This document shows, piece by piece, positions 1 through 64,000 of a DNA stretch of 64,000 nt. Under the pieces are notes generated by a model. The model saw only the letters and a list, made by a program, of their open reading frames with translations, was not told where the DNA came from and searched no databases. Every line of letters starts with the position of its first letter. The first letter of the stretch is position 1. Where the stretch lies: positions 1 through 64,000 of the forward strand of contig CAZSKP010000026.1 of assembly GCA_964607485.1 (NCBI GenBank). The letters run 5' to 3'. The stretch is from an uncultured bacterium (GTDB lineage: Bacteria > Abyssobacteria > SURF-5). The translations under genes were made by a program, and so were the position numbers.

Positions 1-348
1 GGTCTGTACAAGGGACTGACCTGGCAGACCGAGGCCTTGTTCTCGCAGAAGGACACGGAAGAAGATCAAGAGGATACGTGGGGAATGTATTCCTCGCTCG
101 AATATCAGTTTGCCCGGCGCTGGAAGGCGGCCGCTCGATATGATTACTCGGAGTTTCCGGATTACGAGAAGTACCATGAGCACGGCTACTCGGCTTACCT
201 GACCTTCATGCAGAGCGAGTACGTGTTCTGGCGGCTCGGATACATGTTTGTGGATCGCAACTTCCCTGATCCGATGGAAGAAGATGAGCATTTGTTGTGG
301 GTCCAGATGGACTTCGGCCTGGGTCCCCACCGCGCTCACCAATACTAA
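1..348 (+). CDS. 5'-truncated outer-membrane beta-barrel (porin) linked to the metal ABC genes
   Basis: Frame open from base 1 (GLYKGLTWQTEALF...); amphipathic aromatic beta-strands; His-rich C-terminus GPHRAHQY; directly upstream of ZnuA-like gene. Confidence 0.6.
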   Translation, partial: GLYKGLTWQTEALFSQKDTEEDQEDTWGMYSSLEYQFARRWKAAARYDYSEFPDYEKYHEHGYSAYLTFMQSEYVFWRLGYMFVDRNFPDPMEEDEHLLWVQMDFGLGPHRAHQY

Positions 349-365
349 GAGGAGGGAGATAGAAG

Positions 366-1418
366 ATGAGACCGTCGAAGAATCTGTTGACTGCGTTCGC
401 GGCGATAGGGCTGCTTCTTTCCTTCTTTCCATCGGAGTGCGAGGCGAAGCTGAGAGTGGTGACCACTCACACCGTGCTCAAATCGCTCGCCGAGGAAGTG
501 GGCGGCGAGCACGTTTCGGTCTCCTGCCTCGCGACCGGCCGCGAAGACCCGCACGCAATCTCCGCCAAGCCGAGCTACATGGTGAGCGCGCGCAAGGCCG
601 ACTTGTTCATAAAGATCGGGATGGAGCTCGAAATCGGGTATGAGCAGCTTGTCATTGATGGTTCGCGCAATTACAAAATCCGGTTCGGCCAGCCCGGATA
701 TCTTGATACGTCCCTGAGTGTCCTCCGTCTTGAGGTACCCACGACGAAAGTGGACAGGTCCATGGGCGACGTGCATCCTCTCGGCAACCCACATTACTGG
801 ATGGACCCGTACAATGCACGCATAATGGCCGGCTCGATAGCGAAGAGACTGGCCGAGCTGGACCCCGCAAACGTTTCCGATTACGAGGCCAGCTTCGCCG
901 ACTTCAAGGCGCGTCTCGACGCGGCGATGTTCGGCCAGAAACTTGTCGAACGTCTCGGCGGCGACCGGTTGTGGTCGCTCGACTTGGCGGGACGATTGGA
1001 AACCTATTTGCGCAATGAGGGCCTTGACGAGTTGGCGGGCGGATGGTACCAGCAGTTACGACCGCTCAAAGGCACGGAGTTGATCACGTATCATCGCAGT
1101 TGGGGATACTTTGCCCAGAGGTTCGGCCTGAACGTCGTCGCCCAGCTCGAGCCCAAGCCTGGCATTCCTCCCAGCCCGGGTCACCTGCGCTACGTCGTCG
1201 AGGCAGCTCAACAGCAAAAGGTTCACGTGATACTGATGGAACCGTACTATGACCGCAAGGCGGCCGACTTCGTGACGGGGAAAACAGGGGCGGTCGTGGT
1301 GGAGGCGACGAACGCCGTGGACGGCCAGCCGGGAATAGATGACTATTTCTCCGTTATTGACAACGTTGTAAGAAGGCTAAAGGAGGCGACTCTCGCGCCA
1401 CAGAAGAAAGTGGGCTAG
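366..1418 (+). CDS. znuA: Zn/Mn ABC transporter substrate-binding protein (ZnuA/TroA family)
   Basis: Signal peptide; DPH, GNPHYWMDP, TYHRSW and EPKPGIPPSPGH motifs; RBS GGAGGG. Confidence 0.9.
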   Translation: MRPSKNLLTAFAAIGLLLSFFPSECEAKLRVVTTHTVLKSLAEEVGGEHVSVSCLATGREDPHAISAKPSYMVSARKADLFIKIGMELEIGYEQLVIDGSRNYKIRFGQPGYLDTSLSVLRLEVPTTKVDRSMGDVHPLGNPHYWMDPYNARIMAGSIAKRLAELDPANVSDYEASFADFKARLDAAMFGQKLVERLGGDRLWSLDLAGRLETYLRNEGLDELAGGWYQQLRPLKGTELITYHRSWGYFAQRFGLNVVAQLEPKPGIPPSPGHLRYVVEAAQQQKVHVILMEPYYDRKAADFVTGKTGAVVVEATNAVDGQPGIDDYFSVIDNVVRRLKEATLAPQKKVG

Positions 1419-1430
1419 CAGCCGGTTCGC

Positions 1431-1459
1431 ATAGGGGCGCACGGTCGTGCGCCCCTACA
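1431..1459. repeat. GTAG-type REP-like palindrome
   Basis: TAGGGGCGCACG-GT-CGTGCGCCCCTA hairpin; related copies at 4056-4079 and about 56598-56625. Confidence 0.7.
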
Positions 1460-1516
1460 GGAGAAATCACGAGTGTCGTTGGACCGACCTGATGCTTTGA
1501 AACAGGAGGAACCAGA

Positions 1517-2377
1517 ATGAATGATATGTTGGTCTTCATGGCTGCGCCGTTCGCAGCCTGCCTCATATTGACGGGAATTCACTGCTATCTTGGCCTTCAC
1601 GTTGTCACTCGCGGCGTCATCTTCGTTGACCTCGCGTTGGCGCAGGTGGCCGCCCTGGGCACGACCGTCGCGCTCCTGTTCGGGTTCGAGCTGAAAAGCG
1701 CGGAGGCATATTACTTCTCGCTCGGGTTCACGTTCATCGGCGCAGCCGTGTTCGCGCTGGCAAGGTTTCGTGAGGAACGAGTGCCGCAGGAGGCGATAAT
1801 CGGAATCGTGTACGCCGTCTGCTCCGCGACCGCCATCCTGGTGCTCGACCGCGCTCCACACGGCCACGAGGCGATAACGGCTATGCTCGTGGGAAACATC
1901 CTCTATGTCACATGGCCGGGCATTGTGAAAACATTCCTCATTTACGCCGCTGTCGGCTTGGTTCATTTCTTCCTTCGGCACAAGTTTCTCCCGATATCCC
2001 TCGACGCCGACGAGGCTTGGAAACGTGGGCTTTCCATCAGATGGTGGGACTTCGTCTTCTACGTCACGTTCGGATTCGTCGTCACGAGCTCGGTGCAGAT
2101 AGCGGGCGTGCTGCTGGTGTTCAGCTATCTCGTCGTCCCCGCCGTTTGCGCAATGTTCTTCGCCGACAAGATTTCCTCCAGGCTTCTGCTCGGATGGCTG
2201 CTCGGATTCGTTGCGAGCGTTTTCGGGATGCTCGTCTCCGTCAAGTGGGACCTGCCCACTGGCGCGTCCATCGTGTCGTCATTCGGGCTGGTGCTCGTCG
2301 CATGCGCCGTCATCGCATGGGCGAAACTTCCACGCGCCCCCGTATCCAAACATCGCCTCGACCCGACAAAAAGCTGA
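1517..2377 (+). CDS. znuB: Metal ABC transporter permease (ZnuB/ABC-3)
   Basis: Multi-TM; GLHVVTRGVIFVDLALAQ, EAIIGIVY and GVLLVFSYLVVPA motifs. Confidence 0.88.
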   Translation: MNDMLVFMAAPFAACLILTGIHCYLGLHVVTRGVIFVDLALAQVAALGTTVALLFGFELKSAEAYYFSLGFTFIGAAVFALARFREERVPQEAIIGIVYAVCSATAILVLDRAPHGHEAITAMLVGNILYVTWPGIVKTFLIYAAVGLVHFFLRHKFLPISLDADEAWKRGLSIRWWDFVFYVTFGFVVTSSVQIAGVLLVFSYLVVPAVCAMFFADKISSRLLLGWLLGFVASVFGMLVSVKWDLPTGASIVSSFGLVLVACAVIAWAKLPRAPVSKHRLDPTKS

Positions 2378-2463
2378 AGTGGAGAGAGCAATCGGAAAGC
2401 AGGAGCCCACACAATCCATCCATGGGCTCCCTGTAGGCTCGCGCCGCGATGCGCTCGAAGCAC

Positions 2464-2539
2464 TTTCGACCCTGGACTCATATCTTCGGACTTTCTTGTG
2501 ACCCTTGACTCTATTGATCAAACATAGTATTTTGTATGG
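2464..2539 (+). promoter_or_regulatory. sigma70-like promoter preceded by GGAC heptamers (copy 1)
   Basis: TTGACT(2505)-N17-TATTTT(2528); homologous to 4155-4236 and 53769-53860. Confidence 0.65.
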
Positions 2540-2586
2540 GCCAAACAAAGAAGGATTACCGCGCAAGCTGAAAGAGGAGGTTAATC

Positions 2587-3012
2587 ATGGCCGTTGACGA
2601 GAATGTGCTCGAGATGATGAAGCAGCAGCTCGGCTACTCCGACGAGGAGTGGGAGAAGTGGAAAGCCGAGCCCCGCAATATGGCGATAGCCGAGAGGATG
2701 CCGGATTTCATGAAGTACCAGGTGGTCGTCGAAGTGATCAAATCGCACGGCTGCGCCGTGGGGCTCAAACCCGGCGACAAGTTCTATTTTAATGCGAGCT
2801 CGGCGCTGCTTTGCAAGAAGGGCGTATCGCACATATGCGCCGGCGCGCTTATGCCGGTGCTTCCGTATGCGTGGGGCGTACTCGATAAGATAGCAACGGG
2901 GATGGACCCGACAAAAATGGCGTTCAATCACGTCCGTTGTATCGACGTGGGCATCGAAAACGGCGGCTGGGGTGAAGTGCTGATGGAAGTACGGGTCGAA
3001 GAGAGACGATAA
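2587..3012 (+). CDS. Cys-containing hypothetical protein, TIGR04076-like
   Basis: VEV..SHGC..G..PGDKF, ICAGAL and VRCID motifs; RBS GAGGAGG. Confidence 0.6.
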   Translation: MAVDENVLEMMKQQLGYSDEEWEKWKAEPRNMAIAERMPDFMKYQVVVEVIKSHGCAVGLKPGDKFYFNASSALLCKKGVSHICAGALMPVLPYAWGVLDKIATGMDPTKMAFNHVRCIDVGIENGGWGEVLMEVRVEERR

Positions 3013-3069
3013 GCGTCGCGCACGTTTACGGGTCATCATCTCTCTTACTACTCGGAGCAGTTAATAGTC

Positions 3070-3190
3070 GTCATTCTGAGCCCTTCGGCTGCGCTCAGGA
3101 TAAACTCCGCGAAGAATCTCAAAGGTTGCGGCAGGTCCGGTGAAAAACGAGATCCTTCGCTCGGGCCTGCGGCCCTTCGTTCAGGATGAC
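3070..3190. repeat. GTCATTCTGAGC...CAGGATGAC palindromic intergenic repeat
   Basis: Terminal inverted arms; homologous copies at 61060-61173 and a half copy at 53639-53667. Confidence 0.8.
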
Positions 3191-3285
3191 GAAAGTGTGA
3201 AGTAGTTTGTGCTCCCAGTAGTAAACGAAACTTTGCCGAATCGTCTGACGATGTGCCCGAATTACGATTCCCGGAGGAAAAGCAT

Positions 3286-4038
3286 ATGTCACAAGACGCA
3301 GTGAGAATTCTGGGCATCAGCGCCGCCCACAGGAAGAACAGGAACACGGCGTATATGGTTCGTGTTGCGCTCGAGGCCGCCGAGGAAATGGGCGGCGTGG
3401 CGACGGAGTTCATCGAGCTGTGGGGTAGAAAAATCAAGTATTGCATTCATTGCGACAAATGCCTCGTCGAGCCATTCGAGTGTATCGTGAAAGACGATAT
3501 GCAGGAAATCTATCCGATTCTCGACCGAGCCGACGGGATCATTTTCGGCGTTCCGGTTTTCATAATGGGCGTGACGGGAATATACAGGAATTTCATGGAT
3601 CGGCTGCGGAAGTACGTGCACACGGGCGGCTTTCTCTGGAAAGTCGGCGCTGCAATCACCGTTGCATACGGGCGCAATGCCGGCCAGGAGAGCACGCTAT
3701 CGGAAGTGCACACAAGCATAAAGGCGCTCCAGATGATTGGCATCGGCGGCGCGGGACACGGAGCCGCCGGCTGTTCGGGCCTGCCCTATGGGCCGATTCC
3801 GTGGGAGGACGACGGAAAGGTGATAGCGTGCAAGAACGACCCCTACGCGATCGGCGGGTCAATGATCGTGGGCAAACGGATCGCCGACGTCGCGAAGGTC
3901 ATGAAGCTCGGCCTCGCACACGCCGATTTCAAGCACTCGAAAGGAATCCACGAGATCGGCTTCAAGATCATCCAGAAATATATGGCCGAGCAAAGCAAGC
4001 GAGACGCCGAGGAGGAGCTGCAGGCGCAACAAGAGTAA
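3286..4038 (+). CDS. Flavodoxin-fold iron-sulfur flavoprotein / NADPH-dependent FMN reductase family
   Basis: ILGISAAHRKNRNT, CIHCDKC..C, DDMQEIY and DGIIFGVPVF motifs; start at ATG 3286 after GGAGG. Confidence 0.85.
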   Translation: MSQDAVRILGISAAHRKNRNTAYMVRVALEAAEEMGGVATEFIELWGRKIKYCIHCDKCLVEPFECIVKDDMQEIYPILDRADGIIFGVPVFIMGVTGIYRNFMDRLRKYVHTGGFLWKVGAAITVAYGRNAGQESTLSEVHTSIKALQMIGIGGAGHGAAGCSGLPYGPIPWEDDGKVIACKNDPYAIGGSMIVGKRIADVAKVMKLGLAHADFKHSKGIHEIGFKIIQKYMAEQSKRDAEEELQAQQE

Positions 4039-4055
4039 GCGGAACACGGAACTCT

Positions 4056-4079
4056 GTAGGGGCGCATGGCCATGCGCCC
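4056..4079. repeat. GTAG-type REP-like palindrome
   Basis: GTAGGGGCGCATGGCCATGCGCCC. Confidence 0.65.
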
Positions 4080-4154
4080 AAGAACAACAAACCATTCTTT
4101 CCAACCACGGATTCACACGGATTCTTTTTACTCGCCGCTAGCCCCTTCCCCAAC

Positions 4155-4236
4155 TTTGGACCTTGGACCTTGGACCCTGGACTCCGGACCTTCTTCTTGT
4201 ACTTGACTTTATTCACTTAAAGTAGTATTTTGTATG
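4155..4236 (+). promoter_or_regulatory. Five tandem (c/t)(t/c)TGGAC-type heptamers plus sigma70-like promoter (copy 2)
   Basis: GAC at 4159, 4166, 4173, 4180 and 4187; TTGACT(4203)-N17-TATTTT(4226). Confidence 0.7.
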
Positions 4237-4338
4237 CAGTAGCGGAGAAGAATGACCGCGTGAGTCTGCCATATCGAAAATGCAGATGCTGGCGTACAGT
4301 CACTCCTGATACCTGACGTTTTACGGCGGAAAGGATAT

Positions 4339-5580
4339 ATGGCCAATTGGAGAAATAAAGAGAAAGAAGGCTACAAGCCTGAGCTTGTTGCTCAAGAGAT
4401 GGAGAAGACTAAGATTCTTTCCGATACTGGGAAGGTCTCATTTAAAGGTTTTGAGTCTTTGGGGCATTTTGTATTGCTAAATAGTATGATCACCCTTAAT
4501 GAAGAGGTGCCGGAAATTGAAAAGCGAAGAATGATCAGGCAAGCAGCGTTCAACGCTGGGGCGAAGGGGAAGATTACTTCTGAGTCAATCCTTAACGAGG
4601 TCGCTAAACTTGAGCGAACATATCTCTCAACTACACCAAAGAAGTTCAAGTTGATTACTGAGATTTCGATTTCAAGGTCGTGTCAACTGCCGCGAGTCTA
4701 TTATGAAGGCTCATGCATTGTCATCAATGCACGTTTGGATGCGGCAACGAAGAAAAGCAGAAATGAGTTGCTTTTTGATGCGAAACGTTCGATGACCAGC
4801 GATCTGCGAAAAGATTATGCTAAGGTGAGTGTAAGCGTGACAGCTCGTTCTGTTTATGAGGCTGCAGACAAAGCACTTGATAGGTTGGATTTTGTTAGAG
4901 GGCTTTGGAACCTCTGGAGAAATCGCGGACATTCCCTCAGCATTTCATCCGGCAGAACAAGTCCAGTCAACCGTATCATACTTGGCCCCATACATACGCT
5001 TCATAATATTGATGGCACCCTCGCAGTAGATTCTTGGTGGTATGAACCTCAATACCAAGGCCCGGTTAGGGTTTATGATCAGAAGGCAAAAATTTCGGGC
5101 ATGTACAAATATATGGCGAATTTCCGAAGTCTCTTAAAGAAATCCAATTATGCTCCCGATATAATCAATGCGGTATTACGGTATGGCCGTGCTCTAGATA
5201 AGACAGATTTGGATTACTCATTTCTTCGGCTATGGGCCGTCCTTGAGCTTCTTACGGGAACACTGGCGGAGAACTATAAAGTAACGGTTCGTCGGGCCTC
5301 GTCTATTTTTGCGGACAGAGAGTATACCCACCAAGTTCTTTTGCATCTTAGAGAATATCGGAACAAATCGGTTCATTCTGATTTCGAATCCAGTGACATC
5401 GAGTCTCTGGTGTATCAATTGAAACGATGTGTGGAGGTGCTTATTGCATTTCATCTCAGATACAGATTCTCGTCTATGCCGGACGCTGCCAAATTCATGG
5501 ATATTCCTCACGATAAAGATTGGATTGACAAACAGATCTACAAGTTGCGTTACGCTAAGAAACTCATTTCTGGCTCATAA
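4339..5580 (+). CDS. HEPN-domain protein (ApeA-like), candidate RNase/anti-phage effector
   Basis: C-terminal FLRLWAVLELL...YRNKSVH (RxxxxH) HEPN signature; visibly AT-richer than its flanks. Confidence 0.7.
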   Translation: MANWRNKEKEGYKPELVAQEMEKTKILSDTGKVSFKGFESLGHFVLLNSMITLNEEVPEIEKRRMIRQAAFNAGAKGKITSESILNEVAKLERTYLSTTPKKFKLITEISISRSCQLPRVYYEGSCIVINARLDAATKKSRNELLFDAKRSMTSDLRKDYAKVSVSVTARSVYEAADKALDRLDFVRGLWNLWRNRGHSLSISSGRTSPVNRIILGPIHTLHNIDGTLAVDSWWYEPQYQGPVRVYDQKAKISGMYKYMANFRSLLKKSNYAPDIINAVLRYGRALDKTDLDYSFLRLWAVLELLTGTLAENYKVTVRRASSIFADREYTHQVLLHLREYRNKSVHSDFESSDIESLVYQLKRCVEVLIAFHLRYRFSSMPDAAKFMDIPHDKDWIDKQIYKLRYAKKLISGS

Positions 5581-5712
5581 AGGCATAACGGTTGAAACCC
5601 GACGCTTCCTGAAATGGATTCCTGCATCTTTGGCACGTCGTACCTCGCAAAGACAAATGGGCACAGCGATGCTGCGCCCGTACTTTCTTGTTCGTATTTC
5701 AGAGAAAGCTTC

Positions 5713-6069
5713 TTACAGTTCGTGGGTGCCGACGTGGGTCGGGACTTGGAACATCTCCTCTATCTTGGCTCTGATGCCGTCGATGTTCATCGGGCAATTC
5801 ATGACGGCGGTGGCCTTCTTGACGCATGTGCCGAAATAAATCTCGTCCACTTTCTCGCCCAACTTTTCCAGCACAAGCGTCTGTAGCTGCAGCTTCGGGA
5901 GCACGAGGCCGGGGCAGTCGCCGCAGCTCGTCTTGAACACCAGCCGCATGTCGCCTTTCCCCTCGAACGCGAACGCTTTGTCGTTGAGCGCCTTGTAACA
6001 CTTCGCGCAGCCGACGCAGCTCTCGTCCTGTATCCTCTCGCAATAAACGATGCCAATGTTCTTAGCCAT
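5713..6069 (-). CDS. CGGC-domain metal-binding protein
   Basis: IGIVYC, CVGCAKC, CGDCPG, IYFGTC, CP and GTH motifs; GGAGG 8 nt before ATG 6069. Confidence 0.85.
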   Translation of the reverse strand: MAKNIGIVYCERIQDESCVGCAKCYKALNDKAFAFEGKGDMRLVFKTSCGDCPGLVLPKLQLQTLVLEKLGEKVDEIYFGTCVKKATAVMNCPMNIDGIRAKIEEMFQVPTHVGTHEL

Positions 6070-6134
6070 TACTTTCTCCTCCATGTTCAAGCATTCCTTC
6101 ATCCAGTTTCGTGGGGTGTGCCCGCAGAGTGATA

Positions 6135-6150
6135 TGCAATCGCCTTGCCA
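6135..6150 (-). promoter_or_regulatory. sigma54 -24/-12 promoter for the CGGC gene
   Basis: Minus strand TGGCAAGGCGATTGCA. Confidence 0.75.
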
Positions 6151-6226
6151 TTGTAATTGCTACCGGAAGAGATTTGCAAATCCTCGGCTATCACGGGCTA
6201 GTTCCACCTTTTCCGGGAGCGATATG

Positions 6227-6278
6227 TGTTGCAATTACGCAACATATAGCGCCCCAATTCCGTTGCATGAATGCAACT
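6227..6278. promoter_or_regulatory. Tandem palindromic enhancer sites GTTGC-N6-GCAAC
   Basis: TGTTGCAATTACGCAACA (6227) and CGTTGCATGAATGCAACT (6261), 34 bp apart, upstream of the sigma54 promoter. Confidence 0.65.
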
Positions 6279-6453
6279 TTCCTAACCGCTACTCCTTTTA
6301 TCGACGGGTAGTTTCGAATCTGTGTATCTCTCCAGCCGGCAAATACTTAAACTGTCATCTAACCATTAACGTCGCGGACTGGCATGCGACGTGCTCTGAT
6401 GTCGCATCAGGAGGAAATGGGTCTCACGGGACAACGCAACATGAAGAGGAACG

Positions 6454-7800
6454 ATGACAGAGAAATCGGCGCTTGAGCAGAGAGATATTTCCGCCATTAT
6501 CTTCGATAGCATCAGCGAGGGAGTCTTCACGACCGACCACGACTGCCGCATCACCTCGTTCAACAGCGCGGCGGAGACGATATCGGGTTTCAGCAGGGAG
6601 GAAGCAATAGGGAAGTACTGTTTCGACATATTCCGGACCGACCTCTGCCAGACGCGGTGCGCTCTTCGCAACACCCTCGAAAACGGCAAACCGGTGTCGA
6701 ACGTCCGCGTGACCATCATCACCCGCGAGGGCCGCAAGGTGCCCATCAGCGTAAGCACGACGGTGCTTCGGGACGAGGCGAGACGTTGCATCGGGGCCGT
6801 GGAGTTTTTTCGGGACCTCTCCGAGATCGAGGGTCTCCAGGACAAGGTGTTCAAACTCAACCGGTTCGAAGACCTCGTAAGCTGCAACGAGCGGATGCAA
6901 CGCATCTTCAAGCTGCTGCCCGAGATCGCGGAATCTGAATGCAACGTACTGATCCAGGGTCCGAGCGGTTCGGGGAAGGAACTGCTCGCGCAGGCGCTCC
7001 ACAATCTCAGTCCACGAAAACACAAGTCCTACATCCGCATCAACTGCGCGGCGCTTCCCGAGACGTTGCTGGAATCGGAGCTGTTCGGCTACGTGCGCGG
7101 CGCATTCACCGACGCGAAACGCGACAAGCCGGGGATGTTCTACATGGCCCAGGGAGGCACGCTCCTGCTGGACGAAATCGGGGATATGCCGCTGGCGTTG
7201 CAGGTGAAGCTCTTGAGGGTGCTCAACAATGGCGAATACCAGCCTTTGGGCTCGACCCGAATGCTGCAAACCGACGCTCGCATAATCACCTCCTCCAACC
7301 AGGACATAAAGCGCATGGTCGAGCAGGGCGTTTTTCGAGAGGACTTGTTCTATCGGATCAACGTGATCAACATTCAGATTCCGCCACTTTGCGAACGGTT
7401 GGAGGACTTGCCGCTGCTGATCGAGCATTTCATCCAGCAGTTTCGGACAAAGCGGAAGAAGGACATACGGGGCGTGTCGAACGAAGTGTTGAGGCTACTG
7501 AGGAGGTATGATTTTCCGGGAAACGTGCGGGAGTTGGAGAACGCCGTCGAGCACGCCTTCGTGATATGCAGGGGCAACATCATTGAGCCCGAGCATCTGC
7601 CCGAAAGGATACTCGAGGCGGTTCGCAGTATCGAGGAACGGTCGGGACAGCCGTCCTATGGGCAGAGTTCAGAAGAATCCATAATACGCGAGGCGCTCGT
7701 CCGTAATAGGGGCAACCGCCGCAAGACTGCCGATGAACTGAACATGCATCGCTCCACGTTGTGGAGAAAGATGGAGAAATACGGAATCGCTTCTCCGTGA
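6454..7800 (+). CDS. sigma54-dependent activator, PAS-AAA+-Fis HTH, OrpR-like
   Basis: PAS with C-X8-C-X3-C; GPSGSGKE, ESELFG, GAFTDA and PGNVRELEN motifs; C-terminal HTH; no receiver domain. Confidence 0.9.
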   Translation: MTEKSALEQRDISAIIFDSISEGVFTTDHDCRITSFNSAAETISGFSREEAIGKYCFDIFRTDLCQTRCALRNTLENGKPVSNVRVTIITREGRKVPISVSTTVLRDEARRCIGAVEFFRDLSEIEGLQDKVFKLNRFEDLVSCNERMQRIFKLLPEIAESECNVLIQGPSGSGKELLAQALHNLSPRKHKSYIRINCAALPETLLESELFGYVRGAFTDAKRDKPGMFYMAQGGTLLLDEIGDMPLALQVKLLRVLNNGEYQPLGSTRMLQTDARIITSSNQDIKRMVEQGVFREDLFYRINVINIQIPPLCERLEDLPLLIEHFIQQFRTKRKKDIRGVSNEVLRLLRRYDFPGNVRELENAVEHAFVICRGNIIEPEHLPERILEAVRSIEERSGQPSYGQSSEESIIREALVRNRGNRRKTADELNMHRSTLWRKMEKYGIASP

Positions 7801-7901
7801 ACTCAGGATTCGCAACCCTCGGCCTGCTGCCGGTTGTCCTCGGCGGCTCGGCTGGCGCTCCGCTGGGCGCCTGTTCAGCGGCCGCGTCGGTTCTACCCAT
7901 C

Positions 7902-8447
7902 CTACGCCGGCGTCACGGCGATGCTTATTTCTTCCCATGAACCTTCGGGGAGAGAGAGTTTGTCCAGCAGGAGTATGGCCGACGGGTTAAGATAGTACTG
8001 GTTCGGCCTGTCCGGACCAACGAGAACGACCGGCGCGTTGAACCTGAAGGCGAACTCCTCGATCGGAATGTTGCCGAACGTGATTGCCTTCTCCAGGTGC
8101 GGAATCACGAGCAACTGGTATTCCCGATTCATGAGACACGTCCTGAGTTCTTTCGCGTGCCGGCTCTCCTCGCAGACCTTGAAGCCCACGTCAACGTACT
8201 CACCCAGACACTTGTCGTAATATTCGCGCAGCTTCCTGTCGGTGGCCACGAGAATCTTCTCATCGATTATCTTGCGGCCCTTTCCCAGGGGTTCCGAATA
8301 TTTTTCGTACGGAGACCTCAGGAAATAGAAGATGTTCAGTTGGCATTTGTTTTTGCGAGCGAGGGAAAATGCGAAGTCAAATGCCCAGTCCCCCTTCTCC
8401 GAGAAATGGGCGCACAGTCCCACGCTGTCCATCGCAACGGTAGTCAT
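7902..8447 (-). CDS. Universal stress protein-like protein
   Basis: CAHFSEKGDWAFDFAFSLA start and FNAPVVLV end typical of the USP fold. Confidence 0.7.
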   Translation of the reverse strand: MTTVAMDSVGLCAHFSEKGDWAFDFAFSLARKNKCQLNIFYFLRSPYEKYSEPLGKGRKIIDEKILVATDRKLREYYDKCLGEYVDVGFKVCEESRHAKELRTCLMNREYQLLVIPHLEKAITFGNIPIEEFAFRFNAPVVLVGPDRPNQYYLNPSAILLLDKLSLPEGSWEEISIAVTPA

Positions 8448-8486
8448 CGTATCTTCTCCTTTCTCTATCCGCACTCACGACGACCG

Positions 8487-9443
8487 TTAGAGTTCCTTCA
8501 GAATATCGTCGATGTAATACTTCGAGTACAACGCACTGACCGGATTGTTTGCCAGAGATTTGTCCTTCACGAAAAGGGTGGACGCAGGGGCGTCGCTGTA
8601 CCGGGCAAAGATGCAGTCGCACCCCACGCACAATCCCACGGCAACATTGATGTCTGTTTTCAGCGCATTGAGAACTCTCGCCTGACCTATCGGATTGCAC
8701 ACGATCCCGTTAGACGCCGTGATGAGGTCGGGCTGCGCTCTCCCGCCGACTTTGCAGCACACCGGGCTTACCGAAAAAAAGCGGCGTAGCAACCGCGTGA
8801 GTATTTCCGTCTCTCTGAACATGTCCACGCAGAACGCCACGCCGACGTGCGTGCACTCCATGCCGATACAGTAATAGATGAACTCCGCGACACGGCACAG
8901 CTTGCGGTCGGTTTCCGCCTCTACGTCCATCGTGACTTCCATGGAATGATGAAATTTTGCGTACTGTTCGGCCGGATAAAGTTCGCCGAATCGCGTCGTG
9001 CAGTTCTCGCCCTTGAGACAGATTCGGTCCACGCACTCGACACAGTCGATTCCTGATTCCACCGTTTGCTTTTGCAAAGCCCTTTTTGGCTCGACGTCCG
9101 ACGCTGATTCCCTGCCTTCGGACGCCAAGCCGTACCCGTTCCTGAGACGGCCACTTCCCAGGGCCGCCAGGACCTCCTCGGTCTCTGCAGCTACGTCGTG
9201 GATCACTCGGATTCCGTATGAGTCCGCCTTCTCAATGAATTCCCTGTCGATCGCACCGCAGACGAACAGGTCGATTTCCAGCCCAACTAGTTGCAACAAT
9301 CGCTCCTCTTCGGTCATTCCGGTTGTCTCGACGATCTTTCTCGAGACTTCGCGGTCGTCGAAAAACTGGACGAGCAATGTCTTATCGGAATAAAGACACC
9401 GGGGCGAAACCCGAGATCCAAAGAGCGGAATGGCTACCCTCAC
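8487..9443 (-). CDS. NifB/NifX-family domain fused to DUF1847 Cys-rich domain
   Basis: N-terminal RVAIPLFGSRVSPR..ICGAI-like NifX motif; C-terminal RVAE, AFC, VCCKVG, CNPIGQA, GLCVGCD and VKD DUF1847 motifs. Confidence 0.82.
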   Translation of the reverse strand: MRVAIPLFGSRVSPRCLYSDKTLLVQFFDDREVSRKIVETTGMTEEERLLQLVGLEIDLFVCGAIDREFIEKADSYGIRVIHDVAAETEEVLAALGSGRLRNGYGLASEGRESASDVEPKRALQKQTVESGIDCVECVDRICLKGENCTTRFGELYPAEQYAKFHHSMEVTMDVEAETDRKLCRVAEFIYYCIGMECTHVGVAFCVDMFRETEILTRLLRRFFSVSPVCCKVGGRAQPDLITASNGIVCNPIGQARVLNALKTDINVAVGLCVGCDCIFARYSDAPASTLFVKDKSLANNPVSALYSKYYIDDILKEL

Positions 9444-9564
9444 GACTTTTTTCCCATCTCATTCTCGACGTTGTGAGCTTCGAGCCTACGAGAAAGATGA
9501 AATATTTCGAGGAAGACTCTTTCGCATGTTTCAGCACTTTGCTGATTCGTCGGAAAATCTTTCG

Positions 9565-9579
9565 GCAATAACTATGCCA
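9565..9579 (-). promoter_or_regulatory. sigma54 promoter for the NifX-DUF1847/USP operon
   Basis: Minus strand TGGCATAGTTATTGC. Confidence 0.75.
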
Positions 9580-9858
9580 AGAGTTCTCCTCTCTTCAATC
9601 CTTCATTCCAATGCACAGAGCTTCGCGCTTTTTCTCCATTTCGAGCTTGTCGACCGCATCTGGCGACAGCAGAAACACGCCCGAAGAACGTCGCAGAACG
9701 CGTTGCATGCAACGTCGCGTCGCAACGATGTGCCACAAGAAAGGCGACATTGACGCTCGCTCCGGGACCTGCTATCGGGAATGACGCACCGCAGCAAGTC
9801 CCGAATTTTCCGGCAGTATCGAAGCGCGAATCAGCTTCGCTCCGGTTTGAGGCGAGGG

Positions 9859-9873
9859 TGGCATATTTCTTGC
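9859..9873 (+). promoter_or_regulatory. sigma54 promoter for the qrc-tmc cluster
   Basis: TGGCATATTTCTTGC about 90 nt upstream of qrcA. Confidence 0.78.
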
Positions 9874-9964
9874 CCAAACAGTATTCGGCATCAGCATGAA
9901 ATGACAATCAATCCTTGTGAGGGGACCACGTGTTTGATAGTTGCCGGTTTTGGATGAAAAAATC

Positions 9965-10603
9965 ATGACGGAAAGAAGGATCTCAGTCGGCCAAAAATAT
10001 TTTGCGGGTATCCTCGGTTTTTTCCTGGTCGGCCTGTTGATCTTCCTGTTGCTGGGCTGGTTTGTGTTTCCAAGCCTAATCTATGAAAGGAAGGCGCAGC
10101 CCGTGAATTACAACCCGCCGTTGCATGTGGAGAAGCTGGGCATTACATGCGATACGTGCCACTTCTTCCACGAAGACGGCAGTTGGGCGGGGATTCCCAC
10201 TCTGGAAACGTGTGTGGACTGCCACGCCGAGACAATCGGCGATTCACCCGAGGAAGAGAAGTTCGTCAACAACTATGTCAAGAAGAACAAAGAGGTGAAG
10301 TGGGCGCTATACGTGAGGCAGCCGGAGTGCGTGTCCTTCTCGCATTCTTCACACGTGAGAATGGCCAAGATCGCGTGTGAGACGTGTCACGGGCCGCAGG
10401 GCCATTCCGATGCGACAGAATATCTGGCAAACAGGATTACGAACTACAGCTACGTAGTGTACGATCCCCGCGTTCCCCTCAACGCTTTTACCATCATGAA
10501 CGAGAAGGGGAGCAAGGTGTGGGGAACCATGAGGATGGATGAGTGCGCAGGCTGTCACCGTTCGAGAGGAACGAGCACGGCGTGTTTCATCTGTCACAAA
10601 TAG
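9965..10603 (+). CDS. qrcA: Membrane-anchored pentaheme cytochrome c (QrcA)
   Basis: N-terminal TM; five CxxCH (CDTCH, CVDCH, CETCH, CAGCH, CFICH); operon position. Confidence 0.85.
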   Translation: MTERRISVGQKYFAGILGFFLVGLLIFLLLGWFVFPSLIYERKAQPVNYNPPLHVEKLGITCDTCHFFHEDGSWAGIPTLETCVDCHAETIGDSPEEEKFVNNYVKKNKEVKWALYVRQPECVSFSHSSHVRMAKIACETCHGPQGHSDATEYLANRITNYSYVVYDPRVPLNAFTIMNEKGSKVWGTMRMDECAGCHRSRGTSTACFICHK

Positions 10604-10646
10604 CACGCTGTCCGAAGAAATCTGTGGAGTGAAGGGAAGAGAGACC

Positions 10647-13040
10647 GTGGAAGTCAACCGCAGGACGTTTGTCAAAGGAATGGCCTTCGCCGGGGGAGCC
10701 GCCCTCGGGGTGATGCTGTCGCCTGCTCCCTGGTATCTGATAAGGGATATGGCGTTCTGGACGCAGAACTGGTCATGGGTTCCCGGTCCCGTGCCGGGAG
10801 AGCCTTCGTTCGACAAGACGATCTGCAGGATGTGTGATGGCGGATGCGGTATCAGGATTAGAAAAGTCGATGATCGGCTGGTGCGAATCGATGGAGACTG
10901 CGACCACCCGGTGAACAGAGGCTCGATATGTCCGCTGGGAACAGCGGCCCTTCAAATGCTCTACAGTCCGGCGCGCGTCAAGACCCCACTAAAGCGGTCG
11001 GGCGACCGAGCCAATCCGAAGTGGGAGCCGCTCTCGTGGGAGAAGGCGCTCAAAGAGGTCACCGACAAACTTCGTGCCCTTCGCTCCGCCGGTCGGTCTC
11101 ATTCAGTCGCCTGCATTGCCAGCCCTTCCGATAGCGTAGCCAACGAGCTTTTCGAGCGATTCCTGCAACCGGTCGGCTCTCCGAATTTCATAAGGATGAA
11201 CTCGAAGGCGGACGCCCAAGACATCGTGTATGAGCTCATGTATGGTGGGGAAGGGAAGATCGCCTACGACATCGAGAATGCCCGATGCATCCTCAGCTTC
11301 GGCTGCGACCTTTTTGCCGGATGGGGGGTTCCGGGCCGCATGTACCATGCACAGTCGGTCTGGCTCGACCAGCCGGGCAACGCCGAAACGGAGATAATCC
11401 AGATAGACCCGAGTCTTTCCATCACCGCGGCTAAATCCTCACGGTGGGTGCCCATCACACCGGGGGCCGAGGCCGCCCTGGCTCTGGGCATAGCCCACGT
11501 GTTGATCAGGGACGGCCTCTACGACAAGGCGTTCGTCAAGAATCACTGCTTCGGCTTCGAAAACTGGACCGATCAAAGCGGGAAGAAGGTTGCAGGATTC
11601 AAGTCGGAGGTGCTCTCCCGTTATTCTCCTCAATCGGTGGAGCTGATGGCAAAGGTGTCGGCGAAGGAAATCGAAGAGCTTGCCTACACGTTCGCCGCAA
11701 GCAAGCCGTCGCTCGCGCTCTGCGGGGGAGGCGGCGGCGACCTGTATGCGGACATGTACGCTTTGATGGCCGTTCACAGTCTGAACGCGCTCGTGGGAAA
11801 CATCAACCAGCCAGGTGGCATTCTCAGCCGGTCCGATACTCCGGTCAAGCCGCTGCCGCCGGTGAGTATGGATGAAGAGGCTGTTCGTGGTTACTCGACG
11901 CCCCGGATTGACGAGGCGGGAGGCAGGGAATATCCGTTCACCCGCTCACTGCCCGACAACATCGACGCGCGCGAGGTTGAAGTCCTGTTCGTGCACGAGG
12001 CGAATCCGTATTATGCTCTGTCCGACCAGAAGACCGCCGAAGAAATTTTCGGGAAGATTCCTTACATCGTCAGCCTGTCCTCCTATCTCGACGAAAGCAC
12101 GATGCGTGCCGACCTGATACTGCCGATACCGACACCCTTCGAGCGATGGGACGACCTCGTGAGTGTCCCGGGATTTCAATACCCGGTGTACGACCTGACT
12201 CGCCCCGTTGTCAAACCGCTCTACGACACGAAAAATGCCGGGGACATCGTCATCGAAATCGCGCATCGACTGGGAGGTGCGATTGAGAAATCGTTCCCTT
12301 GGAACAATGTGATTGAAGTCGTCATAGAAAGGGCTCAGGGACTGCACGAATCCAACAAGGGATTGATAGATACGCCTGAAGCCCTCGCGAGAGTGAGTGA
12401 GGGAGAACTCGCGGCCGCCTTTGAAGGGCAAGAATATCCTTCATTCTCGGCGTTCTGGAGCGACCTCGTGCAGCACGGCTGCTGGTTCGACCCGGTCTAC
12501 AACACCGGCGATCCGACAAATATCCTCAAGACTCCCAGCGGAAAGTTCGAGTTCTTCAGTCAACGCTTGCAGAGTGCATTCGGATTCAGCGAGGCGGCAG
12601 CGTGCATGCCACATTACACCGAGCCCGTGCCCAATCCAGAGGGCTTCGATTTGATTATTATGCCCGTCGAGCTTGTCATGATGGCTGGAGACGGGCTCGG
12701 CACACCGCCGCTGTTGATCAAGCAATTGAGGGACAACGAGCTTGCCGGAAAAGAGATGTTTGTCCAAATAAATCCGATAACCGCCATGTATCAAGGCTTG
12801 AAGGACGGCGACGCCGTGATTCTGGAATCGTCGCGGGGCAAGGCGAAGGTGCGGATACATACATTTGCCGGCGTGCGTGAAGGGGTAGTGCTGATTCCTC
12901 TCGGCTTTGGTCATACGGCCTATGACCAGTTTCTGCGAAACAAGGGCGTGAACGCCCACCAGATGCTCGATGTCGGGACCGACAGGCTCAGCGGACTGCC
13001 GGCCCGATGGTCTACGCCGGGGAAACTGAGAAGAGCATAA
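10647..13040 (+). CDS. qrcB: Molybdopterin oxidoreductase-like subunit (QrcB)
   Basis: Tat motif NRRTFVK; PAPW..WTQNW N-terminus; CxxCxxxC..C; DMSO-reductase fold motifs; GTG start inferred. Confidence 0.85.
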   Translation: MEVNRRTFVKGMAFAGGAALGVMLSPAPWYLIRDMAFWTQNWSWVPGPVPGEPSFDKTICRMCDGGCGIRIRKVDDRLVRIDGDCDHPVNRGSICPLGTAALQMLYSPARVKTPLKRSGDRANPKWEPLSWEKALKEVTDKLRALRSAGRSHSVACIASPSDSVANELFERFLQPVGSPNFIRMNSKADAQDIVYELMYGGEGKIAYDIENARCILSFGCDLFAGWGVPGRMYHAQSVWLDQPGNAETEIIQIDPSLSITAAKSSRWVPITPGAEAALALGIAHVLIRDGLYDKAFVKNHCFGFENWTDQSGKKVAGFKSEVLSRYSPQSVELMAKVSAKEIEELAYTFAASKPSLALCGGGGGDLYADMYALMAVHSLNALVGNINQPGGILSRSDTPVKPLPPVSMDEEAVRGYSTPRIDEAGGREYPFTRSLPDNIDAREVEVLFVHEANPYYALSDQKTAEEIFGKIPYIVSLSSYLDESTMRADLILPIPTPFERWDDLVSVPGFQYPVYDLTRPVVKPLYDTKNAGDIVIEIAHRLGGAIEKSFPWNNVIEVVIERAQGLHESNKGLIDTPEALARVSEGELAAAFEGQEYPSFSAFWSDLVQHGCWFDPVYNTGDPTNILKTPSGKFEFFSQRLQSAFGFSEAAACMPHYTEPVPNPEGFDLIIMPVELVMMAGDGLGTPPLLIKQLRDNELAGKEMFVQINPITAMYQGLKDGDAVILESSRGKAKVRIHTFAGVREGVVLIPLGFGHTAYDQFLRNKGVNAHQMLDVGTDRLSGLPARWSTPGKLRRA

Positions 13041-13799
13041 ATGACCGACATGAAAGATAGACCCGACAAACAGAAAGTCGTTCGATACGGCATGACCATC
13101 GACCTGGATAAATGCACCGGGTGCGGAAACTGCGCGGTCACTTGTCACATCGAGAACAACGTTCCGTTCCGCGTCGATGAGAGCGACAAGTCGCGCAACA
13201 TCGCATGGATGCGCATCTACAAGGTCGATAACGGCGCGGAATATCCGCATGCGCGCGTGGCGTATGTCCCCCGGCCCTGTATGCAGTGCGACCATCACAC
13301 GCCGTGCGTTTCCGTCTGTCCGGCGAGCGCCACGAATTACGACGATCTGACGGGAATAGTGGACCAGATAAATACGCGCTGTATCGGATGTCGATACTGT
13401 ATGGCGGCGTGCCCGTACATGGTCCGCTGCTTCAACTGGTGGGACCCAGTGTGGCCGGAGGAGATGGAGAAGGAGCTCAACCCCGACGTCGCTCCACGGA
13501 TGCGGGGAGTCGTCGAGAAATGCACGTTCTGTTCGCATAGATACCTGAAGGCGAAGGACAAGGCGCACAACGAGGGCCGAAACTACTTGAAAGAAGATGA
13601 GTATGTTCCCGCGTGCGTCGAGGCGTGCCCGGTGGGAGCGATGTGTTTCGGCGACCTGAACAACCCGGAGCACAAGGTGGCGAAACAAATCAGGAGCCCC
13701 CGCGCCTTTCGTCTGTTGGAGAAGCTGCACACCGAGCCCAAGGTGTACTACCTGAGTTCCCAGGAGTGGGTCAGAAAAATGGCGAACGGCTCGGTGTGA
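13041..13799 (+). CDS. qrcC: Four-cluster Fe-S subunit (QrcC/NrfC type)
   Basis: CTGCGNC, CMQC..PCVSVCP, CIGCRYCMAACPY and KCTFC..ACVEACP motifs. Confidence 0.9.
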   Translation: MTDMKDRPDKQKVVRYGMTIDLDKCTGCGNCAVTCHIENNVPFRVDESDKSRNIAWMRIYKVDNGAEYPHARVAYVPRPCMQCDHHTPCVSVCPASATNYDDLTGIVDQINTRCIGCRYCMAACPYMVRCFNWWDPVWPEEMEKELNPDVAPRMRGVVEKCTFCSHRYLKAKDKAHNEGRNYLKEDEYVPACVEACPVGAMCFGDLNNPEHKVAKQIRSPRAFRLLEKLHTEPKVYYLSSQEWVRKMANGSV

Positions 13800-13851
13800 C
13801 GTCACGCGGAACGTTGCGACGGCATAAGGTTAAAGAGACGAGACGCGTAAG

Positions 13852-15078
13852 ATGACATCAGCAAATGAAGTTCCGAAGTTGAAGCGATGTTCCCAGCGAA
13901 GGTTTCTCTTGTGGCTGGCTTTCTGGGGATTGCTGCTGGCATGGGGACTGTACGCGGCATTCCTCTGCCTTTTCAAAGGTCTGAATCAGACCGGGATGAA
14001 TAACTACTTCGTGTTCGGCCTGTGGATCACGGTTGACCTGGCCATCATCGCCCTGGGGGCGGGGGCCTTCTTCAGCGGATTCTTGTTTTACATACTCAGG
14101 GTCGATTACCTCAAAGACCTGATAGGCGCGGCCGTGGTCATCGGGTTCATCTGCTACAGCGGGGCCATAGGAATGCTGACCATCGACATCGGACAGCCGC
14201 TGCGGGGTTATTTCAGTTTCTGGCACGCCAACGTGCACTCCATGCTGACGGAGGTCATCTTCTGCATCACGTGCTACCTGTTTGTGCTTACGGTCGAGTT
14301 TGTGCCGCTGGTCGCCGAGCACAAAAAGATCAGCGACTTCCCGCTATTCAAGTACATGGGCGAAAACCTGCACGGCATAATGGCCGTCTTCGCGCTTGTC
14401 GGCACGTTCCTGTCCTTTTTCCATCAGGGCTCGCTCGGCGGGATGTTCGGCGTCCTGTTCGCGCGACCGTTCGCCTATCGAGCCGGCATAGCGATTTGGC
14501 CGTGGACGTTTTTCCTGTTCATATTGTCCGCCATTGCATCCGGACCGGCGCTGACGACACTGGTCGTGTGGACGACCCAGAAGGTCACGCGGCGTCAGCT
14601 TGTTCGCAGAACCACCTTGTCCAAGCTGGCCAAGCTGTCCGCCGTATTGTTCACGGTTTATTTAATTCTCAAATCAGCCGACACGGTCTATTGGGCGAAC
14701 GTGACGGCTCCTGAGATGGGATTCAAGTTTACGAGTTTTTATAAGGGGCCGTATGGAATGGAGCTGCTGTTCTTCGAGCTGTTCGTGTTCGGACTGCTCC
14801 CGGCCATCCTGCTCCTGATTCCGAAAGCGCGCGATTATGACCTTTCTCTGGTTCTTGGATGCCTGTTCATTTGCATCGGCGTCGTTCTCAACCGATTCGC
14901 AATAACCGTTCAGACGCTCTCGATACCGGTTTTGCCGTTCGAGAAATTCATGGCGTATAAGCCGACCTGGCAGGAATGGGCCATCTCCGCGGCGGTTGTC
15001 GGGTACGGGGTGATTTTGTATTCGTTGTCGTATCGCTATCTCCACCTGTTTCCGCGGGAGCGCGAACTGAACGCATGA
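13852..15078 (+). CDS. qrcD: NrfD/PsrC-family membrane quinone-binding subunit (QrcD)
   Basis: About 10 TM; FGLWI, DIGQPLR, SMLTEV and HQGSLG motifs. Confidence 0.88.
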   Translation: MTSANEVPKLKRCSQRRFLLWLAFWGLLLAWGLYAAFLCLFKGLNQTGMNNYFVFGLWITVDLAIIALGAGAFFSGFLFYILRVDYLKDLIGAAVVIGFICYSGAIGMLTIDIGQPLRGYFSFWHANVHSMLTEVIFCITCYLFVLTVEFVPLVAEHKKISDFPLFKYMGENLHGIMAVFALVGTFLSFFHQGSLGGMFGVLFARPFAYRAGIAIWPWTFFLFILSAIASGPALTTLVVWTTQKVTRRQLVRRTTLSKLAKLSAVLFTVYLILKSADTVYWANVTAPEMGFKFTSFYKGPYGMELLFFELFVFGLLPAILLLIPKARDYDLSLVLGCLFICIGVVLNRFAITVQTLSIPVLPFEKFMAYKPTWQEWAISAAVVGYGVILYSLSYRYLHLFPRERELNA

Positions 15079-15108
15079 ACTCTTTGGATACGAAGGAGCC
15101 AACGAACC

Positions 15109-15351
15109 ATGCTGCCAACGACATTTGAGTTTCGATGGGATGCAGGCCACATGATCTTCTTCGGAGTCTTCTATGCGGTGGTGATAGTGGTTTTCACAAG
15201 CCTGTTTTTTGTGGTGGCGAAATCAATCACCGACGTTTACAGGAACATGAAGACCGGCAGGCGACAGGTGGACGTTTCTGAACGCGAGGACGAAACCGGC
15301 CAACTGGAAGCGGAAGTCGCAGCGAAAACTTTAACGGAGCCTTCAGGGTAA
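15109..15351 (+). CDS. Small single-TM protein
   Basis: RBS AAGGAG; FEFRWDAGHMIFFG then a hydrophobic helix; in-operon position. Confidence 0.65.
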   Translation: MLPTTFEFRWDAGHMIFFGVFYAVVIVVFTSLFFVVAKSITDVYRNMKTGRRQVDVSEREDETGQLEAEVAAKTLTEPSG

Positions 15352-15390
15352 GAGCGCATCGGACATTACACTCACAGCTCAGAAAGAAGG

Positions 15391-16719
15391 ATGGATGGCC
15401 ACATGCAAAGCGTAGGGACAGCTAAAGCGGAAGCGAAAGAAGTTCTGCCCGGCAAAGACGGTTGGGACCGGGAGACCAGAGAGAAATTGGTTGCGGATAT
15501 TTCGACGCTGCGGGAAAAATTCGCGGAAGTGCACGAGTTTGCCGTCAGCGGGGATGGTGAAAGAATCGCCGTTCCGGTCAAGACGGAGGAGGGCCAGTTC
15601 ACCGTCTGCGTGAACGGTGAGCCGTGGGAACAGGCCTTCGAAAAAGTATGGTACCTGAAGTTCGGACCGGACGGCAGGTTGACGGCGCTCGTCAGGGCCG
15701 ACGACGAATGGACCGTCGCCGTTGAAGGCGAATGCTGGCAGGAAAAGTTCGAGTACGCATGGAACACCACGTTCAGCCGGGACGGCAGCGCAATCGCCGC
15801 GCAGGCAAAGAGGGTAATGGACTACCTGATAGTTGTGGACGGAGTTGTTTGGAACACTGCCTTCGTTTCCACCAGGGGACTCGCCCTCAGCCCCGGCGGC
15901 GAGAAGGCGGCCGCGGTTGTGCAGCCCGTGCCGTTAAAGGAAGCGGACATCTTCGGGTTTCTGGCGGGTACATGGACCGTCGCCGTCAACGACAAACCGT
16001 GGGACAGAAACTTCATCAACGTGTACTCTCCCACATTCAGTCCCGATGGCCGACACGTCGCCGCACAGGTCCGGCTCGGAATCTGCGAATATACCATTGC
16101 CAAAAATGGGCGGCCGTGGGGCCAGACGTTCGGCTGCGTGTGGGAACCCTGCTTCAGACCTCAATCGAATTCCATCGTCGCTCCCGTCAGGACCGGCGAA
16201 GGCTGGACATTGGCCGAGGATGGTCAACTGATATGGAACGGACGCTACGACCAATTATGGCGGCCAAAAATCAGCCCCGACGGAAACCGGATCGCCGCCG
16301 TCGCGGCTCCCAGCTTCGGGAAATGGACCATCGCTGTCGATGACGCGCCGTGGAAGAAGACATACAGCGATTGCGTGCTCGAGCCGTTCTTTTCAAGCGA
16401 TTCCCGGCACGTCGCCGCCATCGTGAAGGAAAACAATCGCTGGACAATCGCTGTGGATGGCGTCCCATGGACGGAAACCTTCGATATGATCTGGGACCCG
16501 GCGTTCGACCCGACGGGGGAATATGTCGTCGCGAAGGCCGAATGGAATGGGCGGTTCTGCATTGTTGTCAACGGCAGGATTTGGAGGCGCACGTTCGACG
16601 CGATGTGGGAACCCGTTTTCAGCCATAACGGGAAAATGCTCCTCGTCAGGTCGGTCGAGGACGGGAAGTACTACCGCCGTATCATCGACCTCCCGGATAT
16701 TCTGGATAATCTACGGTAA
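15391..16719 (+). CDS. tmcD: Trp-rich beta-propeller protein (TmcD)
   Basis: Repeated WTVAVxGxPW...PxFSPDG units; adjacent to tmcC and tmcB. Confidence 0.8.
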   Translation: MDGHMQSVGTAKAEAKEVLPGKDGWDRETREKLVADISTLREKFAEVHEFAVSGDGERIAVPVKTEEGQFTVCVNGEPWEQAFEKVWYLKFGPDGRLTALVRADDEWTVAVEGECWQEKFEYAWNTTFSRDGSAIAAQAKRVMDYLIVVDGVVWNTAFVSTRGLALSPGGEKAAAVVQPVPLKEADIFGFLAGTWTVAVNDKPWDRNFINVYSPTFSPDGRHVAAQVRLGICEYTIAKNGRPWGQTFGCVWEPCFRPQSNSIVAPVRTGEGWTLAEDGQLIWNGRYDQLWRPKISPDGNRIAAVAAPSFGKWTIAVDDAPWKKTYSDCVLEPFFSSDSRHVAAIVKENNRWTIAVDGVPWTETFDMIWDPAFDPTGEYVVAKAEWNGRFCIVVNGRIWRRTFDAMWEPVFSHNGKMLLVRSVEDGKYYRRIIDLPDILDNLR

Positions 16720-16731
16720 GGAGAATCGGAC

Positions 16732-17379
16732 ATGTATGAGTTCGCGAGCGGCCCGCTGGTATGGTTGGCGTTCATCGTTTTTTTCGGGGGCTCCGCATAC
16801 CGGCTGGTCTGGATGTTTCTGACCGCGAGGAAGGACAGGGTCGTCTATCCATACATGAGTCTGAAATACGGCCTGCGCTCCTTGTCACACTGGGTCGTTC
16901 CGTTCGCCAGCCTAAATATGAGAATGAGACCGGTCATGACCGTGGTCACATTCATGTTCCACATCTGCCTCATATTCACGCCCATCTTTCTCCTGGCGCA
17001 CAACGAACTGCTTCGGCAGGCGTGGGGCGTGAGTCTGTGGAGTCTCCCGCCCGAGTTGGCAGACATAATGACGGTGGCCGTCATCATTGGGGGCGCCTTC
17101 TTCATCGGAAGACGCCTCAGGCTGCCCGAAGTGAGAAATGTCACGACGTACTCCGACTACCTTCTGGTCGCTATCGTGCTCGCGCCGTTCGTGACGGGTT
17201 TCATCGCATATCACCAGTGGTTCGCCTACAAGACGATGGTGACTATTCATATCGTCACGGGAGCCATCATGCTGATGGCGATCCCGTTCACCCGGTTGAG
17301 CCACATGCTGTACTTCTTCTTCACGAGAGCGTACATGGGCTCTGAATTCGGGTTTGTACGCAACGCGAGGGATTGGTAA
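16732..17379 (+). CDS. tmcC: NarI-like cytochrome b membrane subunit (TmcC)
   Basis: GPLVW, FHI..AH, H..GAI and IPFTRLSH heme b motifs. Confidence 0.85.
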   Translation: MYEFASGPLVWLAFIVFFGGSAYRLVWMFLTARKDRVVYPYMSLKYGLRSLSHWVVPFASLNMRMRPVMTVVTFMFHICLIFTPIFLLAHNELLRQAWGVSLWSLPPELADIMTVAVIIGGAFFIGRRLRLPEVRNVTTYSDYLLVAIVLAPFVTGFIAYHQWFAYKTMVTIHIVTGAIMLMAIPFTRLSHMLYFFFTRAYMGSEFGFVRNARDW

Positions 17380-17402
17380 CCCTCTTAAAATGGAGGTTGA
17401 AC

Positions 17403-18785
17403 ATGGCCGAGAAGAATGCCGGTCAAGCCGTCGCGGAAGCGATACCGGATGAATCCAAGAGCAGGCTGACCCCCGAACAAATGGTAAAGGACCAGGGGTT
17501 GGACGAAACCATCAAGAAGCTGACCCCCGAACAAATAGAGCAAACCATAAACAAGGTTTTGAAAGGAGAGGGCGCGCGGCTCAGAGTGTACCTCGACACG
17601 TGCGTCCATTGCGGGCTGTGCTCCGAGGCGTGCCACACGTACCTCTCCCGCGACAGAGACCCGCAATATTCTCCCGTCGGCAAGGTCAAGAACACATTGT
17701 GGGAAATGGTCAAGCGGAAGGGCAAGGTTGACGCGGAGTTCATCAAGAATGCATCTCGGATAGTATTCACAGAATGCGCCGTGTGCCGCCGATGCAGCAT
17801 GTACTGTCCGTTTGGGATTGACATCGCATATCTGCTGATAGTCGTGCGCCGAATTCTTAACCTGCTCTACGTGGTCCCCGCGTACCTCCAAGATACCACC
17901 AACAGCCACGCCGCCACGATGAACCAGATGTGGGTGCAGGAGGACGAGTGGATCGACACGCTCCAGTGGCAGGAGGAAGAGGCTCAGATGGAGATGGCCA
18001 AGGCCAGGATTCCCCTGGAAAAAGAAGGAGCCGAAGTAATGTACTCGGTCATCGCTCCCGAGCCGAAGATCCTCGCTCAGCTCCTGAATTACATGTCGCA
18101 GTTCATGACGGTCGCCGGGGTGGATTGGACCATGCCGGCAACCGACGGCTGGGACAACAGCAACATGGCGATGTACTCGGGCGACTTCGAGACCATGGCG
18201 CGCGTCGAGCGGCTCCACTACGAAACGGCCATGCGGCTGAAGGTGAAGAAGATCGTCATGGGCGAGTGCGGCCATGCGTTCAGGGGCGCGGCCTACGACG
18301 GCCCCAAGTGGCTTTCCTGGCGGTTCCCGCCGATTCCGCTGATTCACGCCATCCAGTGGTACTATGAGCTCATCAAGAGCGGGAGAATCAAGATAGCCAA
18401 GAAATATCCCGAACCCATAACGGTCCAGGACCCGTGCAACGTCGTCCGAGGCAAGGGCCTGCATAAGATGCTTCGCTACATCATGAACGCTGCGTGCGAG
18501 GACTTCAGGGACGTTGACCCGAGGTTTGAGCACAACTACTGCTGCATGGCCGGCGGCGGCACGGTCAACTGCGGCCCCCCATGGACGCGCTCCAGAATGG
18601 TGAGCAACCGGGTCAAGGCGGAGCAACTCTCCGCCACCGGAGCCAAGGTGGTCGTCACCCCTTGCCACAACTGCCACAGCGGCATCGAGCAGATCGTCAG
18701 CTTCTACAAGCTCGACATGCACGTAAAATTTTTCGCCGAGATACTGGTCGAATGCATGGAAGTTCCCCAACACTTAAAGGTGTAA
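17403..18785 (+). CDS. tmcB: HdrD/DsrK-like Fe-S CCG protein (TmcB)
   Basis: CVHCGLCSEAC, CAVCRRCSMYCP, ECGH, QDPC, CCMAGGG and PCHNC motifs. Confidence 0.87.
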   Translation: MAEKNAGQAVAEAIPDESKSRLTPEQMVKDQGLDETIKKLTPEQIEQTINKVLKGEGARLRVYLDTCVHCGLCSEACHTYLSRDRDPQYSPVGKVKNTLWEMVKRKGKVDAEFIKNASRIVFTECAVCRRCSMYCPFGIDIAYLLIVVRRILNLLYVVPAYLQDTTNSHAATMNQMWVQEDEWIDTLQWQEEEAQMEMAKARIPLEKEGAEVMYSVIAPEPKILAQLLNYMSQFMTVAGVDWTMPATDGWDNSNMAMYSGDFETMARVERLHYETAMRLKVKKIVMGECGHAFRGAAYDGPKWLSWRFPPIPLIHAIQWYYELIKSGRIKIAKKYPEPITVQDPCNVVRGKGLHKMLRYIMNAACEDFRDVDPRFEHNYCCMAGGGTVNCGPPWTRSRMVSNRVKAEQLSATGAKVVVTPCHNCHSGIEQIVSFYKLDMHVKFFAEILVECMEVPQHLKV

Positions 18786-18788
18786 AGA

Positions 18789-20348
18789 ATGGATAGGATA
18801 CCTTTCAGACGAGCTCACGGATTGTTCTCGATAGTCCTGCTTCTTGCGGCGCTCTCGGGCGGCGCGGGGTGCGGCTGGCCCGCAGAGGGAACCCACTTCG
18901 AAATGACCCAGCCCCCAATCGCAGAGGAGGCGGAGCAGAACCTGCTGGAAAATCGGGTGATGATGGCTCGCCCGGAGGCGTTCGCCGAACTCGAGCGGCC
19001 GCCGGTAGTGTTCGACCATCGCCGGCATACGGAAGCGTTGAAGGAAGAGGGCTGCCGCGGCTGCCATCCGGCCGATGGGCAAGGGAAAGTGGATTATCAG
19101 TACGTCGAGTGGCGAGAGCTTCCGGATAGGCGCGCGCTCATAGACGCGTATCACGAAAAATGCATGAAGTGTCATTATGAAGGCGTCACGGAGGAGGGTA
19201 AGAAAGTCCGCGCCTTGACTTGCGGGGAATGCCATCTCGAAACGATGGCATACAAAACGCTGGAATGGTACCCTGCGACTTTCGACCATTTCCACCACAT
19301 AGACGCAATGGAAAAAGGGTGCGACACGTGCCATCACCAATACGATGAGGAGCGGAAGAAACTGGTCTACGAAAAAGGCCAGGAAGAGGCCTGTGGCAAA
19401 TGCCACAAAGACACGCCGGAGGGAAATAGGGACTCGCTTCGAAAAGAGGGTCACACAAGCTGCATCGGCTGCCACGAGGAGAAGTACCTGGCGGGCGAAA
19501 TCAAGCTCGATCCCTACGATTGCCGGCAGTGTCACAAGCCCGAGGCGAAGCCTCTACCCGAAACGAGAGAGATCGTCGCCCGAATCTATCAGGCGCAGCC
19601 GACGGAACTGTTAATCAGCTATCCCGGCTCGATACTGCCGCCGGTTCCGTTCGACCACGAAAAGCACGACCCGAAGAAAGAGTGTAGCAAGTGCTGCCAC
19701 CATTTTCACGTGAGAACGCTCGTGGCGGCGGACACGCGCTTCCAAGAAACCGCCGACGCCTGCCGGCAGTGTCACGAGCAGGCCGAGGTTTCGGCAAGAG
19801 CCGGCTGCGTGCAAGCGGACAAGATTTACCACGACGCCGAGTCGCCCAACAGTTGTGTCGGGTGTCACACGGAGCAAAATAAGGAAGTGACTAAGGAAGA
19901 CGAAAAGAGGCCAGTGAGTTGTAAGGGATGCCACACGGGCGACGTGACCGCCGTCCAGCCCGTCGAAATGGAAAAGGCCGGACCGCCCGAGGAAGGGCCA
20001 GAGACATACATCATAGCCCGGATGTCGAGAAAGTACCTGCCCGTGAAGTTTCCCCATGCGTCGCACACGAAGATGATCACCAACTGCGATTCCTGCCATC
20101 ATCACGGCCCGGAGAAGGAAAAGCCGACGTGCAACACATGCCACGGCGCTCCGTTGGATTTCATGAAGCTGACCAAGCCGAGACTCATCAGCGCCTACCA
20201 TCGTATGTGCATGGGATGCCACAGGGGCATGGGGACCGGCCCTGTTGCGTGTACGAAATGTCACGAGGAGCGCGAGACCATCTATCCGACCGGCCAACGC
20301 CTGCAGACGACGAGGGCGGCGGAACCCCCCTCGCCGCCCGAGTTGTAA
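18789..20348 (+). CDS. High-molecular-weight cytochrome c3-family protein, about 15 hemes (HmcA-like)
   Basis: Signal peptide; 14 CxxCH plus CSKCCH; four c3-type FxHxxH domains. Confidence 0.82.
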   Translation: MDRIPFRRAHGLFSIVLLLAALSGGAGCGWPAEGTHFEMTQPPIAEEAEQNLLENRVMMARPEAFAELERPPVVFDHRRHTEALKEEGCRGCHPADGQGKVDYQYVEWRELPDRRALIDAYHEKCMKCHYEGVTEEGKKVRALTCGECHLETMAYKTLEWYPATFDHFHHIDAMEKGCDTCHHQYDEERKKLVYEKGQEEACGKCHKDTPEGNRDSLRKEGHTSCIGCHEEKYLAGEIKLDPYDCRQCHKPEAKPLPETREIVARIYQAQPTELLISYPGSILPPVPFDHEKHDPKKECSKCCHHFHVRTLVAADTRFQETADACRQCHEQAEVSARAGCVQADKIYHDAESPNSCVGCHTEQNKEVTKEDEKRPVSCKGCHTGDVTAVQPVEMEKAGPPEEGPETYIIARMSRKYLPVKFPHASHTKMITNCDSCHHHGPEKEKPTCNTCHGAPLDFMKLTKPRLISAYHRMCMGCHRGMGTGPVACTKCHEERETIYPTGQRLQTTRAAEPPSPPEL

Positions 20349-20362
20349 CCTGAGAGGCATCT

Positions 20363-22165
20363 ATGCAACAAGCCGAATGGGAAAAATGGCTGCGCGACCG
20401 GCTCTTTGAAAATGTGCCGTGCTGTATCGCGATAATAGACCGGCACTACAACATCGTCGAAAACAACAGCGCCTTCCGGTCCGTCTTTGGTGAAGGTAAG
20501 GGACGGAAGTGCTACCAGATCTACAAGGGTGGGACCGAACGCTGCAGCGACTGCATGGCCTCCCAGACGTTCGCTGACGGCATGCCGCGCGTGAACGACG
20601 AAGTCGGTATAGACCACATGGGCCGCACGGCTCATTATCTGGTACATGTGATACCAATCACGAGTGCGGACGGTTCCATTCCATACATTGCGGAACTCTC
20701 CACCGACGTGACGGAAATCAAGCGTGTGCAGCGGGAATATCAGACGCTGTTCGAGCAGGTCCCGTGCTTTGGAATGGTTGTAAACAGAGACTTCCGCATT
20801 GTGCGCGCAAACGAGCGGCTACGCCAAATGTTCGGCGAATGCACGGGCGAGCACTGCTACAAAATACTGAAGCATCGGTGGGAAAAATGCGATGATTGTC
20901 CGGCAGAGCTGACCTTTGCGGACGGCCAGTCCCACACCTCGAACCAGGTGGGAATAAACAAGCACGGCGAACGGACCGATTACCTCGTCAACACCTCTCC
21001 TCTCCTCATGGGGAACCGTCACGTCACCCACGTGATTGAGATGGCGCTCGACCTGACCGAGACAAGGAAACTCGAAACTCAACTCGCCAGAGAGCATTTT
21101 CTCCGCGAGAGCCTGATTGAGAACTCCTTCGATGGAGTTGTGGCAGCGGACCATGAGGGTAGGGTGGTCATTCTTAACTCGGCGGCCGAATCCATGTTGG
21201 GATACAAGGCAGCGGACTTATTGAACAAAGAACCGCCCGATTCGTTCTTCCCCGAGGAGTTTCTGCGCATAATGAAATCGAAGGACGGTGAATGCGTGCT
21301 GCCCGAGTTCGCAATTCCCGCGCGTGACGGCGAACCGATTCCGGTACGGTTTTCCGGAGTCGCCTTGAAACATGGCGACGAATTTATCGGGAGCGCGGCC
21401 TTCCTGCAGGACCTGCGCGAGGTCAAGCATCTCGAAAGAGACAAAATCGAGGCCGAGCGTTTCGCGGCCGTCGGACAAACGGTTGCCGGGCTCGCCCACG
21501 GAATCAAGAACATCCTGACGGGGCTCGAAGGTGGAATGTATGTGTTTAACTCCGGCATGCAGAAAGACAATCGGGAACGCATCGAGCAGGGCTGGCAAAT
21601 GCTCAACCGGAACATCGAGCGTGTCTCGTCGCTTGTGAAGAAGCTGCTCAGCTTTTCCAAGGGCCGTACACCCGAGGTGAAACTTACCGACCCCGGGCGA
21701 CTGCTCGTCGAGGTGGTCGCACTTTTCGAAGACATAGCGTCGCAGCATAAGATCGAGCTCAGAGCGGAGACAGACGACAAGGTGGCTCCGGCCGTTCTTG
21801 ACCCCGAGGCGATTCATGAGTGCCTCGCCAATCTTCTTTCCAACGCCATCGATGCCTGCAAAACGAGCGATAATGTTCCCTGCAGCGTCGTCGCGCGGTG
21901 CGTTGAGGAAAACGGCTGCCTGGTATTTGAGGTGAAGGACTCAGGATGCGGCATGGACGCCGCAACCAAGCGGCGTGTGTTCAGCGCGTTCTTTACCACG
22001 AAGGAAAAGGAAGGCACCGGGCTGGGACTTCTCATCACCCGCAGAATCGTGCAGGAACACGGCGGCAGGATCGCGATAGACTCAGAACCCGGCAAGGGCT
22101 CGCTCTTCAGACTGATATTCCCTCGGGATAGGCTGCCCAGTCTAAGGACGAAACAACCGGAATAG
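20363..22165 (+). CDS. Cytoplasmic PAS-PAS-PAS histidine kinase
   Basis: LAHGIKN H-box; NAIDA, DSGCG and GTGLGL motifs; two PAS with C-X10-C-X2-C. Confidence 0.88.
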   Translation: MQQAEWEKWLRDRLFENVPCCIAIIDRHYNIVENNSAFRSVFGEGKGRKCYQIYKGGTERCSDCMASQTFADGMPRVNDEVGIDHMGRTAHYLVHVIPITSADGSIPYIAELSTDVTEIKRVQREYQTLFEQVPCFGMVVNRDFRIVRANERLRQMFGECTGEHCYKILKHRWEKCDDCPAELTFADGQSHTSNQVGINKHGERTDYLVNTSPLLMGNRHVTHVIEMALDLTETRKLETQLAREHFLRESLIENSFDGVVAADHEGRVVILNSAAESMLGYKAADLLNKEPPDSFFPEEFLRIMKSKDGECVLPEFAIPARDGEPIPVRFSGVALKHGDEFIGSAAFLQDLREVKHLERDKIEAERFAAVGQTVAGLAHGIKNILTGLEGGMYVFNSGMQKDNRERIEQGWQMLNRNIERVSSLVKKLLSFSKGRTPEVKLTDPGRLLVEVVALFEDIASQHKIELRAETDDKVAPAVLDPEAIHECLANLLSNAIDACKTSDNVPCSVVARCVEENGCLVFEVKDSGCGMDAATKRRVFSAFFTTKEKEGTGLGLLITRRIVQEHGGRIAIDSEPGKGSLFRLIFPRDRLPSLRTKQPE

Positions 22166-22176
22166 AACACTGCTGT

Positions 22177-23388
22177 TCATTCGTGCCGAAGCGCGTCGAT
22201 GGGATTGAGGCGAGCCGCCTTCTGAGCGGGGAAATAGCCGAAGACCACTCCCACTGCCCCCGAAAAAACGAAGGCGATGACGACAATTCCCACATTTAAC
22301 ACGAAGGGAACTCTGAGGCCGTTCGCGGCGACGGCCGCCGCCGAGAGTCCGAGCAGAATTCCCCCGACGCCCCCGAATGAAGACAACACGACGGCCTCCA
22401 CCAGAAACTGCAACATTACCTCATGCTCCAGTGCGCCGATGGCGATGCGGATGCCTATCTCCTTCGTTCGCTCGGTGACCGACACCAGCATGATATTCAT
22501 GATTCCAATGCCGCCGACCAACAGGCTCACCGCCGCCACAGCGCCCAGCAGGGCGGTAAGCACGCGGGTTGTGCCCGTCAGAGTGCTGACGAGTTCCTTC
22601 ATATCCCTCACGTGAAAGTCGTCGTCCTTGCCCGGCATGATGCGCCGCCGCTCCCGCATCAACCTCTCGATATCCGCCTGTACTTTTTCGGTGGAAACGC
22701 CGTCCCGCGCCGAGACGTATATTACGCTCACATCCTGGTTGCCGGCAATGCGTCGTTGAAACGTGCGCAGCGGCACGAGCACGAAGTCGTCCTGGTCCGT
22801 GCCGAAGCTGGACTGACCCTTCGATTCCAACACGCCGATCACCCGGCAGGACAGCTTCCTTAGGCGAATCAAGGCGCCCAGCGGGTCTTGGCCGCCGAAG
22901 AGTTCTTTACGGATGGTACTTCCGATAATGCAAACGGATTTGCCGCCCCGCAGTTCGTTATAATTAAACGTGCGACCCGACTCGAGCGCCCAGTTCCGCA
23001 CAGTGAGATAGTCGTTGGTACTGCCTATGACCGAAGTGGACCAGTTGGTGTTTCCCTGGATGACCTGGGTGGATTGGGATGCGGCGGGGGCTACGGCGAT
23101 AATGCCTGAGATGTCCCGGCCGATGGCATCTGCATCTTCCTGCTCAAAAGGTTCACTCGCAGCCCTTGTTCCTCCGGGGCCGTGCCGTCCCTGTCCCGGT
23201 CTTACTTGAAGCAGATTGGTGCCGAGCTTCGAGATGTCGGCGGTCACCTGGGCCGTCACTCCGCCGCCGAGAGTTACCATCAAGATGACCGCGGCGACCC
23301 CTATGACGATACCGAGCACGGTCAAGGACGAACGGAGGACGTTTCGGCGAATTTCGCGCAGCGCCAGCAGGAGCATATCCCACAACAT
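22177..23388 (-). CDS. MacB-family ABC permease
   Basis: LTVLGIVIGV, GGIGIMNIMLVSVTERTKEIGIR and PIDALRHE motifs. Confidence 0.92.
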   Translation of the reverse strand: MLWDMLLLALREIRRNVLRSSLTVLGIVIGVAAVILMVTLGGGVTAQVTADISKLGTNLLQVRPGQGRHGPGGTRAASEPFEQEDADAIGRDISGIIAVAPAASQSTQVIQGNTNWSTSVIGSTNDYLTVRNWALESGRTFNYNELRGGKSVCIIGSTIRKELFGGQDPLGALIRLRKLSCRVIGVLESKGQSSFGTDQDDFVLVPLRTFQRRIAGNQDVSVIYVSARDGVSTEKVQADIERLMRERRRIMPGKDDDFHVRDMKELVSTLTGTTRVLTALLGAVAAVSLLVGGIGIMNIMLVSVTERTKEIGIRIAIGALEHEVMLQFLVEAVVLSSFGGVGGILLGLSAAAVAANGLRVPFVLNVGIVVIAFVFSGAVGVVFGYFPAQKAARLNPIDALRHE

Positions 23389-24125
23389 TATTCCGTCTCC
23401 CCGTTGGACTCGTCGGTGTCGATGACGCCGTCCAGAAAATGGACGATTCGTTTCGCATAGGCGGCCATTTCCTGGTCATGCGTGACCATCACTATGGTGA
23501 TGCCGCGCTCCTTGTTGAACTTCGTGAGTAAGTCCATGACTTCATGACTCCGGGCGGAATCCAGGTTCCCGGTCGGCTCGTCGGCGAGCAGGATCGAAGG
23601 GTCGGTGACGATTGCGCGGGCGATGGCCACTCGCTGTTGCTGTCCGCCCGAGAGTTCGCCTGGCGTGTGTTTCTCCCATCCCTTGAGACCGACCGCCTCG
23701 AGCGCCTCACGCGCGCGGGCGTGGCGTTCTGCCGCAGGAGCGCCGCGATAGATCAGCGGCATCTCCACGTTCTCCAGCGCCCCCGTGCGATTCAGCAGGT
23801 TGTAACCCTGGAAGACGAACCCGAGATAGTTGCGCCGCAGCAGCGCGCGCTGGTCGCGGGACAACGCACCCACGTCCGCGCCCCTGAAAAGATAGGCCCC
23901 GGATGTCGGCGTGTCGAGGCACCCCAGTATATTCATGCAGGTTGATTTTCCCGATCCGCTCGGGCCCATCACGGCGACGAACTCGCCGTCGTAAACACGG
24001 AGATCGATGCCTCGGAGCGCTTGCATGGTCGCCTGACCTTCGCCATAGACCTTGGTCACGCCCTTCAGCTCTATTAGCGACTGGCCGGGCGCACGGGTTG
24101 TTTCGCCTGAAGCTGTGTCGTTCAT
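23388..24125 (-). CDS. MacB/LolD-type ABC ATPase
   Basis: [27 protein letters not shown] and VTHD motifs. Confidence 0.93.
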
Positions 24126-25405
24126 GTTCTCGAGTTCTCGATGTTGACCACCAACTCCATCCCCGGCTCGATGTCTCCATCGACTACTTCTGTCATTCGC
24201 CCGTCCGTTGCTCCCGCCGTGAAGGTAATGGGGACCGGGCTTCCCTCTTTCAGCGTCCAGACACGATTGCCGCTGTTTTCGGGCTTTCCTTGTCTCGACG
24301 AGCGTCTGCGCGGGAACGGAAAGATTCTGCTAAGGATGCCGCGGTTTTCGGCCGGAGATTCTTCCGGTTGTTCCGGCGGAGAAAAGCGGAGCGCGGCATT
24401 GGGCACGAGCACGGAGTTTTCGACCTTCCTGACAGTGATATCCGCCGTTGCCGTCATGCCGGGCCTCAGCAGGAGGTCCGAATTGTCAACGGCCAACACC
24501 GTTTGGTAGGTCACTACTCCGTTCACCGTCTGGGAACCGTATCGTACCTGACTGACTCTGGCCTGAAAGCTCCGGTCCGGGTAAGCGTCAACGGTGAAGA
24601 CAGCCTCCTGGCCTTCTTTGACCTCGCCCACATCGGCCTCATCCACGTCCACGTGGAGTTCCATCTTGGTGAGGTCTTCGGCCAGAGTGAACAGGACCGG
24701 AGCTTGAAGCGAAGCCGCCACGGTCTGCCCGGGCTCGACCTCTCGCGTGAGCACAATGCCATTGATAGGTGAGTAGATGACCGCCTTCGACAGGTCGGTC
24801 TTGTAGGTGTCGAGAGAGGCGCGCGCCTCGGAGACCTGTGCATTCGCGCTGGCCTCCTCGGCCTGTGCGCGCTTAAACGCCGCCTCCGCCGCGTCGAGGT
24901 CGTTCTGCGATGGCGCTTTCTTGTTGGTCTTCTCCCAGACCTGTCTCAACCGCTCGAGCTGGTTGCGCGTTTCCAGAACGCTTGCCTGTGCCTGAAGGAC
25001 CTTTGCCTGCGCCGATTCGAGAGCAGCTTGTGACCTGGTGACTTGAGCTTCAAGTTTTTCCGTGTCCAGCCTGGCCAGCGGCTGCCCGACCTTCACCCGG
25101 TCGTTGTAATCGACATAGACGGTCTCGACGATGCCCGACAGCTCGCTGCCCACCTCGACTTGATTGGTCGGCTGGAGAGTACCGGTCGCAGTCACCGAAA
25201 CGACCAGGTTCCCGCGCTGCGCTTTCTGTGTCTCGTACTTGGGAAATTTGGCGTTTTCGGCAGACTTCCGCCAGGCTATGAGGACGCCCAGTGCCGCGAT
25301 TGTCAGCACGGCTGCGAGGAGCAGCCGCTTCAATCGCTTGGCGCGTTTCAACGAAGGACTCGTACCCAGGGTACGGGAGATGTCGGATTCGGGTGTTGTT
25401 GCCAA
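24122..25405 (-). CDS. MacA-family periplasmic adaptor
   Basis: TM anchor, ATGTLQP, SPINGIV and GQTVAASLQAP motifs; TTG start at 25405 after GGAGG inferred. Confidence 0.88.
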   Translation of the reverse strand: MATTPESDISRTLGTSPSLKRAKRLKRLLLAAVLTIAALGVLIAWRKSAENAKFPKYETQKAQRGNLVVSVTATGTLQPTNQVEVGSELSGIVETVYVDYNDRVKVGQPLARLDTEKLEAQVTRSQAALESAQAKVLQAQASVLETRNQLERLRQVWEKTNKKAPSQNDLDAAEAAFKRAQAEEASANAQVSEARASLDTYKTDLSKAVIYSPINGIVLTREVEPGQTVAASLQAPVLFTLAEDLTKMELHVDVDEADVGEVKEGQEAVFTVDAYPDRSFQARVSQVRYGSQTVNGVVTYQTVLAVDNSDLLLRPGMTATADITVRKVENSVLVPNAALRFSPPEQPEESPAENRGILSRIFPFPRRRSSRQGKPENSGNRVWTLKEGSPVPITFTAGATDGRMTEVVDGDIEPGMELVVNIENSRT

Positions 25406-25419
25406 AGTATGAGCACCTC

Positions 25420-26883
25420 CTATTTTTCTGCAGCGGAAGCGAGCGATGTCCATCCGCCGCCGAGCGCCTTGTACAGGCGTATCAGATCGGATGTGACTTC
25501 GCCTTCGCTCACCGATAGTTGGTCCTGCAGCGACAGCAGCGAGCGCTGCGCGTCGAGCACGGTCTGAAAATCGATCAGGCCGGACGAATACTGAGTTTCC
25601 GCAAGGTCGGCAGCCACCTGCGCAGCCTCTGAGGCCTTGATCAGCGACTGCCGGCGTGTTTGTTCATCGGCATAGGCGATGAGCGCGTTCTCGGCTTCCT
25701 CCAGCGCCGCGAGTATCGTTGCCTCATATCGTATCAACAGTTGTTCCTGAAGAGCATTCTGAACCTCGATGCTTTGGCGTATGCGGCCGGCTTCGAAAAC
25801 GCGCCACGAGAAACTGGGACCGTATCTGAAGGTACGGCTCCCCGTCCGGAACAGAGTGTCGAATGAGGGCGAATCGAGACCTATTGAACCGGACAATGTG
25901 AACTTGGGATAAAGCTCGGCCGTTGCTACGCCGATGCGAGCCGTCTGCGCCGCCAGTTGACGCTCGGCGCGCCGGACGTCGGGTCTTTGCCGCAGGGTGT
26001 CTGCCGGCACGCCCACGGCGACCTCGAGTGGTGTCACCGGAATGGGCTTTCGCTCTGACAATTCGATGCCCAGGGCGCCCGGATTCTTCCCCAGCAAGAC
26101 GGCCAGCCTGTTCTTGGCCCTGTCGAGCCCGGTCCGCAATGACGGTATCTGAGCACGTGTGCTCTCCAGATTGTATCTGGCCTGTTCCAAGTCAAGCTGG
26201 CTCGTCAGGCCGGCCTCGAAACGCGCCTCGACGAGCCCGTATGTCTCTTCCTGTGCAGAGAGGTTGGCCTCGGCTATGGAGAGCCGCGTCTGGAACGTGC
26301 GCGTGTCAACGTAGTTCAGAGCCACCTCGGCAAGCAGCGTCACGAGCACATCGTGCAGGTCTTCTTTGCTCGCGTCGAGGTCCGCGTTGGCCGCCTCGAT
26401 AGACCTCCGCACTCCGCCGAACACATCCAGCTCCCACGCGGCGTCGAAGCCGGTCGAGTAAAAGTTGCTCTCGATGCCCCCGCCGGTTTGTTCGCTGCTT
26501 CGGCTTCTGGTCCTCGACCCGGCGGCGCTCACGCTCGGAAAGAGGTCGGCCCTGCTGATGTTCCTGCTCGCGCGAGCCTCACGAATGCGTGCCACGGCCT
26601 CGCGCAGGTCGAGGTTGTTTTCGACGGCGCGCTCGATTAGGCTGGTCAGGGCGGGGTCGTTCAGCGTTGACCACCAATCGGCCAGCGTCCGGCTGTCCAG
26701 GGGTTCGGCTGTCAGGCCGCCTTGTAGCTCCGTGCTCCACTTTCCCGGCGCTGGAACATCAGGGGGGACATAGTCGGGTCCGACGGCCGCGCATCCCGCG
26801 AGTAGCGCCAGCATGAGAGCCAATGGAACCGACAGCATGTATCGCGTATCAACCGGAATGATGCTTCTGTAGGATTCTCGCAT
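25420..26883 (-). CDS. Outer-membrane efflux lipoprotein (NodT/OprM family)
   Basis: LAGC lipobox; WELDVFG, RPDVRRAE and LYKALGGGW motifs. Confidence 0.92.
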   Translation of the reverse strand: MRESYRSIIPVDTRYMLSVPLALMLALLAGCAAVGPDYVPPDVPAPGKWSTELQGGLTAEPLDSRTLADWWSTLNDPALTSLIERAVENNLDLREAVARIREARASRNISRADLFPSVSAAGSRTRSRSSEQTGGGIESNFYSTGFDAAWELDVFGGVRRSIEAANADLDASKEDLHDVLVTLLAEVALNYVDTRTFQTRLSIAEANLSAQEETYGLVEARFEAGLTSQLDLEQARYNLESTRAQIPSLRTGLDRAKNRLAVLLGKNPGALGIELSERKPIPVTPLEVAVGVPADTLRQRPDVRRAERQLAAQTARIGVATAELYPKFTLSGSIGLDSPSFDTLFRTGSRTFRYGPSFSWRVFEAGRIRQSIEVQNALQEQLLIRYEATILAALEEAENALIAYADEQTRRQSLIKASEAAQVAADLAETQYSSGLIDFQTVLDAQRSLLSLQDQLSVSEGEVTSDLIRLYKALGGGWTSLASAAEK

Positions 26884-27151
26884 TTTCCAGAAAAGTTCCT
26901 CTTAAATATCAGCCAGCCGGCCTCGATCAGGCCACCCAGAACAGCCTAGTTTTTCCTTCTGGGTAGGAGAATGAGTCAGTCGATGCCGCGGAGACGGGGT
27001 GGTTTGCCGTTCTTTTTTTATTATACCTCTTTCCCTCACGGTTTTTCCATAATATTTAGACTCTGCGCGCCTGATGAAGGTTAAATTGTGTCCTGGGTGA
27101 CACCGACAAGCCTCCCGCACCCAAAAGACAATAGATGGTCAAATTGGCTCC

Positions 27152-27192
27152 CTTAACGCAAATTTTACATTTTTCTAACACTGTTGTAACAT
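27152..27192 (+). promoter_or_regulatory. Putative Pho boxes upstream of phoB
   Basis: T(A/T)AC at 27154, 27165, 27176 and 27187 (11-bp period). Confidence 0.65.
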
Positions 27193-27247
27193 GCAAGTGG
27201 CAAAAGTTATACTATTGCATCGCGCCGCTTGACATACGGAGGGGCCA

Positions 27248-27934
27248 ATGGCCGGAGAGAACATCCTCGTCGTCGAGGACGACGAAGACATCCTGGAACT
27301 CGTCAGGTACAACCTCGCCAAGGACGGGTACAAGGTAGTCGGAGTGCGCTCGGGTGAGGATGCCGTGAGGTCCGTCGGTTTCAAGGCGCCCGACCTCGTC
27401 GTGCTGGATCTGATGCTTCCCGGCCTTGACGGGCTGGAGGTCTGCAAGGTGATCAGGAACGACCCGACGACCCGGCACGTGCCCGTCGTGATGCTGACGG
27501 CAAAGGGCGAGGAGGCCGACATCGTCACCGGCCTGGAGCTTGGCGCCGACGACTACATCACCAAGCCTTTCAGTCCAAGGGTGCTGGTCGCCAGGATCAG
27601 GGCGGTTCTCCGCAGGAAGACAGTAGAACCCGCCGATGATAGTTCGACTATTCATGTCCGTGACTTGGTGATTCACCCGGGTCGTAACGAGGTCTTGCTG
27701 AAAGGCAAGCCGGTTGAGCTGACATTCACGGAGTTTCGTATTCTCCATCTCCTGGCTCGTCGGCCCGGATGGGTGTTCACGCGCAACCAGATCGTGGACG
27801 CTGTCCGTGGGGAAGACTATGCCGTCACGGCCCGGTCGGTCGATGTTCACATCGTCGGGCTCAGGAAGAAGCTCGGTTCCGCCAAGGCGTACATCGAGAC
27901 AGTGCGGGGCATCGGCTATCGGTTTAAGGAGTAG
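27248..27934 (+). CDS. phoB: Phosphate regulon response regulator
   Basis: REC plus OmpR wHTH; context of the pst operon. Confidence 0.88.
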   Translation: MAGENILVVEDDEDILELVRYNLAKDGYKVVGVRSGEDAVRSVGFKAPDLVVLDLMLPGLDGLEVCKVIRNDPTTRHVPVVMLTAKGEEADIVTGLELGADDYITKPFSPRVLVARIRAVLRRKTVEPADDSSTIHVRDLVIHPGRNEVLLKGKPVELTFTEFRILHLLARRPGWVFTRNQIVDAVRGEDYAVTARSVDVHIVGLRKKLGSAKAYIETVRGIGYRFKE

Positions 27935-27937
27935 CTC

Positions 27938-29710
27938 ATGAAGCGGAAGCGGCTCCTGTGGCAGCTCTACTCCTCCTACCTCTTGATTATTCTCCTGTCA
28001 TTATCCGCAGTCACATGCTACGCATCGAGGTCGCTGCGGCAATTCTACGTCGAGAGCACCGCAACCGACCTTGAGGCAAGAGCGGATTTTATGGGCGAAT
28101 ATATCTCGCGGCGGTCCGGCCTGCAGGACGCCTCGGGACTCGACGCGCTGTGCAAGGAACTCGGCAGGAAAACCTCAACTCGCATCACGGTGATACTCCC
28201 GTCCGGGAAGGTCATCGGCGATTCCGACGAAAACCCCGCCGCCATGGACAATCATGGCGACCGCCCGGAAATCAAGCAGGCCTTGGCCGGGCGCACGGGC
28301 ACGTCGTCGAGGTACAGCTATACGCTGGAGAAAAACATGATGTACCTCGCCGTGCCGATACTCGACGGCGAGAGGGTCGCCGCTGTCGTGAGAACATCCG
28401 TGCCGGAGACCCGCATACAGCGGGCGCTACGGACGATTTACCTGAGGATAGCCCTTGGCGGCGTGGCGATAGCGTTTGCCGCGGCTGTGATAACCTGGAT
28501 GATGGCACGCAAAATCAGCCGCCCGCTCGAGGAGATGAAAGCGGGTGCGGAGCGTTTTGCGAGGGGCGACTTGGGTTACAGACTTCAGGTACCCAATGCG
28601 CATGAGACGGCGACCCTGGCCCAGGCGATGAACGAAATGGCCGCGCAACTCGACGACAGGATCCGCACTGTATTGCATCATAGGAATGAACAGGAGGCCG
28701 TGCTCTCCAGCATGGTCGAAGCGTTGCTGGCCGTGGACAGCGGAGAACGGTTGATCGACATCAACCAGGCCGCCGCGCGACTGCTCGGCATCGACGCCGC
28801 CGACGCGCGAGGGAGGACCGTTCAGGAAATCGTCAGAAACACGGAGCTTCAGGAGTTCATGAGACGCTCGCTTGCGAGCGGCGAACCCGTCGAGGCCGAC
28901 ATCGTCCTGCGGGATGAAGAAGAGAGGTTCTTGCAGGCCCGCGGGACCACTCTCCTGGGCGCCCAGGGAAAAGGCATCGGCGCGGTGGTTGTCCTGTCAG
29001 ACGTGACAAACCTGCGGCGGCTCGAGAGAATTCGCCGCGACTTCGTCGCCAACGTTTCGCATGAATTGAGGACACCCGTTACATCGATAAAAGGATTCGT
29101 GGAAACCTTACTGGACGGCGCGATACGTGATCCGGAGGACGCTGAACGATTCCTCGCGATAATCGCGAAACAGGCCGACAGGCTGAACGCGATAATCGAA
29201 GACCTTCTCAGCCTCGCAAGGATAGAAGAGGAAACCGAGAAGGAAAAGGTCATCCTCACGGAGAGCAGGTTGAAAGATGTGCTCCGCGACGCTCTCGTGG
29301 GTTGCGAGCCGAAGGCCTCCCAAAAAGACATACGCATTGAACTGGATTGCAGTGAAGACATCACCGCCGACGTGGACCCTCAACTTCTCGAACAGGCGGT
29401 CGTGAACCTCATCGACAATGCGATTAAGTACAGCGAACCGGGGAGCAAAGTTTCCGTCGGCGCAAGCGAATCCGAGGCCGAGGTGTCGATCTGCGTTCGA
29501 GATGAGGGCTGTGGAATCGAGGCGAAACATCTGCAACGGGTGTTCGAAAGGTTCTACCGCGTTGACAAAGCGCGCAGCCGCGAGCTCGGCGGCACGGGGC
29601 TCGGACTCGCGATAGTGAAGCACATCGCCCAGGCCCACGGCGGCCGCGTCACGGTCGTGAGCTCTCTCGGAAGAGGCAGCGTTTTCTCAATCCACCTGCC
29701 AAAGCGTTGA
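27938..29710 (+). CDS. phoR: Phosphate regulon sensor kinase
   Basis: TM-HAMP-PAS-HisKA; DFVANVSHELRTP and ERFYRVDKARSR motifs. Confidence 0.9.
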   Translation: MKRKRLLWQLYSSYLLIILLSLSAVTCYASRSLRQFYVESTATDLEARADFMGEYISRRSGLQDASGLDALCKELGRKTSTRITVILPSGKVIGDSDENPAAMDNHGDRPEIKQALAGRTGTSSRYSYTLEKNMMYLAVPILDGERVAAVVRTSVPETRIQRALRTIYLRIALGGVAIAFAAAVITWMMARKISRPLEEMKAGAERFARGDLGYRLQVPNAHETATLAQAMNEMAAQLDDRIRTVLHHRNEQEAVLSSMVEALLAVDSGERLIDINQAAARLLGIDAADARGRTVQEIVRNTELQEFMRRSLASGEPVEADIVLRDEEERFLQARGTTLLGAQGKGIGAVVVLSDVTNLRRLERIRRDFVANVSHELRTPVTSIKGFVETLLDGAIRDPEDAERFLAIIAKQADRLNAIIEDLLSLARIEEETEKEKVILTESRLKDVLRDALVGCEPKASQKDIRIELDCSEDITADVDPQLLEQAVVNLIDNAIKYSEPGSKVSVGASESEAEVSICVRDEGCGIEAKHLQRVFERFYRVDKARSRELGGTGLGLAIVKHIAQAHGGRVTVVSSLGRGSVFSIHLPKR

Positions 29711-29723
29711 GCAAGTCGCCAAC

Positions 29724-29770
29724 CTTAATTCTAATCTAATTCTAACTCTGACGTAATCTCCCTCCAACAA
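29724..29770 (+). promoter_or_regulatory. Putative Pho boxes upstream of the porin gene
   Basis: TAAT/TAAC/TAAT/CAAC at 29732, 29743, 29754 and 29765. Confidence 0.5.
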
Positions 29771-29867
29771 TCTTCATGTAGCATTCCGTCAAATGAACAC
29801 CGCTGTCGAGTTGGAAATCGCATGGTCAATTTGATTCTCACATCATCAGAAAGGAAGCGTATAGCGT

Positions 29868-31148
29868 ATGAAGAAAGTCATTTTGTGTGCTTGTATCGTA
29901 CTCCTCGCGCTCCTCGGCAAAGCATATGCTGAGGACCAGAGCCGCTCCGACGAAATCGAGGCGCTTCGCAGGACCGTTGAGGAGCAGAACCGTACCATCT
30001 CACAGCTCCTGCGGCGGCTCGAAGCGCTTGAGGCGACACAGGACGAACAGGCCGGTTGGATCGAGGAGAAGAAGGAAGAAAAACCTCTTTGGACTGAACA
30101 TGTGAAGCTGAAGGGTGACTTACGCTACCGTTATGAATATATAGACGACGACAGGAAGACCGACGAAAGGCACCGCAACCGCATCCGCGCACGGCTGGGA
30201 GTCGATGCGCAGGCCCTTCCCACGGTGGATCTGCATTTCCAGCTTTCCACGGCGGAGGTGGTGGACGCGAACGGCCACGACGAGGGCGACCCGGTGTCGG
30301 GCAATCAGACGCTGACCAACGCATGGTCGTTGAAACACATCTGGCTTTCCCAGGCCTATTTCGACTGGCACCCCGATGCGGCGCCCGGCCTTAAGATATT
30401 AGGAGGTAAGATGCACCGTCCGTTCATCACGCCCGTGTCGAGTGAACTCATCTGGGACAGCGACGTGAATCCGGAAGGAGGCGCCATCGAATATCACAAG
30501 GATTTCGACCCGGTCGAGCTGTTCGCCCGGGGTTACGGCTTCTGGGTGATCGAACGGTCCGCCGCTGCCGACTCTGCGCTTTGGGGAGCACAGGGCGCGC
30601 TGAAATACAACTTCACCGCGTTTGACGACAAGGCACATGTCATGGGCGGCCTGAGTTACTATGACTATAGCAATGTCGAAGGCAGGCCGTTCTTTGTCGA
30701 TGGCGATTCCTTCGGCAATACTGAGGGTCCCGTCGCCGGAACGTTTGGGGAGGATTTCAATTTGTTCGAGGTCTTCGGCGAGGCGGGATTCAGAGTCAAG
30801 GGAATGCCCGTCACGGCTTTTGCCGATTACGTGAGAAATAACGCGGCCAGCAGTCAGGACACCGGCTGGTCGGCCGGGTTCAAGATCGGCAAGGCAAGTG
30901 ACCTAGGTTCATGGGAGTTCAGGTACCTGTACAAGAAGGTCGAGCAGGACGCCGTGTTCGGCACGTTTACCGACTCCGACTTTGGCGGCGGGGGAACCGA
31001 CGTAGAGGGCCACGAGATTAACCTCGCATACCAGCTCGCTAAGAACTGGCAAATGGCCGCGTCATACTTCATCAACGACGTTGACGTCAACAAGAAACCC
31101 AAGGAAGACTATCAAAGACTTCAGCTTGATGTTATATTCAAGTTCTGA
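29868..31148 (+). CDS. Putative phosphate porin
   Basis: Signal peptide, coiled coil, LKGDLRYRYE, LIWDSDVNPEG, C-terminal QLDVIFKF. Confidence 0.8.
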   Translation: MKKVILCACIVLLALLGKAYAEDQSRSDEIEALRRTVEEQNRTISQLLRRLEALEATQDEQAGWIEEKKEEKPLWTEHVKLKGDLRYRYEYIDDDRKTDERHRNRIRARLGVDAQALPTVDLHFQLSTAEVVDANGHDEGDPVSGNQTLTNAWSLKHIWLSQAYFDWHPDAAPGLKILGGKMHRPFITPVSSELIWDSDVNPEGGAIEYHKDFDPVELFARGYGFWVIERSAAADSALWGAQGALKYNFTAFDDKAHVMGGLSYYDYSNVEGRPFFVDGDSFGNTEGPVAGTFGEDFNLFEVFGEAGFRVKGMPVTAFADYVRNNAASSQDTGWSAGFKIGKASDLGSWEFRYLYKKVEQDAVFGTFTDSDFGGGGTDVEGHEINLAYQLAKNWQMAASYFINDVDVNKKPKEDYQRLQLDVIFKF

Positions 31149-31210
31149 AGATATTTGCAATTTCCTCCTGATGCGCAGGGCGGGGGGAAGCGCCTCCGGC
31201 CTTGCACGAT

Positions 31211-31240
31211 CCTAACGAAAACTTAACAGAAAACTAACAT
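31211..31240 (+). promoter_or_regulatory. Putative Pho boxes upstream of pstS
   Basis: TAAC at 31213, 31224 and 31235. Confidence 0.7.
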
Positions 31241-31279
31241 TTAGGTGCGATACTTAATTGACAACAAAGGAGACCGACT

Positions 31280-32314
31280 ATGAAGAAGGCGTTGCTGTTG
31301 GGAATAGCGCTGGCGTTTGCGTTCGCCCTGAGCGTGACTGCCGGGGAAGTAATGATACACGGGGCGGGAGCGACGTTTCCGTATCCCGTTTACTCGCAGT
31401 GGGCATACAAGTACAACAAGCTCACGACCGTGAAACTCAATTACCAGTCCATCGGCTCCGGCGGCGGCATCGCCCAGATAAAAGCAAGGACGGTGGACTT
31501 CGGAGCGTCGGATGCGCCGTTGAAGCCGGAGGAACTCGACGAAAGCGGGTTGATTCAATTCCCGATGGTCATCGGAGGGGTCGTGCCCGTCATCAACGTC
31601 CCCGGTATCGAGTCGGGAAAGCTTCGTCTGACTCCGGAAACTCTGACGGGCATGTTTCTCGGCAAGATAACCATGTGGAACGATCCGGCGATTAAGCAGG
31701 CAAACCCCGGCCTCGAGCTTCCGGACAGGGCGATAACGGTCGTGCACCGGGCCGACGGGTCGGGCACGACGTGGATATTCACCAACTACCTGAGCAAGGT
31801 TTCCGAGGAATGGAAACAGAAGGTGGGCAGCGGCAAGGCGGTGGCCTGGCCAACCGGCGCGGGCGGAAAGGGGAACGAGGGCGTCGCCAGCTATGTTCAG
31901 CGCATACCAGGCGCTATCGGCTACGTCGAGTACGCGTATGCGCTCCAGAACAAGCTGACTTATGCGCTCCTGCAAAACCGCGCGGGGCAGTACGTCGCCC
32001 CCACCATGGACACGTTTCAAGCGGCGGCGGCGAACGCCGACTGGAAGAATGCTCCCGGATACTACGTCGTGCTGACCGACCAGCCGGGAGAGAATTCATG
32101 GCCGATAACCGGCGCCTCGTTCATTCTGATGTACAAGAATCAGGAGGACGCGGGACAGGCCAAAGCAACGCTCGCTTTCTTCGACTGGTGCTATAAGCAT
32201 GGTCAGGATATCGCGAAGAATCTCGACTACGTGCCCATCCCGATGAATGTTGTTGACCTCGTCGAGGAGAGTTGGAAGACTGAGATTAAAGCGGGCGGAC
32301 CAATCTGGCCGTGA
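31280..32314 (+). CDS. pstS: Phosphate ABC substrate-binding protein
   Basis: GAGATFP, YQSIGSGGG, DFGASD and RADGSGTT motifs. Confidence 0.96.
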   Translation: MKKALLLGIALAFAFALSVTAGEVMIHGAGATFPYPVYSQWAYKYNKLTTVKLNYQSIGSGGGIAQIKARTVDFGASDAPLKPEELDESGLIQFPMVIGGVVPVINVPGIESGKLRLTPETLTGMFLGKITMWNDPAIKQANPGLELPDRAITVVHRADGSGTTWIFTNYLSKVSEEWKQKVGSGKAVAWPTGAGGKGNEGVASYVQRIPGAIGYVEYAYALQNKLTYALLQNRAGQYVAPTMDTFQAAAANADWKNAPGYYVVLTDQPGENSWPITGASFILMYKNQEDAGQAKATLAFFDWCYKHGQDIAKNLDYVPIPMNVVDLVEESWKTEIKAGGPIWP

Positions 32315-32464
32315 AGGCGGTTTGCCTTCCGGGGATAGAACCGAAGTTCCAAATAACAAGTATCCACAAGGAGACAGGGGCAACCGGTATTGCCCCTGTG
32401 CTTTTATGCTCCGCTTCGCAAGTGCGGCGCATTCGGCACTCTTCGTGGGAATTCAGCGAGGAAG

Positions 32465-33436
32465 ATGAAAACGTTTCCGGTCAATAAGACACCGGCAGCC
32501 GGTTTCAAGTCCGCCGTCCCGGGCAGGGGCGCCGACGTGGCCTTCAAATGGTTCACCGCCTCCTGTGCGGCGGTTATCTTCGTCGTGTTGGTCGCCATAT
32601 TGGCGGAGCTCACTGCGAATTCCAAACTCTCGTTGCTGCATTTCGGTGCGAAGTTCCTGGTATCTACGAGTTGGAACCCGGTCACTCAGGATTTCGGAGC
32701 CCTGAGCAGCCTGTATGGCACGCTGGTTTCCACCGTTATCGCGATGCTTCTCGCCGTTCCCCTCAGCCTGGTAATCGCGCTTTTTCTCGTCGAGTTGGCG
32801 CCGCCCTGGGCGAGTCGGCTCATCGGCGGAGCGATTGAGCTGCTGGCGGCGGTTCCGAGCATAATCTACGGAATGTGGGGCCTGTTCGTCTTTGCTCCCG
32901 TGATGGCCGACCACGTGCAGCCATTCCTGTCGAAGGCCGGCGGTTGGACGCCGTTGTTCACCGGACCTCCGATGGGCATCGGCATGCTCACGGCGGGCAT
33001 AATACTGGCGCTCATGATATTGCCGTTCATCAGTGCGGTCAGCCGCGACGTGTTCCAGATGGTGCCCGCCGTCGTGAAGGAGTCGGCGTATGGAGTGGGG
33101 GCGACGACGTGGGAGGTCACCCGCAAGGTTACGCTCCGGTATGGCGCCCGTGGAATAGTAGGCGCGGCGTTCCTGGGACTGGGCAGAGCCATCGGTGAGA
33201 CGATGGCCGTGACGTTCGTCATCGGCAACGACCACACTATTTCCCCTTCGCTGTTCGCAGCGGGAAACAGCATTGCATCGACGCTCGCCAACGAGTTCAC
33301 CGAAGCGTCGGAGCCGATGTATCTGAGCTCCCTGATAGAGCTGGGGCTCGTGCTGTTTGTTGTGACCGTGCTCATTCAATTCGCGGCGCAATTGTGGTTG
33401 AGCCGACTGCAAAAGACCGCCGGAGGTGGCCTGTGA
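32465..33436 (+). CDS. pstC: Phosphate ABC permease
   Basis: ELLAAVPSIIYGMWG and LGRAIGETMAV motifs; start ATG 32465 inferred. Confidence 0.94.
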   Translation: MKTFPVNKTPAAGFKSAVPGRGADVAFKWFTASCAAVIFVVLVAILAELTANSKLSLLHFGAKFLVSTSWNPVTQDFGALSSLYGTLVSTVIAMLLAVPLSLVIALFLVELAPPWASRLIGGAIELLAAVPSIIYGMWGLFVFAPVMADHVQPFLSKAGGWTPLFTGPPMGIGMLTAGIILALMILPFISAVSRDVFQMVPAVVKESAYGVGATTWEVTRKVTLRYGARGIVGAAFLGLGRAIGETMAVTFVIGNDHTISPSLFAAGNSIASTLANEFTEASEPMYLSSLIELGLVLFVVTVLIQFAAQLWLSRLQKTAGGGL

Positions 33437-34284
33437 AAACTCGCTCCGTTGGCGCGCGACGGCGAACCGATTTGCTGGTGAAGATGGTGTCGGGATTTTC
33501 CGCATTGATAGGCGTGGCGGCGCTCGGCTGGATTCTGTACGTCGTGGCGCGCAGGGGAATGGGAGCTTTGAACGTTGCCTTCTTCACCCAGCTTCCGACG
33601 CCGCCGGGCATACCGGGCGGAGGGCTGGCGAACGCAATTTATGGAACTCTTCTCATCACGCTGTTGGCGTCGATCATGGGTATCACGGTGGGTCTGTTTG
33701 CCGGTGTGTATCTCGCCGAGTTCGGACGCGATGCGGCGGTTGCCTCGTGGGTCCGCATGGGCGCAAACGTGCTCATGGGCACCCCCTCGATTATCATCGG
33801 CGTTTTCGTTTACACCTTGATGGTCGTGCCGGTTGGCCATTTCTCCGGCTACTCCGGGGCGGTCGCTTTGGCGGTCATCATGTTTCCCGTCGTCGCACGA
33901 ACGACGGAGGATATGCTGAACCTTGTGCCCAATGAGCTTCGCGAATCTGCTCTTGCCATCGGCGCGCCGCGCTGGAAAATGACGATCGACGTCGTCTTCA
34001 GGGCCGCACGGTCGGGTCTGCTGACGGGCGTGCTGCTTGCCGTCGCCCGCGTGAGCGGCGAGACCGCGCCCCTTCTGTTCACCGCGCTCAACAGCCCCTA
34101 TTGGCCCAAGTCGCTGAACGGACCGACCGCCAATCTTACGGTCACCATATTCAATTACGCCATGTCGCCGTATGCCGACTGGCAACGAATGGCGTGGGGC
34201 GCGTCTTTCTTGATTATGGCCGGTGTATTGATTCTGACATTGGGCGTGCGCCTTTCATTGCGGAGGAGGAAAGGATGGACGTGA
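33433..34284 (+). CDS. pstA: Phosphate ABC permease
   Basis: PSIIIG and [13 protein letters not shown] motifs; GTGA overlap with pstC. Confidence 0.94.
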
Positions 34285-35123
34285 CAAAGAAGGCCCGGGT
34301 AGGGGATTTGCCGCGAGCGCCCAAAATCATCCCGAAGGAGCGCGATACTTCGTCACCCGGCGGAGACAGGCCAAGCAAGGTTTCCGTGAGGAATCTCTCC
34401 TTCTTCTATGGAAAGCATCAGGCGCTTTTCGACAATAATCTGGAGATCGCGCCCAATCGTGTGACCGCCATCATAGGACCCTCCGGGTGCGGCAAATCGA
34501 CGCACATACGCGTGTATAACCGGATCTACGAGCTCTATCCCAAGCAGCGGGCGACGGGCGAGGTCTTTCTCGACGAGGAGAACCTGCTGTCTGCCGACGT
34601 CGACCTGATCGAGCTGCGCCGAAAAGTGGGAATGATATTCCAAAAACCCACTCCGTTTCCCATGAGCATCTTCGAAAACGTTGCATACGGGCTCAGGTTG
34701 CACTATCGGACCGACAAGGGCGAACTGACCGCCCGGGTGGAACGGGCGCTCAAGAGCGCCGCGCTCTGGGACGAGGTTAAGGATAAGCTTCAGGCTCCCG
34801 GCACCGCGCTTTCGGGCGGTCAGCAGCAGAGGCTCTGCATAGCGCGGGCGATTGCGCTTGAGCCCGAGGTGCTTCTCATGGATGAGCCGTGCTCGGCCAT
34901 CGACCCCATTGCCACCACAAAGATCGAAGACTTGATTGAGACCCTGAGAAGCAATTATACTATCGTTCTCGTGACGCATAACATGCAGCAGGCCGCCAGG
35001 GTTTCCGATTTTACCGCATTCTTCTACCAGGGGCACATTGTCGAGTTCGGTCCGACAAGAAGAATCTTCACCAATCCCTCGAAGAAGCAGACGCAGGACT
35101 ACATAACGGGCCGTTTCGGATAA
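34275..35123 (+). CDS. pstB: Phosphate ABC ATPase
   Basis: [16 protein letters not shown] and YITGRFG motifs. Confidence 0.95.
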
Positions 35124-35138
35124 GGGGGGACGATTTCA

Positions 35139-35810
35139 ATGACCGCGCACCTGCAAAAGGAAATCGAGGCGCTGAAAAAGGATATCCTGTCCCTCGTCGC
35201 GATAGTCGAGGAAAACGTCGGCCGTGCTGTCAAGAGTATCGAAGACAGGGACGCCGGACTGGGCAACAAGGTGATTGCAATCGACAAGACAATAGACAGC
35301 AGAGAAGTGGAGATTGAAGAAGAATGCCTCAAGATACTTGCGCTTTATCAACCGGTCGCCATCGACCTCCGGTTCATTGCCGCCATGCTCAAACTCAACA
35401 ACGACCTGGAACGCATAGGCGACCTGGCCGTCAACATAGCCGAGCGCGCCATCTATCTGGCGAACACGCAGAGAACCGACGTTTCGTTCGACTATCGGGA
35501 GATGACACGAAAGACCGAAGCGATGCTCAAGAAGAGCTTCGACTCTTTCGTCGATATGAATCCCGACCTGGCGCGAGAGGTCATCGCCTCCGATGATGAG
35601 GTGGATGACATCGAAAGGAAAATAGTGGAGCAGACTCAGGAGGCGATAAGGAAGTACCCGGACCAGGTCGACCGATTGCTCCACCACATGTTTGTTGCGC
35701 GCCATCTTGAACGGATCGCCGACCACGCCACAAACATCGCCGAGGACGTCATCTACATGGTCGAGGGCCAAATCATCCGGCACGGCGGCACGCTTCCCGA
35801 CGGGCGCTGA
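35139..35810 (+). CDS. phoU: Phosphate signalling protein PhoU
   Basis: QPVAIDLR, DLERIGD and LERIADHATNIAE motifs. Confidence 0.95.
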   Translation: MTAHLQKEIEALKKDILSLVAIVEENVGRAVKSIEDRDAGLGNKVIAIDKTIDSREVEIEEECLKILALYQPVAIDLRFIAAMLKLNNDLERIGDLAVNIAERAIYLANTQRTDVSFDYREMTRKTEAMLKKSFDSFVDMNPDLAREVIASDDEVDDIERKIVEQTQEAIRKYPDQVDRLLHHMFVARHLERIADHATNIAEDVIYMVEGQIIRHGGTLPDGR

Positions 35811-35836
35811 TTTCCTCCCACTAATGAAATGACCGA

Positions 35837-36403
35837 ATGAGGCTATCCGAGAAGAATCGTTTGGCTGAACTCGAGAGGCTGCATGCCCGCGTGAGGCGGT
35901 GCCGCAGATGTCCGCTGTGCAAAACCAGACACAACGCGGTGCCGGGCGAGGGGCCTATCGGTGCGGCCGCTATGCTGATCGGGGAAGCCCCGGGGAAAAA
36001 AGAGGACCAAACCGGCCGTCCATTCATCGGGCCGTCGGGAAAATTCCTCGATAAGATGTTGAGCGAGGCCGGCATCAGTCGGGAGCGCATATTCATCACC
36101 TCCACAATCAAATGCATCCCCATACATTCCCGCAAGCCGTCAAAGGTGAGCATCGAGGCCTGCAATCCCTATTTGCAGGAGCAATTGAAGCTGGTCAATC
36201 CCCGCATCATCTGCCTCCTCGGCGAGGTGGCTGCCAAGACGGTGCTCGGAATCGCGAAGGTTGCCGACGCACGGGGGAAAATCATCAGCCGCGGCGGGCG
36301 CAGTTTCCTTGTCACGTACCACCCGGCGGCAGCCCGCAGATTTCCCAAGCTGAAAGAGCTCATGAGGAAGGACCTCGGCCTCTTGGCCGGTCACACTGGC
36401 TAA
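35837..36403 (+). CDS. udg: Family 4 uracil-DNA glycosylase
   Basis: CRRCPL, GEAPG, RPFIG and TYHPAA motifs. Confidence 0.9.
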   Translation: MRLSEKNRLAELERLHARVRRCRRCPLCKTRHNAVPGEGPIGAAAMLIGEAPGKKEDQTGRPFIGPSGKFLDKMLSEAGISRERIFITSTIKCIPIHSRKPSKVSIEACNPYLQEQLKLVNPRIICLLGEVAAKTVLGIAKVADARGKIISRGGRSFLVTYHPAAARRFPKLKELMRKDLGLLAGHTG

Positions 36404-36632
36404 GCCAAACAGCCCACCAATCTTCACTTCTTTTGGCCACTGGTCGGATTCCTGAAGGGGTAGTTGTTTCAAAGCTGCGCAGATAATAAGACCAGTTTCG
36501 TCTTAAAGTGCAACAGCCATCACTCAGCGGTCCAAGAACAGCTTCAAACCTACATAATGTCTGGTGCTTTAAGTCCATGCGGGACAAGATGTTACCAATT
36601 ACAGCGTGGTGTCAAGATCATTCCCATTTCAT

Positions 36633-36648
36633 TGGCACGGCTAATGCT
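36633..36648 (+). promoter_or_regulatory. sigma54 promoter for hsp20
   Basis: TGGCACGGCTAATGCT about 50 nt upstream of the ATG. Confidence 0.65.
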
Positions 36649-36700
36649 GACATACTATAGTAAAGAAGCAAGAAGTTAAGGAGAAAGGAAGGTGTGGCAA

Positions 36701-37165
36701 ATGGCTATCACACGATATAGAGGGCTGAGAGGGTTGGCTCCATTCACAGGTATGTTTGATTGGCCCGACATGTACTCGGACACGTTCCTGGATTTTCCGA
36801 GTCTGTTTGAAAGAGGAGTAGGGCTGCCGACCGCGTGGCATCCCTCGGTGGACATGTACGAGGATAACGGGAAAATCTTCGTGAGAATGGACCTGCCTGG
36901 TCTGTCCAAGGAAGACATCGACATTTCTTTCGACGGTCATGTCCTGTCGGTTACGGGCCAGCGCGAGGAAGGGAAACTCAACGAGGGGTCGTGCTACTGG
37001 TCGCGTGAGCGGTTCTCGGGCGATTTCCATCGGTATGTGCACATCCCGGCTGAGGTCCTTTCCGAGAAGCTCAAGGCCAAATTCAAAGACGGGGTCTTGG
37101 AGATAGAGCTGCCGAAGGCGGAAAAAGCAAAGCGTAAGAAAATTGCTATCGAGTCTGGAAAGTAA
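36701..37165 (+). CDS. Hsp20/alpha-crystallin small heat-shock protein
   Basis: PSVDMYE, DLPGL, ERFSGDF and DGVLEIELPK motifs. Confidence 0.93.
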   Translation: MAITRYRGLRGLAPFTGMFDWPDMYSDTFLDFPSLFERGVGLPTAWHPSVDMYEDNGKIFVRMDLPGLSKEDIDISFDGHVLSVTGQREEGKLNEGSCYWSRERFSGDFHRYVHIPAEVLSEKLKAKFKDGVLEIELPKAEKAKRKKIAIESGK

Positions 37166-37199
37166 GAGGAGCACTCCTCTTGACCCGCAACTCAGACCC

Positions 37200-37239
37200 A
37201 GGGGGCGCCGGCGCATCCGTGCACTGGCGCCCCTTTTTT
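37200..37239 (+). terminator. Intrinsic terminator after hsp20
   Basis: GGGGCGCC...GGCGCCCC stem followed by TTTTTT. Confidence 0.8.
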
Positions 37240-37287
37240 GACCGTCCTCCGCAACCTACCCTGTGTGGTGCGGATTTCTCTCACTAG

Positions 37288-37334
37288 ACACAAAATATGG
37301 ACGGTGCAATTGCCGTTCCCTCTATATGTTGTAT
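37288..37334. promoter_or_regulatory. Tandem NrdR-box-like sites upstream of smc
   Basis: ACACAAAATATGGACG (37288) and CCTCTATATGTTGTAT (37319), 31 bp apart, just before TTGACA-N16-TACACT (37342-37369). Confidence 0.6.
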
Positions 37335-37435
37335 TTTTCTCTTGACAAATTCGCGGAATATGGTACACTAGTAGAAAACCGGCCTCATGTATATCCAGAC
37401 GCGGCGCAAAGCAGTATTTTCTGGAGACCTAACTC

Positions 37436-40400
37436 ATGTATTTTAAGCAACTTGAGCTTTTCGGGTTCAAGTCGTTCGCGCAAAAGACCCGCCTGCAGCT
37501 CGAAAAGGGCACAGCTGCGATTGTCGGCCCCAACGGATGCGGCAAGAGCAACATAGCCGACGCGATCCGGTGGGTTCTAGGTGAGCAGAAGATGCGCGTC
37601 CTGCGTGGGCAACACATGGAAGATGTCATCTTCAACGGGAGCGATGACCGACATCCCCTTGGTATGGCGGAAGTTACGCTTGTCATGGACAACTCCAGCG
37701 GCCGTCTGCCGCTCGATTACTCCGAGGTGAGCATAACCCGGCGCCTCTTCCGCTCCGGCGAGAGCGAATACCACTTGAACAAGCTACCCTGCCGCAGAAA
37801 GGATATAGTCGAACTCTTCATGGGAACAGGGATCGGCGTCGATTCCTATTCGCTCATCGAGCAGGGGCGCATAGACCTTATCCTCAGTTCCAAGCCCGGA
37901 GAACGCCGCTACATATTCGAGGACGCCGCCGGAATCATAAAATACAAGAGCCGCAAGGACGCGGCTCTCAGAAAACTGGAGCGCACCGATGCAAACCTGC
38001 TCCGGCTGCAGGATACGATCATCGAAGTGCGTCGCCAGATAAACTCGCTCAAACGACAGGCCAACGCGGCTCGACGCTATCGTCAATTCCGCGATGAGTT
38101 GCGCTCGCTCGAGCTCAGGCTCGCGCTGCTTCAGTACGGGCGGCTGGATGAAGAACATGCCGGACTCAGGGAGCGTGTAAAGCGGCTGCAGGACCGGCTC
38201 GAGCAGGTCACGGCCAAGCAATCGACGGAAGAGAGCGAGCTCGAAAAGGCGCGGCTGGGCATGCTCGAATTGGAGAAGACGCTCTCAGGCTCGCACGAGC
38301 AGTCGCGCGATTTCCAGTCTCAGATAGAAAAAGTGGAGAGCCAGATCGCCCTGCTGCGCGAAAGGATATCGGCGGTAGATGAGCGCGAGAAGCGCGACCT
38401 GGCCGAGATAGAGGAACTCGAACGCTCACTCGAAGCGTTGAATAATGAGCGGAGGATGACAGGCGAAAAAGAACGCGAGGCGTCGGAACGAGCCTCCGAG
38501 GCCAAGGGCGAGCTCGACGCAAAAGAGGCCCAATTGGCCGGTCTGACCGAGGAGCTCGGCTCGTGTGAGGGCGGCATCGAGCAGTTGCGTTCGCTTTCGC
38601 TTGAGAAACTGAACAGGAAGGTCAACCTCCAGAACGAACTCGGCTCGATAGAAACCAATCTTCAGGTGCTCTCGAAGCGCATAGCCAAGCTTTCCGAACG
38701 GAAAGCTCAGATGGAAGAAAGCGTATCCAATTTTGAAAACCGACTGAGCGAGACCAGGAATATGACCAAATCCCTCCGCGCCGCCCTGGCCTCGCTCAGC
38801 TCGGAAATAAGCTCCGTCGCCGAAACCATCACATCAAAGGAATCCGAGCTCGAACAATCGATTGCAAAGCGAGACACCATCCGCGATTTCCTCAGCGCCG
38901 CACGCTCGAAGCTGTCTTCGCTCGAAGAACTTCGGGACACGTTCGAGGGGTACGAAGACGGCGTGCGCGCTGTGATGCTGGCCAAACAGCAGGGTGAGCC
39001 GCAGGCGAACGGCGTGCTGGGAACGCTCGCCGAACTTCTCCGCGCCGATACACAGCACGAGGCGGCCATCGAGTCGGCTCTCGGCCACAGGCTTCAGCAC
39101 GTCGTTGTCGAAGACGTCGAGACGGCTCGCCGGTGCGCGGAAATGCTCCGGTCGAACGGCGGCGGTCGGGCCAGTTTCATTCCACTGTCCTCGTTCAACT
39201 CGAACGGGCATGCCCTCGAAGGGCTGGCGCTTGCCGAAGGAATGGTCGGAAAAGCGGCGGACATGGTGAGCTGCGACGACAGGATGCGCCCGGTCGCAGA
39301 AGCGCTGCTTGGCTCGACCGTCATCGTGGACTCGCTCGACAGGGCGCTCGCGCTGGCCTCCTCGCTTCAGCCGCGATGCGACCTTGTGACGCTTCAAGGC
39401 GAGGCCGTTTCGGCCATCGGCATCATAAGCGTGGGCGACGCGGGCCAGGGGCGCGGGCTTCTTGGCCGAAAGAACGAGATAGAGGAGCTCAGGAACTCCA
39501 TCGGAAAAACGATCGCCGAGGCCGAGGCGGAAGACGCGAGAATATCCGGGCTGAAACGCGACATCGAGCACAATCAAGAGCTTCTTCAAAAACTCCGGTC
39601 CGCCGTCGGCTCTCACGAGGTCGAGCTTGCCAAGGCGGAGCGCGACGAACAGCAGCTCAGCGACGGAAAGAAGCGCGACGAGCAGGAGCGCGACGTGCTC
39701 TCGCATGAGCATGCGCTTGCCGTGAATGAAAACCAGGAACTGACGAGGCAGCGCCAGGAACTCCTCCTGCAGATAGAACACGCGACGAATGTCGAGACGG
39801 AGACCAAGGAAAAGCTGAGAGTAGCGGGAGAGAGGTTGGGTGAGCTCAGGAATCGGAAGGACAGTCTCGCGGCGGAGATAACCGATTTCAAAGTCAACGT
39901 CTCATCCCTCGAACTTACCTGTAAGACGTTCAGGCACGAACTCGGACGGCTGGAAAGCGACGCGCAGGAGGCGAACCGCCGCATCACGGAAAAGCGGAAG
40001 GATATCGACGAGGGCGCCGAGGCAAGAGATGGGTTCGCTCGTGAGATCGAGGCGTCCCGCGCGGCGATTCAGCAGATATTCGAGCAGAAGCACCGCCTCG
40101 ATTCGGAAATCGAAAAACTCGAAGAGCAGAAGCGCCTGCTCTCCGAAAGCATAGAGGCGATCGAGGGCAACCTCAAGCAGACGCGGGCCATGATGCAGCA
40201 AACGGCCGACCACCATCATCAGGCCGAAATCGCGCTCGCGCAAACCGGCGAGAAGATTTCTTTCCTGAAGGAGAAGACGCTCTCGGAGTATCGGCTCTCG
40301 ATGTCCGAGGTAGCTCAGGAAATCACGGTCGAAGACGAGTTCGACCCGCAGGCCGCGTCGGAAGAGGCCCAGAGGCTGAGGGAGAAAATCGAGTCGATGG

Positions 40401-41029
40401 GCCCGGTGAACCTGATAGCCATCGAGGAGTTCGAAGAATTGCAGCACCGGTACGACTTCCTTATCCAGCAGGAGGCCGACCTCAGGAAGGCGAAGGAAGC
40501 GCTTCTCGGAATCATCAAGAAGATAAATGAAACCACGCAAACGATGTTCATGGAGACGTTCGAGCAGATTCGCTCGCATTTCCACGAGATATTCCGACAC
40601 CTCTTCGGCGGCGGACGCGCCAGCGTGTATCTCATCGACCCGGACGACCCGCTCGAGAGCGGCATCGAGATAAACGTGCATCCGCCCGGGAAGAAGGCAC
40701 AGAACATCTCGCTCCTTTCCGGAGGCGAAAAGGCCCTCACCGCGATCGCGCTCATGTTCGCCATCTTCAGGACGAAGCCCAGCCCGTTCTGCGTGCTCGA
40801 CGAGGTGGACGCGGCGCTCGACGACAGCAACATCCTGCGGTTCGCTCAGCTTGTGACCATGTTTTCGGAGGACGTCCAGTTCATCGTCATCACTCACAAT
40901 AAGCGCACGATGGAACTGGCCGACGTGCTGTACGGCGTCACGATGGAAGAGCGCGGCGTCAGTCAGATCGTCTCGGTCAAGCTTAAGAAGGCGACCGCTT
41001 TCGAATTCCTTGAGCCCAGCGTGGCTTAG
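37436..41029 (+). CDS. smc: Chromosome segregation protein SMC
   Basis: GFKSF, GPNGCGKSN, hinge GRASFIPL, LSGGE and LDEVDAALD motifs. Confidence 0.97.
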   Translation: MYFKQLELFGFKSFAQKTRLQLEKGTAAIVGPNGCGKSNIADAIRWVLGEQKMRVLRGQHMEDVIFNGSDDRHPLGMAEVTLVMDNSSGRLPLDYSEVSITRRLFRSGESEYHLNKLPCRRKDIVELFMGTGIGVDSYSLIEQGRIDLILSSKPGERRYIFEDAAGIIKYKSRKDAALRKLERTDANLLRLQDTIIEVRRQINSLKRQANAARRYRQFRDELRSLELRLALLQYGRLDEEHAGLRERVKRLQDRLEQVTAKQSTEESELEKARLGMLELEKTLSGSHEQSRDFQSQIEKVESQIALLRERISAVDEREKRDLAEIEELERSLEALNNERRMTGEKEREASERASEAKGELDAKEAQLAGLTEELGSCEGGIEQLRSLSLEKLNRKVNLQNELGSIETNLQVLSKRIAKLSERKAQMEESVSNFENRLSETRNMTKSLRAALASLSSEISSVAETITSKESELEQSIAKRDTIRDFLSAARSKLSSLEELRDTFEGYEDGVRAVMLAKQQGEPQANGVLGTLAELLRADTQHEAAIESALGHRLQHVVVEDVETARRCAEMLRSNGGGRASFIPLSSFNSNGHALEGLALAEGMVGKAADMVSCDDRMRPVAEALLGSTVIVDSLDRALALASSLQPRCDLVTLQGEAVSAIGIISVGDAGQGRGLLGRKNEIEELRNSIGKTIAEAEAEDARISGLKRDIEHNQELLQKLRSAVGSHEVELAKAERDEQQLSDGKKRDEQERDVLSHEHALAVNENQELTRQRQELLLQIEHATNVETETKEKLRVAGERLGELRNRKDSLAAEITDFKVNVSSLELTCKTFRHELGRLESDAQEANRRITEKRKDIDEGAEARDGFAREIEASRAAIQQIFEQKHRLDSEIEKLEEQKRLLSESIEAIEGNLKQTRAMMQQTADHHHQAEIALAQTGEKISFLKEKTLSEYRLSMSEVAQEITVEDEFDPQAASEEAQRLREKIESMGPVNLIAIEEFEELQHRYDFLIQQEADLRKAKEALLGIIKKINETTQTMFMETFEQIRSHFHEIFRHLFGGGRASVYLIDPDDPLESGIEINVHPPGKKAQNISLLSGGEKALTAIALMFAIFRTKPSPFCVLDEVDAALDDSNILRFAQLVTMFSEDVQFIVITHNKRTMELADVLYGVTMEERGVSQIVSVKLKKATAFEFLEPSVA

Positions 41030-41169
41030 TGGTATAATACAGCGCAGTTCCCACCCTGCGGGACAGAATTCGGTTTCGTCCCGCTCTTTTTTTGCGGAAT
41101 CAAGTCGGGCTTTTCACCTCCGGCGGTTTTTCGTCGGAGCCCGGATTCGATGGAAGGAATCGACGGATA

Positions 41170-42105
41170 ATGAACGAAAAGAACCGGACCGGCATCATCG
41201 CAAGGCTCCGGAGCCGACTGGGCAAGGCCCGCGAGGGCTTTGCGTCACGCGTGCGGAGAGTGCTTCGGGGCGGCAAGATAGATGAGGACGTGTTTGAGGA
41301 GCTAGAGGCGACGCTCATCCAGGCCGACATGGGAGTGAAGACGACGACCGAGCTTCTAGAAAAAATGCGCGCACGTGTGAAGGCCGACCGACTGACCGAC
41401 GCCGAGCAGCTTTACTCCGTGCTCGAAGAGGAGTTGGTCGCATTGATGTCGCCCCCGGCCGAAGCCGGCCCCGAGGCCGCTCAGCCATCCGGCCCGCGCG
41501 TCACATTGATGATAGGCGTGAACGGCGTCGGCAAGACCACCACCATCGGCAAGCTCGCGCACATGCGTCGCGGCGAAGGTAAGAAGGTAATGGTTGCCGC
41601 GTCCGACACCTTCCGCGCCGCCGCCGTCGAGCAACTGGAGATATGGGCTGAGCGGGCGGGAGCGGACATCGTGAAACACAAATCGGGGGCCGACCCCGCC
41701 GCGGTGGCATACGATGCGCTTTCCGCCGCCCACGCGAGAAAGTGCGATCACCTGATAATCGACACCGCCGGCCGTCTCCACACAAAAACGCCCCTGATGG
41801 AAGAACTGAAGAAGGTCAAGCGCGTCGTCGGCAAGCTCGACGCGACCGCGCCGCACGAGGTCCTCATGGTACTCGATGCGACCACCGGCCAGAACGCGCT
41901 CTCCCAGGCGCGTCTGTTCACCGAGGCGCTGGGCGTGACGGGTATCGTCCTCACCAAGCTCGACGGCACCGCCAAGGGCGGCATCGTCGTAGCGGTACAA
42001 CAGGAGTTCGGCATCCCCGTCAAATACATCGGCGTGGGCGAGTCCCTCGACGACCTCAAGCCCTTCCACCCCGACGAATTCGTGAAGGCGCTGTTCGAGG
42101 ATTAA
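41170..42105 (+). CDS. ftsY: SRP receptor FtsY
   Basis: GVNGVGKTTT, DTFRAAA, DTAGR and TKLDGTAKGG motifs. Confidence 0.97.
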   Translation: MNEKNRTGIIARLRSRLGKAREGFASRVRRVLRGGKIDEDVFEELEATLIQADMGVKTTTELLEKMRARVKADRLTDAEQLYSVLEEELVALMSPPAEAGPEAAQPSGPRVTLMIGVNGVGKTTTIGKLAHMRRGEGKKVMVAASDTFRAAAVEQLEIWAERAGADIVKHKSGADPAAVAYDALSAAHARKCDHLIIDTAGRLHTKTPLMEELKKVKRVVGKLDATAPHEVLMVLDATTGQNALSQARLFTEALGVTGIVLTKLDGTAKGGIVVAVQQEFGIPVKYIGVGESLDDLKPFHPDEFVKALFED

Positions 42106-42221
42106 GTTTCCCGCGCAAATCACAGTTAGCCGTAGCTTTTTCCTCCCGTGTGTTCAATGGCTGCAAGCACGAGCCGGTGATATAATGAGGGTGGGCTGGA
42201 CGAAATCTTCTGGAAAATGCA

Positions 42222-43004
42222 ATGAAAGTCATTATCATGGGGTCGGGGACCTCGCTCGGGGTTCCGGTAATAGGGTGCAACTGCGAGGTGTGCACGTCGT
42301 CTGACCCGAGGAATAAGCGCACGCGCGCGTCGATCTGCGTGCAGACTGCGTCGGGCAAGAACATCCTGGTGGACACCGCGACCGAGCTTCGGCTGCAGGC
42401 GGTGCGCAGCGGAATATCCTCGGTCGAGATGATCCTTTTCACGCATTATCACGCCGATCACATCCACGGGCTGGACGACGTGAGGGTGTTCAACTGGAAA
42501 TCGCAAGGCTCGATCCCGTGCTACGGCGACGAGCCGACCGTCGAAAGATTGAGGCGAGTGTTCTTCTACGCGTTCGACCATGATTATTCGTGGGGCGCGA
42601 TCCCTCATATAACGCTCGCGTCCATGCCCGATGAGCTTGCGGTCGAGGAGGTCCGAATCACTCCCGTCAAACTGCTGCACGGGCGGGCGGAGATTCTGGG
42701 GTTTCGGTTCAACGATGCGGCGTACCTGACTGATTGCAGCGGGATACCGCACGAGTCGATGGAACAACTGAAGGGGTTGAGGCTTCTGATAATTGACGCG
42801 CTGCGTTACCGGCCGCATCCGACGCATTTCAACCTCGAAGGCGCCCTCGAGGCTATCGAGTGGATAGGCCCCGAACGCGCCCTGCTGACTCATTTGAGCC
42901 ACGAGTTCGACCACGAGAAGGCCGAAGCGGATCTGCCCGCGAACGTTCGGCTCTCCTATGACGGCCAGGTGGTGGAAATGCCGCCGCAAGGAGGCGCGAG
43001 ATGA
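42222..43004 (+). CDS. MBL-fold hydrolase (PhnP-like)
   Basis: GSGTSLGVP..CNCEVC, THYHADHIHG and THLSH motifs. Confidence 0.9.
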   Translation: MKVIIMGSGTSLGVPVIGCNCEVCTSSDPRNKRTRASICVQTASGKNILVDTATELRLQAVRSGISSVEMILFTHYHADHIHGLDDVRVFNWKSQGSIPCYGDEPTVERLRRVFFYAFDHDYSWGAIPHITLASMPDELAVEEVRITPVKLLHGRAEILGFRFNDAAYLTDCSGIPHESMEQLKGLRLLIIDALRYRPHPTHFNLEGALEAIEWIGPERALLTHLSHEFDHEKAEADLPANVRLSYDGQVVEMPPQGGAR

Positions 43005-43261
43005 AGCTGTATCATCTCTGGACCTGCCCGTACTGCTTCCGGGTACGAAGAAAGCTCAAGCAGCTCGGGGTAGAGTATGAGGGGATTTGGGTCGGATTCC
43101 ACCCCCGCAGGTGGGCGGAGGTGGAGCAATTGACGGGCAAGGCGATGGTTCCCGTGCTGGTGGATGGGGATAAGGTAATCAACGAGTCCGCCGTCATATG
43201 CAATTACCTGGAGAACAATTATCCCATTGACTCACGCGGACGCGGGAGCAAGGAGCGCTGA
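43001..43261 (+). CDS. Glutaredoxin / GST N-terminal domain protein
   Basis: CPYC, VPVLVD and ES..I..YL motifs. Confidence 0.85.
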   Translation: MKLYHLWTCPYCFRVRRKLKQLGVEYEGIWVGFHPRRWAEVEQLTGKAMVPVLVDGDKVINESAVICNYLENNYPIDSRGRGSKER

Positions 43262-43445
43262 GCCCCATCCATAGTTTGTGCCCAGCCGCGCCATTCCAAT
43301 CCCCATAAAAAGCTTATTCTCCGAAGTCATTTGGGCACCGGGCTTTCCAACGCCCTGGTCTTCACTGGAGAAAATTATTACTTGACACAATAATAGCCCA
43401 TATGTTAAAAGAACATGGACAGGCCAAGGGCAGGGGATCCCGTCG

Positions 43446-44945
43446 ATGGACCTCATCACTCTGACAGCGACTAACGACGAAAGGGCGAGGCGTCTCTTGG
43501 ACCTGTGCCTTGGGCCGTCATACAATCTGATACAAGCCCGAAGTATCCGCGAGATGTTGGATGCGCTTCAGAGTACCTCGGTCGACATCGTCATCGTGGA
43601 CGAACTGCTGGACGGTCGCCCCGTTTCCGAACTTCTGCCCGAGATTTTTGAAATCAGCAAGTATGTCGTGGTGCTCGTCATGGCAGAGGACACTGAGGCC
43701 GGGCCGATAGCAGATGCCCTGAGACAGGGGGCGCACGACACAATCTCGAAGCCCATAGACAAGAAGAGAGTAACACAAAAAATTGAGAGAACGGCGCGGC
43801 TCGCTCGGCTGCTGGGGGAACTCCGCGTCGGACGCGAGCACGGGAAGGAGCGCCGCTCCACACTCTCCCTGCCCATCGGACCCGAAACGGGCCGGGCGCA
43901 AACCTCTCAGGCGGCTTTCCCGCCGTATGGAGCAGGCCAGCCCTATGGGTTCTTGGGAAAGCTGGCAGAGGCGGCGACAAGCATCCGAGACACAAAGAGA
44001 CTCTTCGGCCTCATAGTCGAAGCGGCCACGGATGTTCTCACGGTCAACCAGGCCGCTCTGGTGCTTGTCGAAGAAGACGGCTACAGGCTTTCGGTCCGAG
44101 CGTCGAGGGGATTGGACGAAGAATTTCTGAACCAGATGAAATTTTCCGTGAGCGAAGGCATTTACGCGTGGCTCTGGAAAAATGGCCGCATACTTTTCAC
44201 TGATGAGGCGGAACACAGCACCGGCATGGAAGAGATGGAGGCGATCAGGAAAGAGGCCAAGATTTTGCAGGCAAAGCTGTGCATACCCCTCGGGCTCAAA
44301 AGAAAGCCGTTCGGCTACCTTTCTCTTGGCGGCAAGTTCACGGGCGAGCCTTATAGGAAAGAAGAGCTGGAGTCCACTTTTACTCTTTCCGAATATGCTT
44401 CTGCGGCCATCGAGAACGCCATCGTGTTTGGAAGGTACAGGGAGCTCTCAACCACGGACGAACTCACCCGATTATACAATCGGCGCTACTGCAAGAAGTA
44501 CCTGGAGGACGAGATAGACCGCTCGAAGAGATATGGCCGTCCGCTGTCGGTTGCCATATTCGACATTGACCATTTCAAGACTATCAATGACGATCTCGGC
44601 CATCCGGCGGGCGACGAAGTCCTGAAGGCCGTGGCCCGGTTCCTGCTCAAATGCTCGAGAGGCACGGACGTTGTGGGGAGATGGGGGGGAGAAGAGTTCA
44701 TCGCAATATTGCCCGAGACTGAGGCGGAAGTCGCATATACGTATTGCGAGCGAGTCCGCCTTGGCGTGGCGGAACAGCTTGGCAAGAGGGAGGGCGAGCA
44801 ATTTGTGCACATGGGCCTTACAGTGAGCGGGGGAGTTGCCTCTTTCGAGCCGGCGACGGATACGCTCGAGACGATCATCGAGCGCGCCGACCAGGCTCTG
44901 TACGCCGCCAAACGTAACGGACGCAACCGATTCGAAAAACTGTGA
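43446..44945 (+). CDS. REC-GAF-GGDEF diguanylate cyclase
   Basis: Receiver-like N-terminus, GAF, DIDHFK, RGTD I-site, GGEEF. Confidence 0.9.
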   Translation: MDLITLTATNDERARRLLDLCLGPSYNLIQARSIREMLDALQSTSVDIVIVDELLDGRPVSELLPEIFEISKYVVVLVMAEDTEAGPIADALRQGAHDTISKPIDKKRVTQKIERTARLARLLGELRVGREHGKERRSTLSLPIGPETGRAQTSQAAFPPYGAGQPYGFLGKLAEAATSIRDTKRLFGLIVEAATDVLTVNQAALVLVEEDGYRLSVRASRGLDEEFLNQMKFSVSEGIYAWLWKNGRILFTDEAEHSTGMEEMEAIRKEAKILQAKLCIPLGLKRKPFGYLSLGGKFTGEPYRKEELESTFTLSEYASAAIENAIVFGRYRELSTTDELTRLYNRRYCKKYLEDEIDRSKRYGRPLSVAIFDIDHFKTINDDLGHPAGDEVLKAVARFLLKCSRGTDVVGRWGGEEFIAILPETEAEVAYTYCERVRLGVAEQLGKREGEQFVHMGLTVSGGVASFEPATDTLETIIERADQALYAAKRNGRNRFEKL

Positions 44946-45047
44946 TTGGTGTGGCCCGCGTTTTTGTGTGCGCGGTGTCTTCTGATGTATAATTGAACGA
45001 GCGAAGTCTTCGGTATGCGGTCGCGTGACTGGAAGGGAGAGTCCCAG

Positions 45048-45554
45048 GTGAGCCTATCTTCCAAACAAAAAGAGATCGAGGCGTGCTTCGCCGAGCCCGA
45101 GGCGGCTGTGACGTGCTTCTTCAACTCGCTTCTTGGTCATGTGCGCAACTGGCCGCGCGCTTACTCCTGCCTTGCTCCGGCCGCCCGCAGCACATTCGAT
45201 TCCGAGCGCGGCCTTCTCTCGTTTGCAGACTATTGGGAAGACAAGCTTTCCTTTCTCGAAGAGATCGTAAAGAAACGTCATGCGGAATACCCTTACCGCC
45301 ACCGTAGCTGCTTCTCCCTGGACCGCGTCCGTCGCGAGGAGGTCTCGGCCGCACGCGCGGTCATCGCGGTCGAGCTTGTGGAGAACCATGTCGCGCCGGA
45401 ACGCCTGCTGGTGCTCCAGACGAAGGAATTGTCAAGACACGGACGGGGCTGGCTATTGGACAGCGGCGAACTGGACGGCAACCTGAACGAAATCATCGTG
45501 CCCCGGTATCCCCGGGGGCGCATCGTTTCCCCTGGCCCTGCCGGCCGAGATTGA
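45048..45554 (+). CDS. Hypothetical protein (possible NTF2-like fold)
   Basis: PEAAV..FF..L..W..AY..L pattern and terminal GWLL; GTG start inferred. Confidence 0.55.
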   Translation: MSLSSKQKEIEACFAEPEAAVTCFFNSLLGHVRNWPRAYSCLAPAARSTFDSERGLLSFADYWEDKLSFLEEIVKKRHAEYPYRHRSCFSLDRVRREEVSAARAVIAVELVENHVAPERLLVLQTKELSRHGRGWLLDSGELDGNLNEIIVPRYPRGRIVSPGPAGRD

Positions 45555-45678
45555 AGCAAGAACGCCCCACAAGAAAGTCGCTGCGGGTCAAACTCATCGG
45601 GCCGGTTTCGTCGGCGCCTGCTTTATCAAGATTCGTTTCGTATCCATCGACGCACAAATTGTGTTAAGATAGATTTGG

Positions 45679-46311
45679 ATGGAGGGATACGACGTGCCGA
45701 GAGTTCTGGCCATCGCATCGAGCCCGCGCAGGAACGGCAACTCCGAAACCCTTCTCGACGCATGTCTGGAAGGTGTGCGCGAGGCAGGCCTGTCCAGCGA
45801 AAAATTCCGGATATGCGACCTGAAGATATCCCCGTGCCTGAACTGCGGAGGATGCGAGCGGACCGGCCAGTGTGTCATAGACGACGATATGCAGATGCTG
45901 CACCGGAAATTCTCTGAGTCCGACATTCTGATCGTGTCGTCTCCCGTCTTTTTTATGGGACTTCCGGCTCAACTGAAGGCGGTGGTTGACCGATGTCAGG
46001 CCATCTGGGTTCGCAAATACGTGCTCCGACGGCGCATGCCCAACCTCGATTCGCGCCGTGCGCTCTTCATTCAGGTCGGAGGGATGAAAAAGAAGAGTGT
46101 GTTCGACGGCGGCCTGCCGACCATCACAGCCTTCTTCGCCACGCTCGATTATGAGTTCTTTGGAAAACTTCTGCTCAATGATATCGACGCAAGAGACGCC
46201 GTGCGGTCTCATCCGACCGCGCTCGCACAAGCCCGGAAAATGGGGTTCGAGATCGCAGCCGACAATCTGCGAAGCGAAACGGGAGAAGCCATCCGCCGAA
46301 AAAGCGACTGA
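45679..46311 (+). CDS. Iron-sulfur flavoprotein (flavodoxin family)
   Basis: SSPRRNGNS, CLNCGGC..C and SPVFF motifs; start may be GTG 45694. Confidence 0.87.
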   Translation: MEGYDVPRVLAIASSPRRNGNSETLLDACLEGVREAGLSSEKFRICDLKISPCLNCGGCERTGQCVIDDDMQMLHRKFSESDILIVSSPVFFMGLPAQLKAVVDRCQAIWVRKYVLRRRMPNLDSRRALFIQVGGMKKKSVFDGGLPTITAFFATLDYEFFGKLLLNDIDARDAVRSHPTALAQARKMGFEIAADNLRSETGEAIRRKSD

Positions 46312-46320
46312 GAGGACGGC

Positions 46321-47358
46321 ATGGATAAGAGAAAGACACGGGCGACCGCGAAGAAAGTCGCTAAGCTGCTCAAGGTGCTCTCCGGCAAGAAGAGAATACT
46401 GGTTATTTCGCACGACAATCCCGACCCCGATACGCTGGCCAGCGCCTTCGCGCTTCGCGACCTTATCCAAAAAAAACTCGAAGCGGAGGTCGCCATCGGG
46501 TTCACTGGCATCATAGGCAGGGCCGAAAACAGGGCCATGATTCAGCAACTCGCCATTCCTTTGAAGCGCCTGGACGAGATGGACCTCTCGAAGTTCGACG
46601 CAACCGTTCTGGTCGACAGCCAGCCGCACTCCGGCCCGCTGGGTCTGCCCGAGATGATCAAGCCGGATGTGGTCATCGACCATCATCCCCTCCATCCCCA
46701 ATCGCGGAAGATCGAGTTCCATGACATCCAAAGCCGCATCGGAGCGACCTCGACGATAATCACACAGTATTACATTGCCGAAGAAATGGAGATGGACCCG
46801 CGCCTGGCGACCGCGCTGCTGTACGGCATCAAATCCGATACGCGCGACCTCGGCCGGGAGACGAGCAAGTACGACCTCGAGGCGTACCTCCATCTCTATC
46901 CACGCGCAAACTTGAAATTGCTGTCAAGAATAGAATATGCCGAAGTGCCGGCGGAATACTTCAAGATTTACGACCGGGCAATCGGTAACGCGACGACATT
47001 TGACAACGCCATTATCAGCTTTCTGGGAGAGATCAGTAACCCTGATATGGTGGCCGAAATGGCTGACACGCTTGCCCGGCTCGAAGGCACCCGCTGCGCA
47101 CTCGTCGGCGGATATTATGACAACCAGATATTCGTATCCGTCCGAACGAGGGATTCGGAAATCAATGCCGGCAAGCTCGTGCAGCGCGTGATAGGAAAAC
47201 TGGGGGCCTCGGGCGGTCACGGAAGCATGTCGGCGGGCCGGATAAAGATGGAATCGATGTCGGACAAGGAAAAAACCAGCATCGAGAGAACAATCGTCCG
47301 CCGGCTCAAACATGCGCTGAAGGTGAAGGACAGGCGCGCGAAGAAGCTTGTCGAATAG
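46321..47358 (+). CDS. DHH-family phosphoesterase
   Basis: HDNPDPD, VD, IDHH, GIKSDT and GGH motifs. Confidence 0.88.
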   Translation: MDKRKTRATAKKVAKLLKVLSGKKRILVISHDNPDPDTLASAFALRDLIQKKLEAEVAIGFTGIIGRAENRAMIQQLAIPLKRLDEMDLSKFDATVLVDSQPHSGPLGLPEMIKPDVVIDHHPLHPQSRKIEFHDIQSRIGATSTIITQYYIAEEMEMDPRLATALLYGIKSDTRDLGRETSKYDLEAYLHLYPRANLKLLSRIEYAEVPAEYFKIYDRAIGNATTFDNAIISFLGEISNPDMVAEMADTLARLEGTRCALVGGYYDNQIFVSVRTRDSEINAGKLVQRVIGKLGASGGHGSMSAGRIKMESMSDKEKTSIERTIVRRLKHALKVKDRRAKKLVE

Positions 47359-47408
47359 CGCCCGGCGAGGTCGTTTTCCCGCTCTTTCCCACTTTTCGAA
47401 AATCTTAC

Positions 47409-47437
47409 TTGACAGAAAGACGATAGTCTGTTATTTT
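47409..47437 (+). promoter_or_regulatory. sigma70 promoter with an AGAC-N4-GTCT operator-like palindrome
   Basis: TTGACA-N17-TATTTT upstream of TetR. Confidence 0.5.
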
Positions 47438-47470
47438 GCTTATCTGTGAGTCCTCTGCGAAATTCCGACC

Positions 47471-48154
47471 ATGAGTGAAAAAACCGATCCGGACACCAGA
47501 AAGGCAATAGTCGAGGCCTCGACGAGGCTGTTCACAAAACGAGGATATCACGGCACCTCTGTCTCCCAGATAGCGGAGGCGACCGGCCTGACAAAGGGCG
47601 CCCTCTATTGGTATTTCAAGGGAAAAGAGGATTTGTTCCTCACCGTGCTCGATTGCATCAGGGATAAGTGGCAGAACACCATCATGAGCAGGGTAGAGGC
47701 CTCACAATCTGTCATTCAAAAGCTGGAGCAGCTTTTCGACGCCACGTCGGAGATGGTGGCGACCGGCGAAAGCCCCTGCTCGATGTATCTGTTCCTCGTC
47801 TCGGCGGGCGCCCAGCAGGAAATGCGCGAATTCGAGGATGCCATCAAGGCCGCCTACGCGGGATACGTCGAAAGCCTGGCCGACACGATAAGAGCCGGGC
47901 AGGAAGACGGCGAGATAAATAGGGACGTCGATGCCCAGTCGGTCGCGGTGGGAATTATCGGATGCCTCGAGGGCGTCGTCCTCCAGGCCCGCCTCCATCC
48001 GCCCGCGACGATCGCTGCGTCGATAGCCGAGATGAAACGCCGCTTCATCCAGTCACTCAGCACATCTCCGGCACGTCCGCCTAAGAGGGAAAAACCCGCC
48101 CCAGTCAGAGAAAAAACGCTGCCCGTCACTGCCGACCAGCTTAGTCTCTTTTGA
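47471..48154 (+). CDS. TetR/AcrR-family regulator
   Basis: GYHGTSVSQIAEATGLTKGALYWYFKGKEDL HTH. Confidence 0.92.
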   Translation: MSEKTDPDTRKAIVEASTRLFTKRGYHGTSVSQIAEATGLTKGALYWYFKGKEDLFLTVLDCIRDKWQNTIMSRVEASQSVIQKLEQLFDATSEMVATGESPCSMYLFLVSAGAQQEMREFEDAIKAAYAGYVESLADTIRAGQEDGEINRDVDAQSVAVGIIGCLEGVVLQARLHPPATIAASIAEMKRRFIQSLSTSPARPPKREKPAPVREKTLPVTADQLSLF

Positions 48155-48257
48155 GCTTACCCCTAAAGCGTGCACCAATTTGCGAATTCCGCAGGACGAT
48201 CAGTCGAGCGAGTTCGATACACAAAAAATGCCGCCCGGGTGTTGGCCCAGGCGGCGG

Positions 48258-48343
48258 TGCGGGGAGGGGGACTTGAACCCCCACGGGATATAGCTCCCGT
48301 CAGCCCCTCAAGCTGGTGTGTCTGCCAATTCCACCACCCCCGC
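48258..48343 (-). tRNA. tRNA-Leu(GAG)
   Basis: GCGGGGG/CCCCGC acceptor stem, TGGTGGAATTGGCAGAC D-arm, TTGAGGG anticodon loop, long variable arm, GGTTCAAGTCC T-arm; CCA not fully encoded. Confidence 0.93.
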
Positions 48344-48410
48344 AAGCTGTTACCATCATTATAACTTCGCCCATAGAAAATGTCAATCGCAGTGAATCGG
48401 GTGGTGGAGC

Positions 48411-50087
48411 TCACATCCGCTCAGGGGCTTCGATGCCGAGGAGGTGGAGGGCGTTTCTGACGACCTGGCGGACGGCCTCGACGAGCGCGAGGCGGGCGAG
48501 CGTGAGCGGCTTGTCGTCGGTGACTACCCGGTGCTTGTTGTAGTAGGCATGGAAGAGGCCAACCACGTCGATTATGAAATTCGGGATTCTGTGCACTTCG
48601 CGCCTTTCGGCGGCTGCCTCGACCACCGAGGGGAAGCGGGCGAGATATTTCATCAGGTCGATTTCCTCGGGTTCGGTAAGCAGCGACAGGTCGGCGTCGG
48701 CGAGCCGGTCGAGGTCAACATTCTGCTCGCGGGCGTGCTTCATGATGCTGCTGATGCGGGCGTGGGCGTACTGGATGTAATAGACGGGGTTCTCGTTCGA
48801 CTCTTTCTTCGCCAGGTCGAGGTCGAAGACCAGATGGCTGTCGGCGCTGCGCATCACGAAGAAGAACCTCGCCACGGCGAGCCCGACCTCGCGGACGAGC
48901 TCGTCGAGCGTGACGAATTGGCCCTCGCGGGTGGACATCTTTATCTCCCGGCCTTCGCGCACGAAGCTGACCATCTGATGCACGAGGCATTCGAGGAAAT
49001 CTTCCGGATAGCCGAGCGCCCTGACGGCCGCCTTCACGCGCGCCACATAACCGTGGTGGTCGGCGCCCCATATGTTGATTGCGCGCTCGAAGCCGCGCTC
49101 GTGCTTGTCCATATGGTAGGCGATGTCACCCGCAAAATACGTCATGTCGCCGTTGCTTCTGACGACCACGCGGTCCTTCTCGTCGCCGAGCGCGGAGCTG
49201 CGGAACCAGACGGCTCCTTCCTGTTCGTAGATGTATCCGTGCTCGCGCAGGAGCTTGATTGCGCGCTCGACCTTGCCTTCGGCGTACAGGGACGACTCGC
49301 GCGCCCACACGTCGAATCCGACGCCGTAATTTCTCAAGTCCCTGTCGATGAGCGCGATCATCTCGCGCACGGCGAAGCGCCTGAAGAACTCCAGTGTTTC
49401 CTCGTCGTCCCTGCCCGCGAATTTGTCGCCCTCCTGCTCGCGGACGAGGCCCGCCACGTCGCGGATGTAGTCTCCCTTATAGCTCTCGTCGGGAAAGGGA
49501 TAGGAGGAATCGAAAAGCTGTTGATAGCGGGCGTGCACCGAGCGGGCCAGCATATTCATCTGGTTTCCGGCGTCGTTGTAGTAGTACTCGCGCGTGACGT
49601 CGTACCCGCAAAAGCTGAGGGCGTTCGAGAGCACATCGCCGATGGTGGCTTGTCTGCCGTGGCCGATTGTAAGTGGGCCGGTGGGGTTGCTGCTGACAAA
49701 CTCGACGTTTACCTTCTTGCTCTTTCCGACGTCCGAACTGCCGTAGAGAGCGCCTTTCGATAACACCTGCTTCACGACGGCAGCCACCGCCTTTTCCTTG
49801 AGATAGAAGTTGATGAATCCGGGCGGAGCGGTTACGACTCTGTTGAAAAACGGGTCGGCGGCATCGAGATGTTCGACGATGATATCCGCGATCTTCATCG
49901 GCGGCATTCTCAGTTGCTTGGCGAGCCTCAGCGAGAGATTTGCGGCGTAATCACCGTGAGCAGGATTGTTGGGAATCTCCAGGGTGATGTCCGGAACCGA
50001 CTCCAGCCGCAGGCTGCCGTCATCGATCGCCTTCTTGATGGCGGTAACGAGCTTTTCCGTTATTTTCGATTCGATAAGTTTTTCCAT
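48411..50087 (-). CDS. argS: Arginine-tRNA ligase
   Basis: NVEFVSSNPTGPLTIGHGR, GADHHGY, KMSTR and YIQYAHAR motifs. Confidence 0.97.
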   Translation of the reverse strand: MEKLIESKITEKLVTAIKKAIDDGSLRLESVPDITLEIPNNPAHGDYAANLSLRLAKQLRMPPMKIADIIVEHLDAADPFFNRVVTAPPGFINFYLKEKAVAAVVKQVLSKGALYGSSDVGKSKKVNVEFVSSNPTGPLTIGHGRQATIGDVLSNALSFCGYDVTREYYYNDAGNQMNMLARSVHARYQQLFDSSYPFPDESYKGDYIRDVAGLVREQEGDKFAGRDDEETLEFFRRFAVREMIALIDRDLRNYGVGFDVWARESSLYAEGKVERAIKLLREHGYIYEQEGAVWFRSSALGDEKDRVVVRSNGDMTYFAGDIAYHMDKHERGFERAINIWGADHHGYVARVKAAVRALGYPEDFLECLVHQMVSFVREGREIKMSTREGQFVTLDELVREVGLAVARFFFVMRSADSHLVFDLDLAKKESNENPVYYIQYAHARISSIMKHAREQNVDLDRLADADLSLLTEPEEIDLMKYLARFPSVVEAAAERREVHRIPNFIIDVVGLFHAYYNKHRVVTDDKPLTLARLALVEAVRQVVRNALHLLGIEAPERM

Positions 50088-50120
50088 GGATATTGCCTTA
50101 AGAAGATGTATCCGCGAAGC

Positions 50121-51710
50121 TCACTCACGTTCTGTTCTTCGTGTTCCTTCGTGTTCTTCGTGGATCAATCCTTTCCGACTCCTTTTCCTCACCACGACGC
50201 AAACGCCGAGAAGAACCGCCGTCAGGATCGCGCACGCGAGTACCCACATGTCTCCATGGGACTTGTAGAAAGTGTCGTGAGGAACGGTCGATATCCGCTC
50301 GACGGAAAATCCGCGGACAAAGACGGTCTCGCCCCACGACGCGCCCACGACACCGCTGACTCGTCCCCAGGGGTCGATGAAACATGATATGCCGGTATTC
50401 GTTCCTCTGACAAGTGTGACGCCGTTCTCGATTGCGCGAAACACGGCGATGGCCAAGTCCTGCTTCGGCTGGGCGGTCCGGCCGAACCACCCGTCGTTGG
50501 TGAGCTGTATTAAGAAATCGCAGCCGAGGCTCGCCGACTCGCGGACAAGATGAGGAAAGCTGTTCTCGAAACAGATCAGCACCGCGAACTTCTTCCCGTC
50601 GAATTCGAAAAGCGTAATCTTCCTGCCGGGGCTGAAGTCGGAAATCTGCGGCACCACCTTTCCCAGAAATGACAGCAAGCGTCCCATGGGCACATATTCA
50701 CCGAACGGGGCGAGGTGCCTCTTATCGTACCTGCCGAGCACCTGCCCGTCAGGGGAAATGAGAAAGGCGGAATTGTAGTAACGCATCTCCTCTTCCGGGC
50801 CCGTCCCCGTATTCTCATAATGATCGCTTCCCATGACCAGGTATATGTTGTTCGCGCGAACGACCTCGCCTACCTCGTCGAGTTTGTCAATGAGGTAGCC
50901 GTACAAGGCGCTTTCAGGCCACACCACGAGCTTCGCCCCATCAGCCGCCGCGAACTCCGTCAGTCTCTCCTGCGTCCAGAACATGTGGGCGCTGTATTCG
51001 CGGCTCCATTTGACATCGAGCGAGAAGTCGGGCTGGATGACCCCCACGCGCAATGAAGACGACATATCCGGCTCCTGCATGCGCCCCTTTCCCCACAAGG
51101 GCACGGCGCCTCCGAGAAAGATCAGTATCCCGGCCACGGGAAGCGCAAGCGATGGCCGCTTCACATGGCGAACGAGCTCGTACAGGAGAACATTGATTAC
51201 GACAATATAGGAGGTGACCGCATAAACCGACCCGATCGACGCCAACTGTGCCACAAGGAGGTTGCTCGATTGCGTGTACCCCAGCGAGCCCCAGCCGAAC
51301 CCGGTGAAGATATGGTTGTGGATGTATTCCATCACCACCCACATCGCAGGCACCGCCACGACGACGGCGGCGGGCATCCACCTGTCGAAGAACCGTTTGC
51401 CGACAGCGATGACTCCCCAGAACAGGGAGAACAGAACAACCAGCAGCCCGACACCCGCGAGCACGATTCCGCCCACCCAGTACGTCAGCGACGCGAACCA
51501 TGCGAATGTGATGCCGTAAAATACCACACCCGCCAGCATGCCACCCCAAAATGCCTTCCGGTAATCTTTCCCCCGCAGCCACAGCAGCAGCGGAACCAGA
51601 CCGACGTACGCAAGCGGCCACAAGCTCGTGCTTGGGAACGCCGCCGCGAGCAGCACCGCGCTGGCAACCGGAAGAATGATTTCTCGCGCTTTCATTTTTT
51701 GTCGGGTCAT
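50121..51710 (-). CDS. lnt: Apolipoprotein N-acyltransferase
   Basis: TMs; WPESA, KRHLAPFGEY, ICFE, TNDGWF and NTGIS motifs. Confidence 0.94.
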   Translation of the reverse strand: MTRQKMKAREIILPVASAVLLAAAFPSTSLWPLAYVGLVPLLLWLRGKDYRKAFWGGMLAGVVFYGITFAWFASLTYWVGGIVLAGVGLLVVLFSLFWGVIAVGKRFFDRWMPAAVVVAVPAMWVVMEYIHNHIFTGFGWGSLGYTQSSNLLVAQLASIGSVYAVTSYIVVINVLLYELVRHVKRPSLALPVAGILIFLGGAVPLWGKGRMQEPDMSSSLRVGVIQPDFSLDVKWSREYSAHMFWTQERLTEFAAADGAKLVVWPESALYGYLIDKLDEVGEVVRANNIYLVMGSDHYENTGTGPEEEMRYYNSAFLISPDGQVLGRYDKRHLAPFGEYVPMGRLLSFLGKVVPQISDFSPGRKITLFEFDGKKFAVLICFENSFPHLVRESASLGCDFLIQLTNDGWFGRTAQPKQDLAIAVFRAIENGVTLVRGTNTGISCFIDPWGRVSGVVGASWGETVFVRGFSVERISTVPHDTFYKSHGDMWVLACAILTAVLLGVCVVVRKRSRKGLIHEEHEGTRRTERE

Positions 51711-51811
51711 GCGCCGGCCGACGCGCAGAAGCCGCTTGAGCCGGTCAAATTAATATCCCAGTGTTCTGTCTCAGAAAGAGCTTGAATAATATCTCGCATC
51801 GTCAGGCTCAT

Positions 51812-51883
51812 TGTCATTCCCACGAAAGTGGGAATCCAGTTTGCAGGGAAAAATCATGGATTCCCGTTTTCACGGGAATGACA
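51812..51883. repeat. GTCATTCCC...GGGAATGAC REP doublet
   Basis: TGTCATTCCCACGAAAGTGGGAATCCA ... TGGATTCCCGTTTTCACGGGAATGACA. Confidence 0.8.
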
Positions 51884-52030
51884 CAAATAGCGGGTGGTGC
51901 GCTGGTGAATTTATCAAGGTATCTCCAGGACAACACACTAGCAAAAAGGCAGGCTGACACTTGCCTGCCTGCTTGAAATTCGCAATGAAGCTCCCCGGAA
52001 CTCCCGCTGCAATGATCCCGCCCGTCCTCC

Positions 52031-52723
52031 CTACGGCAAATAGCGGACGTAGCAATCGGCAAATCGTGAATCCGCGGCGAGCTTGCCCTGGGCTTTGTTC
52101 GCCTCCGCCTCGGTCTGAAACGGCCCCACCATCACGCGGAAGAACCGGCCCTTGGCCCCCAGGTCCACCTCTTCCACGTACGAGGCGAAGCCCTTCCCCT
52201 TGAGAACCTCCATATGAGAAGCCGCCATGGACTTGTCCTGCGAGGAAGCCACCTGTATGGCATAGTGGAACGTGGGCGGCTCTTCCTTCTTGGCGGGAGG
52301 CGGCGCCGGCTTCTTCGGCTCGGGCTTCGGCGCTGGAGCCGCAACTTTGGGTTCCGGCTTTGGCGGCGGAGCGGGTTCGGCCGCCTTCGGTTTCTCCGGC
52401 GCGGGCGGCGGCTGCTCCGACGCAGTCGTTGATTTGACCTCGGGCTTTTCCGGAGCGGCGGGCGCCACGTCCTGAGGTTGAGCGGTTGCGGTCGCGGCAG
52501 CCTCGGGAGGCTCTTCGGCCGGTTCGGACGGCGGTTTCAGGGGCGCCGGGCGGCTGCTTTCACCGATTGCGAAGTTGCTCGGCTTCTGGAACCGCTCGAT
52601 CCTGATTCCCAGCATCAAGCTGAGCGCCATCAGGGCCAGCACGACGCACACGAGCAGAACCAATCGACCTGTGCTGAACGCATATACGTACGGCTTGTCG
52701 GGCGGAACGGACTTAGGGCTCAT
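52031..52723 (-). CDS. SPOR-domain cell-division-type membrane protein
   Basis: TM, Pro/Ala/Lys linker, YAIQVAS...FRVMVGPF SPOR domain. Confidence 0.88.
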   Translation of the reverse strand: MSPKSVPPDKPYVYAFSTGRLVLLVCVVLALMALSLMLGIRIERFQKPSNFAIGESSRPAPLKPPSEPAEEPPEAAATATAQPQDVAPAAPEKPEVKSTTASEQPPPAPEKPKAAEPAPPPKPEPKVAAPAPKPEPKKPAPPPAKKEEPPTFHYAIQVASSQDKSMAASHMEVLKGKGFASYVEEVDLGAKGRFFRVMVGPFQTEAEANKAQGKLAADSRFADCYVRYLP

Positions 52724-53234
52724 CCTCTTGCCCTCCGGCATGACCCAGATGTTCCTCCAGCCTGAGCTTGACCTCTTCCAACTGCGACTCGGTCAATTGC
52801 GGGTCCACGACCCGTATCTGCGTGTCGTTATGCTTGTCGGAGAACACCAGCACGCTTCTCCCCGACGAGTCGTCCTTTTCTTCCCGGATGAACCGGAACA
52901 CCTTCTGCCGCCTCAACATCATCGCGCACACGTAGGCCATCGCCTCGGCGTCGGCGCCGCCCTGGGCTATCGACTCGTAGCAGAGGTTGAGCAGAGGGAT
53001 GAACTGCTCTTTCGGCGTCGCTCGCTCGACGGAGGGGTCTCGATACTTCGTCTCCCAGAACGAATAGATGTCGTCCGCCGCGGCCGAGCGCTCCGTCCAG
53101 CAGCCCTCGCAATAGTCCTCCCTGAGGAAATTGTTCCCGTCTATCTTGAGCAGCGAAAAATGCTTTTGCTCATGGGCAAACGGCTGGCTGCATGCCATGC
53201 AGCGCGCCGATTCCTTCTGTATCTGTATTTCCAC
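52713..53234 (-). CDS. Hypothetical protein with CxxC..CxxC zinc ribbon
   Basis: CMAC, DYCEGCW, SFW and LRRQKVF; overlaps the SPOR gene start. Confidence 0.7.
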   Translation of the reverse strand: MEIQIQKESARCMACSQPFAHEQKHFSLLKIDGNNFLREDYCEGCWTERSAAADDIYSFWETKYRDPSVERATPKEQFIPLLNLCYESIAQGGADAEAMAYVCAMMLRRQKVFRFIREEKDDSSGRSVLVFSDKHNDTQIRVVDPQLTESQLEEVKLRLEEHLGHAGGQEDEP

Positions 53235-53349
53235 GATGCCCCTTCCGATGCCGGACACACACATCCCCTTGCGTGCCACTGAGATTCACGCCCGATTCTA
53301 CCACAGGGTCATAGGACTGTCAAGAAGCGGGGGGACGGTCTTCGGTTCA

Positions 53350-53860
53350 CCCGAAACCGACCTATCCACTAAGAACACGAAGCGCCACCAAGGAATCCAT
53401 CTACATGAACCTTCCTGCCCTTCGTGGATAAATCCTTCTCTGTCATTGCGAGGAACAACGTGACGAAGCAATCTCCAACCATCGGAAACAGGCATTCGAC
53501 TTTGGACTTCGGATATTGGACTTTGGACTTTCTTTCCCAATCCGCAACCCGCAATCCCAAATCCAAAATGAAGGGGAACCACAGATGCACACAGGTAAAC
53601 GCAGATGTCATTCCGGGCCAACCATCATTCCGACAACATGTCATTCTGAGCGAAGCGAAGAATCTCTCTTTTCAGCCACAGAGCACACAGAGTTCTCAGA
53701 GGGATTTTTCTTTTCATCCTAAGCTTGTCTTGAGGTTCTCGAAAGACCTGTCGAATGGATTTATGGTCTAGACTTTGGACTCAGGAGTTCGGACTTTGGA
53801 CTCAAGGAAGGCGCAGGCCCCGAGGCTTGACTTTGTTAACTGATAGTAGTATCTTGGAAT
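53350..53860. repeat. Mosaic of several short-repeat families ending in promoter copy 3
   Basis: 9-bp-period CACGAA/CACAGA units, GTCATTGCGAG (53441), TGGAC heptamers, GTCATTCTGAGC (53639); TTGACT(53827)-N17-TATCTT. Confidence 0.75.
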
Positions 53861-53974
53861 CAGTAAGAACAATCCGATTTCAAAACTAACACAAAGTTGG
53901 ATAATCAAGCTTGACAAAAAAAGAAAATGTGGCAATGAGTGACCCCGATTTCCCGAGGTAGGAGAACCCATAGA

Positions 53975-54912
53975 ATGGCAGACGCAAATTCCGAAATGTT
54001 GCGACGGTTGAAAGCATTAGAAGACAGACAAAGCCTTTCTGAAGAATTGGACAGAAAAACGGAAAAGACTCGCGCTGACCTTTTTGAGGAATTAAACAGA
54101 AGAACGAAAACAATCTCGACTTACCGAAACTGGACAATATTTGTACTGGCTTTTTTGGGAATAACTTCTGTTTCCGCATTATGTACTATAAGAATGCAGT
54201 GTCGAATGCTCTGGATGAACAAGTTCAGCTTGTGCGGGACGACGTAAGAAAGAAATTAGACGAAGAGTTTGAAGATGCCAAAATTCAGGGCCTTATAGAA
54301 GAAACGGCTCAAGACTACACGGAAGGCAGAGTTGAACACTATATATCTGAAAAAGTGGAAGAGAGAATATCCCCGTTTTCCAGAGAAATGAAGCAACTCG
54401 TAATTGACTATGAGACTGATCTGATACAGTTGAAGAAATTGACCGAACTTGAGCAAAAAGCGCGGTTTGGGTCCAGAGATGCATATAACGAACTTTGTGA
54501 ATATGAAGCGGAAACGCCCGATACAGATCTGCGTACTACAGCTTCTATTTGCATTGATATTCTGCAACGAGAGTTGTCTATCTACCGCCACATGCCTAGC
54601 GGTATATTTGGTTCGGACCTAATGCAAGATGGAAAGGATATCTCGCCTCAGAGTCGAACCACGAAAGAACTCTTCGACATACTGGAAGCCCCAAACATTC
54701 GCGACGCCACACGCCATGCATTGATGCACCATATTGCTAAAAGACCAAAGGATGAAGTTATACCCGAGGCTTTGAAGATTTTGAGAGACTCCGATTCGCT
54801 CCCAGCGTGTGCAGCAACATGCGGAATTCTATCAAGTATGCTTGGGGAAAAGGCTGGTTTCATGGAATTTGGAGAATGGATCAAGGTTTGTGAAGAGCAA
54901 CTGGGAAAGTAA
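53975..54912 (+). pseudogene. Frameshifted AT-rich membrane-anchored coiled-coil protein gene
   Basis: MADANSE...TM (WTIFVLAFLGITSVSAL) in one frame continues as YYKNAVS... in another frame near 54180. Confidence 0.6.
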
Positions 54913-55327
54913 GCAATAAATAATGTATGGTGGCCAGGATTTAAGCTGACAGTGATGCTGTCTCCTGCTGTGTCTGTACGTGTCGAGTTAAAATTGTCTC
55001 CGGATTTGTTCGATATTTTGAGACAGGGAGTCTATCTGAAAGCATTCTCCCATAAAGCCATCTAATCTGTCTATCTCCAACTTGCAGACCATAATCTTCG
55101 TCTAACATACTGCATTCGGTTTATGGTAGAATGATTTGATGCTGGAGAAAGAAAAGGAGATATCTGCGGAAGTGCATGTCTAGGCTATTATTGGTAATGC
55201 TTTCATTTCCAGCTTTATTCTTTATAAATTAAGTAATGAGATGTATCTTAAGCCCGAGTTTTAATGTTTGAAAGAGCTATGTTGTGCTTGGCTATATCTG
55301 CCACATCTAAGCCTCATTGAAATTAGG

Positions 55328-55744
55328 ATGTCCCTAATGGATTGTATTCAGAGATTAATGGCTGATGCATCTCCTTGGTTGGTTCCCTTAGTTCTCCTGA
55401 TTCTGCAATTTCTGTTCAAGATATACATAAACGGGACACCCTCTGGTAGCATATTCTGGAAGAGTTTTTTACAATCTCCTGTGGAGATAGGTTTTCTTGG
55501 GCTATCCTTCATAGCCGCAGCAGGGATCTCAGAGCTAATACCAGCTCCCGAAACAATAGGCTGGTTCGTTTTCTTTCTGTTGTTGAATATCTTGATTATC
55601 ATCATTTGGAAGCATTCTCCGGTCGGAATAAACTCAAAGCAGATTATGCAAGCCAGTTTTCTGGCCTTTTTAAATTTTGCTATATCAATAGCAATGCTTG
55701 TAGTTAGTATTAACCTTCTTATACGGAGGACCATTGCCACATGA
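55328..55744 (+). CDS. Small 4-TM hypothetical membrane protein
   Basis: Four hydrophobic segments; ATGA overlap with the next gene; AT-rich. Confidence 0.7.
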   Translation: MSLMDCIQRLMADASPWLVPLVLLILQFLFKIYINGTPSGSIFWKSFLQSPVEIGFLGLSFIAAAGISELIPAPETIGWFVFFLLLNILIIIIWKHSPVGINSKQIMQASFLAFLNFAISIAMLVVSINLLIRRTIAT

Positions 55745-56454
55745 GTTCACCTGCGCTCATTATTTTATATATGATTCCTGCTCTTCTCTCAGTCATGATA
55801 GCTTTGGCATTTCTCAGTCTTAAGTTGAATCGTATGTCGCGTGAGGTGAAAGAGTATCGAGAAGACAAATTCAGACATCAACTGGAGGCAAAGATAGAAG
55901 CTCTGGGCATGGATTTGGCCGCCAGTAAAGAACGATTTGAGCAGCTAAATCATTTGATTTTGAAGAGTCAACTGGAAGGAGCTTCCATTCAAGAAAAAGA
56001 AAAAGCCATAGGTCCAGGCGCAAATGCTTTTTTCGAAGCGCTAGGAATTGATTTGCACATGAAGGTTGATAAAGAACTCATCTTTGTGCTTATGCCATTT
56101 AGGCCAGACTTCGATGAGACTTTCCGTGTTATAAAAGATGTGGTTGAGTCAGCGGGATTCCGATGTATGAGAGGCGACGAAGAAAAAATTTCAGGTAGCA
56201 TTTTACCTCATATACTGTGGCTTGTTGCGAAAGCAAGATTGATCATAGCTGAGATTACCGGAAGAAACGCAAATGTTTTCTATGAACTGGGAATTTCACA
56301 TGCGATCGGAAAACAAGTATTGCTCATCTCAAAAACTGCGGAAGATATGCCTTTTGATATCAGCGGCCTCAGGATACTAACATATCAGGATTCAAAAGAT
56401 CTTACTCATAAACTGAAAGACTGGTTAATTCGTACATTTGCCAAAATGGAATGA
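55741..56454 (+). CDS. TM-coiled-coil-nucleoside deoxyribosyltransferase/TIR-like domain protein
   Basis: FVLMPF, RGDE, IIAEITGRNANVFYELGISHA and PFDI motifs. Confidence 0.8.
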   Translation: MSSPALIILYMIPALLSVMIALAFLSLKLNRMSREVKEYREDKFRHQLEAKIEALGMDLAASKERFEQLNHLILKSQLEGASIQEKEKAIGPGANAFFEALGIDLHMKVDKELIFVLMPFRPDFDETFRVIKDVVESAGFRCMRGDEEKISGSILPHILWLVAKARLIIAEITGRNANVFYELGISHAIGKQVLLISKTAEDMPFDISGLRILTYQDSKDLTHKLKDWLIRTFAKME

Positions 56455-56662
56455 GCAGTTTAATAATGTAAGACCTGATCCCACCTTTGCACTATCCTAC
56501 CGTGCAGGAAATTTTCTCGCTATTGATATTGCGGTTTTTGCTTTTTCCCCGTGATGCGCCGTGTTCCCCGTGGTTGAGAATTCTTTTCAGATTTTTGTTG
56601 GGCGCAGCATGCTGCGCACAACTACAGACTCGGTAGTGGAGAGGGTTACTTGGGTCGGCAGC

Positions 56663-56971
56663 TTATGGCTTGCCGTCGCAGAATCGTTTGGCGTAGTCGA
56701 GATGGTGCTTGAGCAGCCACAGCTTCTGGCAGAACTCGGGCCAGCCGCACTCCGGCTGAAAGCTCTCCGCGACCTCGGGATCCACCATCACGCCATGCAC
56801 CAGCGAGCCCTCGAGCTGGTCCCAGATGTCGCCCCACGTGCTCAGCGCATCCCGCAATACTGAGGCGTTGACGTTTCGGAAGTGCATCAGCATTTTCTCG
56901 GCCGAGACGGTGGGTCTTGCATGCGGCTCTTTGGCTGAGCCGCCAGGAAGAACCCTGAAATCTCTCGCCAT
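56663..56971 (-). CDS. Hypothetical protein downstream of amtB
   Basis: RBS AGGAAGG, host-like codon usage. Confidence 0.6.
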   Translation of the reverse strand: MARDFRVLPGGSAKEPHARPTVSAEKMLMHFRNVNASVLRDALSTWGDIWDQLEGSLVHGVMVDPEVAESFQPECGWPEFCQKLWLLKHHLDYAKRFCDGKP

Positions 56972-56995
56972 GTCAATGCCTTCCTTTCCTTGCTC

Positions 56996-57058
56996 CGGGG
57001 ACAGTCCCGAATCTACGGCCTCGACGGGCTCGGCCCGTAATTTCTTGGGACAGTCCCC
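56996..57058. repeat. GGGACAGTCCC REP-like doublet
   Basis: GGGGACAGTCCC ... GGGACAGTCCCC in the intergenic spacer. Confidence 0.55.
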
Positions 57059-57067
57059 ATCAGCTCT

Positions 57068-58378
57068 CTAGTCCACGGTTGACAGGGCATAAGCGCTTTC
57101 GCCGTGCTGGCTGTAGTCGAGCCCCGCCAGTTCCTCTTCGGCGTCAACGCGCAGGCCTATCGTTTTCTCTATCAGCAGTACAAGGACGAAGGTGACGGCG
57201 GCGGCATATGCGACGGCGACCAGCACGGCGACGAATTGAGTGCCGAACTGGCTCAGTGCGCCCACATGGTTGCTGCGCATGAAGAACGAGAGGGCGAGCG
57301 CCCCGGTAATCCCGCCCATGCCGTGTACGCCGAACACGTCGAGGCTGTCGTCGTATCCAAGCGTGTTCTTTACCTGGATGGCGCCGTAGCAGATGCAGGC
57401 GGCCAGCGCCCCGAGCGCAATCGCGCCGTACGGGAGAACTGCGCCCGCGGCAGGCGTGATGGCCACCAGCCCGGCCAGGATGCCGCTCGCGATGCCGAGC
57501 GATGTGGCTTTGCCCTTGTGGATGGCTTCGATCAGCATCCATGCGACGGCGCCCGTTGCGGCAGCGATCTGAGTGACGGTCAACGCCTGTGCGGTCCTGA
57601 GATCGGACGAGACGGCGCTGCCCGCATTGAATCCGAACCATCCCACCCACAGCAGGCCCGCGCCGATCATGGTCATGGTCAGGTTGCTTGGGTGCATGGT
57701 TTTTCGGGGATAGCCCTTCCGGGGTTTGAGGAAAAGGGCGAGAACGAGCGCGCTTATCCCGGAGGAAATGTGCACCACCGTTCCGCCGGCGAAGTCTATC
57801 GTGCCCATCCTGTACAAGAAGCCCATGTCGTTGCCGTTGGCATACCACACCCAATGACACAGCGGGTTGTAAACGAGGAGAGCCCAAAGTGTGATGAAAA
57901 TGCAGTACGCCTTGAACCTCACCCTCTCGGCGAACGCCCCCGCGATCAGCGCGGGCGTGATGATTGCAAACTTGCCTTGAAACATGGCGAACACGTACTC
58001 GGGAATGCCGTTTGTGACCGATTTGTCAATCCCTTTAAGGACGAAGTAATCCCAACTCCACCCGAACCAGCCGCCGAGCACGTTGTGCCCAAAAGCCATC
58101 GCGTAACCGCACACCGCCCAAAGCAAGCCGATGATGCCCATCGCGGCAAACGAATGCATCATCGTGCCGAGTACATTCTTGGAGCGGACCAGTCCGCCGT
58201 AAAACATGGCCAGACCGGGAACCATCAGAAGAACCAGCGCGGTAGACGTCAACATCCAGGCGGTCGTTCCCGAGTCGGTTTCCGTGGCCGACCCATTGCC
58301 GGCAAGCGCAACGCCGGGTACCAGGAAACCAACCACAAGGATGAGGATGACGACGAACAATCTCATTCTTCTTTCCAT
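57068..58378 (-). CDS. amtB: Ammonium transporter
   Basis: GLAMFYGGLVR, DFAGGTVVH, WFGFNAGS and DDSLDVFGVHG motifs; ATG 58378 with GGAGG at 9 nt. Confidence 0.96.
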   Translation of the reverse strand: MERRMRLFVVILILVVGFLVPGVALAGNGSATETDSGTTAWMLTSTALVLLMVPGLAMFYGGLVRSKNVLGTMMHSFAAMGIIGLLWAVCGYAMAFGHNVLGGWFGWSWDYFVLKGIDKSVTNGIPEYVFAMFQGKFAIITPALIAGAFAERVRFKAYCIFITLWALLVYNPLCHWVWYANGNDMGFLYRMGTIDFAGGTVVHISSGISALVLALFLKPRKGYPRKTMHPSNLTMTMIGAGLLWVGWFGFNAGSAVSSDLRTAQALTVTQIAAATGAVAWMLIEAIHKGKATSLGIASGILAGLVAITPAAGAVLPYGAIALGALAACICYGAIQVKNTLGYDDSLDVFGVHGMGGITGALALSFFMRSNHVGALSQFGTQFVAVLVAVAYAAAVTFVLVLLIEKTIGLRVDAEEELAGLDYSQHGESAYALSTVD

Positions 58379-58491
58379 GAACATGAACCTCCAAACAGGT
58401 GTGGTCTCGAGCCCGCCTCTGAGAATCCGACGATCACGCCGTGCTGCTGTTGGGAAACCGACTGTCCGATAGAAGATTGCTGTAAAAAGGA

Positions 58492-58581
58492 TCATAGAGA
58501 GGCGGACCGACCTTTTGAATGCCCCGCATTCATTCGGAAGCGAACCCCATAATTCGCATCATCAGGTCCGCCTCTCTATGA
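58492..58581 (-). ncRNA. Candidate structured leader (attenuator) of amtB
   Basis: Perfect 17-bp closing stem enclosing two hairpins, followed by UCCUUUUU. Confidence 0.55.
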
Positions 58582-58613
58582 ACTGTTTGCTTGTCTTCAG
58601 ATTCTCTGTAAGG

Positions 58614-58628
58614 GCAAGTCTGATGCCA
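58614..58628 (-). promoter_or_regulatory. sigma54 promoter for amtB
   Basis: Minus strand TGGCATCAGACTTGC. Confidence 0.75.
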
Positions 58629-58898
58629 TAGCATGTGAACGGAACGCCGGCATAACCTCAATGCTCTCTCAGAGAACGTCTTAGGAAGACTGGCGTGTCT
58701 GGATGCGCCTGCCTCTTGGAGTTCATTCAGGCCGGCATGGTGCCTGTTTCATAGGCAGTCGCCTAAGAAATGAGCAGCGCCGAAGCGATTCGACCGGCGG
58801 ACTGTGGTCCGCACAATCGAATAGGCTGGGCTCAGAATGCTTGTAAGTAAAGGGAGAAATGAATGTCGCGCCGTTCCCGCGGGCCATGACTTCGGAAA

Positions 58899-58914
58899 TG
58901 GTATCCTTTTTGCT
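58899..58914 (+). promoter_or_regulatory. sigma54 promoter for the PII-glnA operon
   Basis: TGGTATCCTTTTTGCT (GG-N10-GC). Confidence 0.65.
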
Positions 58915-59057
58915 TGCTATCCTTCTCGATTGCTTATGATATATAATATGACCTCGAGAGATTCTCGACCTTTCGATTGCCAATACGTGCACGCAGTCGG
59001 ACGACGGCGAAATCATCTCCCCAATGTGTCCGGATCGAGATGGGATTCCACACATGA

Positions 59058-59405
<348 letters not shown>

Positions 59406-59525
59406 TCAGTCGGCATCCCCCGGTCTCCGGGGTACCTTGAAAAGCGCGCAAAGGGGACGGGGACAGTACATCAGGGCGTTTCGTCAGAAAAATACTTTTC
59501 CATAACGGAAGGGAGCAAAAGAAAA

Positions 59526-60938
59526 ATGACCCCGCATGACGTGTTGAAAATGGTGAAGGAAAACAAAGTCGAGATGGTGGACCTTCGCTTCATGGATTTT
59601 CCGGGATTGATGCAGCATTTCGCTATCCCGGCGGCGAAGCTGGCCGAGGAAGTATTTGAAGAAGGCGTCGGCTTCGACGGTTCAAGCATTCGCGGCTGGC
59701 AGGCGATTCACGAGAGCGATATGCTGGTCATCCCCGACCCAGTCACAGCCTACATCGACCCGTTCTACAAGGCGACGACGTTAGTGCTTCAGTGCGATAT
59801 CGCGGACCCCATCACACGGGAGCGCTACAGCCGCTGCCCCCGGTACATCACGCAGAAGGCGGAGAATTATCTGAAGTCCACCGGCATCGCGGATACGGCC
59901 TATTTCGGACCCGAAGCCGAATTCTTCATCTTCGATGACATCCGGTACGACCAGAACCAGCACTGTGGATATTACTACCTCGATTCGGTCGAAGGCTCCT
60001 GGAACACGGGCCGCGAAGAGAATCCGAACCTCGGCTACAAGCCCAGATACAAGGAAGGATATTTTCCCGTGTCACCGACGGATTCGCTCGAGGACATGCG
60101 AGCCGAGATGGCGCTGACGATGATGCGCTGCGGAATGGACATCGAGGCCGAGCACCACGAGGTTGCCACAGCCGGCCAGGCGGAGATCGACATCAGGTTC
60201 GACTCGCTTCTCAAAATGGCCGACAAGCTGATGAGGTTCAAGTACATCGTGAAGAACGTAGCAAAGAAATACAATAAGACCGTCACGTTCATGCCGAAGC
60301 CCGTCTTTGCCGACAATGGCAGCGGCATGCACACGCACCAAAGCTTGTGGAAAGACGGCAAGCCGCTGTTTGCGGGCGATAAATACGCAGGCCTGACCGA
60401 CCTTGCGCTTTACTACATCGGCGGACTGCTCAAGCACGCTCCCGCGCTGACCGCTCTGACCAATCCCACGACGAACTCCTTCAAGCGGCTCGTCCCCGGC
60501 TTCGAGGCGCCTGTGAACCTGGCCTACTCGAGCAGAAACAGGAGCGCCGCCGTACGGATACCCATGTACTCGCCCAGCCCGAAAACGAAACGGGTCGAGT
60601 ATCGTCCACCCGACCCCTCGTGCAATCCGTACCTCGCCTTCTCCGCGATGCTGATGGCCGGCCTGGACGGCGTACAGAACAAGATAGACCCCGGCTCACC
60701 GCTTGACAAGAACATATACGACCTTCCGCCCGAGGAAATGGCGCAAGTGCCGTCGGTGCCCGGCTCGCTCGAGGGTGCCATCGACGCGCTCGAGGCCGAC
60801 TGCGACTTTCTCCTTAAGGGAGATGTCTTCACCGATGATGTCATAAAGACGTGGATAGAATACAAGCGCACCAACGAGGTGGACGCGCTCAGGCTTCGGC
60901 CGCACCCATACGAGTTCTACCTGTACTACGACGTGTGA
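59526..60938 (+). CDS. glnA: Type I glutamine synthetase
   Basis: FDGSSI, HHEVA, NGSGMH and NRSAAVRIP motifs; adenylylation site NIYDLP. Confidence 0.97.
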
Positions 60939-60956
60939 TCGACTGCCCGAAAGAAA

Positions 60957-60994
60957 GAAAAGGCCGCTCGGAGACCTCACCGGGCGGCCTTTTC
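60957..60994 (+). terminator. Intrinsic (bidirectional-looking) terminator after glnA
   Basis: GAAAAGGCCGC...GCGGCCTTTTC. Confidence 0.8.
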
Positions 60995-61059
60995 ACTGTC
61001 TGTCATTGCGTTTCATGAGTGATGTATCACAAACATGACGCTGAGACTGTGATAATGGC

Positions 61060-61173
61060 TGTCATTCTGAGCGAAGCGAAGAATCTCTTGTTGCGTGATG
61101 ACTTGCATCAAAACTCAGATCCTTCACTCGGGCCTGCGGCCCACGGGTCCGAGACCCTTCGTTCAGGATGACA
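61060..61173. repeat. GTCATTCTGAGC...CAGGATGAC repeat copy
   Basis: Homologous to 3070-3190. Confidence 0.8.
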
Positions 61174-61232
61174 TCGAAAAGCATGCTTCGACTTCCTGGG
61201 AGTATCTTACACGGGACTTGTGAAACGCAACA

Positions 61233-63728
61233 CTACTCGGAAGGAACATCGGTGGGGGCGGCATGGTCGTCGGCGAATTTCTCCAGATTCTTGCGAGCGC
61301 TTTCCAGCGTCGGGTCCACCTCGAGGGCGCGCTTCCATGCGGCGCGGGCCTCGTGCTTGCGTCCCAGCCGGTAATAGGCCGAGCCGATATTATTGTGGGC
61401 CGTGGCAAGCTGCGGGTCGATCTTAAGCGCGGCTTTGTAGCATTCGATGGCCGACTCGAATGCTCCGAGACGAAAATAAATGTTGCCGAGGTAATGCTGC
61501 GCGTTGGGATTGTCGGGTTCCAGACGAACGGCCTCGCGATAGTGCTCCAGAGCTCCCTCGAAATCTCCCCTTACCTCTTTTGACGCCCCGAGGCTTAACT
61601 GGCGCAAGGCTGATTCCGAAGGCGTTTCAGGAACGTCTTCGGAGGTCTGCGCGGATTCTTCCTGAGCGGCTGACGCCGACGGAGGTTCTTTCGGGGCTGC
61701 CGTGTCGGTCGATGATTCCGCTTTCACACTTGCGTCTGACGACGGGGGCGGCTTGGGAGTGGCCTCTTTCGTGACCTCGGCGGTGGGACTTTCCGGAGGG
61801 GCTTCCAGCCTTTTCATCTCCGTCGGCTTCTCGGCCCGGTCCACGCTCGCGAGCACATCGAGGTTCTGTTGTATGAGTTCATTATCGGGGTCGAGCCGGC
61901 TGGCCTTCTCCAATACGGCCTTGGCCTCCTTGTAGCGTTGCAGGGCAAAATATGCGCTGCCGAGATTGTTCAGGGTTTCGACCGACGTAGGCGCAAGGTC
62001 GAGCGCGCGGAGGTATTCTCCGACGGCTTCCTCGTAATTGCCCGCCTCACAAAGCTCGTTCGCCTGGATGAGTCGGACACGCGCCTCAATCTGCGGCGGC
62101 GTGGACAGGCGGAACGGTTCTTCTCCATCGGGCTCTTTTTCAAGCACAGCCAGGACGGACTCCACGTCCTTCAGTTTCTTTTTGGCGGTCTCGTTCTCCG
62201 GTTCCAGCGAAAGCGCTTTTTGAAACTGTTCCCGCGCTTTCTCAAATTTCTCCAACGCGAAATAGGCCGTGCCAAGCCCGTTCAGCGCTTCGACGTCGTC
62301 GGGAAACGAGGCGAGCGCCCGGGAGAATGCATTGGCCGCCTGCTCGTATGACCGCCTGGACAGATACACTTTGCCCGCCGCACTGAGGGCATGCGATTCG
62401 TCGAGCGTTTCGGAAGAGGCGTCTGCCTGGCAGGCGGCCTCTGAGGGTTCAGGGGCGCTCTCCAACCTTGCAAGGTTTTCGCTGACATCCAGTGCGGTGG
62501 GGTCGGCCTTCAAAGCTCGGTCGAAATGTTCTTTCGCCTTCTCCAGTTCTCCGATCTTCAGATACGCAAGCGCTATATTGTTATTCGCCTTGAAGTTGTC
62601 CGGTTGGATGTCAAGGGCTTTGTCGAATTCCTTGATCGCGCGCCAGTAGTCACCCGTCGCATACAGGGCCGCTCCGGATTCGATGTGCTCCTTCAGCTTG
62701 TTCACCGCAGCTGCTGTGCGCGCCCCTGCGGGGCGCTCCGTCCCCATGGCTTCCAGCGCGCTGAGATTGTTTCGCGCAGTTGCATCATCGGGATTCAACT
62801 CGATCGCGCGCCTAAATGCGTCCATGCCATCCTCGCGCATGTCCATCAGGCAATAGGTGACCCCTAGATTGTTCCAGATATCCGAGTCTTCCGGCTCTGT
62901 TCTTAGCGCGTTGCGGTACGCCTCGACGGCCCTGGAGTAGTATTTCCTCGACCGGTAAACCAGACCGAGGTTGTAATAGGCGTACGAATAATCCGCTTGT
63001 CTCTTGAGCAGCGTCTCAAACGCCTCCTGCGCCTTGGCGAGCCGACCGGTCTCATAATAGTAAAGCCCCAGCTTCGAAAGCGCGTCGGTGTAGGTGGGGT
63101 CTTCGTAGGTGGCTCTGAGGAGAAGGTCGGCGTGCTCCTTCGAGGTCGGTGTCGTCATGAGCGCCCTTCCATAGAAGGACATGGCCTCAATCGAGGTGGT
63201 CGGAATCACGCGCATTCGAGCAAACTGATCATCTGAGTACTCCAGGCCCATCGCTCTCGCGAGCGACACGGAGAGGTCATCGAGGCGTGAATACAGATCT
63301 TGCTCGGAAGTAATGAACGACGCTCCTCCAACCTGTTTAACTCCCTCGGCCTGCAAGAGATAGACTTCGACGGAAAGTTTCTCGCCATCGCTCCGGAAAT
63401 CGCCCCCCACGACGAACCGGGCTCCTTCCGCCCCGGCCATCGCACAAAGCCTCGAACGCAGTGCGTCGGGGCCGGAGAGGTCGCTCCCGCCAGCCGCATT
63501 CCCCGGCCGTTTCCCATGAACCAGCTTCACCTCGGGGAGGCATTTCAAGTTGTTCTCGATGGAATCGGCAATAAAGGGGCCGAGCCACTCCTCTCCTCTC
63601 GCGCCGCCGGGGTTCGCGAACTCCACCACGTACACACTGAAGGGCTGTGCTTCGCAAAGGCCTGGCGCCAAGAGCATAACGAGAAGCAACAACAAGCCTA
63701 AGGGGGCCAGAAGACGAAATCTCATCAT
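61233..63728 (-). CDS. Exported TPR-repeat protein with N-terminal TolB_N/FlgO-like alpha/beta domain
   Basis: Signal peptide; VVEFAN..WLGPFIADSI; many NNLG/ALELxP TPR units; Pro/Ser/Glu linker. Confidence 0.8.
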   Translation of the reverse strand: MMRFRLLAPLGLLLLLVMLLAPGLCEAQPFSVYVVEFANPGGARGEEWLGPFIADSIENNLKCLPEVKLVHGKRPGNAAGGSDLSGPDALRSRLCAMAGAEGARFVVGGDFRSDGEKLSVEVYLLQAEGVKQVGGASFITSEQDLYSRLDDLSVSLARAMGLEYSDDQFARMRVIPTTSIEAMSFYGRALMTTPTSKEHADLLLRATYEDPTYTDALSKLGLYYYETGRLAKAQEAFETLLKRQADYSYAYYNLGLVYRSRKYYSRAVEAYRNALRTEPEDSDIWNNLGVTYCLMDMREDGMDAFRRAIELNPDDATARNNLSALEAMGTERPAGARTAAAVNKLKEHIESGAALYATGDYWRAIKEFDKALDIQPDNFKANNNIALAYLKIGELEKAKEHFDRALKADPTALDVSENLARLESAPEPSEAACQADASSETLDESHALSAAGKVYLSRRSYEQAANAFSRALASFPDDVEALNGLGTAYFALEKFEKAREQFQKALSLEPENETAKKKLKDVESVLAVLEKEPDGEEPFRLSTPPQIEARVRLIQANELCEAGNYEEAVGEYLRALDLAPTSVETLNNLGSAYFALQRYKEAKAVLEKASRLDPDNELIQQNLDVLASVDRAEKPTEMKRLEAPPESPTAEVTKEATPKPPPSSDASVKAESSTDTAAPKEPPSASAAQEESAQTSEDVPETPSESALRQLSLGASKEVRGDFEGALEHYREAVRLEPDNPNAQHYLGNIYFRLGAFESAIECYKAALKIDPQLATAHNNIGSAYYRLGRKHEARAAWKRALEVDPTLESARKNLEKFADDHAAPTDVPSE

Positions 63729-63857
63729 AGGTCTTCCCTGTAGAATACCCGAAAATCCCTGCGTTCCATGGGGTCAAATTCTATCACACGCCGCCATCCT
63801 TTTTCAAAGATTCGGGCAAAGTCCTCCACTACCATATCGGCCAAGCGGCATTTCCCC

Positions 63858-63892
63858 TTGACTTTTTCGCATTCTTAATATACAATGTATAT
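63858..63892 (+). promoter_or_regulatory. sigma70 promoter with an overlapping palindromic operator
   Basis: TTGACT-N17-TACAAT; ATATACA-A-TGTATAT at 63878-63892. Confidence 0.7.
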
Positions 63893-64000
63893 GTGAAACG
63901 TAAGCCGAAGAAGACCGACACGAAGCAGCGTATACTGCGGGCCGCCTGCGAGTTGCTCGAGCGCGAAGGCGTGGCCGGGGTTTCCATCCGAAAGGTCGCG
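63893..64000 (+). CDS. 3'-truncated TetR-family regulator (not in the ORF track)
   Basis: GTG-KRKPKKTDTKQRILRAACELLEREGVAGVSIRKVA. Confidence 0.8.
   Translation, partial: MKRKPKKTDTKQRILRAACELLEREGVAGVSIRKVA

Follow-up and report, generated by a model that had tools for sequence, protein, structure and literature searches.

In a 64-kb stretch of DNA (64,000 nucleotides, here called the window), a qrc-tmc gene cluster lies close to the gene for a sigma-54 activator with three cysteines in its PAS domain. This arrangement raises the question as to whether the activator controls the electron-transfer genes, and in response to which signal. The locus contains the following genes.

5713–6069, minus strand: CGGC-domain protein gene, 118 amino acids (Pfam CGGC 59 bits, cut-off 27)
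6454–7800, plus strand: activator gene, predicted sigma-54 enhancer-binding protein (PAS, AAA+, Fis-type HTH)
7902–8447, minus strand: divergent USP-fold gene, 181 amino acids counted from M10 of the open reading frame ending at 8474
8487–9443, minus strand: NifX-like domain (residues 1–105) fused to DUF1847 (163–290, 110 bits), 16 cysteines
9941–15078, plus strand: qrcABCD, each above its NCBIfam equivalog cut-off (bits/cut-off 212/180, 487/440, 401/400 and 589/570); qrcA, open reading frame from 9941, likely ATG at 9965, to 10603, five CxxCH; qrcB 10539–13040; qrcC 13041–13799; qrcD 13852–15078
15109–15351, plus strand: orf80, small predicted membrane protein of 80 amino acids between qrcD and tmcD
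15391–18785, plus strand: tmcD (15391–16719), tmcC (16732–17379) and tmcB (17373–18785), by NCBIfam
18789–20348, plus strand: multihaem cytochrome c in the TmcA position, 519 amino acids, 14 CxxCH and one CxxxCH
20363–22165, plus strand: soluble three-PAS histidine kinase, with C-X10-C-X2-C in both PAS1 and PAS2

An earlier, sequence-only reading had described the activator as lacking a receiver domain and carrying a C-X8-C-X3-C motif in its PAS domain. Both statements are confirmed. The translation of 6454–7800 contains GKYCFDIFRTDLCQTRCALRN, which is C56-X8-C65-X3-C69 with D58, and a Pfam search of this translation returned PAS (16–124), Sigma54_activat (143–308), AAA_lid_14 and HTH_8 (407–443) and no Response_reg domain. 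The AAA+ motifs GPSGSGKE, LLLDEI and GAFTDA are present, and the host genome contains rpoN.

These features recall OrpR (DVU2106) from Desulfovibrio vulgaris Hildenborough. PMC8359166, including its Fig. S2, gives C52, C61 and C65 together with D/E54 as PAS ligands of OrpR, and just the two orp operons as its ChIP-seq targets. As far as OrpR is described there, the two regulators share the order PAS-AAA+-HTH without a receiver domain, identical cysteine spacing, an acidic residue at +2 from the first cysteine, a regulator gene flanked by its own sigma-54 target promoters, a NifX-family gene among the targets and a seemingly local regulon. The cysteine triad is a match at the level of a motif only; CX8CX3C is a widespread, modular type of PAS domain, found in 27 of the best 150 PAS representatives.

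The earlier comparison with OrpR holds for domain order, cysteine spacing and the acidic residue, but does not extend to orthology. The genome also keeps an orp-linked copy: a 53%-identical activator on another contig, divergent from an orp-like Nitro_FeMo-Co / DUF5320 / MinD-Fer4 operon. In a phylogenetic tree, the clade of our activator and the orp-linked clade are sisters (ultrafast bootstrap 97, SH-aLRT 88), and the two copies fall into distinct clades (100/100 and 100/99). The published OrpR DNA motif, GGGCGYRTTTTGCGCCC, has zero matches in the 64-kb window even when three mismatches are allowed; the candidate DNA sites here are GTTGC half-sites instead. Judged by sequence, the activator is a paralogue of OrpR, a close duplicate and not an orthologue. 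The proposed targets differ too, namely the qrc-tmc operon, an operon of the NifX-DUF1847 and USP-like genes, the CGGC gene and the activator's own gene. The nearest named relatives of the host are labelled Candidatus Abyssobacteria (Hydrogenedentota), not Desulfobacterota.

Among Desulfobacterota, Desulfomonilaceae and Syntrophaceae contain a separate clade of Cys3-PAS activators ahead of sigma-54-driven REC-kinase-tmc operons. At 10 of 14 loci of this type, the activator is followed by an exact sigma-54 site and then by REC-kinase-tmcDCB-cytochrome, which shows an independent instance of the same regulatory logic. The acidic residue at +2 is mostly missing from this tmc-linked clade, and mostly a lysine takes its place. 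The divergent intergenic region of the paralogue on contig C39 contains no recognisable sigma-54 site, so an activator gene near a respiratory complex does not always come with such a promoter.

The promoter regions of the locus contain the following elements.

6136–6150, minus strand: sigma-54 -24/-12 element of the CGGC gene, TGGCAAGGCGATTGC, exact pattern match
6228–6277, no strand assigned: putative upstream activating sequence 1, two GTTGC-N6-GCAAC dyads (6228–6243 and 6262–6277)
6380–6395, plus strand: sigma-54 -24/-12 element of the activator's own gene, weaker site TGGCATGCGACGTGCT
9565–9579, minus strand: sigma-54 -24/-12 element of the NifX-DUF1847 / USP-like operon, TGGCATAGTTATTGC, exact pattern match
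9690–9726, no strand assigned: putative upstream activating sequence 2, GTCGC-N7-GTTGC-N2-GCAAC-N8-GCAAC, four half-sites (GTCGC 9690, GTTGC 9702, GCAAC 9709, GCAAC 9722)
9780–9797, no strand assigned: conserved block AATGACGCAyCGC..AA, roughly 95 bp ahead of the start site predicted for qrcA
9859–9873, plus strand: sigma-54 -24/-12 element of qrcA, TGGCATATTTCTTGC, exact pattern match

The exact pattern TGGCA-N6-TTGC occurs four times in the 64-kb window against 0.45 expected, an about ninefold excess that was reached by one of 100 shuffles. Three of the four sites lie at this locus, each intergenic and oriented toward the CGGC, NifX-DUF1847 or qrcA gene, precisely where clear -24/-12 boxes had been claimed; the fourth is at 58614–58628 (minus strand). 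The loci of five relatives (L005–L008 and G004) could be read across the promoters, and a sixth (L009) is truncated. The NifX-DUF1847 and qrcA sites are kept in all five. The weaker box claimed ahead of the activator also recurs: TGGCAY-N5-GTGCW is kept about 75 bp ahead of the start codon in L005–L008 and G004, and L009 has TGGCA-N6-CTGCA at this position. Wherever a relative's locus was read across the region concerned, these three promoters and the clusters of half-sites were found again. Unlike them, the CGGC promoter is restricted to this genome. The CGGC gene itself, which had been counted as part of the unit, lies in a low-GC stretch (0.47) and was not found in L005–L008 or G004; only a 33%-identical gene turned up, in L031. 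Its start is most likely ATG 6069, preceded by a GGAGGAG ribosome site (the longest open reading frame runs to 6102). As judged from these sequence comparisons, the gene is specific to this genome and stands outside the conserved unit.

The other two accessory genes were identified mainly by fold and profile. The USP-like protein has zero Pfam matches, but its AlphaFold2 model (pLDDT 85.8) finds USPs as top Foldseek matches (E 5e-5, TM about 0.5–0.6), in agreement with the earlier assignment; the gene adjoins the activator in L005–L008 and G004 as well. The NifX assignment is sound in spite of a Pfam score of 15 bits, which is below the cut-off. Aligned by hhalign with the orp-type NifX protein encoded elsewhere in this genome, the protein reaches a probability of 94.6%, and Foldseek returns PH0822 (E 8.5e-9), NafY and NifX, with the Desulfovibrio gigas orange protein at rank 23. 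PF02579 is also found in 33 of the 120 homologues among the matches listed. The cysteine-rich proteins may have a role in maturation.

The half-sites between these genes are candidate targets of the activator. The entire 4.7 Mb genome contains five GTTGC-N6-GCAAC dyads, two of which make up region 1 with their centres 34 bp apart. Their cores are invariant across five aligned genomes (alignment A1), and both dyads are also found in G004 and L009. A single dyad and a sigma-54 site precede a 77% paralogue (L004) with no qrc nearby; the dyad accompanies the activator gene. The region 2 core GTYGC-N7-GTTGC-N2-GCAAC is likewise invariant across five aligned genomes (alignment A2) and reads GTTGC-N7-GTTGC-N2-GCAAC in G004; relatives have a degenerate fourth half-site. 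Mean column identity is 52–56% in these alignments, and their invariant columns coincide with the -24/-12 elements and the half-sites. An extended half-site, yGTTGCr, is common to both regions. A genome-wide search for 60-bp spans with at least three GTTGC/GCAAC half-sites gave 47 start positions; among these, flanking sigma-54-type sites within 350 bp on either side are confined to the two intergenic regions of this locus. The claimed GTYGC/GCRAC clusters are present in both regions, but their architecture differs, with N6 dyads in region 1 and, in region 2, a GTTGC-N2-GCAAC palindrome flanked by direct repeats. One mode of dimer binding does not obviously fit both geometries, and region 2 might therefore serve a different protein. 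Between region 2 and the qrcA promoter, TGACGCA..GC of the 9780–9797 block is invariant in the five aligned genomes; this block, which has no Rfam match, may be the site of a second regulator.

The downstream genes also required some reassignment. TmcD (530 bits, cut-off 440) and TmcC (309/240) score above their cut-offs, and TmcB (703/735) falls just under its own yet far above HmcF at 373. The 519-residue cytochrome reaches 252 bits with the HmcA model, under the cut-off of 400, and 133 bits across four stretches with TmcA (cut-off 114). TmcA is a tetrahaem cytochrome, whereas this protein would bind 14–15 haems. Although TmcC and TmcB are homologues of HmcE and HmcF, the latter models score well below the Tmc models, and genes for hmcB, hmcC and hmcD are absent, Qrc subunits aside. 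By these profile scores the cluster is qrcABCD-orf80-tmcDCB with an HmcA-like cytochrome and a PAS kinase, and not the Hmc complex that had been proposed. The Tmc genes differ from TmcABCD in their order (D-C-B-cytochrome) and in apparently sharing one operon with qrc and the kinase. Orf80 has zero matches in Pfam and NCBIfam profile searches and occupies the same place in L005–L007 and G004 (55–84% identity). Gene gaps between 9941 and 22165 are at most 53 bp, with no convincing plus-strand terminator in this interval, and the unit from qrc to the kinase appears to form a single transcript of about 12 kb.

All four subunits of Qrc, the menaquinone reductase of sulfate reducers, are present in the order qrcABCD. 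The other qrcABCD copy of the genome, on contig C41, is 57–80% identical to that of the operon and has neither a sigma-54 site nor a half-site cluster upstream; the copy studied here is apparently co-transcribed with tmc from a sigma-54 promoter. The host has aprA, qmoC and dsrC, with no dsrA above cut-off in this 97.5%-complete genome. PMC4045070 lists Desulfovibrio qrcABCD in the predicted Rex regulon. At other loci with such activators, 18 of 18 linked kinases carry the C-X10-C-X2-C motif of the operon kinase. NreB-type proteins are Fe-S PAS sensor kinases, likewise with cysteine-rich PAS domains, although the NreB motif has a different spacing. The last gene of the operon encodes a PAS kinase and the activator lacks a receiver domain, which leaves part of the control unaccounted for.

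Of 10 genomes from the taxonomic family, the same 7 encode an activator orthologue (83–86% identity) as well as TmcD and QrcD above cut-off. All of these are on one contig in five of the seven; the G003 contig breaks off within qrcD, and in G009 the activator and qrc-tmc are on separate contigs. Activator and qrc-tmc are adjacent in the family wherever contigs allow. The regulator is thus linked to qrc and tmc in relatives, as the regulon reading would have it.

The explanation that we favour, with rather better than even confidence, is that an OrpR-family paralogue senses redox through an Fe-S PAS domain and drives four sigma-54 promoters, including that of qrc-tmc. The paralogue would have arisen beside the orp cluster. 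In its PAS domain C56, C65 and C69, perhaps along with D58, most likely ligate a redox-labile [4Fe-4S] cluster, which would gate the AAA+ ATPase as in OrpR. The Fis-type HTH would bind the GTTGC half-sites in 6228–6277 and 9690–9726, and the activator would stimulate its own promoter (positive autoregulation), those of the genome-specific CGGC gene and of the NifX-DUF1847 / USP-like operon, and that of the operon running from qrcA to the kinase. Under such control, this second, Tmc-coupled Qrc would be made alongside cysteine-rich metal-cluster proteins, and only when the redox state is suitable, probably reducing.

The least unlikely of the alternatives keeps this regulon but has the cysteine triad work without a [4Fe-4S] cluster, through thiol chemistry (disulfide, persulfide or polysulfide) or another metal or cofactor. 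Only three cysteines are conserved, and according to PMC8359166 the fourth ligand of OrpR is likewise not established. The sulfur-metabolism genes aprA, qmoC and dsrC make sulfur species plausible signals, and the prevalent lysine at +2 in the tmc-linked clade points the same way. Against this reading stand the spacing and the placement of the acidic residue, both as in the experimentally studied OrpR, and the sister position to the orp-linked clade. It is also unlikely, if conceivable, that the sigma-54 promoters are real but the activator, via the N6 dyads, drives nothing beyond its own gene and that for the CGGC protein, while another regulator wholly or jointly drives NifX-DUF1847 and qrc-tmc by recognising either the TGACGCA block or the GTTGC-N2-GCAAC palindrome, maybe in connection with the PAS kinase. 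The unlike spacing of the half-sites, the extra invariant block, the conserved kinase inside the operon and the approximately 29 sigma-54 activators of the genome would suit such an arrangement. However, yGTTGCr is identical in both regions, the combination of half-site clusters and sigma-54 sites is confined to these two regions genome-wide, activator and qrc-tmc share the same seven genomes, and the cluster encodes no receiver-domain activator.

The remaining readings carry far less weight. That the activator is the organism's OrpR orthologue, with the NifX-DUF1847 operon as its orp operon and qrc-tmc as a passenger, would account for the regulated NifX-family gene and for clade members directly beside orp-like genes in L008, L009 and L012; the separate orp-linked copy, the two distinct clades and the unmatched OrpR motif make this very improbable. 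Hardly credible is a chance origin of the -24/-12 and half-site matches with transcription from sigma-70 promoters: weak sigma-70-like matches near 9934–9963 and 6179–6150 occur at about the shuffle rate, whereas the exact sigma-54 sites are enriched and concentrated at the locus and keep position and orientation across genomes though their flanks have diverged.

The regulon proposed by the sequence-only reading thus retains its Cys3-PAS activator, now placed as a paralogue of OrpR, its sigma-54 promoters and gene linkage, and loses Hmc, conservation of the CGGC gene and a uniform half-site geometry. We found no description of such a control circuit for Qrc-Tmc complexes in the literature. If the redox-sensing paralogue acts as we propose, an OrpR-type sensor would switch on a respiratory Qrc-Tmc electron-transfer operon along with cysteine-rich helper genes.

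The activator gene at 6454–7800 (plus strand) encodes a sigma-54 enhancer-binding protein (EBP) in which Pfam recognizes a PAS domain, an AAA+ sigma-54 interaction domain and an HTH_8 domain. Walker A and Walker B motifs and a GAFTDA loop are present. The sequence-only reading had described a C-X8-C-X3-C motif in the PAS domain and the absence of a receiver domain, and both features were confirmed: the translated PAS stretch GKYCFDIFRTDLCQTRC contains C56, C65 and C69, with D58 alongside, and no receiver domain was detected by Pfam. The CX8CX3C spacing occurs in all 34 related EBPs that we recovered (Cys3-PAS EBPs), a count with some bias, as the first cysteine was itself part of one of the six peptides used for the search. 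A phmmer search with the PAS domain returned 86,501 matches, mostly generic multi-PAS proteins; the motif was counted in the best 150 of these 86,501.

The available portion of the OrpR study from D. vulgaris (PMC8359166) describes a PAS-AAA+-HTH protein that carries a [4Fe-4S]2+ cluster on its PAS domain, which converts to a [3Fe-4S]1+ cluster. Residues C52, C61 and C65 are needed for signal sensing, and a conserved acidic residue close by (D/E54) is a possible fourth ligand. The regulon reported there consists only of the two orange protein complex (orp) operons, with the binding site GGGCGYRTTTTGCGCCC. The EBP matches this description of OrpR in the identical spacing of its cysteines and in the acidic residue two positions after the first cysteine (D58). 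By analogy, we infer that the PAS domain of the EBP binds a redox-sensitive [4Fe-4S] cluster.

The earlier designation of this protein as OrpR-like holds for domain order, cysteine spacing and D58, but does not extend to strict orthology. The OrpR gene lies between the orp operons that it activates; in this genome the orp-like operon is on contig C57, beside a paralogue of the EBP. A search of the window for GGGCGYRTTTTGCGCCC with up to three mismatches gave no match. The same genome encodes two further full-length Cys3-PAS paralogues of the EBP. One of them (contig C57, 53% identical) is divergent from a Nitro_FeMo-Co/DUF5320/MinD-Fer4 operon, which is an orp-type context. The other (contig C39, 49% identical) is divergent from a set of DsrK-like, NarI-like, Fe-S and NrfD-cytochrome genes followed by a 62%-identical copy of the histidine kinase of the window; no sigma-54 site was found in the divergent region of this paralogue. 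The phylogeny suggested by the sequence-only reading was computed with IQ-TREE from 38 rows, comprising the 34 Cys3-PAS EBPs and four other EBPs of the same genome; D. vulgaris OrpR is absent from this set. The clade of the window EBP (ultrafast bootstrap/SH-aLRT, 100/100) is separate from that of the C57 copy (100/99), which speaks against an orthologue, but the two clades are sisters (97/88). Two other members of the C57-copy clade (L008b and L013) are also orp-linked, and the C39 copy falls outside both clades. The assignment of the orp-linked clade as the OrpR clade rests on gene context.

Related loci suggest how this pair of paralogues may have arisen. At L008 (449–6948) and L009 (1166–6319), an orp-like operon with a NifX-family gene and two MinD-Fer4 genes is directly upstream of a qrc-type EBP. 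The orp genes of L008 have an orp-type EBP on their far side and the qrc-type EBP on the other, and those of L009 are directly between an orp-type and a qrc-type EBP. At L012, a member of the window clade is divergent from orp-like genes. Such neighbourhoods are consistent with an OrpR-type gene having been duplicated locally, and the order of genes at L008 and L009 suggests that this duplication was in tandem.

The EBP gene is surrounded by the following features.

5713–6069, minus strand: CGGC-domain gene
6228–6243 and 6262–6277: two GTTGC-N6-GCAAC dyads (enhancer region 1)
6436–6443: single GCAACATG half-site
7902–8447, minus strand: USP-fold gene
8487–9443, minus strand: NifX-like/DUF1847 fusion gene
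9690–9726: four half-sites in the second intergenic region (enhancer region 2)
9780–9797: sequence block TGACGCAyyGC..AA
9941–15078, plus strand: qrcA, qrcB, qrcC and qrcD
15109–15351, plus strand: 80-residue membrane ORF (orf80)
15391–18785, plus strand: tmcD, tmcC and tmcB
18789–20348, plus strand: multihaem cytochrome of 519 residues
20363–22165, plus strand: histidine kinase with three PAS domains

All four Qrc proteins score above the NCBIfam equivalog cut-offs and are encoded together, which identifies the Qrc complex. TmcD and TmcC are also above their cut-offs, and TmcB reaches 703 versus 735 bits. The cytochrome takes the place of the tetrahaem protein TmcA, and with 14 CxxCH motifs and one CxxxCH motif it would carry 14–15 haems; the TmcA model matches it in four stretches (133 versus 114 bits). 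The sequence-only reading had counted Hmc among the complexes of this locus, and this part of the proposal does not stand. The Hmc complex consists of the hexadecahaem HmcA and HmcB–F. The cytochrome scores 252 bits against the HmcA model (cut-off 400), the HmcE and HmcF models are outscored by TmcC and TmcB, and separate hmcB–D genes are absent. With HmcA below its cut-off and TmcA matched in four stretches, the cluster is therefore Qrc plus a probable Tmc with a high-molecular-weight cytochrome.

The kinase at the end of the cluster contains the motif C-X10-C-X2-C twice, once in each of two PAS domains (C50/C61/C64 and C165/C176/C179), and an additional upstream cysteine. The same motif is found in a PAS domain of each of the 18 kinases linked to Cys3-PAS activators at other loci, and this domain may be a second cofactor-binding sensor. 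Since the intergenic gaps on the plus strand are at most 53 bp and a plus-strand terminator scan of 9941–22165 gave no convincing candidate, it is plausible that qrcA through the kinase gene form a single long operon.

The exact sigma-54 pattern TGGCA-N6-TTGC occurs four times in the 64-kb window against an expectation of 0.45, and this number was reached in one of 100 shuffles. Three of these occurrences are the -24/-12 boxes that had been noticed ahead of the CGGC gene, the NifX-DUF1847-USP unit and qrcA; each is intergenic and correctly oriented. The weaker box claimed ahead of the EBP gene was located at 6380–6395. The promoters have GG at -24, TGC at -12 and fixed spacing, the genome encodes rpoN, and a putative enhancer is situated about 80–180 bp upstream of each promoter. 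Sigma-54 elements precede the EBP gene (about 75 bp 5' of its start), the NifX-DUF1847 gene and qrcA in all five relatives with comparable loci (L005–L008 and contig C111 of G004). For the fourth exact occurrence in the window (58614–58628, minus strand), no downstream gene in a matching orientation is obvious; glnA (59526–60938) is near, on the opposite strand. Scans for sigma-70 promoters and terminators gave counts at the level of shuffled sequences, and an Rfam scan of 5600–10100 gave no match.

The enhancer elements are rare in the genome. Only five GTTGC-N6-GCAAC dyads occur in 4.7 Mb, including the two in region 1. Genome-wide, 47 window starts have at least three GTTGC/GCAAC half-sites per 60 bp; among these, only the two regions of this locus are flanked by sigma-54-type sites in both directions within 350 bp, and one other has a single site. 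Alignments of the two intergenic regions from five genomes have mean column identities of 56% and 52%. The invariant columns comprise the -24/-12 elements, the two dyads, a GTYGC-N7-GTTGC-N2-GCAAC core and a TGACGCA..GC block. In the clusters of GTYGC/GCRAC sites described for both intergenic regions, the half-site is common to both but its geometry is not, which is a weak point of the single-regulator reading. In a truncated locus (L009) the EBP promoter is retained, as are two dyads spaced 34 bp apart. Locus L004, with a 77% paralogue and no respiratory neighbour, retains a perfect dyad and a sigma-54 site ahead of its own gene, which argues that the dyad is the putative operator of the EBP itself. 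The single GCAACATG half-site, kept in four of the five aligned genomes, is downstream of the EBP promoter in the predicted 5' leader and might serve autorepression. The block at 9780–9797, past the half-site cluster and ahead of the qrcA promoter, is invariant in all five aligned genomes and has no Rfam match. An IHF site, a Rex site and a sigma-70 -35 element were considered for this block; in an informal comparison each was a poor fit to its consensus sequence and was rejected. Together with the kinase, this block points to further inputs.

The gene order is conserved among relatives. A search for related loci returned 32, of which the nearest are in records labelled Ca. Abyssobacteria (SURF_17), 'Poribacteria' or uncultured bacterium. 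The four with sufficient flank (L005–L008, EBP 83–86% identical) share the order EBP, USP-like and NifX-DUF1847 genes on the minus strand, then qrcABCD-orf80-tmcDC and onward. A fifth locus (contig C111 of G004) has the entire cluster up to the cytochrome. Among the ten genomes of the taxonomic family, including the present one, the same seven contain an EBP orthologue together with TmcD and QrcD above cut-off. The three without the EBP also lack TmcD and QrcD; one of them is 77% complete. Five of these seven genomes have EBP, tmc and qrc on a single contig. The G003 contig breaks off within qrcD, and in G009 the EBP and qrc-tmc are on different contigs, the EBP at the end of its own. A regulator unlinked to qrc/tmc in relatives had been set beforehand as grounds for rejecting the proposal; the observed linkage removes this objection.

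All seven EBP-bearing genomes contain a second qrcABCD elsewhere (two QrcD matches above cut-off each). In the present genome this copy is at the following position.

C41:24232–29326, minus strand: second qrcABCD (locus L037); QrcA 57%, QrcB 58%, QrcC 76% and QrcD 80% identical

Upstream of this copy, neither a sigma-54 site nor a cluster of GTTGC half-sites was found. A dsrA gene above cut-off is absent from the 97.5%-complete assembly (best score 28 bits), which contains aprA, qmoC and DsrC-family genes. On contig C34, TmcB-, QrcC- and QrcD-like tblastn matches adjoin a DsrC match. The absence of dsrA and presence of aprA agree with the Ca. Abyssubacteria genomes, for which the accessible part of the publication reports sat and aprAB without dsrAB.

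The remaining genes with sigma-54 promoters encode putative accessory proteins. The NifX-like/DUF1847 fusion gene is the first of a convergent two-gene unit. The N-terminal domain of its product scores only 15 bits against Pfam PF02579, but Foldseek assigns it the NifX/NafY/orange-protein fold of this family (E 8.5e-9, target TM 0.85), with matches to PH0822, NafY, NifX and the D. gigas orange protein (ORP). This domain is homologous to the orp-type NifX protein of the same genome (hhalign 94.6%), and therefore both the EBP and its orp-type paralogue adjoin a NifX-family gene. For the second gene of the unit, the USP label rests on predicted fold (E about 5e-5, TM 0.5–0.6, 15% identity; Pfam Usp PF00582, E = 0.3). 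The CGGC gene has a perfect promoter but is missing from the loci of close relatives. It is in a stretch of low GC content (0.47 at 4001–6100 against about 0.56–0.60) that also contains a 413-residue ORF of no family (4339–5580), which likewise was not found beside the EBP in close relatives. Since the CGGC gene is absent from relatives and lies in this low-GC stretch, it appears to be a recent recruit, and 4001–6100 looks like a recent insertion that gained a sigma-54 promoter. A second low-GC island in the window (54001–56500, 0.41) contains three ORFs (54181–54912, 55268–55744 and 55741–56454), none with a Pfam match.

Cys3-PAS EBPs also adjoin other electron-transfer modules, so that the set now comprises Qrc-Tmc, Tmc, DsrMK/NrfD-cytochrome-like and Hdr-like neighbours. 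Records with the labels Desulfomonilaceae, Syntrophaceae or Thermodesulfobacteriota contribute a separate clade (100/100), 42–46% identical to the EBP, with a GAFTGA loop and, in most members, a lysine at +2. Here the EBP gene is followed by genes for a receiver (REC) protein and a sensor kinase, tmcD-tmcC-tmcB, a multihaem cytochrome and an Fe-S protein. An exact sigma-54 element about 250 bp past the EBP stop codon precedes the REC-kinase-tmc operon in 10 of 14 such loci. The kinases of the tmc loci L017–L035 (e.g. L022:12164–14500) are membrane sensors with an N-terminal CxxCH, which could be a haem-c sensor; in the L022 kinase, this part contains a Pfam sensor domain before the HAMP domain. 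Within the window clade, L011 and L012 adjoin NifX-DUF1847, a kinase and a DsrK/NarI/Fe-S/NrfD set. Also in this clade, a 77% paralogue in a SURF_17 record (L010:11469–18119, minus strand) adjoins an HdrA/HdrC/HdrB-like set, after which come genes for a Cys-PAS kinase and a receiver protein.

The observation is confirmed, and the core of its interpretation is supported, with corrections of detail: the EBP is a paralogue within the OrpR family whose target has apparently become a Qrc-Tmc operon, and another phylum provides a parallel case. By analogy with OrpR, the reduced [4Fe-4S] form of the PAS domain would free the AAA+ domain, and from the GTTGC sites the EBP would activate the four promoters by DNA looping. 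A broader generalization strikes us as possible and rather doubtful: OrpR-type, presumably Fe-S-containing Cys3-PAS activators may be cross-phylum redox switches dedicated to membrane and CCG-domain electron-transfer modules, usually paired with a kinase that has a C-X10-C-X2-C PAS domain. The orp regulon would then be one specialization, and the NifX-DUF1847, USP-fold and CGGC proteins might be cofactor or cluster carriers for the induced complexes.

The arrangement had not been recognized as described, and in the openly accessible literature that we searched we came across no circuit of the sigma-54 or OrpR-like type that governs qrc or tmc. The terms qrc and tmc do not occur in the available text of the D. 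vulgaris sigma-54 regulome paper, nor do qrc, tmc and sigma in that of the Ca. Abyssubacteria paper. The accessible part of the D. alaskensis G20 study (PMC4045070) lists qrcABCD among predicted Rex targets. In the searched literature, as far as its texts were available, this predicted regulon is the only regulatory context for Qrc, and nothing was found on regulation of Tmc.

When anaerobes build complexes that transfer electrons from the periplasm to quinones or to the cytoplasm is poorly known. This locus provides a concrete and testable circuit in which a single sensor, with a known precedent for its cofactor, would act through defined DNA sites on four promoters. OrpR, the sole characterized Fe-S sigma-54 activator, has relatives that appear to be directed at respiration and not at the orange protein complex. 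Qrc is present twice in a lineage that does not belong to the classical sulfate reducers, with one copy apparently tied firmly to Tmc, and together with the lack of a detected dsrA this bears on the role of Qrc and Tmc complexes without canonical DsrAB. Because Desulfomonilaceae and Syntrophaceae have a parallel arrangement, experiments could be approached in relatives that can be cultivated.

Follow-up and report, generated by a model that had tools for sequence, protein, structure and literature searches.

Among the described systems that come closest to the locus presented here, type VIII Thoeris consists of a TIR protein and the effector ThsI, in which a 'CMP hydrolase' domain is joined to TPR and which is activated by cADPR (10.64898/2025.12.03.692087, in the portion of the preprint available to us). 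The same portion describes types V and VII, in which the TIR gene is paired with ThsF (DUF2270, three TM helices) or ThsH (SLATT). Swarozyc, for its part, is a cytoplasmic DUF4062 TIR-like NADase that, in the accessible sections of its report, is activated by the phage portal and brings about abortive infection (10.64898/2026.05.01.722283). The locus analysed here lies in a 64,000-nucleotide stretch of DNA from an uncultured bacterium of the GTDB lineage Abyssobacteria (hereafter, the window) and couples a small four-helix membrane protein (gene 1) to a membrane-anchored protein that ends in an NDT/TIR-fold domain (gene 2; Table 1). We are inclined, with some reserve, to regard this pair as a horizontally mobile two-gene conflict module, predicted to be of the anti-phage, abortive-infection type.

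Table 1. Features of the two-gene locus and of the island that contains it, in window coordinates.
Feature	Position	Strand	Description
Gene 1	55328..55744	+	ORF, ATG start, 138 aa; four-helix integral membrane protein
Gene 2	55741..56454	+	237 aa; N-terminal TM helix, helical stalk, C-terminal NDT/TIR-fold domain
Gene 2 TM helix	55750..55818	+	Residues 4-26, hydrophobic, inside the long modelled helix H4-60
Gene 2 helical stalk	55819..56055	+	Residues 27-105, modelled helices
Gene 2 NDT/TIR-fold (DRHyd-type) domain	56056..56451	+	Residues 106-237; Foldseek, profile and PADLOC matches
Predicted catalytic loop	56263..56292	+	R175-N-A-N-V-F-Y-E182-L-G184; E182 codon GAA at 56284-56286
Low-GC island	53300..56500	.	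About 3.2 kb; the pair and one split gene; GC 0.39-0.47 inside, 0.57-0.67 outside

One observation on which this view depends is that the two genes are conserved together. In the window the ATG of gene 2 (55741-55743) overlaps the TGA of gene 1 (55742-55744) in an ATGA junction, so that the translational coupling proposed in a previous, sequence-only reading of this DNA is confirmed by the ORF coordinates. That reading had also staked its proposal of a two-gene defence system on the genes being linked elsewhere, and a six-frame profile scan of other genomes places a member of the gene 1 family directly upstream in 47 of 51 full-length gene 2 loci, contig ends accounting for two of the four exceptions, whereas none of the 28 loci whose similarity is confined to the enzymatic domain has a gene 1 relative beside it; the scan also recovered the gene 1 family at a Bacillus albus plasmid locus. 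A 2-4 TM ORF, mostly of 120-176 aa, ends between -25 and +29 nt from the estimated gene 2 start in 42 of the 51 full-length loci, and all 42 of these upstream proteins fall into one phmmer component together with gene 1 of the window. Gene order and strand are always the same in relatives of the pair, and the pairwise identities of gene 1 correlate with those of gene 2 (Pearson 0.82, a value reached in 0 of 999 Mantel permutations). Judged from these comparisons of sequence, genes 1 and 2 form a real conserved module across many phyla, and it is because the same unnamed pair recurs in so many unrelated bacteria that we consider it a good candidate for a novel anti-phage system.

Gene 1 is a member of an unnamed family of four-helix membrane proteins. 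Its longest ORF (55268..55744 on the forward strand) opens with TTG and encodes 158 aa, but since the family profile aligns only from residue 31 of that form, we place the start at or near 55328. A profile search (E<=1e-3) gathers 504 representatives at 50% identity, none of which bears a name; a word-indexed homologue search had returned gene 1 alone, a false negative that was overturned by phmmer, profile and six-frame searches. The AlphaFold2 model (pLDDT 92.8, pTM 0.80) comprises helices 3-34, 40-67, 73-95 and 103-137, and the protein is nearly all membrane helix, with no obvious ligand-binding domain given that the loops between helices span only 5-7 residues. Conservation in the family alignment is concentrated in a motif at the start of helix 2, ELPVD..FLS.SF, and P20, P51, D53 and S60 are each at least 90% conserved. 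No Pfam family matches gene 1 at E<=1, SLATT and DUF2270 included, PADLOC 2.0.0 holds no model that matches it, and the model has no relative among PDB folds at E<=1e-3.

Gene 2 is organized as an anchor, a stalk and a domain of enzymatic type. Its model (overall pLDDT 85.9) runs from the long N-terminal helix through further helices to about residue 100 and on to an alpha/beta domain at residues 110-236, the pLDDT being only 53-72 over residues 60-90 of the stalk. The sequence-only reading had described a TM segment followed by a coiled coil; the TM helix stands, and most relatives likewise have one hydropathy-predicted TM segment, while the modelled helices that follow are better called a helical stalk. 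Because basic residues come after the TM helix, the positive-inside rule predicts that the remainder of the protein is cytoplasmic. The stalk itself is conserved, with R45 and E49 present in all 41 alignment rows that have a residue there and N70-H71-L72 near-invariant. All three motifs attributed to the domain beforehand, together with their retained glutamate, were located, namely FVLMPF (residues 114-119), ITGRNANVFYELG (172-184) and PFDI (204-207), and the glutamate, E182, is unchanged in 28 of 28 database relatives as well as in all 42 rows of a second alignment made up of gene 2 of the window and 41 genome-derived relatives. The same 42 rows agree without exception at D146, R175, N176, N178, Y181, G184 and D206, and the family has an invariant set of its own, R144-G-D146, R175, N176, N178, K191 and D206.

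As modelled, the C-terminal domain of gene 2 adopts the flavodoxin-like NDT/TIR fold, which places it with enzymes that remove bases from nucleotides. Foldseek places NDT and DNPH1 at the top of its PDB matches (E 1.5e-4 to 1e-3, TM-scores on target 0.52-0.74) and also aligns the domain with the TIR structures of TIR-1 and RUN1; a profile comparison with Rcl/DNPH1 (E 0.024) sets E182 opposite the glutamate of the segment 'GVGYELG', and with both results the fold assignment of the sequence-only reading, its glutamate included, is borne out. In NDT and DNPH1 that glutamate is the nucleophile. The top BFVD match is annotated as 'CMP/hydroxymethyl CMP hydrolase' (E 2.2e-6), and the PADLOC model PDLC00733, 'Effector TIR' of the CBASS type, matches residues 129-226 (E 1.1e-9). 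Against Pfam the domain falls below the cutoffs, with 14.0 bits for the NDT family PF05014 (cutoff 28.8; E 0.058) and 12.4 bits for PF10137, CAP12/PycTIR (cutoff 24.7). Precomputed annotation assigns PF05014 to some relatives of the domain. In such annotation the domain is also fused to many domains of sensor type, among them GAF, sigma-54 AAA, TIR, DUF4062 and HSP70. In gene 2 itself Pfam detects neither TPR-S, MAP3K_TRAF_bd, SAVED nor SLOG, nor any further domain known to sense ligands.

The enzymatic domain does not stand alone: by sequence it shares a subfamily with the N-terminal domain found in TPR-S proteins whose genes adjoin ThsB-TIR genes. In one such protein, of 411 aa and with its gene next to ThsB_TIR at a plasmid locus (L082), this N-terminal domain is 38% identical to that of gene 2 across 121 aligned columns (E 1e-19), and a second plasmid TPR-S/ThsB-TIR locus (L083) carries a SLATT gene too; TPR-S and MAP3K_TRAF_bd are both present in the two proteins. 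This architecture matches that of ThsI as the available portion of the preprint gives it (10.64898/2025.12.03.692087), and the two proteins are ThsI-like by architecture only. Gene 2, like ThsI, is presumably an effector that acts on a nucleotide pool.

The same comparison bears on a reading in which the roles are reversed as in Thoeris, gene 2 sensing infection and making a nucleotide-derived signal in response to which the 4TM protein would oligomerise into a membrane-breaching pore. In recently validated Thoeris types the partner of the TIR gene is indeed a small effector of the membrane, ThsF or ThsH (same preprint, same portion), DRHyd/TIR domains have been predicted to release bases and thereby generate signals, and not to kill (Aravind and colleagues, PMC7159879, in the part accessible to us), and gene 1 is highly conserved and modelled as a compact four-helix bundle. 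We nonetheless find this arrangement unlikely: gene 1 has little beyond its membrane helices and short loops and lacks the SLATT or DUF2270 match, the nearest relatives of the gene 2 domain are of the effector type (NDT-like with TPR-S) rather than ThsB-TIR, and the PADLOC model that gene 2 matches is one for CBASS effectors.

Within the window the pair occupies a foreign-looking island whose base composition departs from that of its surroundings, with GC of 0.385-0.455 over 53800-56599 against 0.57-0.67 on either side, which confirms that the genes are AT-rich, as had been noted from their sequence. By their Pfam content both flanks are housekeeping blocks, with ArgRS/Lnt/SPOR to the left of the island and AmtB/P-II/GlnA to its right, and the sole tRNA of the window lies 5 kb from the island. 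Two other ORFs of the island, 53939-54247 and 54181-54912, were considered as parts of the module and rejected, as tblastn yields 0 matches to them in any related locus. At the borders, an att site was likewise sought and only a weak 30-nt repeat pair (at 52730 and 56807, 73% identity) was seen, which we do not count. Promoter and terminator scans of 53800-56800 did not rise above shuffled sequence (8 versus 5.7±2.5 and 5 versus 2.5±1.6, respectively), and Rfam gave no match at E<=0.1 over 51500-59500.

In other genomes the setting of the pair is supported as accessory and often associated with defence genes or mobile elements. The gene 2 tree is at odds with taxonomy, and copies from different families can be nearly identical; one copy is embedded in the head module of a prophage, where a portal-Acb1 gene and DUF2213 flank it (L022), the Bacillus plasmid copy is near IS3, and some copies adjoin transposases, ParE or HipA. 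By raw count, 12 of 46 loci have within three ORFs a gene that PADLOC assigns specifically to defence or candidate defence, and such neighbours include retron II-A, DRT8, type II RM, GmrSD-like, PD-T4-6 and several PDC systems. At the DNA level, a blastn search with the Enterobacter copy did not find the pair in any of 5,426 complete genomes of E. coli.

These contexts speak to two further readings. In the first, the pair would serve housekeeping or stress tolerance without any conflict, as a membrane-associated enzyme of nucleotide salvage or, like DNPH1, one that removes damaged or modified nucleotides; the closest solved structures are indeed those of metabolic enzymes, NDT and DNPH1/Rcl, and in 20 of the 46 loci the neighbours are all either housekeeping genes or unknown, such as groES/EL (L020), uvrB/purD (L045) and dxs/cheW (L047). 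Such a role is rendered improbable, in our judgement, by the patchy distribution and the near-identical copies shared across families, by the low-GC island that holds the window copy, by the prophage and plasmid copies, the defence neighbours and the STAND-linked clade described below, and by the existence of interrupted copies (L018, L039, L035). In the second, the pair would be an addiction or exclusion module, be it toxin-antitoxin-like, devoted to superinfection exclusion or governing lysis timing, in which one protein is a membrane toxin that the other restrains. The two genes, which are small, overlap and are presumably transcribed together, would suit this purpose, as would the prophage, plasmid, transposase, ParE and HipA contexts, but most copies are chromosomal and outside recognisable mobile elements, and the residues that are invariant in gene 2 are of catalytic type and suggest an enzyme over a simple antitoxin. 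We give this reading a low chance, and note that it overlaps largely with abortive infection, from which it is hard to tell apart by sequence alone.

The neighbourhood of the pair also bears on whether it carries its own sensor. In 10 of the 46 neighbour-scanned loci, all of them from Bacteroidota, an ORF of about 1240 aa lies directly downstream and overlaps the end of gene 2; all ten of these ORFs contain an nSTAND3 NTPase domain (PF20720, E 1e-13 to 5e-9), none matches PADLOC at E<=1e-10, and the nine STAND-linked loci present in the gene 2 tree form one clade (100/98). One may picture the pair as a sensorless effector cassette fired in trans by a STAND NTPase, a TIR or a cyclase signal encoded elsewhere, an idea to which this clade and the ThsI-like operons, whose domain relatives act downstream of TIR signalling, lend some weight. 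Yet no STAND, TIR or cyclase gene is found nearby in 36 of the 46 loci: within three ORFs to either side of the pair, none of the 46 has a TIR-domain gene, no cyclase family occurs among their neighbour matches, and in the window Pfam and PADLOC reveal no STAND, TIR, cyclase or CD-NTase gene in the island or next to it. The neighbours, moreover, differ between loci and only the pair is constant, and Pfam finds in gene 2 none of the known ligand-sensing domains such as TPR-S, SAVED or SLOG. For these reasons we hold a cassette without a sensor to be a poor prospect.

Returning to the conflict module, its operation may be envisaged as follows. The catalytic domain would face the cytoplasm on its helical stalk and be held inactive, and the 4TM partner, probably complexed in the membrane with the TM helix and stalk of gene 2, would report a membrane event caused by the phage, the candidate triggers being genome injection, depolarisation and a holin, or another membrane protein of the phage, being inserted. 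Freed or oligomerised by this signal, the enzyme might then cut an N-glycosidic bond, either in NAD+ or in a (deoxy)nucleotide, drain a pool needed by the phage and thereby stop the infected cell. In the Bacteroidota clade a downstream STAND NTPase would have been added, probably as an extra cytoplasmic sensor for the same effector pair. A bolder version, which we put forward only tentatively, is that of a widespread and as yet unnamed immune system without a second messenger, in which the four-helix sensor, on detecting a membrane event caused by the phage, directly switches on a ThsI-type N-glycosidase of nucleotides or NAD+ that the TM helix and stalk tether to it, and which was later captured by a Bacteroidota STAND protein.

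Were this direct switching of an enzyme by a membrane sensor true, it would constitute a new coupling of membrane sensing to nucleotide depletion. Were the pair protective, bacterial immunity would gain a compact system of only two genes that spans phyla, and this would imply that the effector domain that cADPR triggers in type VIII Thoeris can be driven from the membrane rather than by a TIR signal. Such a result would bear on how phages are sensed at the envelope and on how NDT/TIR-fold enzymes are switched on, and the size of the pair suits direct cloning, mutagenesis of the single invariant glutamate and metabolite profiling.

The sequence-only reading could match the pair to no named system, and this still holds after a PADLOC 2.0.0 check, as the pair fits the models of no single system. 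Searches of Pfam, NCBIfam, PADLOC 2.0.0, PHROGs and the Atlas yielded no named system to which the pair could be assigned; with the PDC candidates of PADLOC included, gene 2 matches the generic 'Effector TIR' model only and gene 1 nothing, RefSeq labels both genes 'hypothetical protein', and the Atlas places both proteins in unnamed clusters. The literature covered describes no pair of a 4TM protein and a TM-NDT protein; Table S1 of 10.64898/2025.12.03.692087, with its 29 putative TIR-system types, lies outside that coverage and may include it.

Set beside the individual systems, the pair shows both kinship and divergence. NDT and DNPH1 (PF05014) are the best fold matches of gene 2 (2a0k_A by E, 1.5e-4; 9s0o_B by TM-score on target, 0.74), from which it differs by its membrane anchor and its own invariant residue set. 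In the defence system retron II-A (NDT_II-A in PADLOC) an NDT-like domain does the killing, in the part of its description available, whereas gene 2 matches no NDT_II-A model at E<=1 and has neither a reverse transcriptase nor an ncRNA as partner. At one locus (L034) the pair merely adjoins a retron II-A. With Swarozyc, as the accessible sections of its report present it, gene 2 shares a TIR-like/NDT-like domain with a conserved glutamate, and PF13271 is carried by some of the proteins related to that domain; gene 2 itself does not match PF13271, and a membrane pair stands against a cytoplasmic protein. The TIR effectors of CBASS and Pycsar have the flavodoxin-like TIR/NDT fold and conserved glutamate of gene 2, but the profiles for these effectors disagree on gene 2, which matches PDLC00733 and stays below the PF10137 cutoff, and the window has no cyclase or CD-NTase gene nearby. 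Systems of the STAND/Avs type are approached only by the three-gene variant of Bacteroidota, in which the NTPase is part of the operon, and not by the window, where it is absent. Types V and VII of Thoeris, in the portion of the preprint available, are likewise two-gene operons of a TIR-fold protein and a small multi-TM protein; here, by contrast, gene 1 has no DUF2270 or SLATT match, and the TIR-fold protein, which has a membrane anchor of its own, resembles the effectors. With the ThsI-like proteins of L082 and L083, finally, gene 2 has in common the motifs FV.M.F, R.DE, N.N..YELGI.HA and PFD, but in place of the TPR-S/MAP3K_TRAF_bd region and the adjoining ThsB-TIR gene of type VIII Thoeris it possesses a TM helix, a stalk and an obligate 4TM partner.

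Gene 1 and gene 2, whose products are a four-helix membrane protein (4TM) and a single-pass membrane protein with an NDT/TIR-fold domain, are shown by the following comparisons to be a conserved two-gene unit. The two ORFs are co-oriented and the ATG of gene 2 overlaps the TGA of gene 1 (ATGA, 55741-55744), confirming the coupling described in an earlier sequence-only reading. When one genome for each species was scanned, at least 600 stretches matched, 596 of these 600 were confirmed, and the best 80 yielded 79 loci, divided into full-length (L001-L051, match starting at query residue 60 or earlier) and domain-only loci (L052-L079). Of the 51 full-length loci, 42 have an upstream ORF, mostly of 120-176 aa and with 2-4 hydropathy-predicted TM segments, that ends -25 to +29 nt from the estimated start of gene 2; L029, L033, L043 and L048 share this layout, but their gene 2 is longer and has extra TM helices. 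The 42 upstream proteins and gene 1 of the window make up a single phmmer component, the latter matching 36 of the 42 at E<=1.8e-5 in a small database. A gene 1 profile, trained on most of the loci that it then scanned in six frames (5,420 segments), detects a family member in the window, at a Bacillus albus plasmid locus and at 47 of the 51 full-length loci, and yields no match at any of the 28 domain-only loci or of three further loci (L081-L083); loci outside the training alignment still match (L018, L028, L029, L031, L035, L039, L043, L048, L080). As for the misses, the contig ends just upstream of the gene 2 relative in L032 and L038, L033 gives a weak match in a targeted test (E 6.5e-6), and the gene 2 relative of L050 lacks a TM helix. 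Three loci carry a disrupted gene 1, with an in-frame stop in L018, a split ORF in L035 and a frame change in L039, which suggests that the module is decaying in some genomes. Pairwise identities of gene 1 and gene 2 are correlated (Pearson 0.82, reached by 0 of 999 Mantel permutations), as expected of a unit inherited together, a result that shared ancestry alone could also give. In other genomes, too, the pair is strongly linked.

The AlphaFold2 model of the gene 2 protein (28 sequences, pLDDT 85.9) comprises a helix at residues 4-60 holding hydrophobic residues 4-26, less confident helices to about residue 100 and an alpha/beta domain at 110-236. The closest folds to this domain in Foldseek are nucleoside 2-deoxyribosyltransferases and DNPH1/Rcl (E 1.5e-4 and up, TM-score on target at most 0.74), with TIR domains (C. 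elegans TIR-1, RUN1) ranking slightly lower; its top BFVD match is annotated as a CMP/hydroxymethyl-CMP hydrolase, followed by a Cap12/Pycsar TIR protein and NDTs. Sequence evidence for the fold class is weaker than these structural matches: scores against Pfam PF05014 and PF10137 are both under the cutoff, a profile search of the PDB reaches Rcl (E 0.024) and pairs E182 with the YELG of that protein, and PADLOC returns PDLC00733 'Effector TIR' (E 1.1e-9). The Foldseek matches and the position of E182 bear out the NDT/TIR fold with a retained Glu that had been proposed from sequence, and this Glu is invariant. Across 42 rows (the window's gene 2 and 41 genome-derived relatives) the residues kept are R45, E49 and N70-H71-L72 in the stalk, and P119, R144-G-D146, R175-N-x-N-V-x-Y-E-L-G184, K191 and D206 in the domain.

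Gene 1 is modelled as a confident four-helix bundle (AlphaFold2, 40-sequence alignment, pLDDT 92.8, pTM 0.80; helices 3-34, 40-67, 73-95 and 103-137) with no match in Pfam, PADLOC, NCBIfam or PHROGs, no PDB fold relative at E<=1e-3 and only unnamed clusters in the Atlas. A profile search places 504 representatives at 50% identity in its family, 359 of them at E<=1e-10; among the 150 matches listed, members measure 89-182 aa and none is fused. Basic residues of the family concentrate in loops 1 and 3 (mean K+R 2.69 and 3.62, against 0.60 at the N-terminus, 0.88 in loop 2 and 0.52 at the C-terminus), so that by the positive-inside rule these loops are predicted to be cytoplasmic, which would put the conserved ELPVD motif, located where loop 1 meets helix 2, on the cytoplasmic face.

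In the window the pair lies in a low-GC island (0.385-0.455 across 53800-56599, versus 0.57-0.67 on both sides) between housekeeping genes by Pfam: arginyl-tRNA synthetase, apolipoprotein N-acyltransferase and a SPOR protein on the left, and ammonium transporter, P-II, glutamine synthetase and a TPR protein on the right. The two ORFs adjoining the island have no Pfam match, and a repeat and tRNA search found no convincing borders; a tRNA-Leu(GAG) adjoins the arginyl-tRNA synthetase gene some 5 kb away and is thus not an obvious integration site. The island's two other ORFs appear to be a single gene with a frame change within their overlap. The first has a coiled-coil-like N-terminus and a TM segment, and the database relative P0272 (329 aa) aligns with it through residues 11-90 and with the second through 96-326 (47% identity); the family is unnamed, and relatives are absent from the pair's other loci. 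An exact 26-nt repeat, of a kind not expected by chance (0 of 100 shuffles), has one copy in non-coding DNA on the left side of the island and one near the TPR gene; it probably represents a REP-like element dispersed in the host genome. Direct repeats of another type, without an Rfam match, occupy the ORF-poor left end.

Features of the window and of related loci (L handles) from other genomes
Feature or locus	Position	Strand	Description
Gene 1, longest ORF	55268..55744	+	TTG start, 158 aa
Gene 1, from ATG 55328	55328..55744	+	138 aa
Gene 2	55741..56454	+	237 aa
Two other island ORFs	53939-54912	+	102 aa and 243 aa, overlap 54181-54247
ORF adjoining island	52713-53279		188 aa
ORF adjoining island	56663-56971		102 aa
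tRNA-Leu(GAG)	48256-48343	-	
GTCATTCTGAGCGAAGCGAAGAATCT	53640-53665, 61061-61086	+	exact 26-nt repeat
GACTTTGGACT-type repeats	53477-53529, 53771-53802		direct, 32-nt unit x3, 63-100% identity
L008, L015, L023, L028, L035, L036, L037, L040, L041, L042	~6640-10430 in each		three-gene variant
L004			ParE, TRADD-N-associated TM protein (Pfam)
L005			PDC-M30/M41 (PADLOC)
L006			SduA_C (Pfam)
L007			HipA (Pfam)
L013, L014, L026, L035			transposases (Pfam)
L017			PDC-S06 (PADLOC)
L021			PDC-S31 (PADLOC), antirestriction (Pfam)
L022, Neorhizobium	1907-8025		PDC-S47 (PADLOC); prophage head module: terminase, portal fused to Acb1, DUF2213 flank pair (Pfam)
L024			PDC-M34 (PADLOC)
L026			type II RM (PADLOC)
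L029			GmrSD-like (PADLOC), Mob_Pre (Pfam)
L033			PDC-S05 (PADLOC)
L034, Rossellomorea	3105-5169		retron II-A RT + NDT (PADLOC)
L037			PD-T4-6 + PDC-S31 (PADLOC)
L041			integrase (Pfam)
L043			PDC-S15 (PADLOC)
L044, Pseudomonas	6823-9146		DRT8 (PADLOC)
L081, Staphylococcus phage vB_SauS_Mh1	3911-4570		domain-only gene, 219 aa

Neighbours, defined as the closest three greedy ORFs to the left and to the right (46 loci, 244 proteins) and scanned with Pfam and PADLOC (E<=1e-10), include specific PADLOC matches in 12 of 46 loci. Matches to mad2-like methyltransferases (L003, L004, L013), PolA (L010), 2OG (L020), radical-SAM/pVip-like (L012), AAA_5 (L028), HtrA-like protease (L031), UvrB (L045) and DEAD helicase (L026) were set aside as generic. 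The pair immediately adjoins a type II-A retron with its NDT effector in Rossellomorea and a DRT8 system (RT + PD-(D/E)XK) in Pseudomonas. In Neorhizobium it is flanked, inside the head module, by a DUF2213 gene on one side and on the other by a portal gene that carries an anti-CBASS Acb1 domain as a fusion; an Abi_alpha/PDC-S47 gene is close by. At least one defence, TA, mobile-element or STAND sign is present in 26 of 46 loci and only housekeeping or unknown neighbours in the other 20, raw counts without a background rate that are suggestive and do not amount to formal enrichment. Alternatively, the pair could serve as an addiction or exclusion module or have a housekeeping role in nucleotide metabolism.

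Its distribution is accessory and mobile. The gene 2 tree is at odds with taxonomy, the window clustering with Acidobacteriota and Ignavibacteriota copies and Nocardioides with Nitrospirales and Cellvibrio, and near-identical copies in different Bacteroidota families (L023/L028/L037/L041, branch lengths 0.01-0.05), as well as in Lysinibacillus and Exiguobacterium (L027/L031), indicate recent horizontal transfer. The closest database relative of gene 2, P0002, is labelled Methanosarcinales archaeon and the closest genome locus, L001, Ignavibacteria; as each lists a contig of 9486 bases, a single contig placed in different bins may lie behind the two names. A DNA-level search of complete E. coli genomes did not find the pair. 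Among phage genomes, all 45 records with a relative are domain-only, none reaching 80% coverage of the gene 2 query; temperate Staphylococcus and Streptococcus phages carry such relatives, and in vB_SauS_Mh1 the single gene, without TM or 4TM partner, runs antisense to the surrounding early genes, a moron-like position.

Ten Bacteroidota loci hold a three-gene variant: gene 2 is followed immediately by an ORF of some 1240 aa, which either abuts its end or overlaps it. The nine of these loci present in the gene 2 tree form one clade (100/98). The product of the added ORF has an nSTAND3 NTPase domain (approximately residues 190-330), with nothing recognised in the N-terminal 190 or C-terminal 900 aa and no PADLOC match at E<=1e-10. 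Most of these loci have a gene 1 with an acidic C-terminal tail. We propose that the gene 2 domain would be a cytoplasmic N-glycosidase whose substrate is NAD+ or a nucleotide and which stays inactive until its 4TM partner signals; this partner would relay a phage-caused membrane event through the gene 2 TM helix and stalk, substrate depletion would abort the infection, and the STAND protein may serve as an extra sensor in one clade. Alternatively, the roles could be reversed, with gene 2 as signal maker and the 4TM protein as pore, or the pair could be a sensor-less effector cassette.

PADLOC 2.0.0 leaves gene 1 unmatched and assigns gene 2 only a generic effector model, in agreement with the earlier failure to match the pair to a named system; the Bacillus albus copy is annotated in RefSeq as two hypothetical proteins, and our literature search found no description of the pair. 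Within the reach of sequence analysis, the proposal of a two-gene defence system is supported. Plasmid proteins annotated 'TRAFs-binding domain-containing protein' bear a gene 2-type domain at the N-terminus (38% identity, E 1e-19), followed by TPR-S and MAP3K_TRAF_bd regions, and their genes adjoin a ThsB_TIR gene, in one case with a SLATT gene also present. This architecture matches type VIII Thoeris as outlined by Yirmiya et al. (10.64898/2025.12.03.692087), where the effector ThsI combines a 'CMP hydrolase' domain with TPR, is activated by cADPR and is sometimes accompanied by the SLATT effector ThsH; the ThsI-like architecture of its relatives leads us to read the gene 2 domain as an effector-class module. 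The pair is an unnamed, widespread module in which a known effector class is joined to a new membrane partner. Its domain is of ThsI-type sequence, a likeness drawn through plasmid TPR-S proteins that correspond to ThsI by its description in that preprint. In place of the TPR-S sensor and the TIR partner, the pair has the TM helix and stalk of gene 2 and the 4TM protein of gene 1.

Follow-up and report, generated by a model that had tools for sequence, protein, structure and literature searches.

An ammonium transporter gene, amtB (57068..58378, minus strand; Pfam PF00909, E = 1.4e-118), lies in the 64-kb stretch of DNA analysed here, hereafter the window, and the genes upstream of it, encoding a P-II protein (glnB, 59067-59405) and glutamine synthetase (glnA, 59526-60938), are divergent from it. 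The window also encodes QrcBCD and Tmc/Hmc complexes, and its source organism is therefore a sulfate reducer. The GC content of the window is 56.5%. No P-II gene occurs downstream of amtB, and the open reading frame (ORF) that does lie there (56663-56971) has no Pfam family and gave no Atlas lead (best score 0.79). The ATG at 58378 is most likely the amtB start codon, because it is spaced 9 nt from a GGAGG Shine-Dalgarno sequence (58392-58388, minus strand) and agrees with a 436-aa database copy of the protein. A 475-aa amtB ORF starting at 58495, inside what is described below as the 3' arm of a long stem, was rejected as an over-extension; when the over-extended N-terminus, whose extra residues are encoded by the leader, was compared with 5.8 billion proteins, the window's own 436-aa protein was the only one retrieved of 178 candidates.

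A sigma54-type promoter, TGGCATCAGACTTGC (TGGCAT-N5-TTGC; 58628-58614, minus strand), can be read in the sequence upstream of amtB. It is one of three exact matches to TGGCAY-N5-TTGC in the 64-kb window, where 0.10 chance occurrences of a stricter sigma54 pattern (ending in W) are expected. From the spacing usual for sigma54, transcription of amtB is predicted to start at about 58602. The divergent glnB gene has a sigma54-like promoter of its own, TGGTATCCTTTTTGC (58899-58913), with one mismatch. A search for a motif common to the amtB and glnB leaders returned just trivial 7-9-mers, and AGAGGCGG, considered as a dispersed site, is present in five copies in the window against 3.2 expected, which is not significant as a whole.

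Between the sigma54-type promoter and the amtB ribosome-binding site, and divergent from glnB-glnA, sits a structured leader. An earlier note on this DNA had described the order promoter, structured leader and amtB on the minus strand, and every sequence statement it made about this arrangement holds. The perfect 17-bp stem that it placed about 20 nt past the predicted start, here called P1, was recovered with 17 of 17 Watson-Crick pairs (58581-58565 / 58508-58492, minus strand). Both the sequence and RNAfold define its 5' arm, UCAUAGAGAGGCGGACC (58581-58565), which we call region 1, and its 3' arm, GGUCCGCCUCUCUAUGA (58508-58492), which is the core of a region 3 that extends over 58512-58489 in an alternative fold of the full leader. 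The two hairpins reported inside the stem are likewise both present in the RNAfold minimum free energy structure. The first, P2 (GCGAAUU-AUGG-GGUUCGC; 58557-58551 / 58546-58540), has seven pairs and a 4-nt loop in RNAfold, and the version drawn previously with six pairs and the loop UAUGGG is equally valid; the second, P3 (UGAAUGC-GGG-GCAUUCA; 58532-58526 / 58522-58516), has 7 bp and the loop GGG. Directly after P1 follows the tail UCCUUUUU (58491-58484), a putative termination point. The tail had been noted before, together with a distance of about 100 nt to the ribosome-binding site; the sequence is indeed present, and the distance from the U run to GGAGG measures 91 nt.

The three-way junction formed by these helices is the minimum free energy structure of a 141-nt segment in RNAfold (-54.9 kcal/mol, z = -5.6), and none of 200 dinucleotide shuffles of that segment equalled its stability. 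The arms of P1 are also the strongest inverted repeat of the window, and the sole long one of its kind there: at an arm length of 14 nt or more, P1 is the one perfect inverted repeat in the window, compared with eight in 768 kb of other, unrelated loci.

As an intrinsic terminator, P1 is atypical. Its junction core is very stable (-49.2 kcal/mol), P1 encloses a branched interior of 56 nt, the base of its helix is AU-rich, and UCC separates it from a U5 run that begins 3 nt past the helix. The glnA terminator in the window is canonical, a plain GC hairpin with UUUU directly 3' of it. A built-in terminator scan did not flag P1 and its U run, because that scan permits loops of 3-8 nt only, and a home-made scan for a hairpin followed by a T run matched 43 of 74 upstream regions, was therefore too permissive, and was dropped.

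Comparison with known RNA families placed the leader in none of them. Rfam 15 at gathering thresholds identified one tRNA only in the whole window. When the threshold was relaxed to E <= 10 for positions 58300-58800 (501 nt), five chance-level matches appeared, with no glutamine riboswitch and no ribozyme among them; the best of these permissive matches, to mir-485, scored 17.1 bits where its threshold is 70, and covers the long stem only. The two glutamine riboswitch families in Rfam are glnA and Downstream-peptide. Both belong, as does the amtB leader, to nitrogen-related leaders, and the glnA type is likewise three-stemmed, but their helix sizes are quite different and neither matches. The misfit to the glutamine riboswitch that had been suspected from the sequence is borne out by this lack of any Rfam family match.

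Two look-alikes at the junction were rejected. A hammerhead core places CUGANGA, GAAA and UH in register around a three-way junction and includes an A15.1-U16.1 pair. The leader offers CUGAUGA in J1/2, GAA before P3 and GUC before the 3' arm, but out of register: stem II and GAA are separated by an extra UCC, stem III begins with a U-A pair, 6 nt lie between stem III and stem I, and no hammerhead family is matched at E <= 10. A kink-turn look-alike at the same CUGAUGA, examined by eye, is out of register too. In all, the amtB leader belongs to no described RNA family and looks like a leader attenuator or switch.

One mode of leader control that the earlier note had named is antitermination by an ANTAR protein, as for Geobacter GnfR, EutV, NasR and AmiR. 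An ANTAR target consists of two tandem short hairpins with hexaloops that carry A1 and G4; the second of these shares sequence with the 5' half of a terminator, so that hairpin and terminator are mutually exclusive (PMC3369931). The setting is that of Geobacter, where a sigma54 promoter is likewise followed by a hairpin and T run ahead of a nitrogen gene (PMC2995071), and the Qrc, Tmc and Hmc complexes mark the host as a sulfate reducer. The RNA itself, however, has no dual A-x-x-G-x-x hexaloops. The P2 loop is either UAUGGG, with U at position 1, or 4 nt long, and the P3 loop has 3 nt; of 13 possible leader hexaloops on stems of at least 3 bp, the one with A1 and G4 is at 58420, past the U run. 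P2 and P3 are moreover nested inside the terminator helix and coexist with P1 in the minimum free energy structure. The sequence associated with GnfR, CAGGCAANGGCGCC, is absent from the leader, with no match at up to three mismatches in 58385-58640 and 26 matches in the window against 29.4 expected. Finally, no ANTAR domain was found among the window ORFs scanned (56 of 62 ORFs with NCBIfam; 7 and 26 ORFs with Pfam). We consider it highly improbable that the element is an ANTAR target, and this part of the original proposal is not supported.

To look for relatives of the leader, we began from the transporter. An AmtB protein search of genome contigs gave 616 matching stretches, the best 80 of which provided 78 loci; within this best 80, the closest AmtB relatives are 56-71% identical and come from Bacteroidota, Chlorobiota, Planctomycetota, Desulfobacterota and other phyla. 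The leader itself, compared with the 78 amtB loci by blastn, gave just chance matches of 12-21 nt (E >= 2). A covariance model of the leader (R1), built from this one sequence entered twice for alignment, matched 0 of the 78 loci at E <= 10 and found the window itself only, on both strands. In 11 of the 78 loci, a total that includes two without usable upstream sequence, the 600 nt ahead of amtB contain a match to the strict sigma54 pattern. Among these 11, one alone (L004) has a comparably long leader, which shows no similarity to that of the window.

One rival explanation is that a small repeat, mobile or palindromic (MITE, REPIN or REP-like), has inserted itself into the amtB leader, any effect on the RNA being incidental. 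Its arms, complementary at 17 of 17 positions without a wobble pair, would then be terminal inverted repeats, and the lack of wobbles is characteristic of a young or DNA-level palindrome. Such perfect inverted repeats are uncommon, with nine in 832 kb; the comparison loci include at least one set that is a repeated element (L052, with the same arm twice), and the structure scores on the opposite strand as well (43.7 bits). Against a mobile origin, the dispersed repeat that the earlier note had set against a leader element was not seen within the 64-kb window, where a search for the 17-mer arm with up to three mismatches returned the two P1 arms only. No similar sequence turned up in the 78 loci, and blastn of plasmid (7.3 Gb) and phage (2.3 Gb) collections gave no match to the element. 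No direct target-site duplication flanks the P1 arms, and no transposase was found among the window ORFs scanned. The alternative pairings described next, in addition, use a unique region outside the inverted repeat (region 4) and exist on the sense strand only. We therefore judge a mobile repeat to be quite unlikely.

The strands of the junction can also pair in another way. Region 2, GGGGUUCGCUUC (58547-58536, minus strand), combines the P2 3' strand with the 3' portion of the P2 loop before it and UUC after it, and can alternatively pair with a stretch of region 1, GAGGCGGACCU (58574-58564), to form an antiterminator-like hairpin that we call Alt, which is topped by an apical AUGAU/AUUAU helix (58562-58558 / 58553-58549). 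Alt excludes P1 and P2 alike, while P3 is compatible with both states of the leader. In stepwise folding of the nascent chain, the pairing of region 1 with region 2 arises before the 3' arm of P1 is made. The 73-nt nascent segment folds with -30.3 kcal/mol, a value matched by 10 of 1000 shuffles in which three helices and the strand composition were preserved. Further downstream, 64 nt past the 3' arm, lies region 4, GGAUUCUCAGAGGCGGGCUCGAGACC (58428-58403, minus strand), and in the alternative state it forms 20 pairs with region 3 (58512-58489). In the same state CAAACAG (58589-58583) pairs with CUGUUUG (58398-58392), adjoining the amtB Shine-Dalgarno sequence.

The leader has two folds of nearly equal energy, and this near-equality is not random. 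Within the nearest-neighbour energy model used throughout, and for an alternative fold that was noticed first and tested afterwards, the junction fold of the full leader has -76.5 kcal/mol and the best fold without arm-to-arm pairs has -75.5 kcal/mol, a gap of 1.0 kcal/mol. When the downstream 99 nt were shuffled, the gap widened to 8.7 +/- 2.2 kcal/mol and was 1.0 kcal/mol or smaller in 1 of 400 cases. In 300 controls that kept the helices and their composition, with flanks shuffled and base pairs permuted within helices, the mean was 18.5 +/- 4.2 kcal/mol, the smallest gap was 4.1, and none of the 300 came to 1.0 kcal/mol or below. The antisense strand shows a gap of 22.8 kcal/mol, which indicates that the near-equal folds rely on G-U pairing in the sense transcript of amtB and not on the DNA palindrome.

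We then varied the start, end, temperature and dangles over 27 folding settings. All 24 settings that take in region 4 gave gaps of -0.2 to 6.8 kcal/mol, and the three that stop before region 4 gave 11.0-12.5 kcal/mol. Adding 35 nt of coding sequence brought the gap to about 6 kcal/mol. Accessibility of the amtB Shine-Dalgarno sequence is nearly alike in the two states, which favours an effect on elongation or stability rather than on translation. The direct-path barrier is 6.3 kcal/mol for converting P2 into Alt and 8.1-11.5 kcal/mol for converting Alt into the junction. By a rough Arrhenius estimate, refolding may take place on the time scale of polymerase transit through the 3' arm.

Across the same 27 settings P1 was kept in the minimum free energy structure every time, and this constancy fits a feature that does not switch at all: a small RNA of about 118 nt, sigma54-dependent and sharing the amtB promoter, of which the element would be body and terminator, or else a long double-stranded helix in the 5' UTR for RNase III processing or stability. 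The 21-nt unpaired 5' end (as a seed), the very stable body and the U run have the layout typical of a small RNA, and the 17-bp helix with three further pairs would suffice for RNase III, for which helices of this length are generally known to be long enough. However, a constitutive feature offers no reason for the complementarity of regions 2 and 4 to the arms, which greatly exceeds chance. Nor does the 5' tail have an outstanding target among 59 translation-start regions in the window; amtB's own start region ranks fourth, at -11.6 kcal/mol compared with a mean of -7.4 +/- 2.2 kcal/mol. We regard a constitutive role as unlikely.

The attenuator that the earlier note had listed first among its explanations is supported in silico, in that a terminator-like P1 is opposed by a non-random, strand-specific alternative pairing, which sequesters one arm of the terminator and forms earlier in synthesis. 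We tentatively propose, with a confidence that approaches but does not reach an even chance, that the leader RNA of the sigma54-driven amtB transcript is a cis-acting element with two states and behaves like a terminator/antiterminator attenuator. Weighing against this proposal are the atypical form of the terminator, the wobble-free P1 helix, the persistence of P1 in the minimum free energy structure, the wider gap once coding sequence is added, the similar Shine-Dalgarno accessibility of the two states, and the lack of a homologous leader among the 78 amtB loci. In the model that follows, we infer the start site, termination itself, the direction of control and the sensor from the two folds and their setting.

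In state T, region 1 would pair with region 3 to form P1, with P2 and P3 inside, followed by UCCUUUUU. If P1 formed in time, transcription would stop about 118 nt after the start (near 58484), or the RNA would be marked for processing. State A would come first in synthesis, when region 2 (the P2 3' strand and its flanks) captures region 1. P1 would then be unable to close as the polymerase crosses the U run, because region 1 would be held by region 2, and the formation of Alt would permit read-through. In the read-through RNA, region 4 would lock region 3 and so prevent refolding. A factor that stabilises P2 and the junction would free region 1 and favour termination, and this role could fall to a small molecule, to a protein or to a ribosome on a 10-codon ORF within the leader. 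The signal for termination would be nitrogen sufficiency, so that the leader might add a fast post-initiation off-switch to activator-dependent initiation.

The 10-codon ORF, predicted from the sequence at 58562-58530 (minus strand; MMRIMGFASE, stop UGA), runs through J1/2 and P2 into the first bases of P3. In ribosome-mediated attenuation, the partner of region 1, either region 2 or region 3, would depend on where a ribosome stands on this ORF. An SD-like AGAGG in region 1 (58575-58571) lies 8 nt before its AUG, and the ORF covers exactly region 2 and stops where P3 starts. Yet this AGAGG is buried in pairs in both states, the peptide MMRIMGFASE lacks a run of nitrogen-related codons, and ORFs this short arise by chance. 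A ribosome as the sensor appears to us very doubtful. The third explanation in the earlier note was a new riboswitch, in which the junction would be the aptamer for nitrogen status, of an undescribed type, with glutamine, 2-oxoglutarate, ammonium or a related metabolite as its ligand. Ligand bound at the junction and P2 would block capture by region 2, so that P1 closes and amtB is OFF. We hold this variant to be doubtful.

Classical attenuators and riboswitch platforms combine mutually exclusive segment pairings with a U run after the terminator arm and an antiterminator that forms first. The amtB leader is similar in having four segments with pairings 1:2 and 3:4 opposed to 1:3, a U run after segment 3 and, in nascent-chain folding, an antiterminator-like hairpin that comes first. 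Unlike in the classical arrangement, its terminator consists of segments 1 and 3, which enclose two hairpins. Segment 4 lies past the U run and therefore cannot act on the termination decision itself.

The nearest described system is found in the sigma54 nitrogen leaders of Geobacter sulfurreducens (PMC2995071). The sigma54-dependent nitrogen genes of that organism (nifH, nifEN and glnK-amtB) have leader terminators that are relieved by antitermination, and the relieving antiterminator is the ANTAR response regulator GnfR (PMC2995071). An RpoN-type promoter, a nitrogen or amtB operon, and a 5' leader hairpin with a T run are common to both, as is, by prediction for amtB, post-initiation control atop an enhancer-binding activator. 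The amtB leader also differs in that it contains neither CAGGCAANGGCGCC nor a dual hexaloop, no ANTAR gene was found among the window ORFs scanned, and its terminator is a 90-nt branched junction, compared with the simple hairpin of Geobacter. For 'Candidatus Pelagibacter ubique', uncharacterised riboswitch-like structures ahead of amt and amtB have also been reported, with a suspected response to ammonia or glutamine (PMC3870248). These too are orphan structures before ammonium transporters, in a different phylum.

A single sequence without relatives can, as the controls used here illustrate, be screened for switch-like behaviour by helix-preserving null models. Control of ammonium uptake is usually pictured at initiation, through NtrC-type activators and sigma54, and at the protein level, through GlnK plugging AmtB. 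If the switch proposed here is real, it would be a second, independent case of post-initiation control on a sigma54 nitrogen promoter beyond Geobacter, achieved with an RNA architecture that differs from that of Geobacter. If the sensor is a metabolite, the leader would further represent a new class of nitrogen-status riboswitch outside cyanobacteria.

The leader of glnB, the P-II gene (59067-59405) that with glnA (59526-60938) diverges from amtB, is about 140 nt long and is preceded by its own sigma54-like promoter on the plus strand, TGGTATCCTTTTTGC (58899-58913), a pattern match with one mismatch. Within this leader, a small hairpin (58954-58968, plus strand) is followed by CCTTTCGATT. Both divergent nitrogen genes may thus have structured leaders, and comparison of the glnB leader with that of amtB found no motif common to the two.

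On the 3' side of amtB (57068-58378, minus strand), the interval before the next ORF holds repeats and a hairpin (56997-57058, minus strand). The 11-mer GGGACTGTCCC, a small palindrome in its own right, is present twice on the minus strand (57057-57047 and 57008-56998), with the hairpin ACGGGCCGAGCCCGT (57038-57024, minus strand) lying between the copies. No U run follows this hairpin on the amtB strand, so amtB and the next ORF may share one transcript. That ORF (56663-56971, minus strand) encodes 102 amino acids and has a good ribosome-binding site. The gene next after amtB is often glnK, and the 102-aa ORF occupies this usual place; its product matched no Pfam family, and a query of the Atlas resource gave no lead (top score 0.79). 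Farther along, GC content is 38-42% at 55000-56500, versus 56.5% for the window overall, and this low-GC island, whose two ORFs (55268-55744 and 55741-56454) are of unknown family, may be foreign DNA.

Two exact sigma54-type promoters elsewhere in the window point outward in opposite directions, one (9565-9579, minus strand) in front of a gene for a DUF1847 protein (8487-9443) and the other (9859-9873, plus strand) in front of the qrc/tmc/hmc respiratory cluster (10539-20348), with a sigma54-dependent activator gene nearby (6454-7800). The window also carries a tRNA-Leu(GAG) gene (48256-48343, minus strand) and a glutaredoxin-like ORF (43001-43261, plus strand) whose match to the Uxx-star (seleno)protein family falls short of the family cut-off.

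Among the 78 amtB loci fetched for comparison, L052, from a gammaproteobacterial MAG, contains the perfect inverted-repeat arm ATCGCGGATTAGATCCGCTCCTAC twice within 3.2 kb (1241-1346 and 4386-4458), and this element resembles a dispersed palindrome of the REP or MITE kind. The window AmtB (P0002) forms a singleton database cluster whose sole contig is 68,731 nt long. Its nearest relatives, among the best 80 of 616 matched stretches from 185,579 species genomes, are only about 56-71% identical, so the source organism lacks a close sequenced relative.
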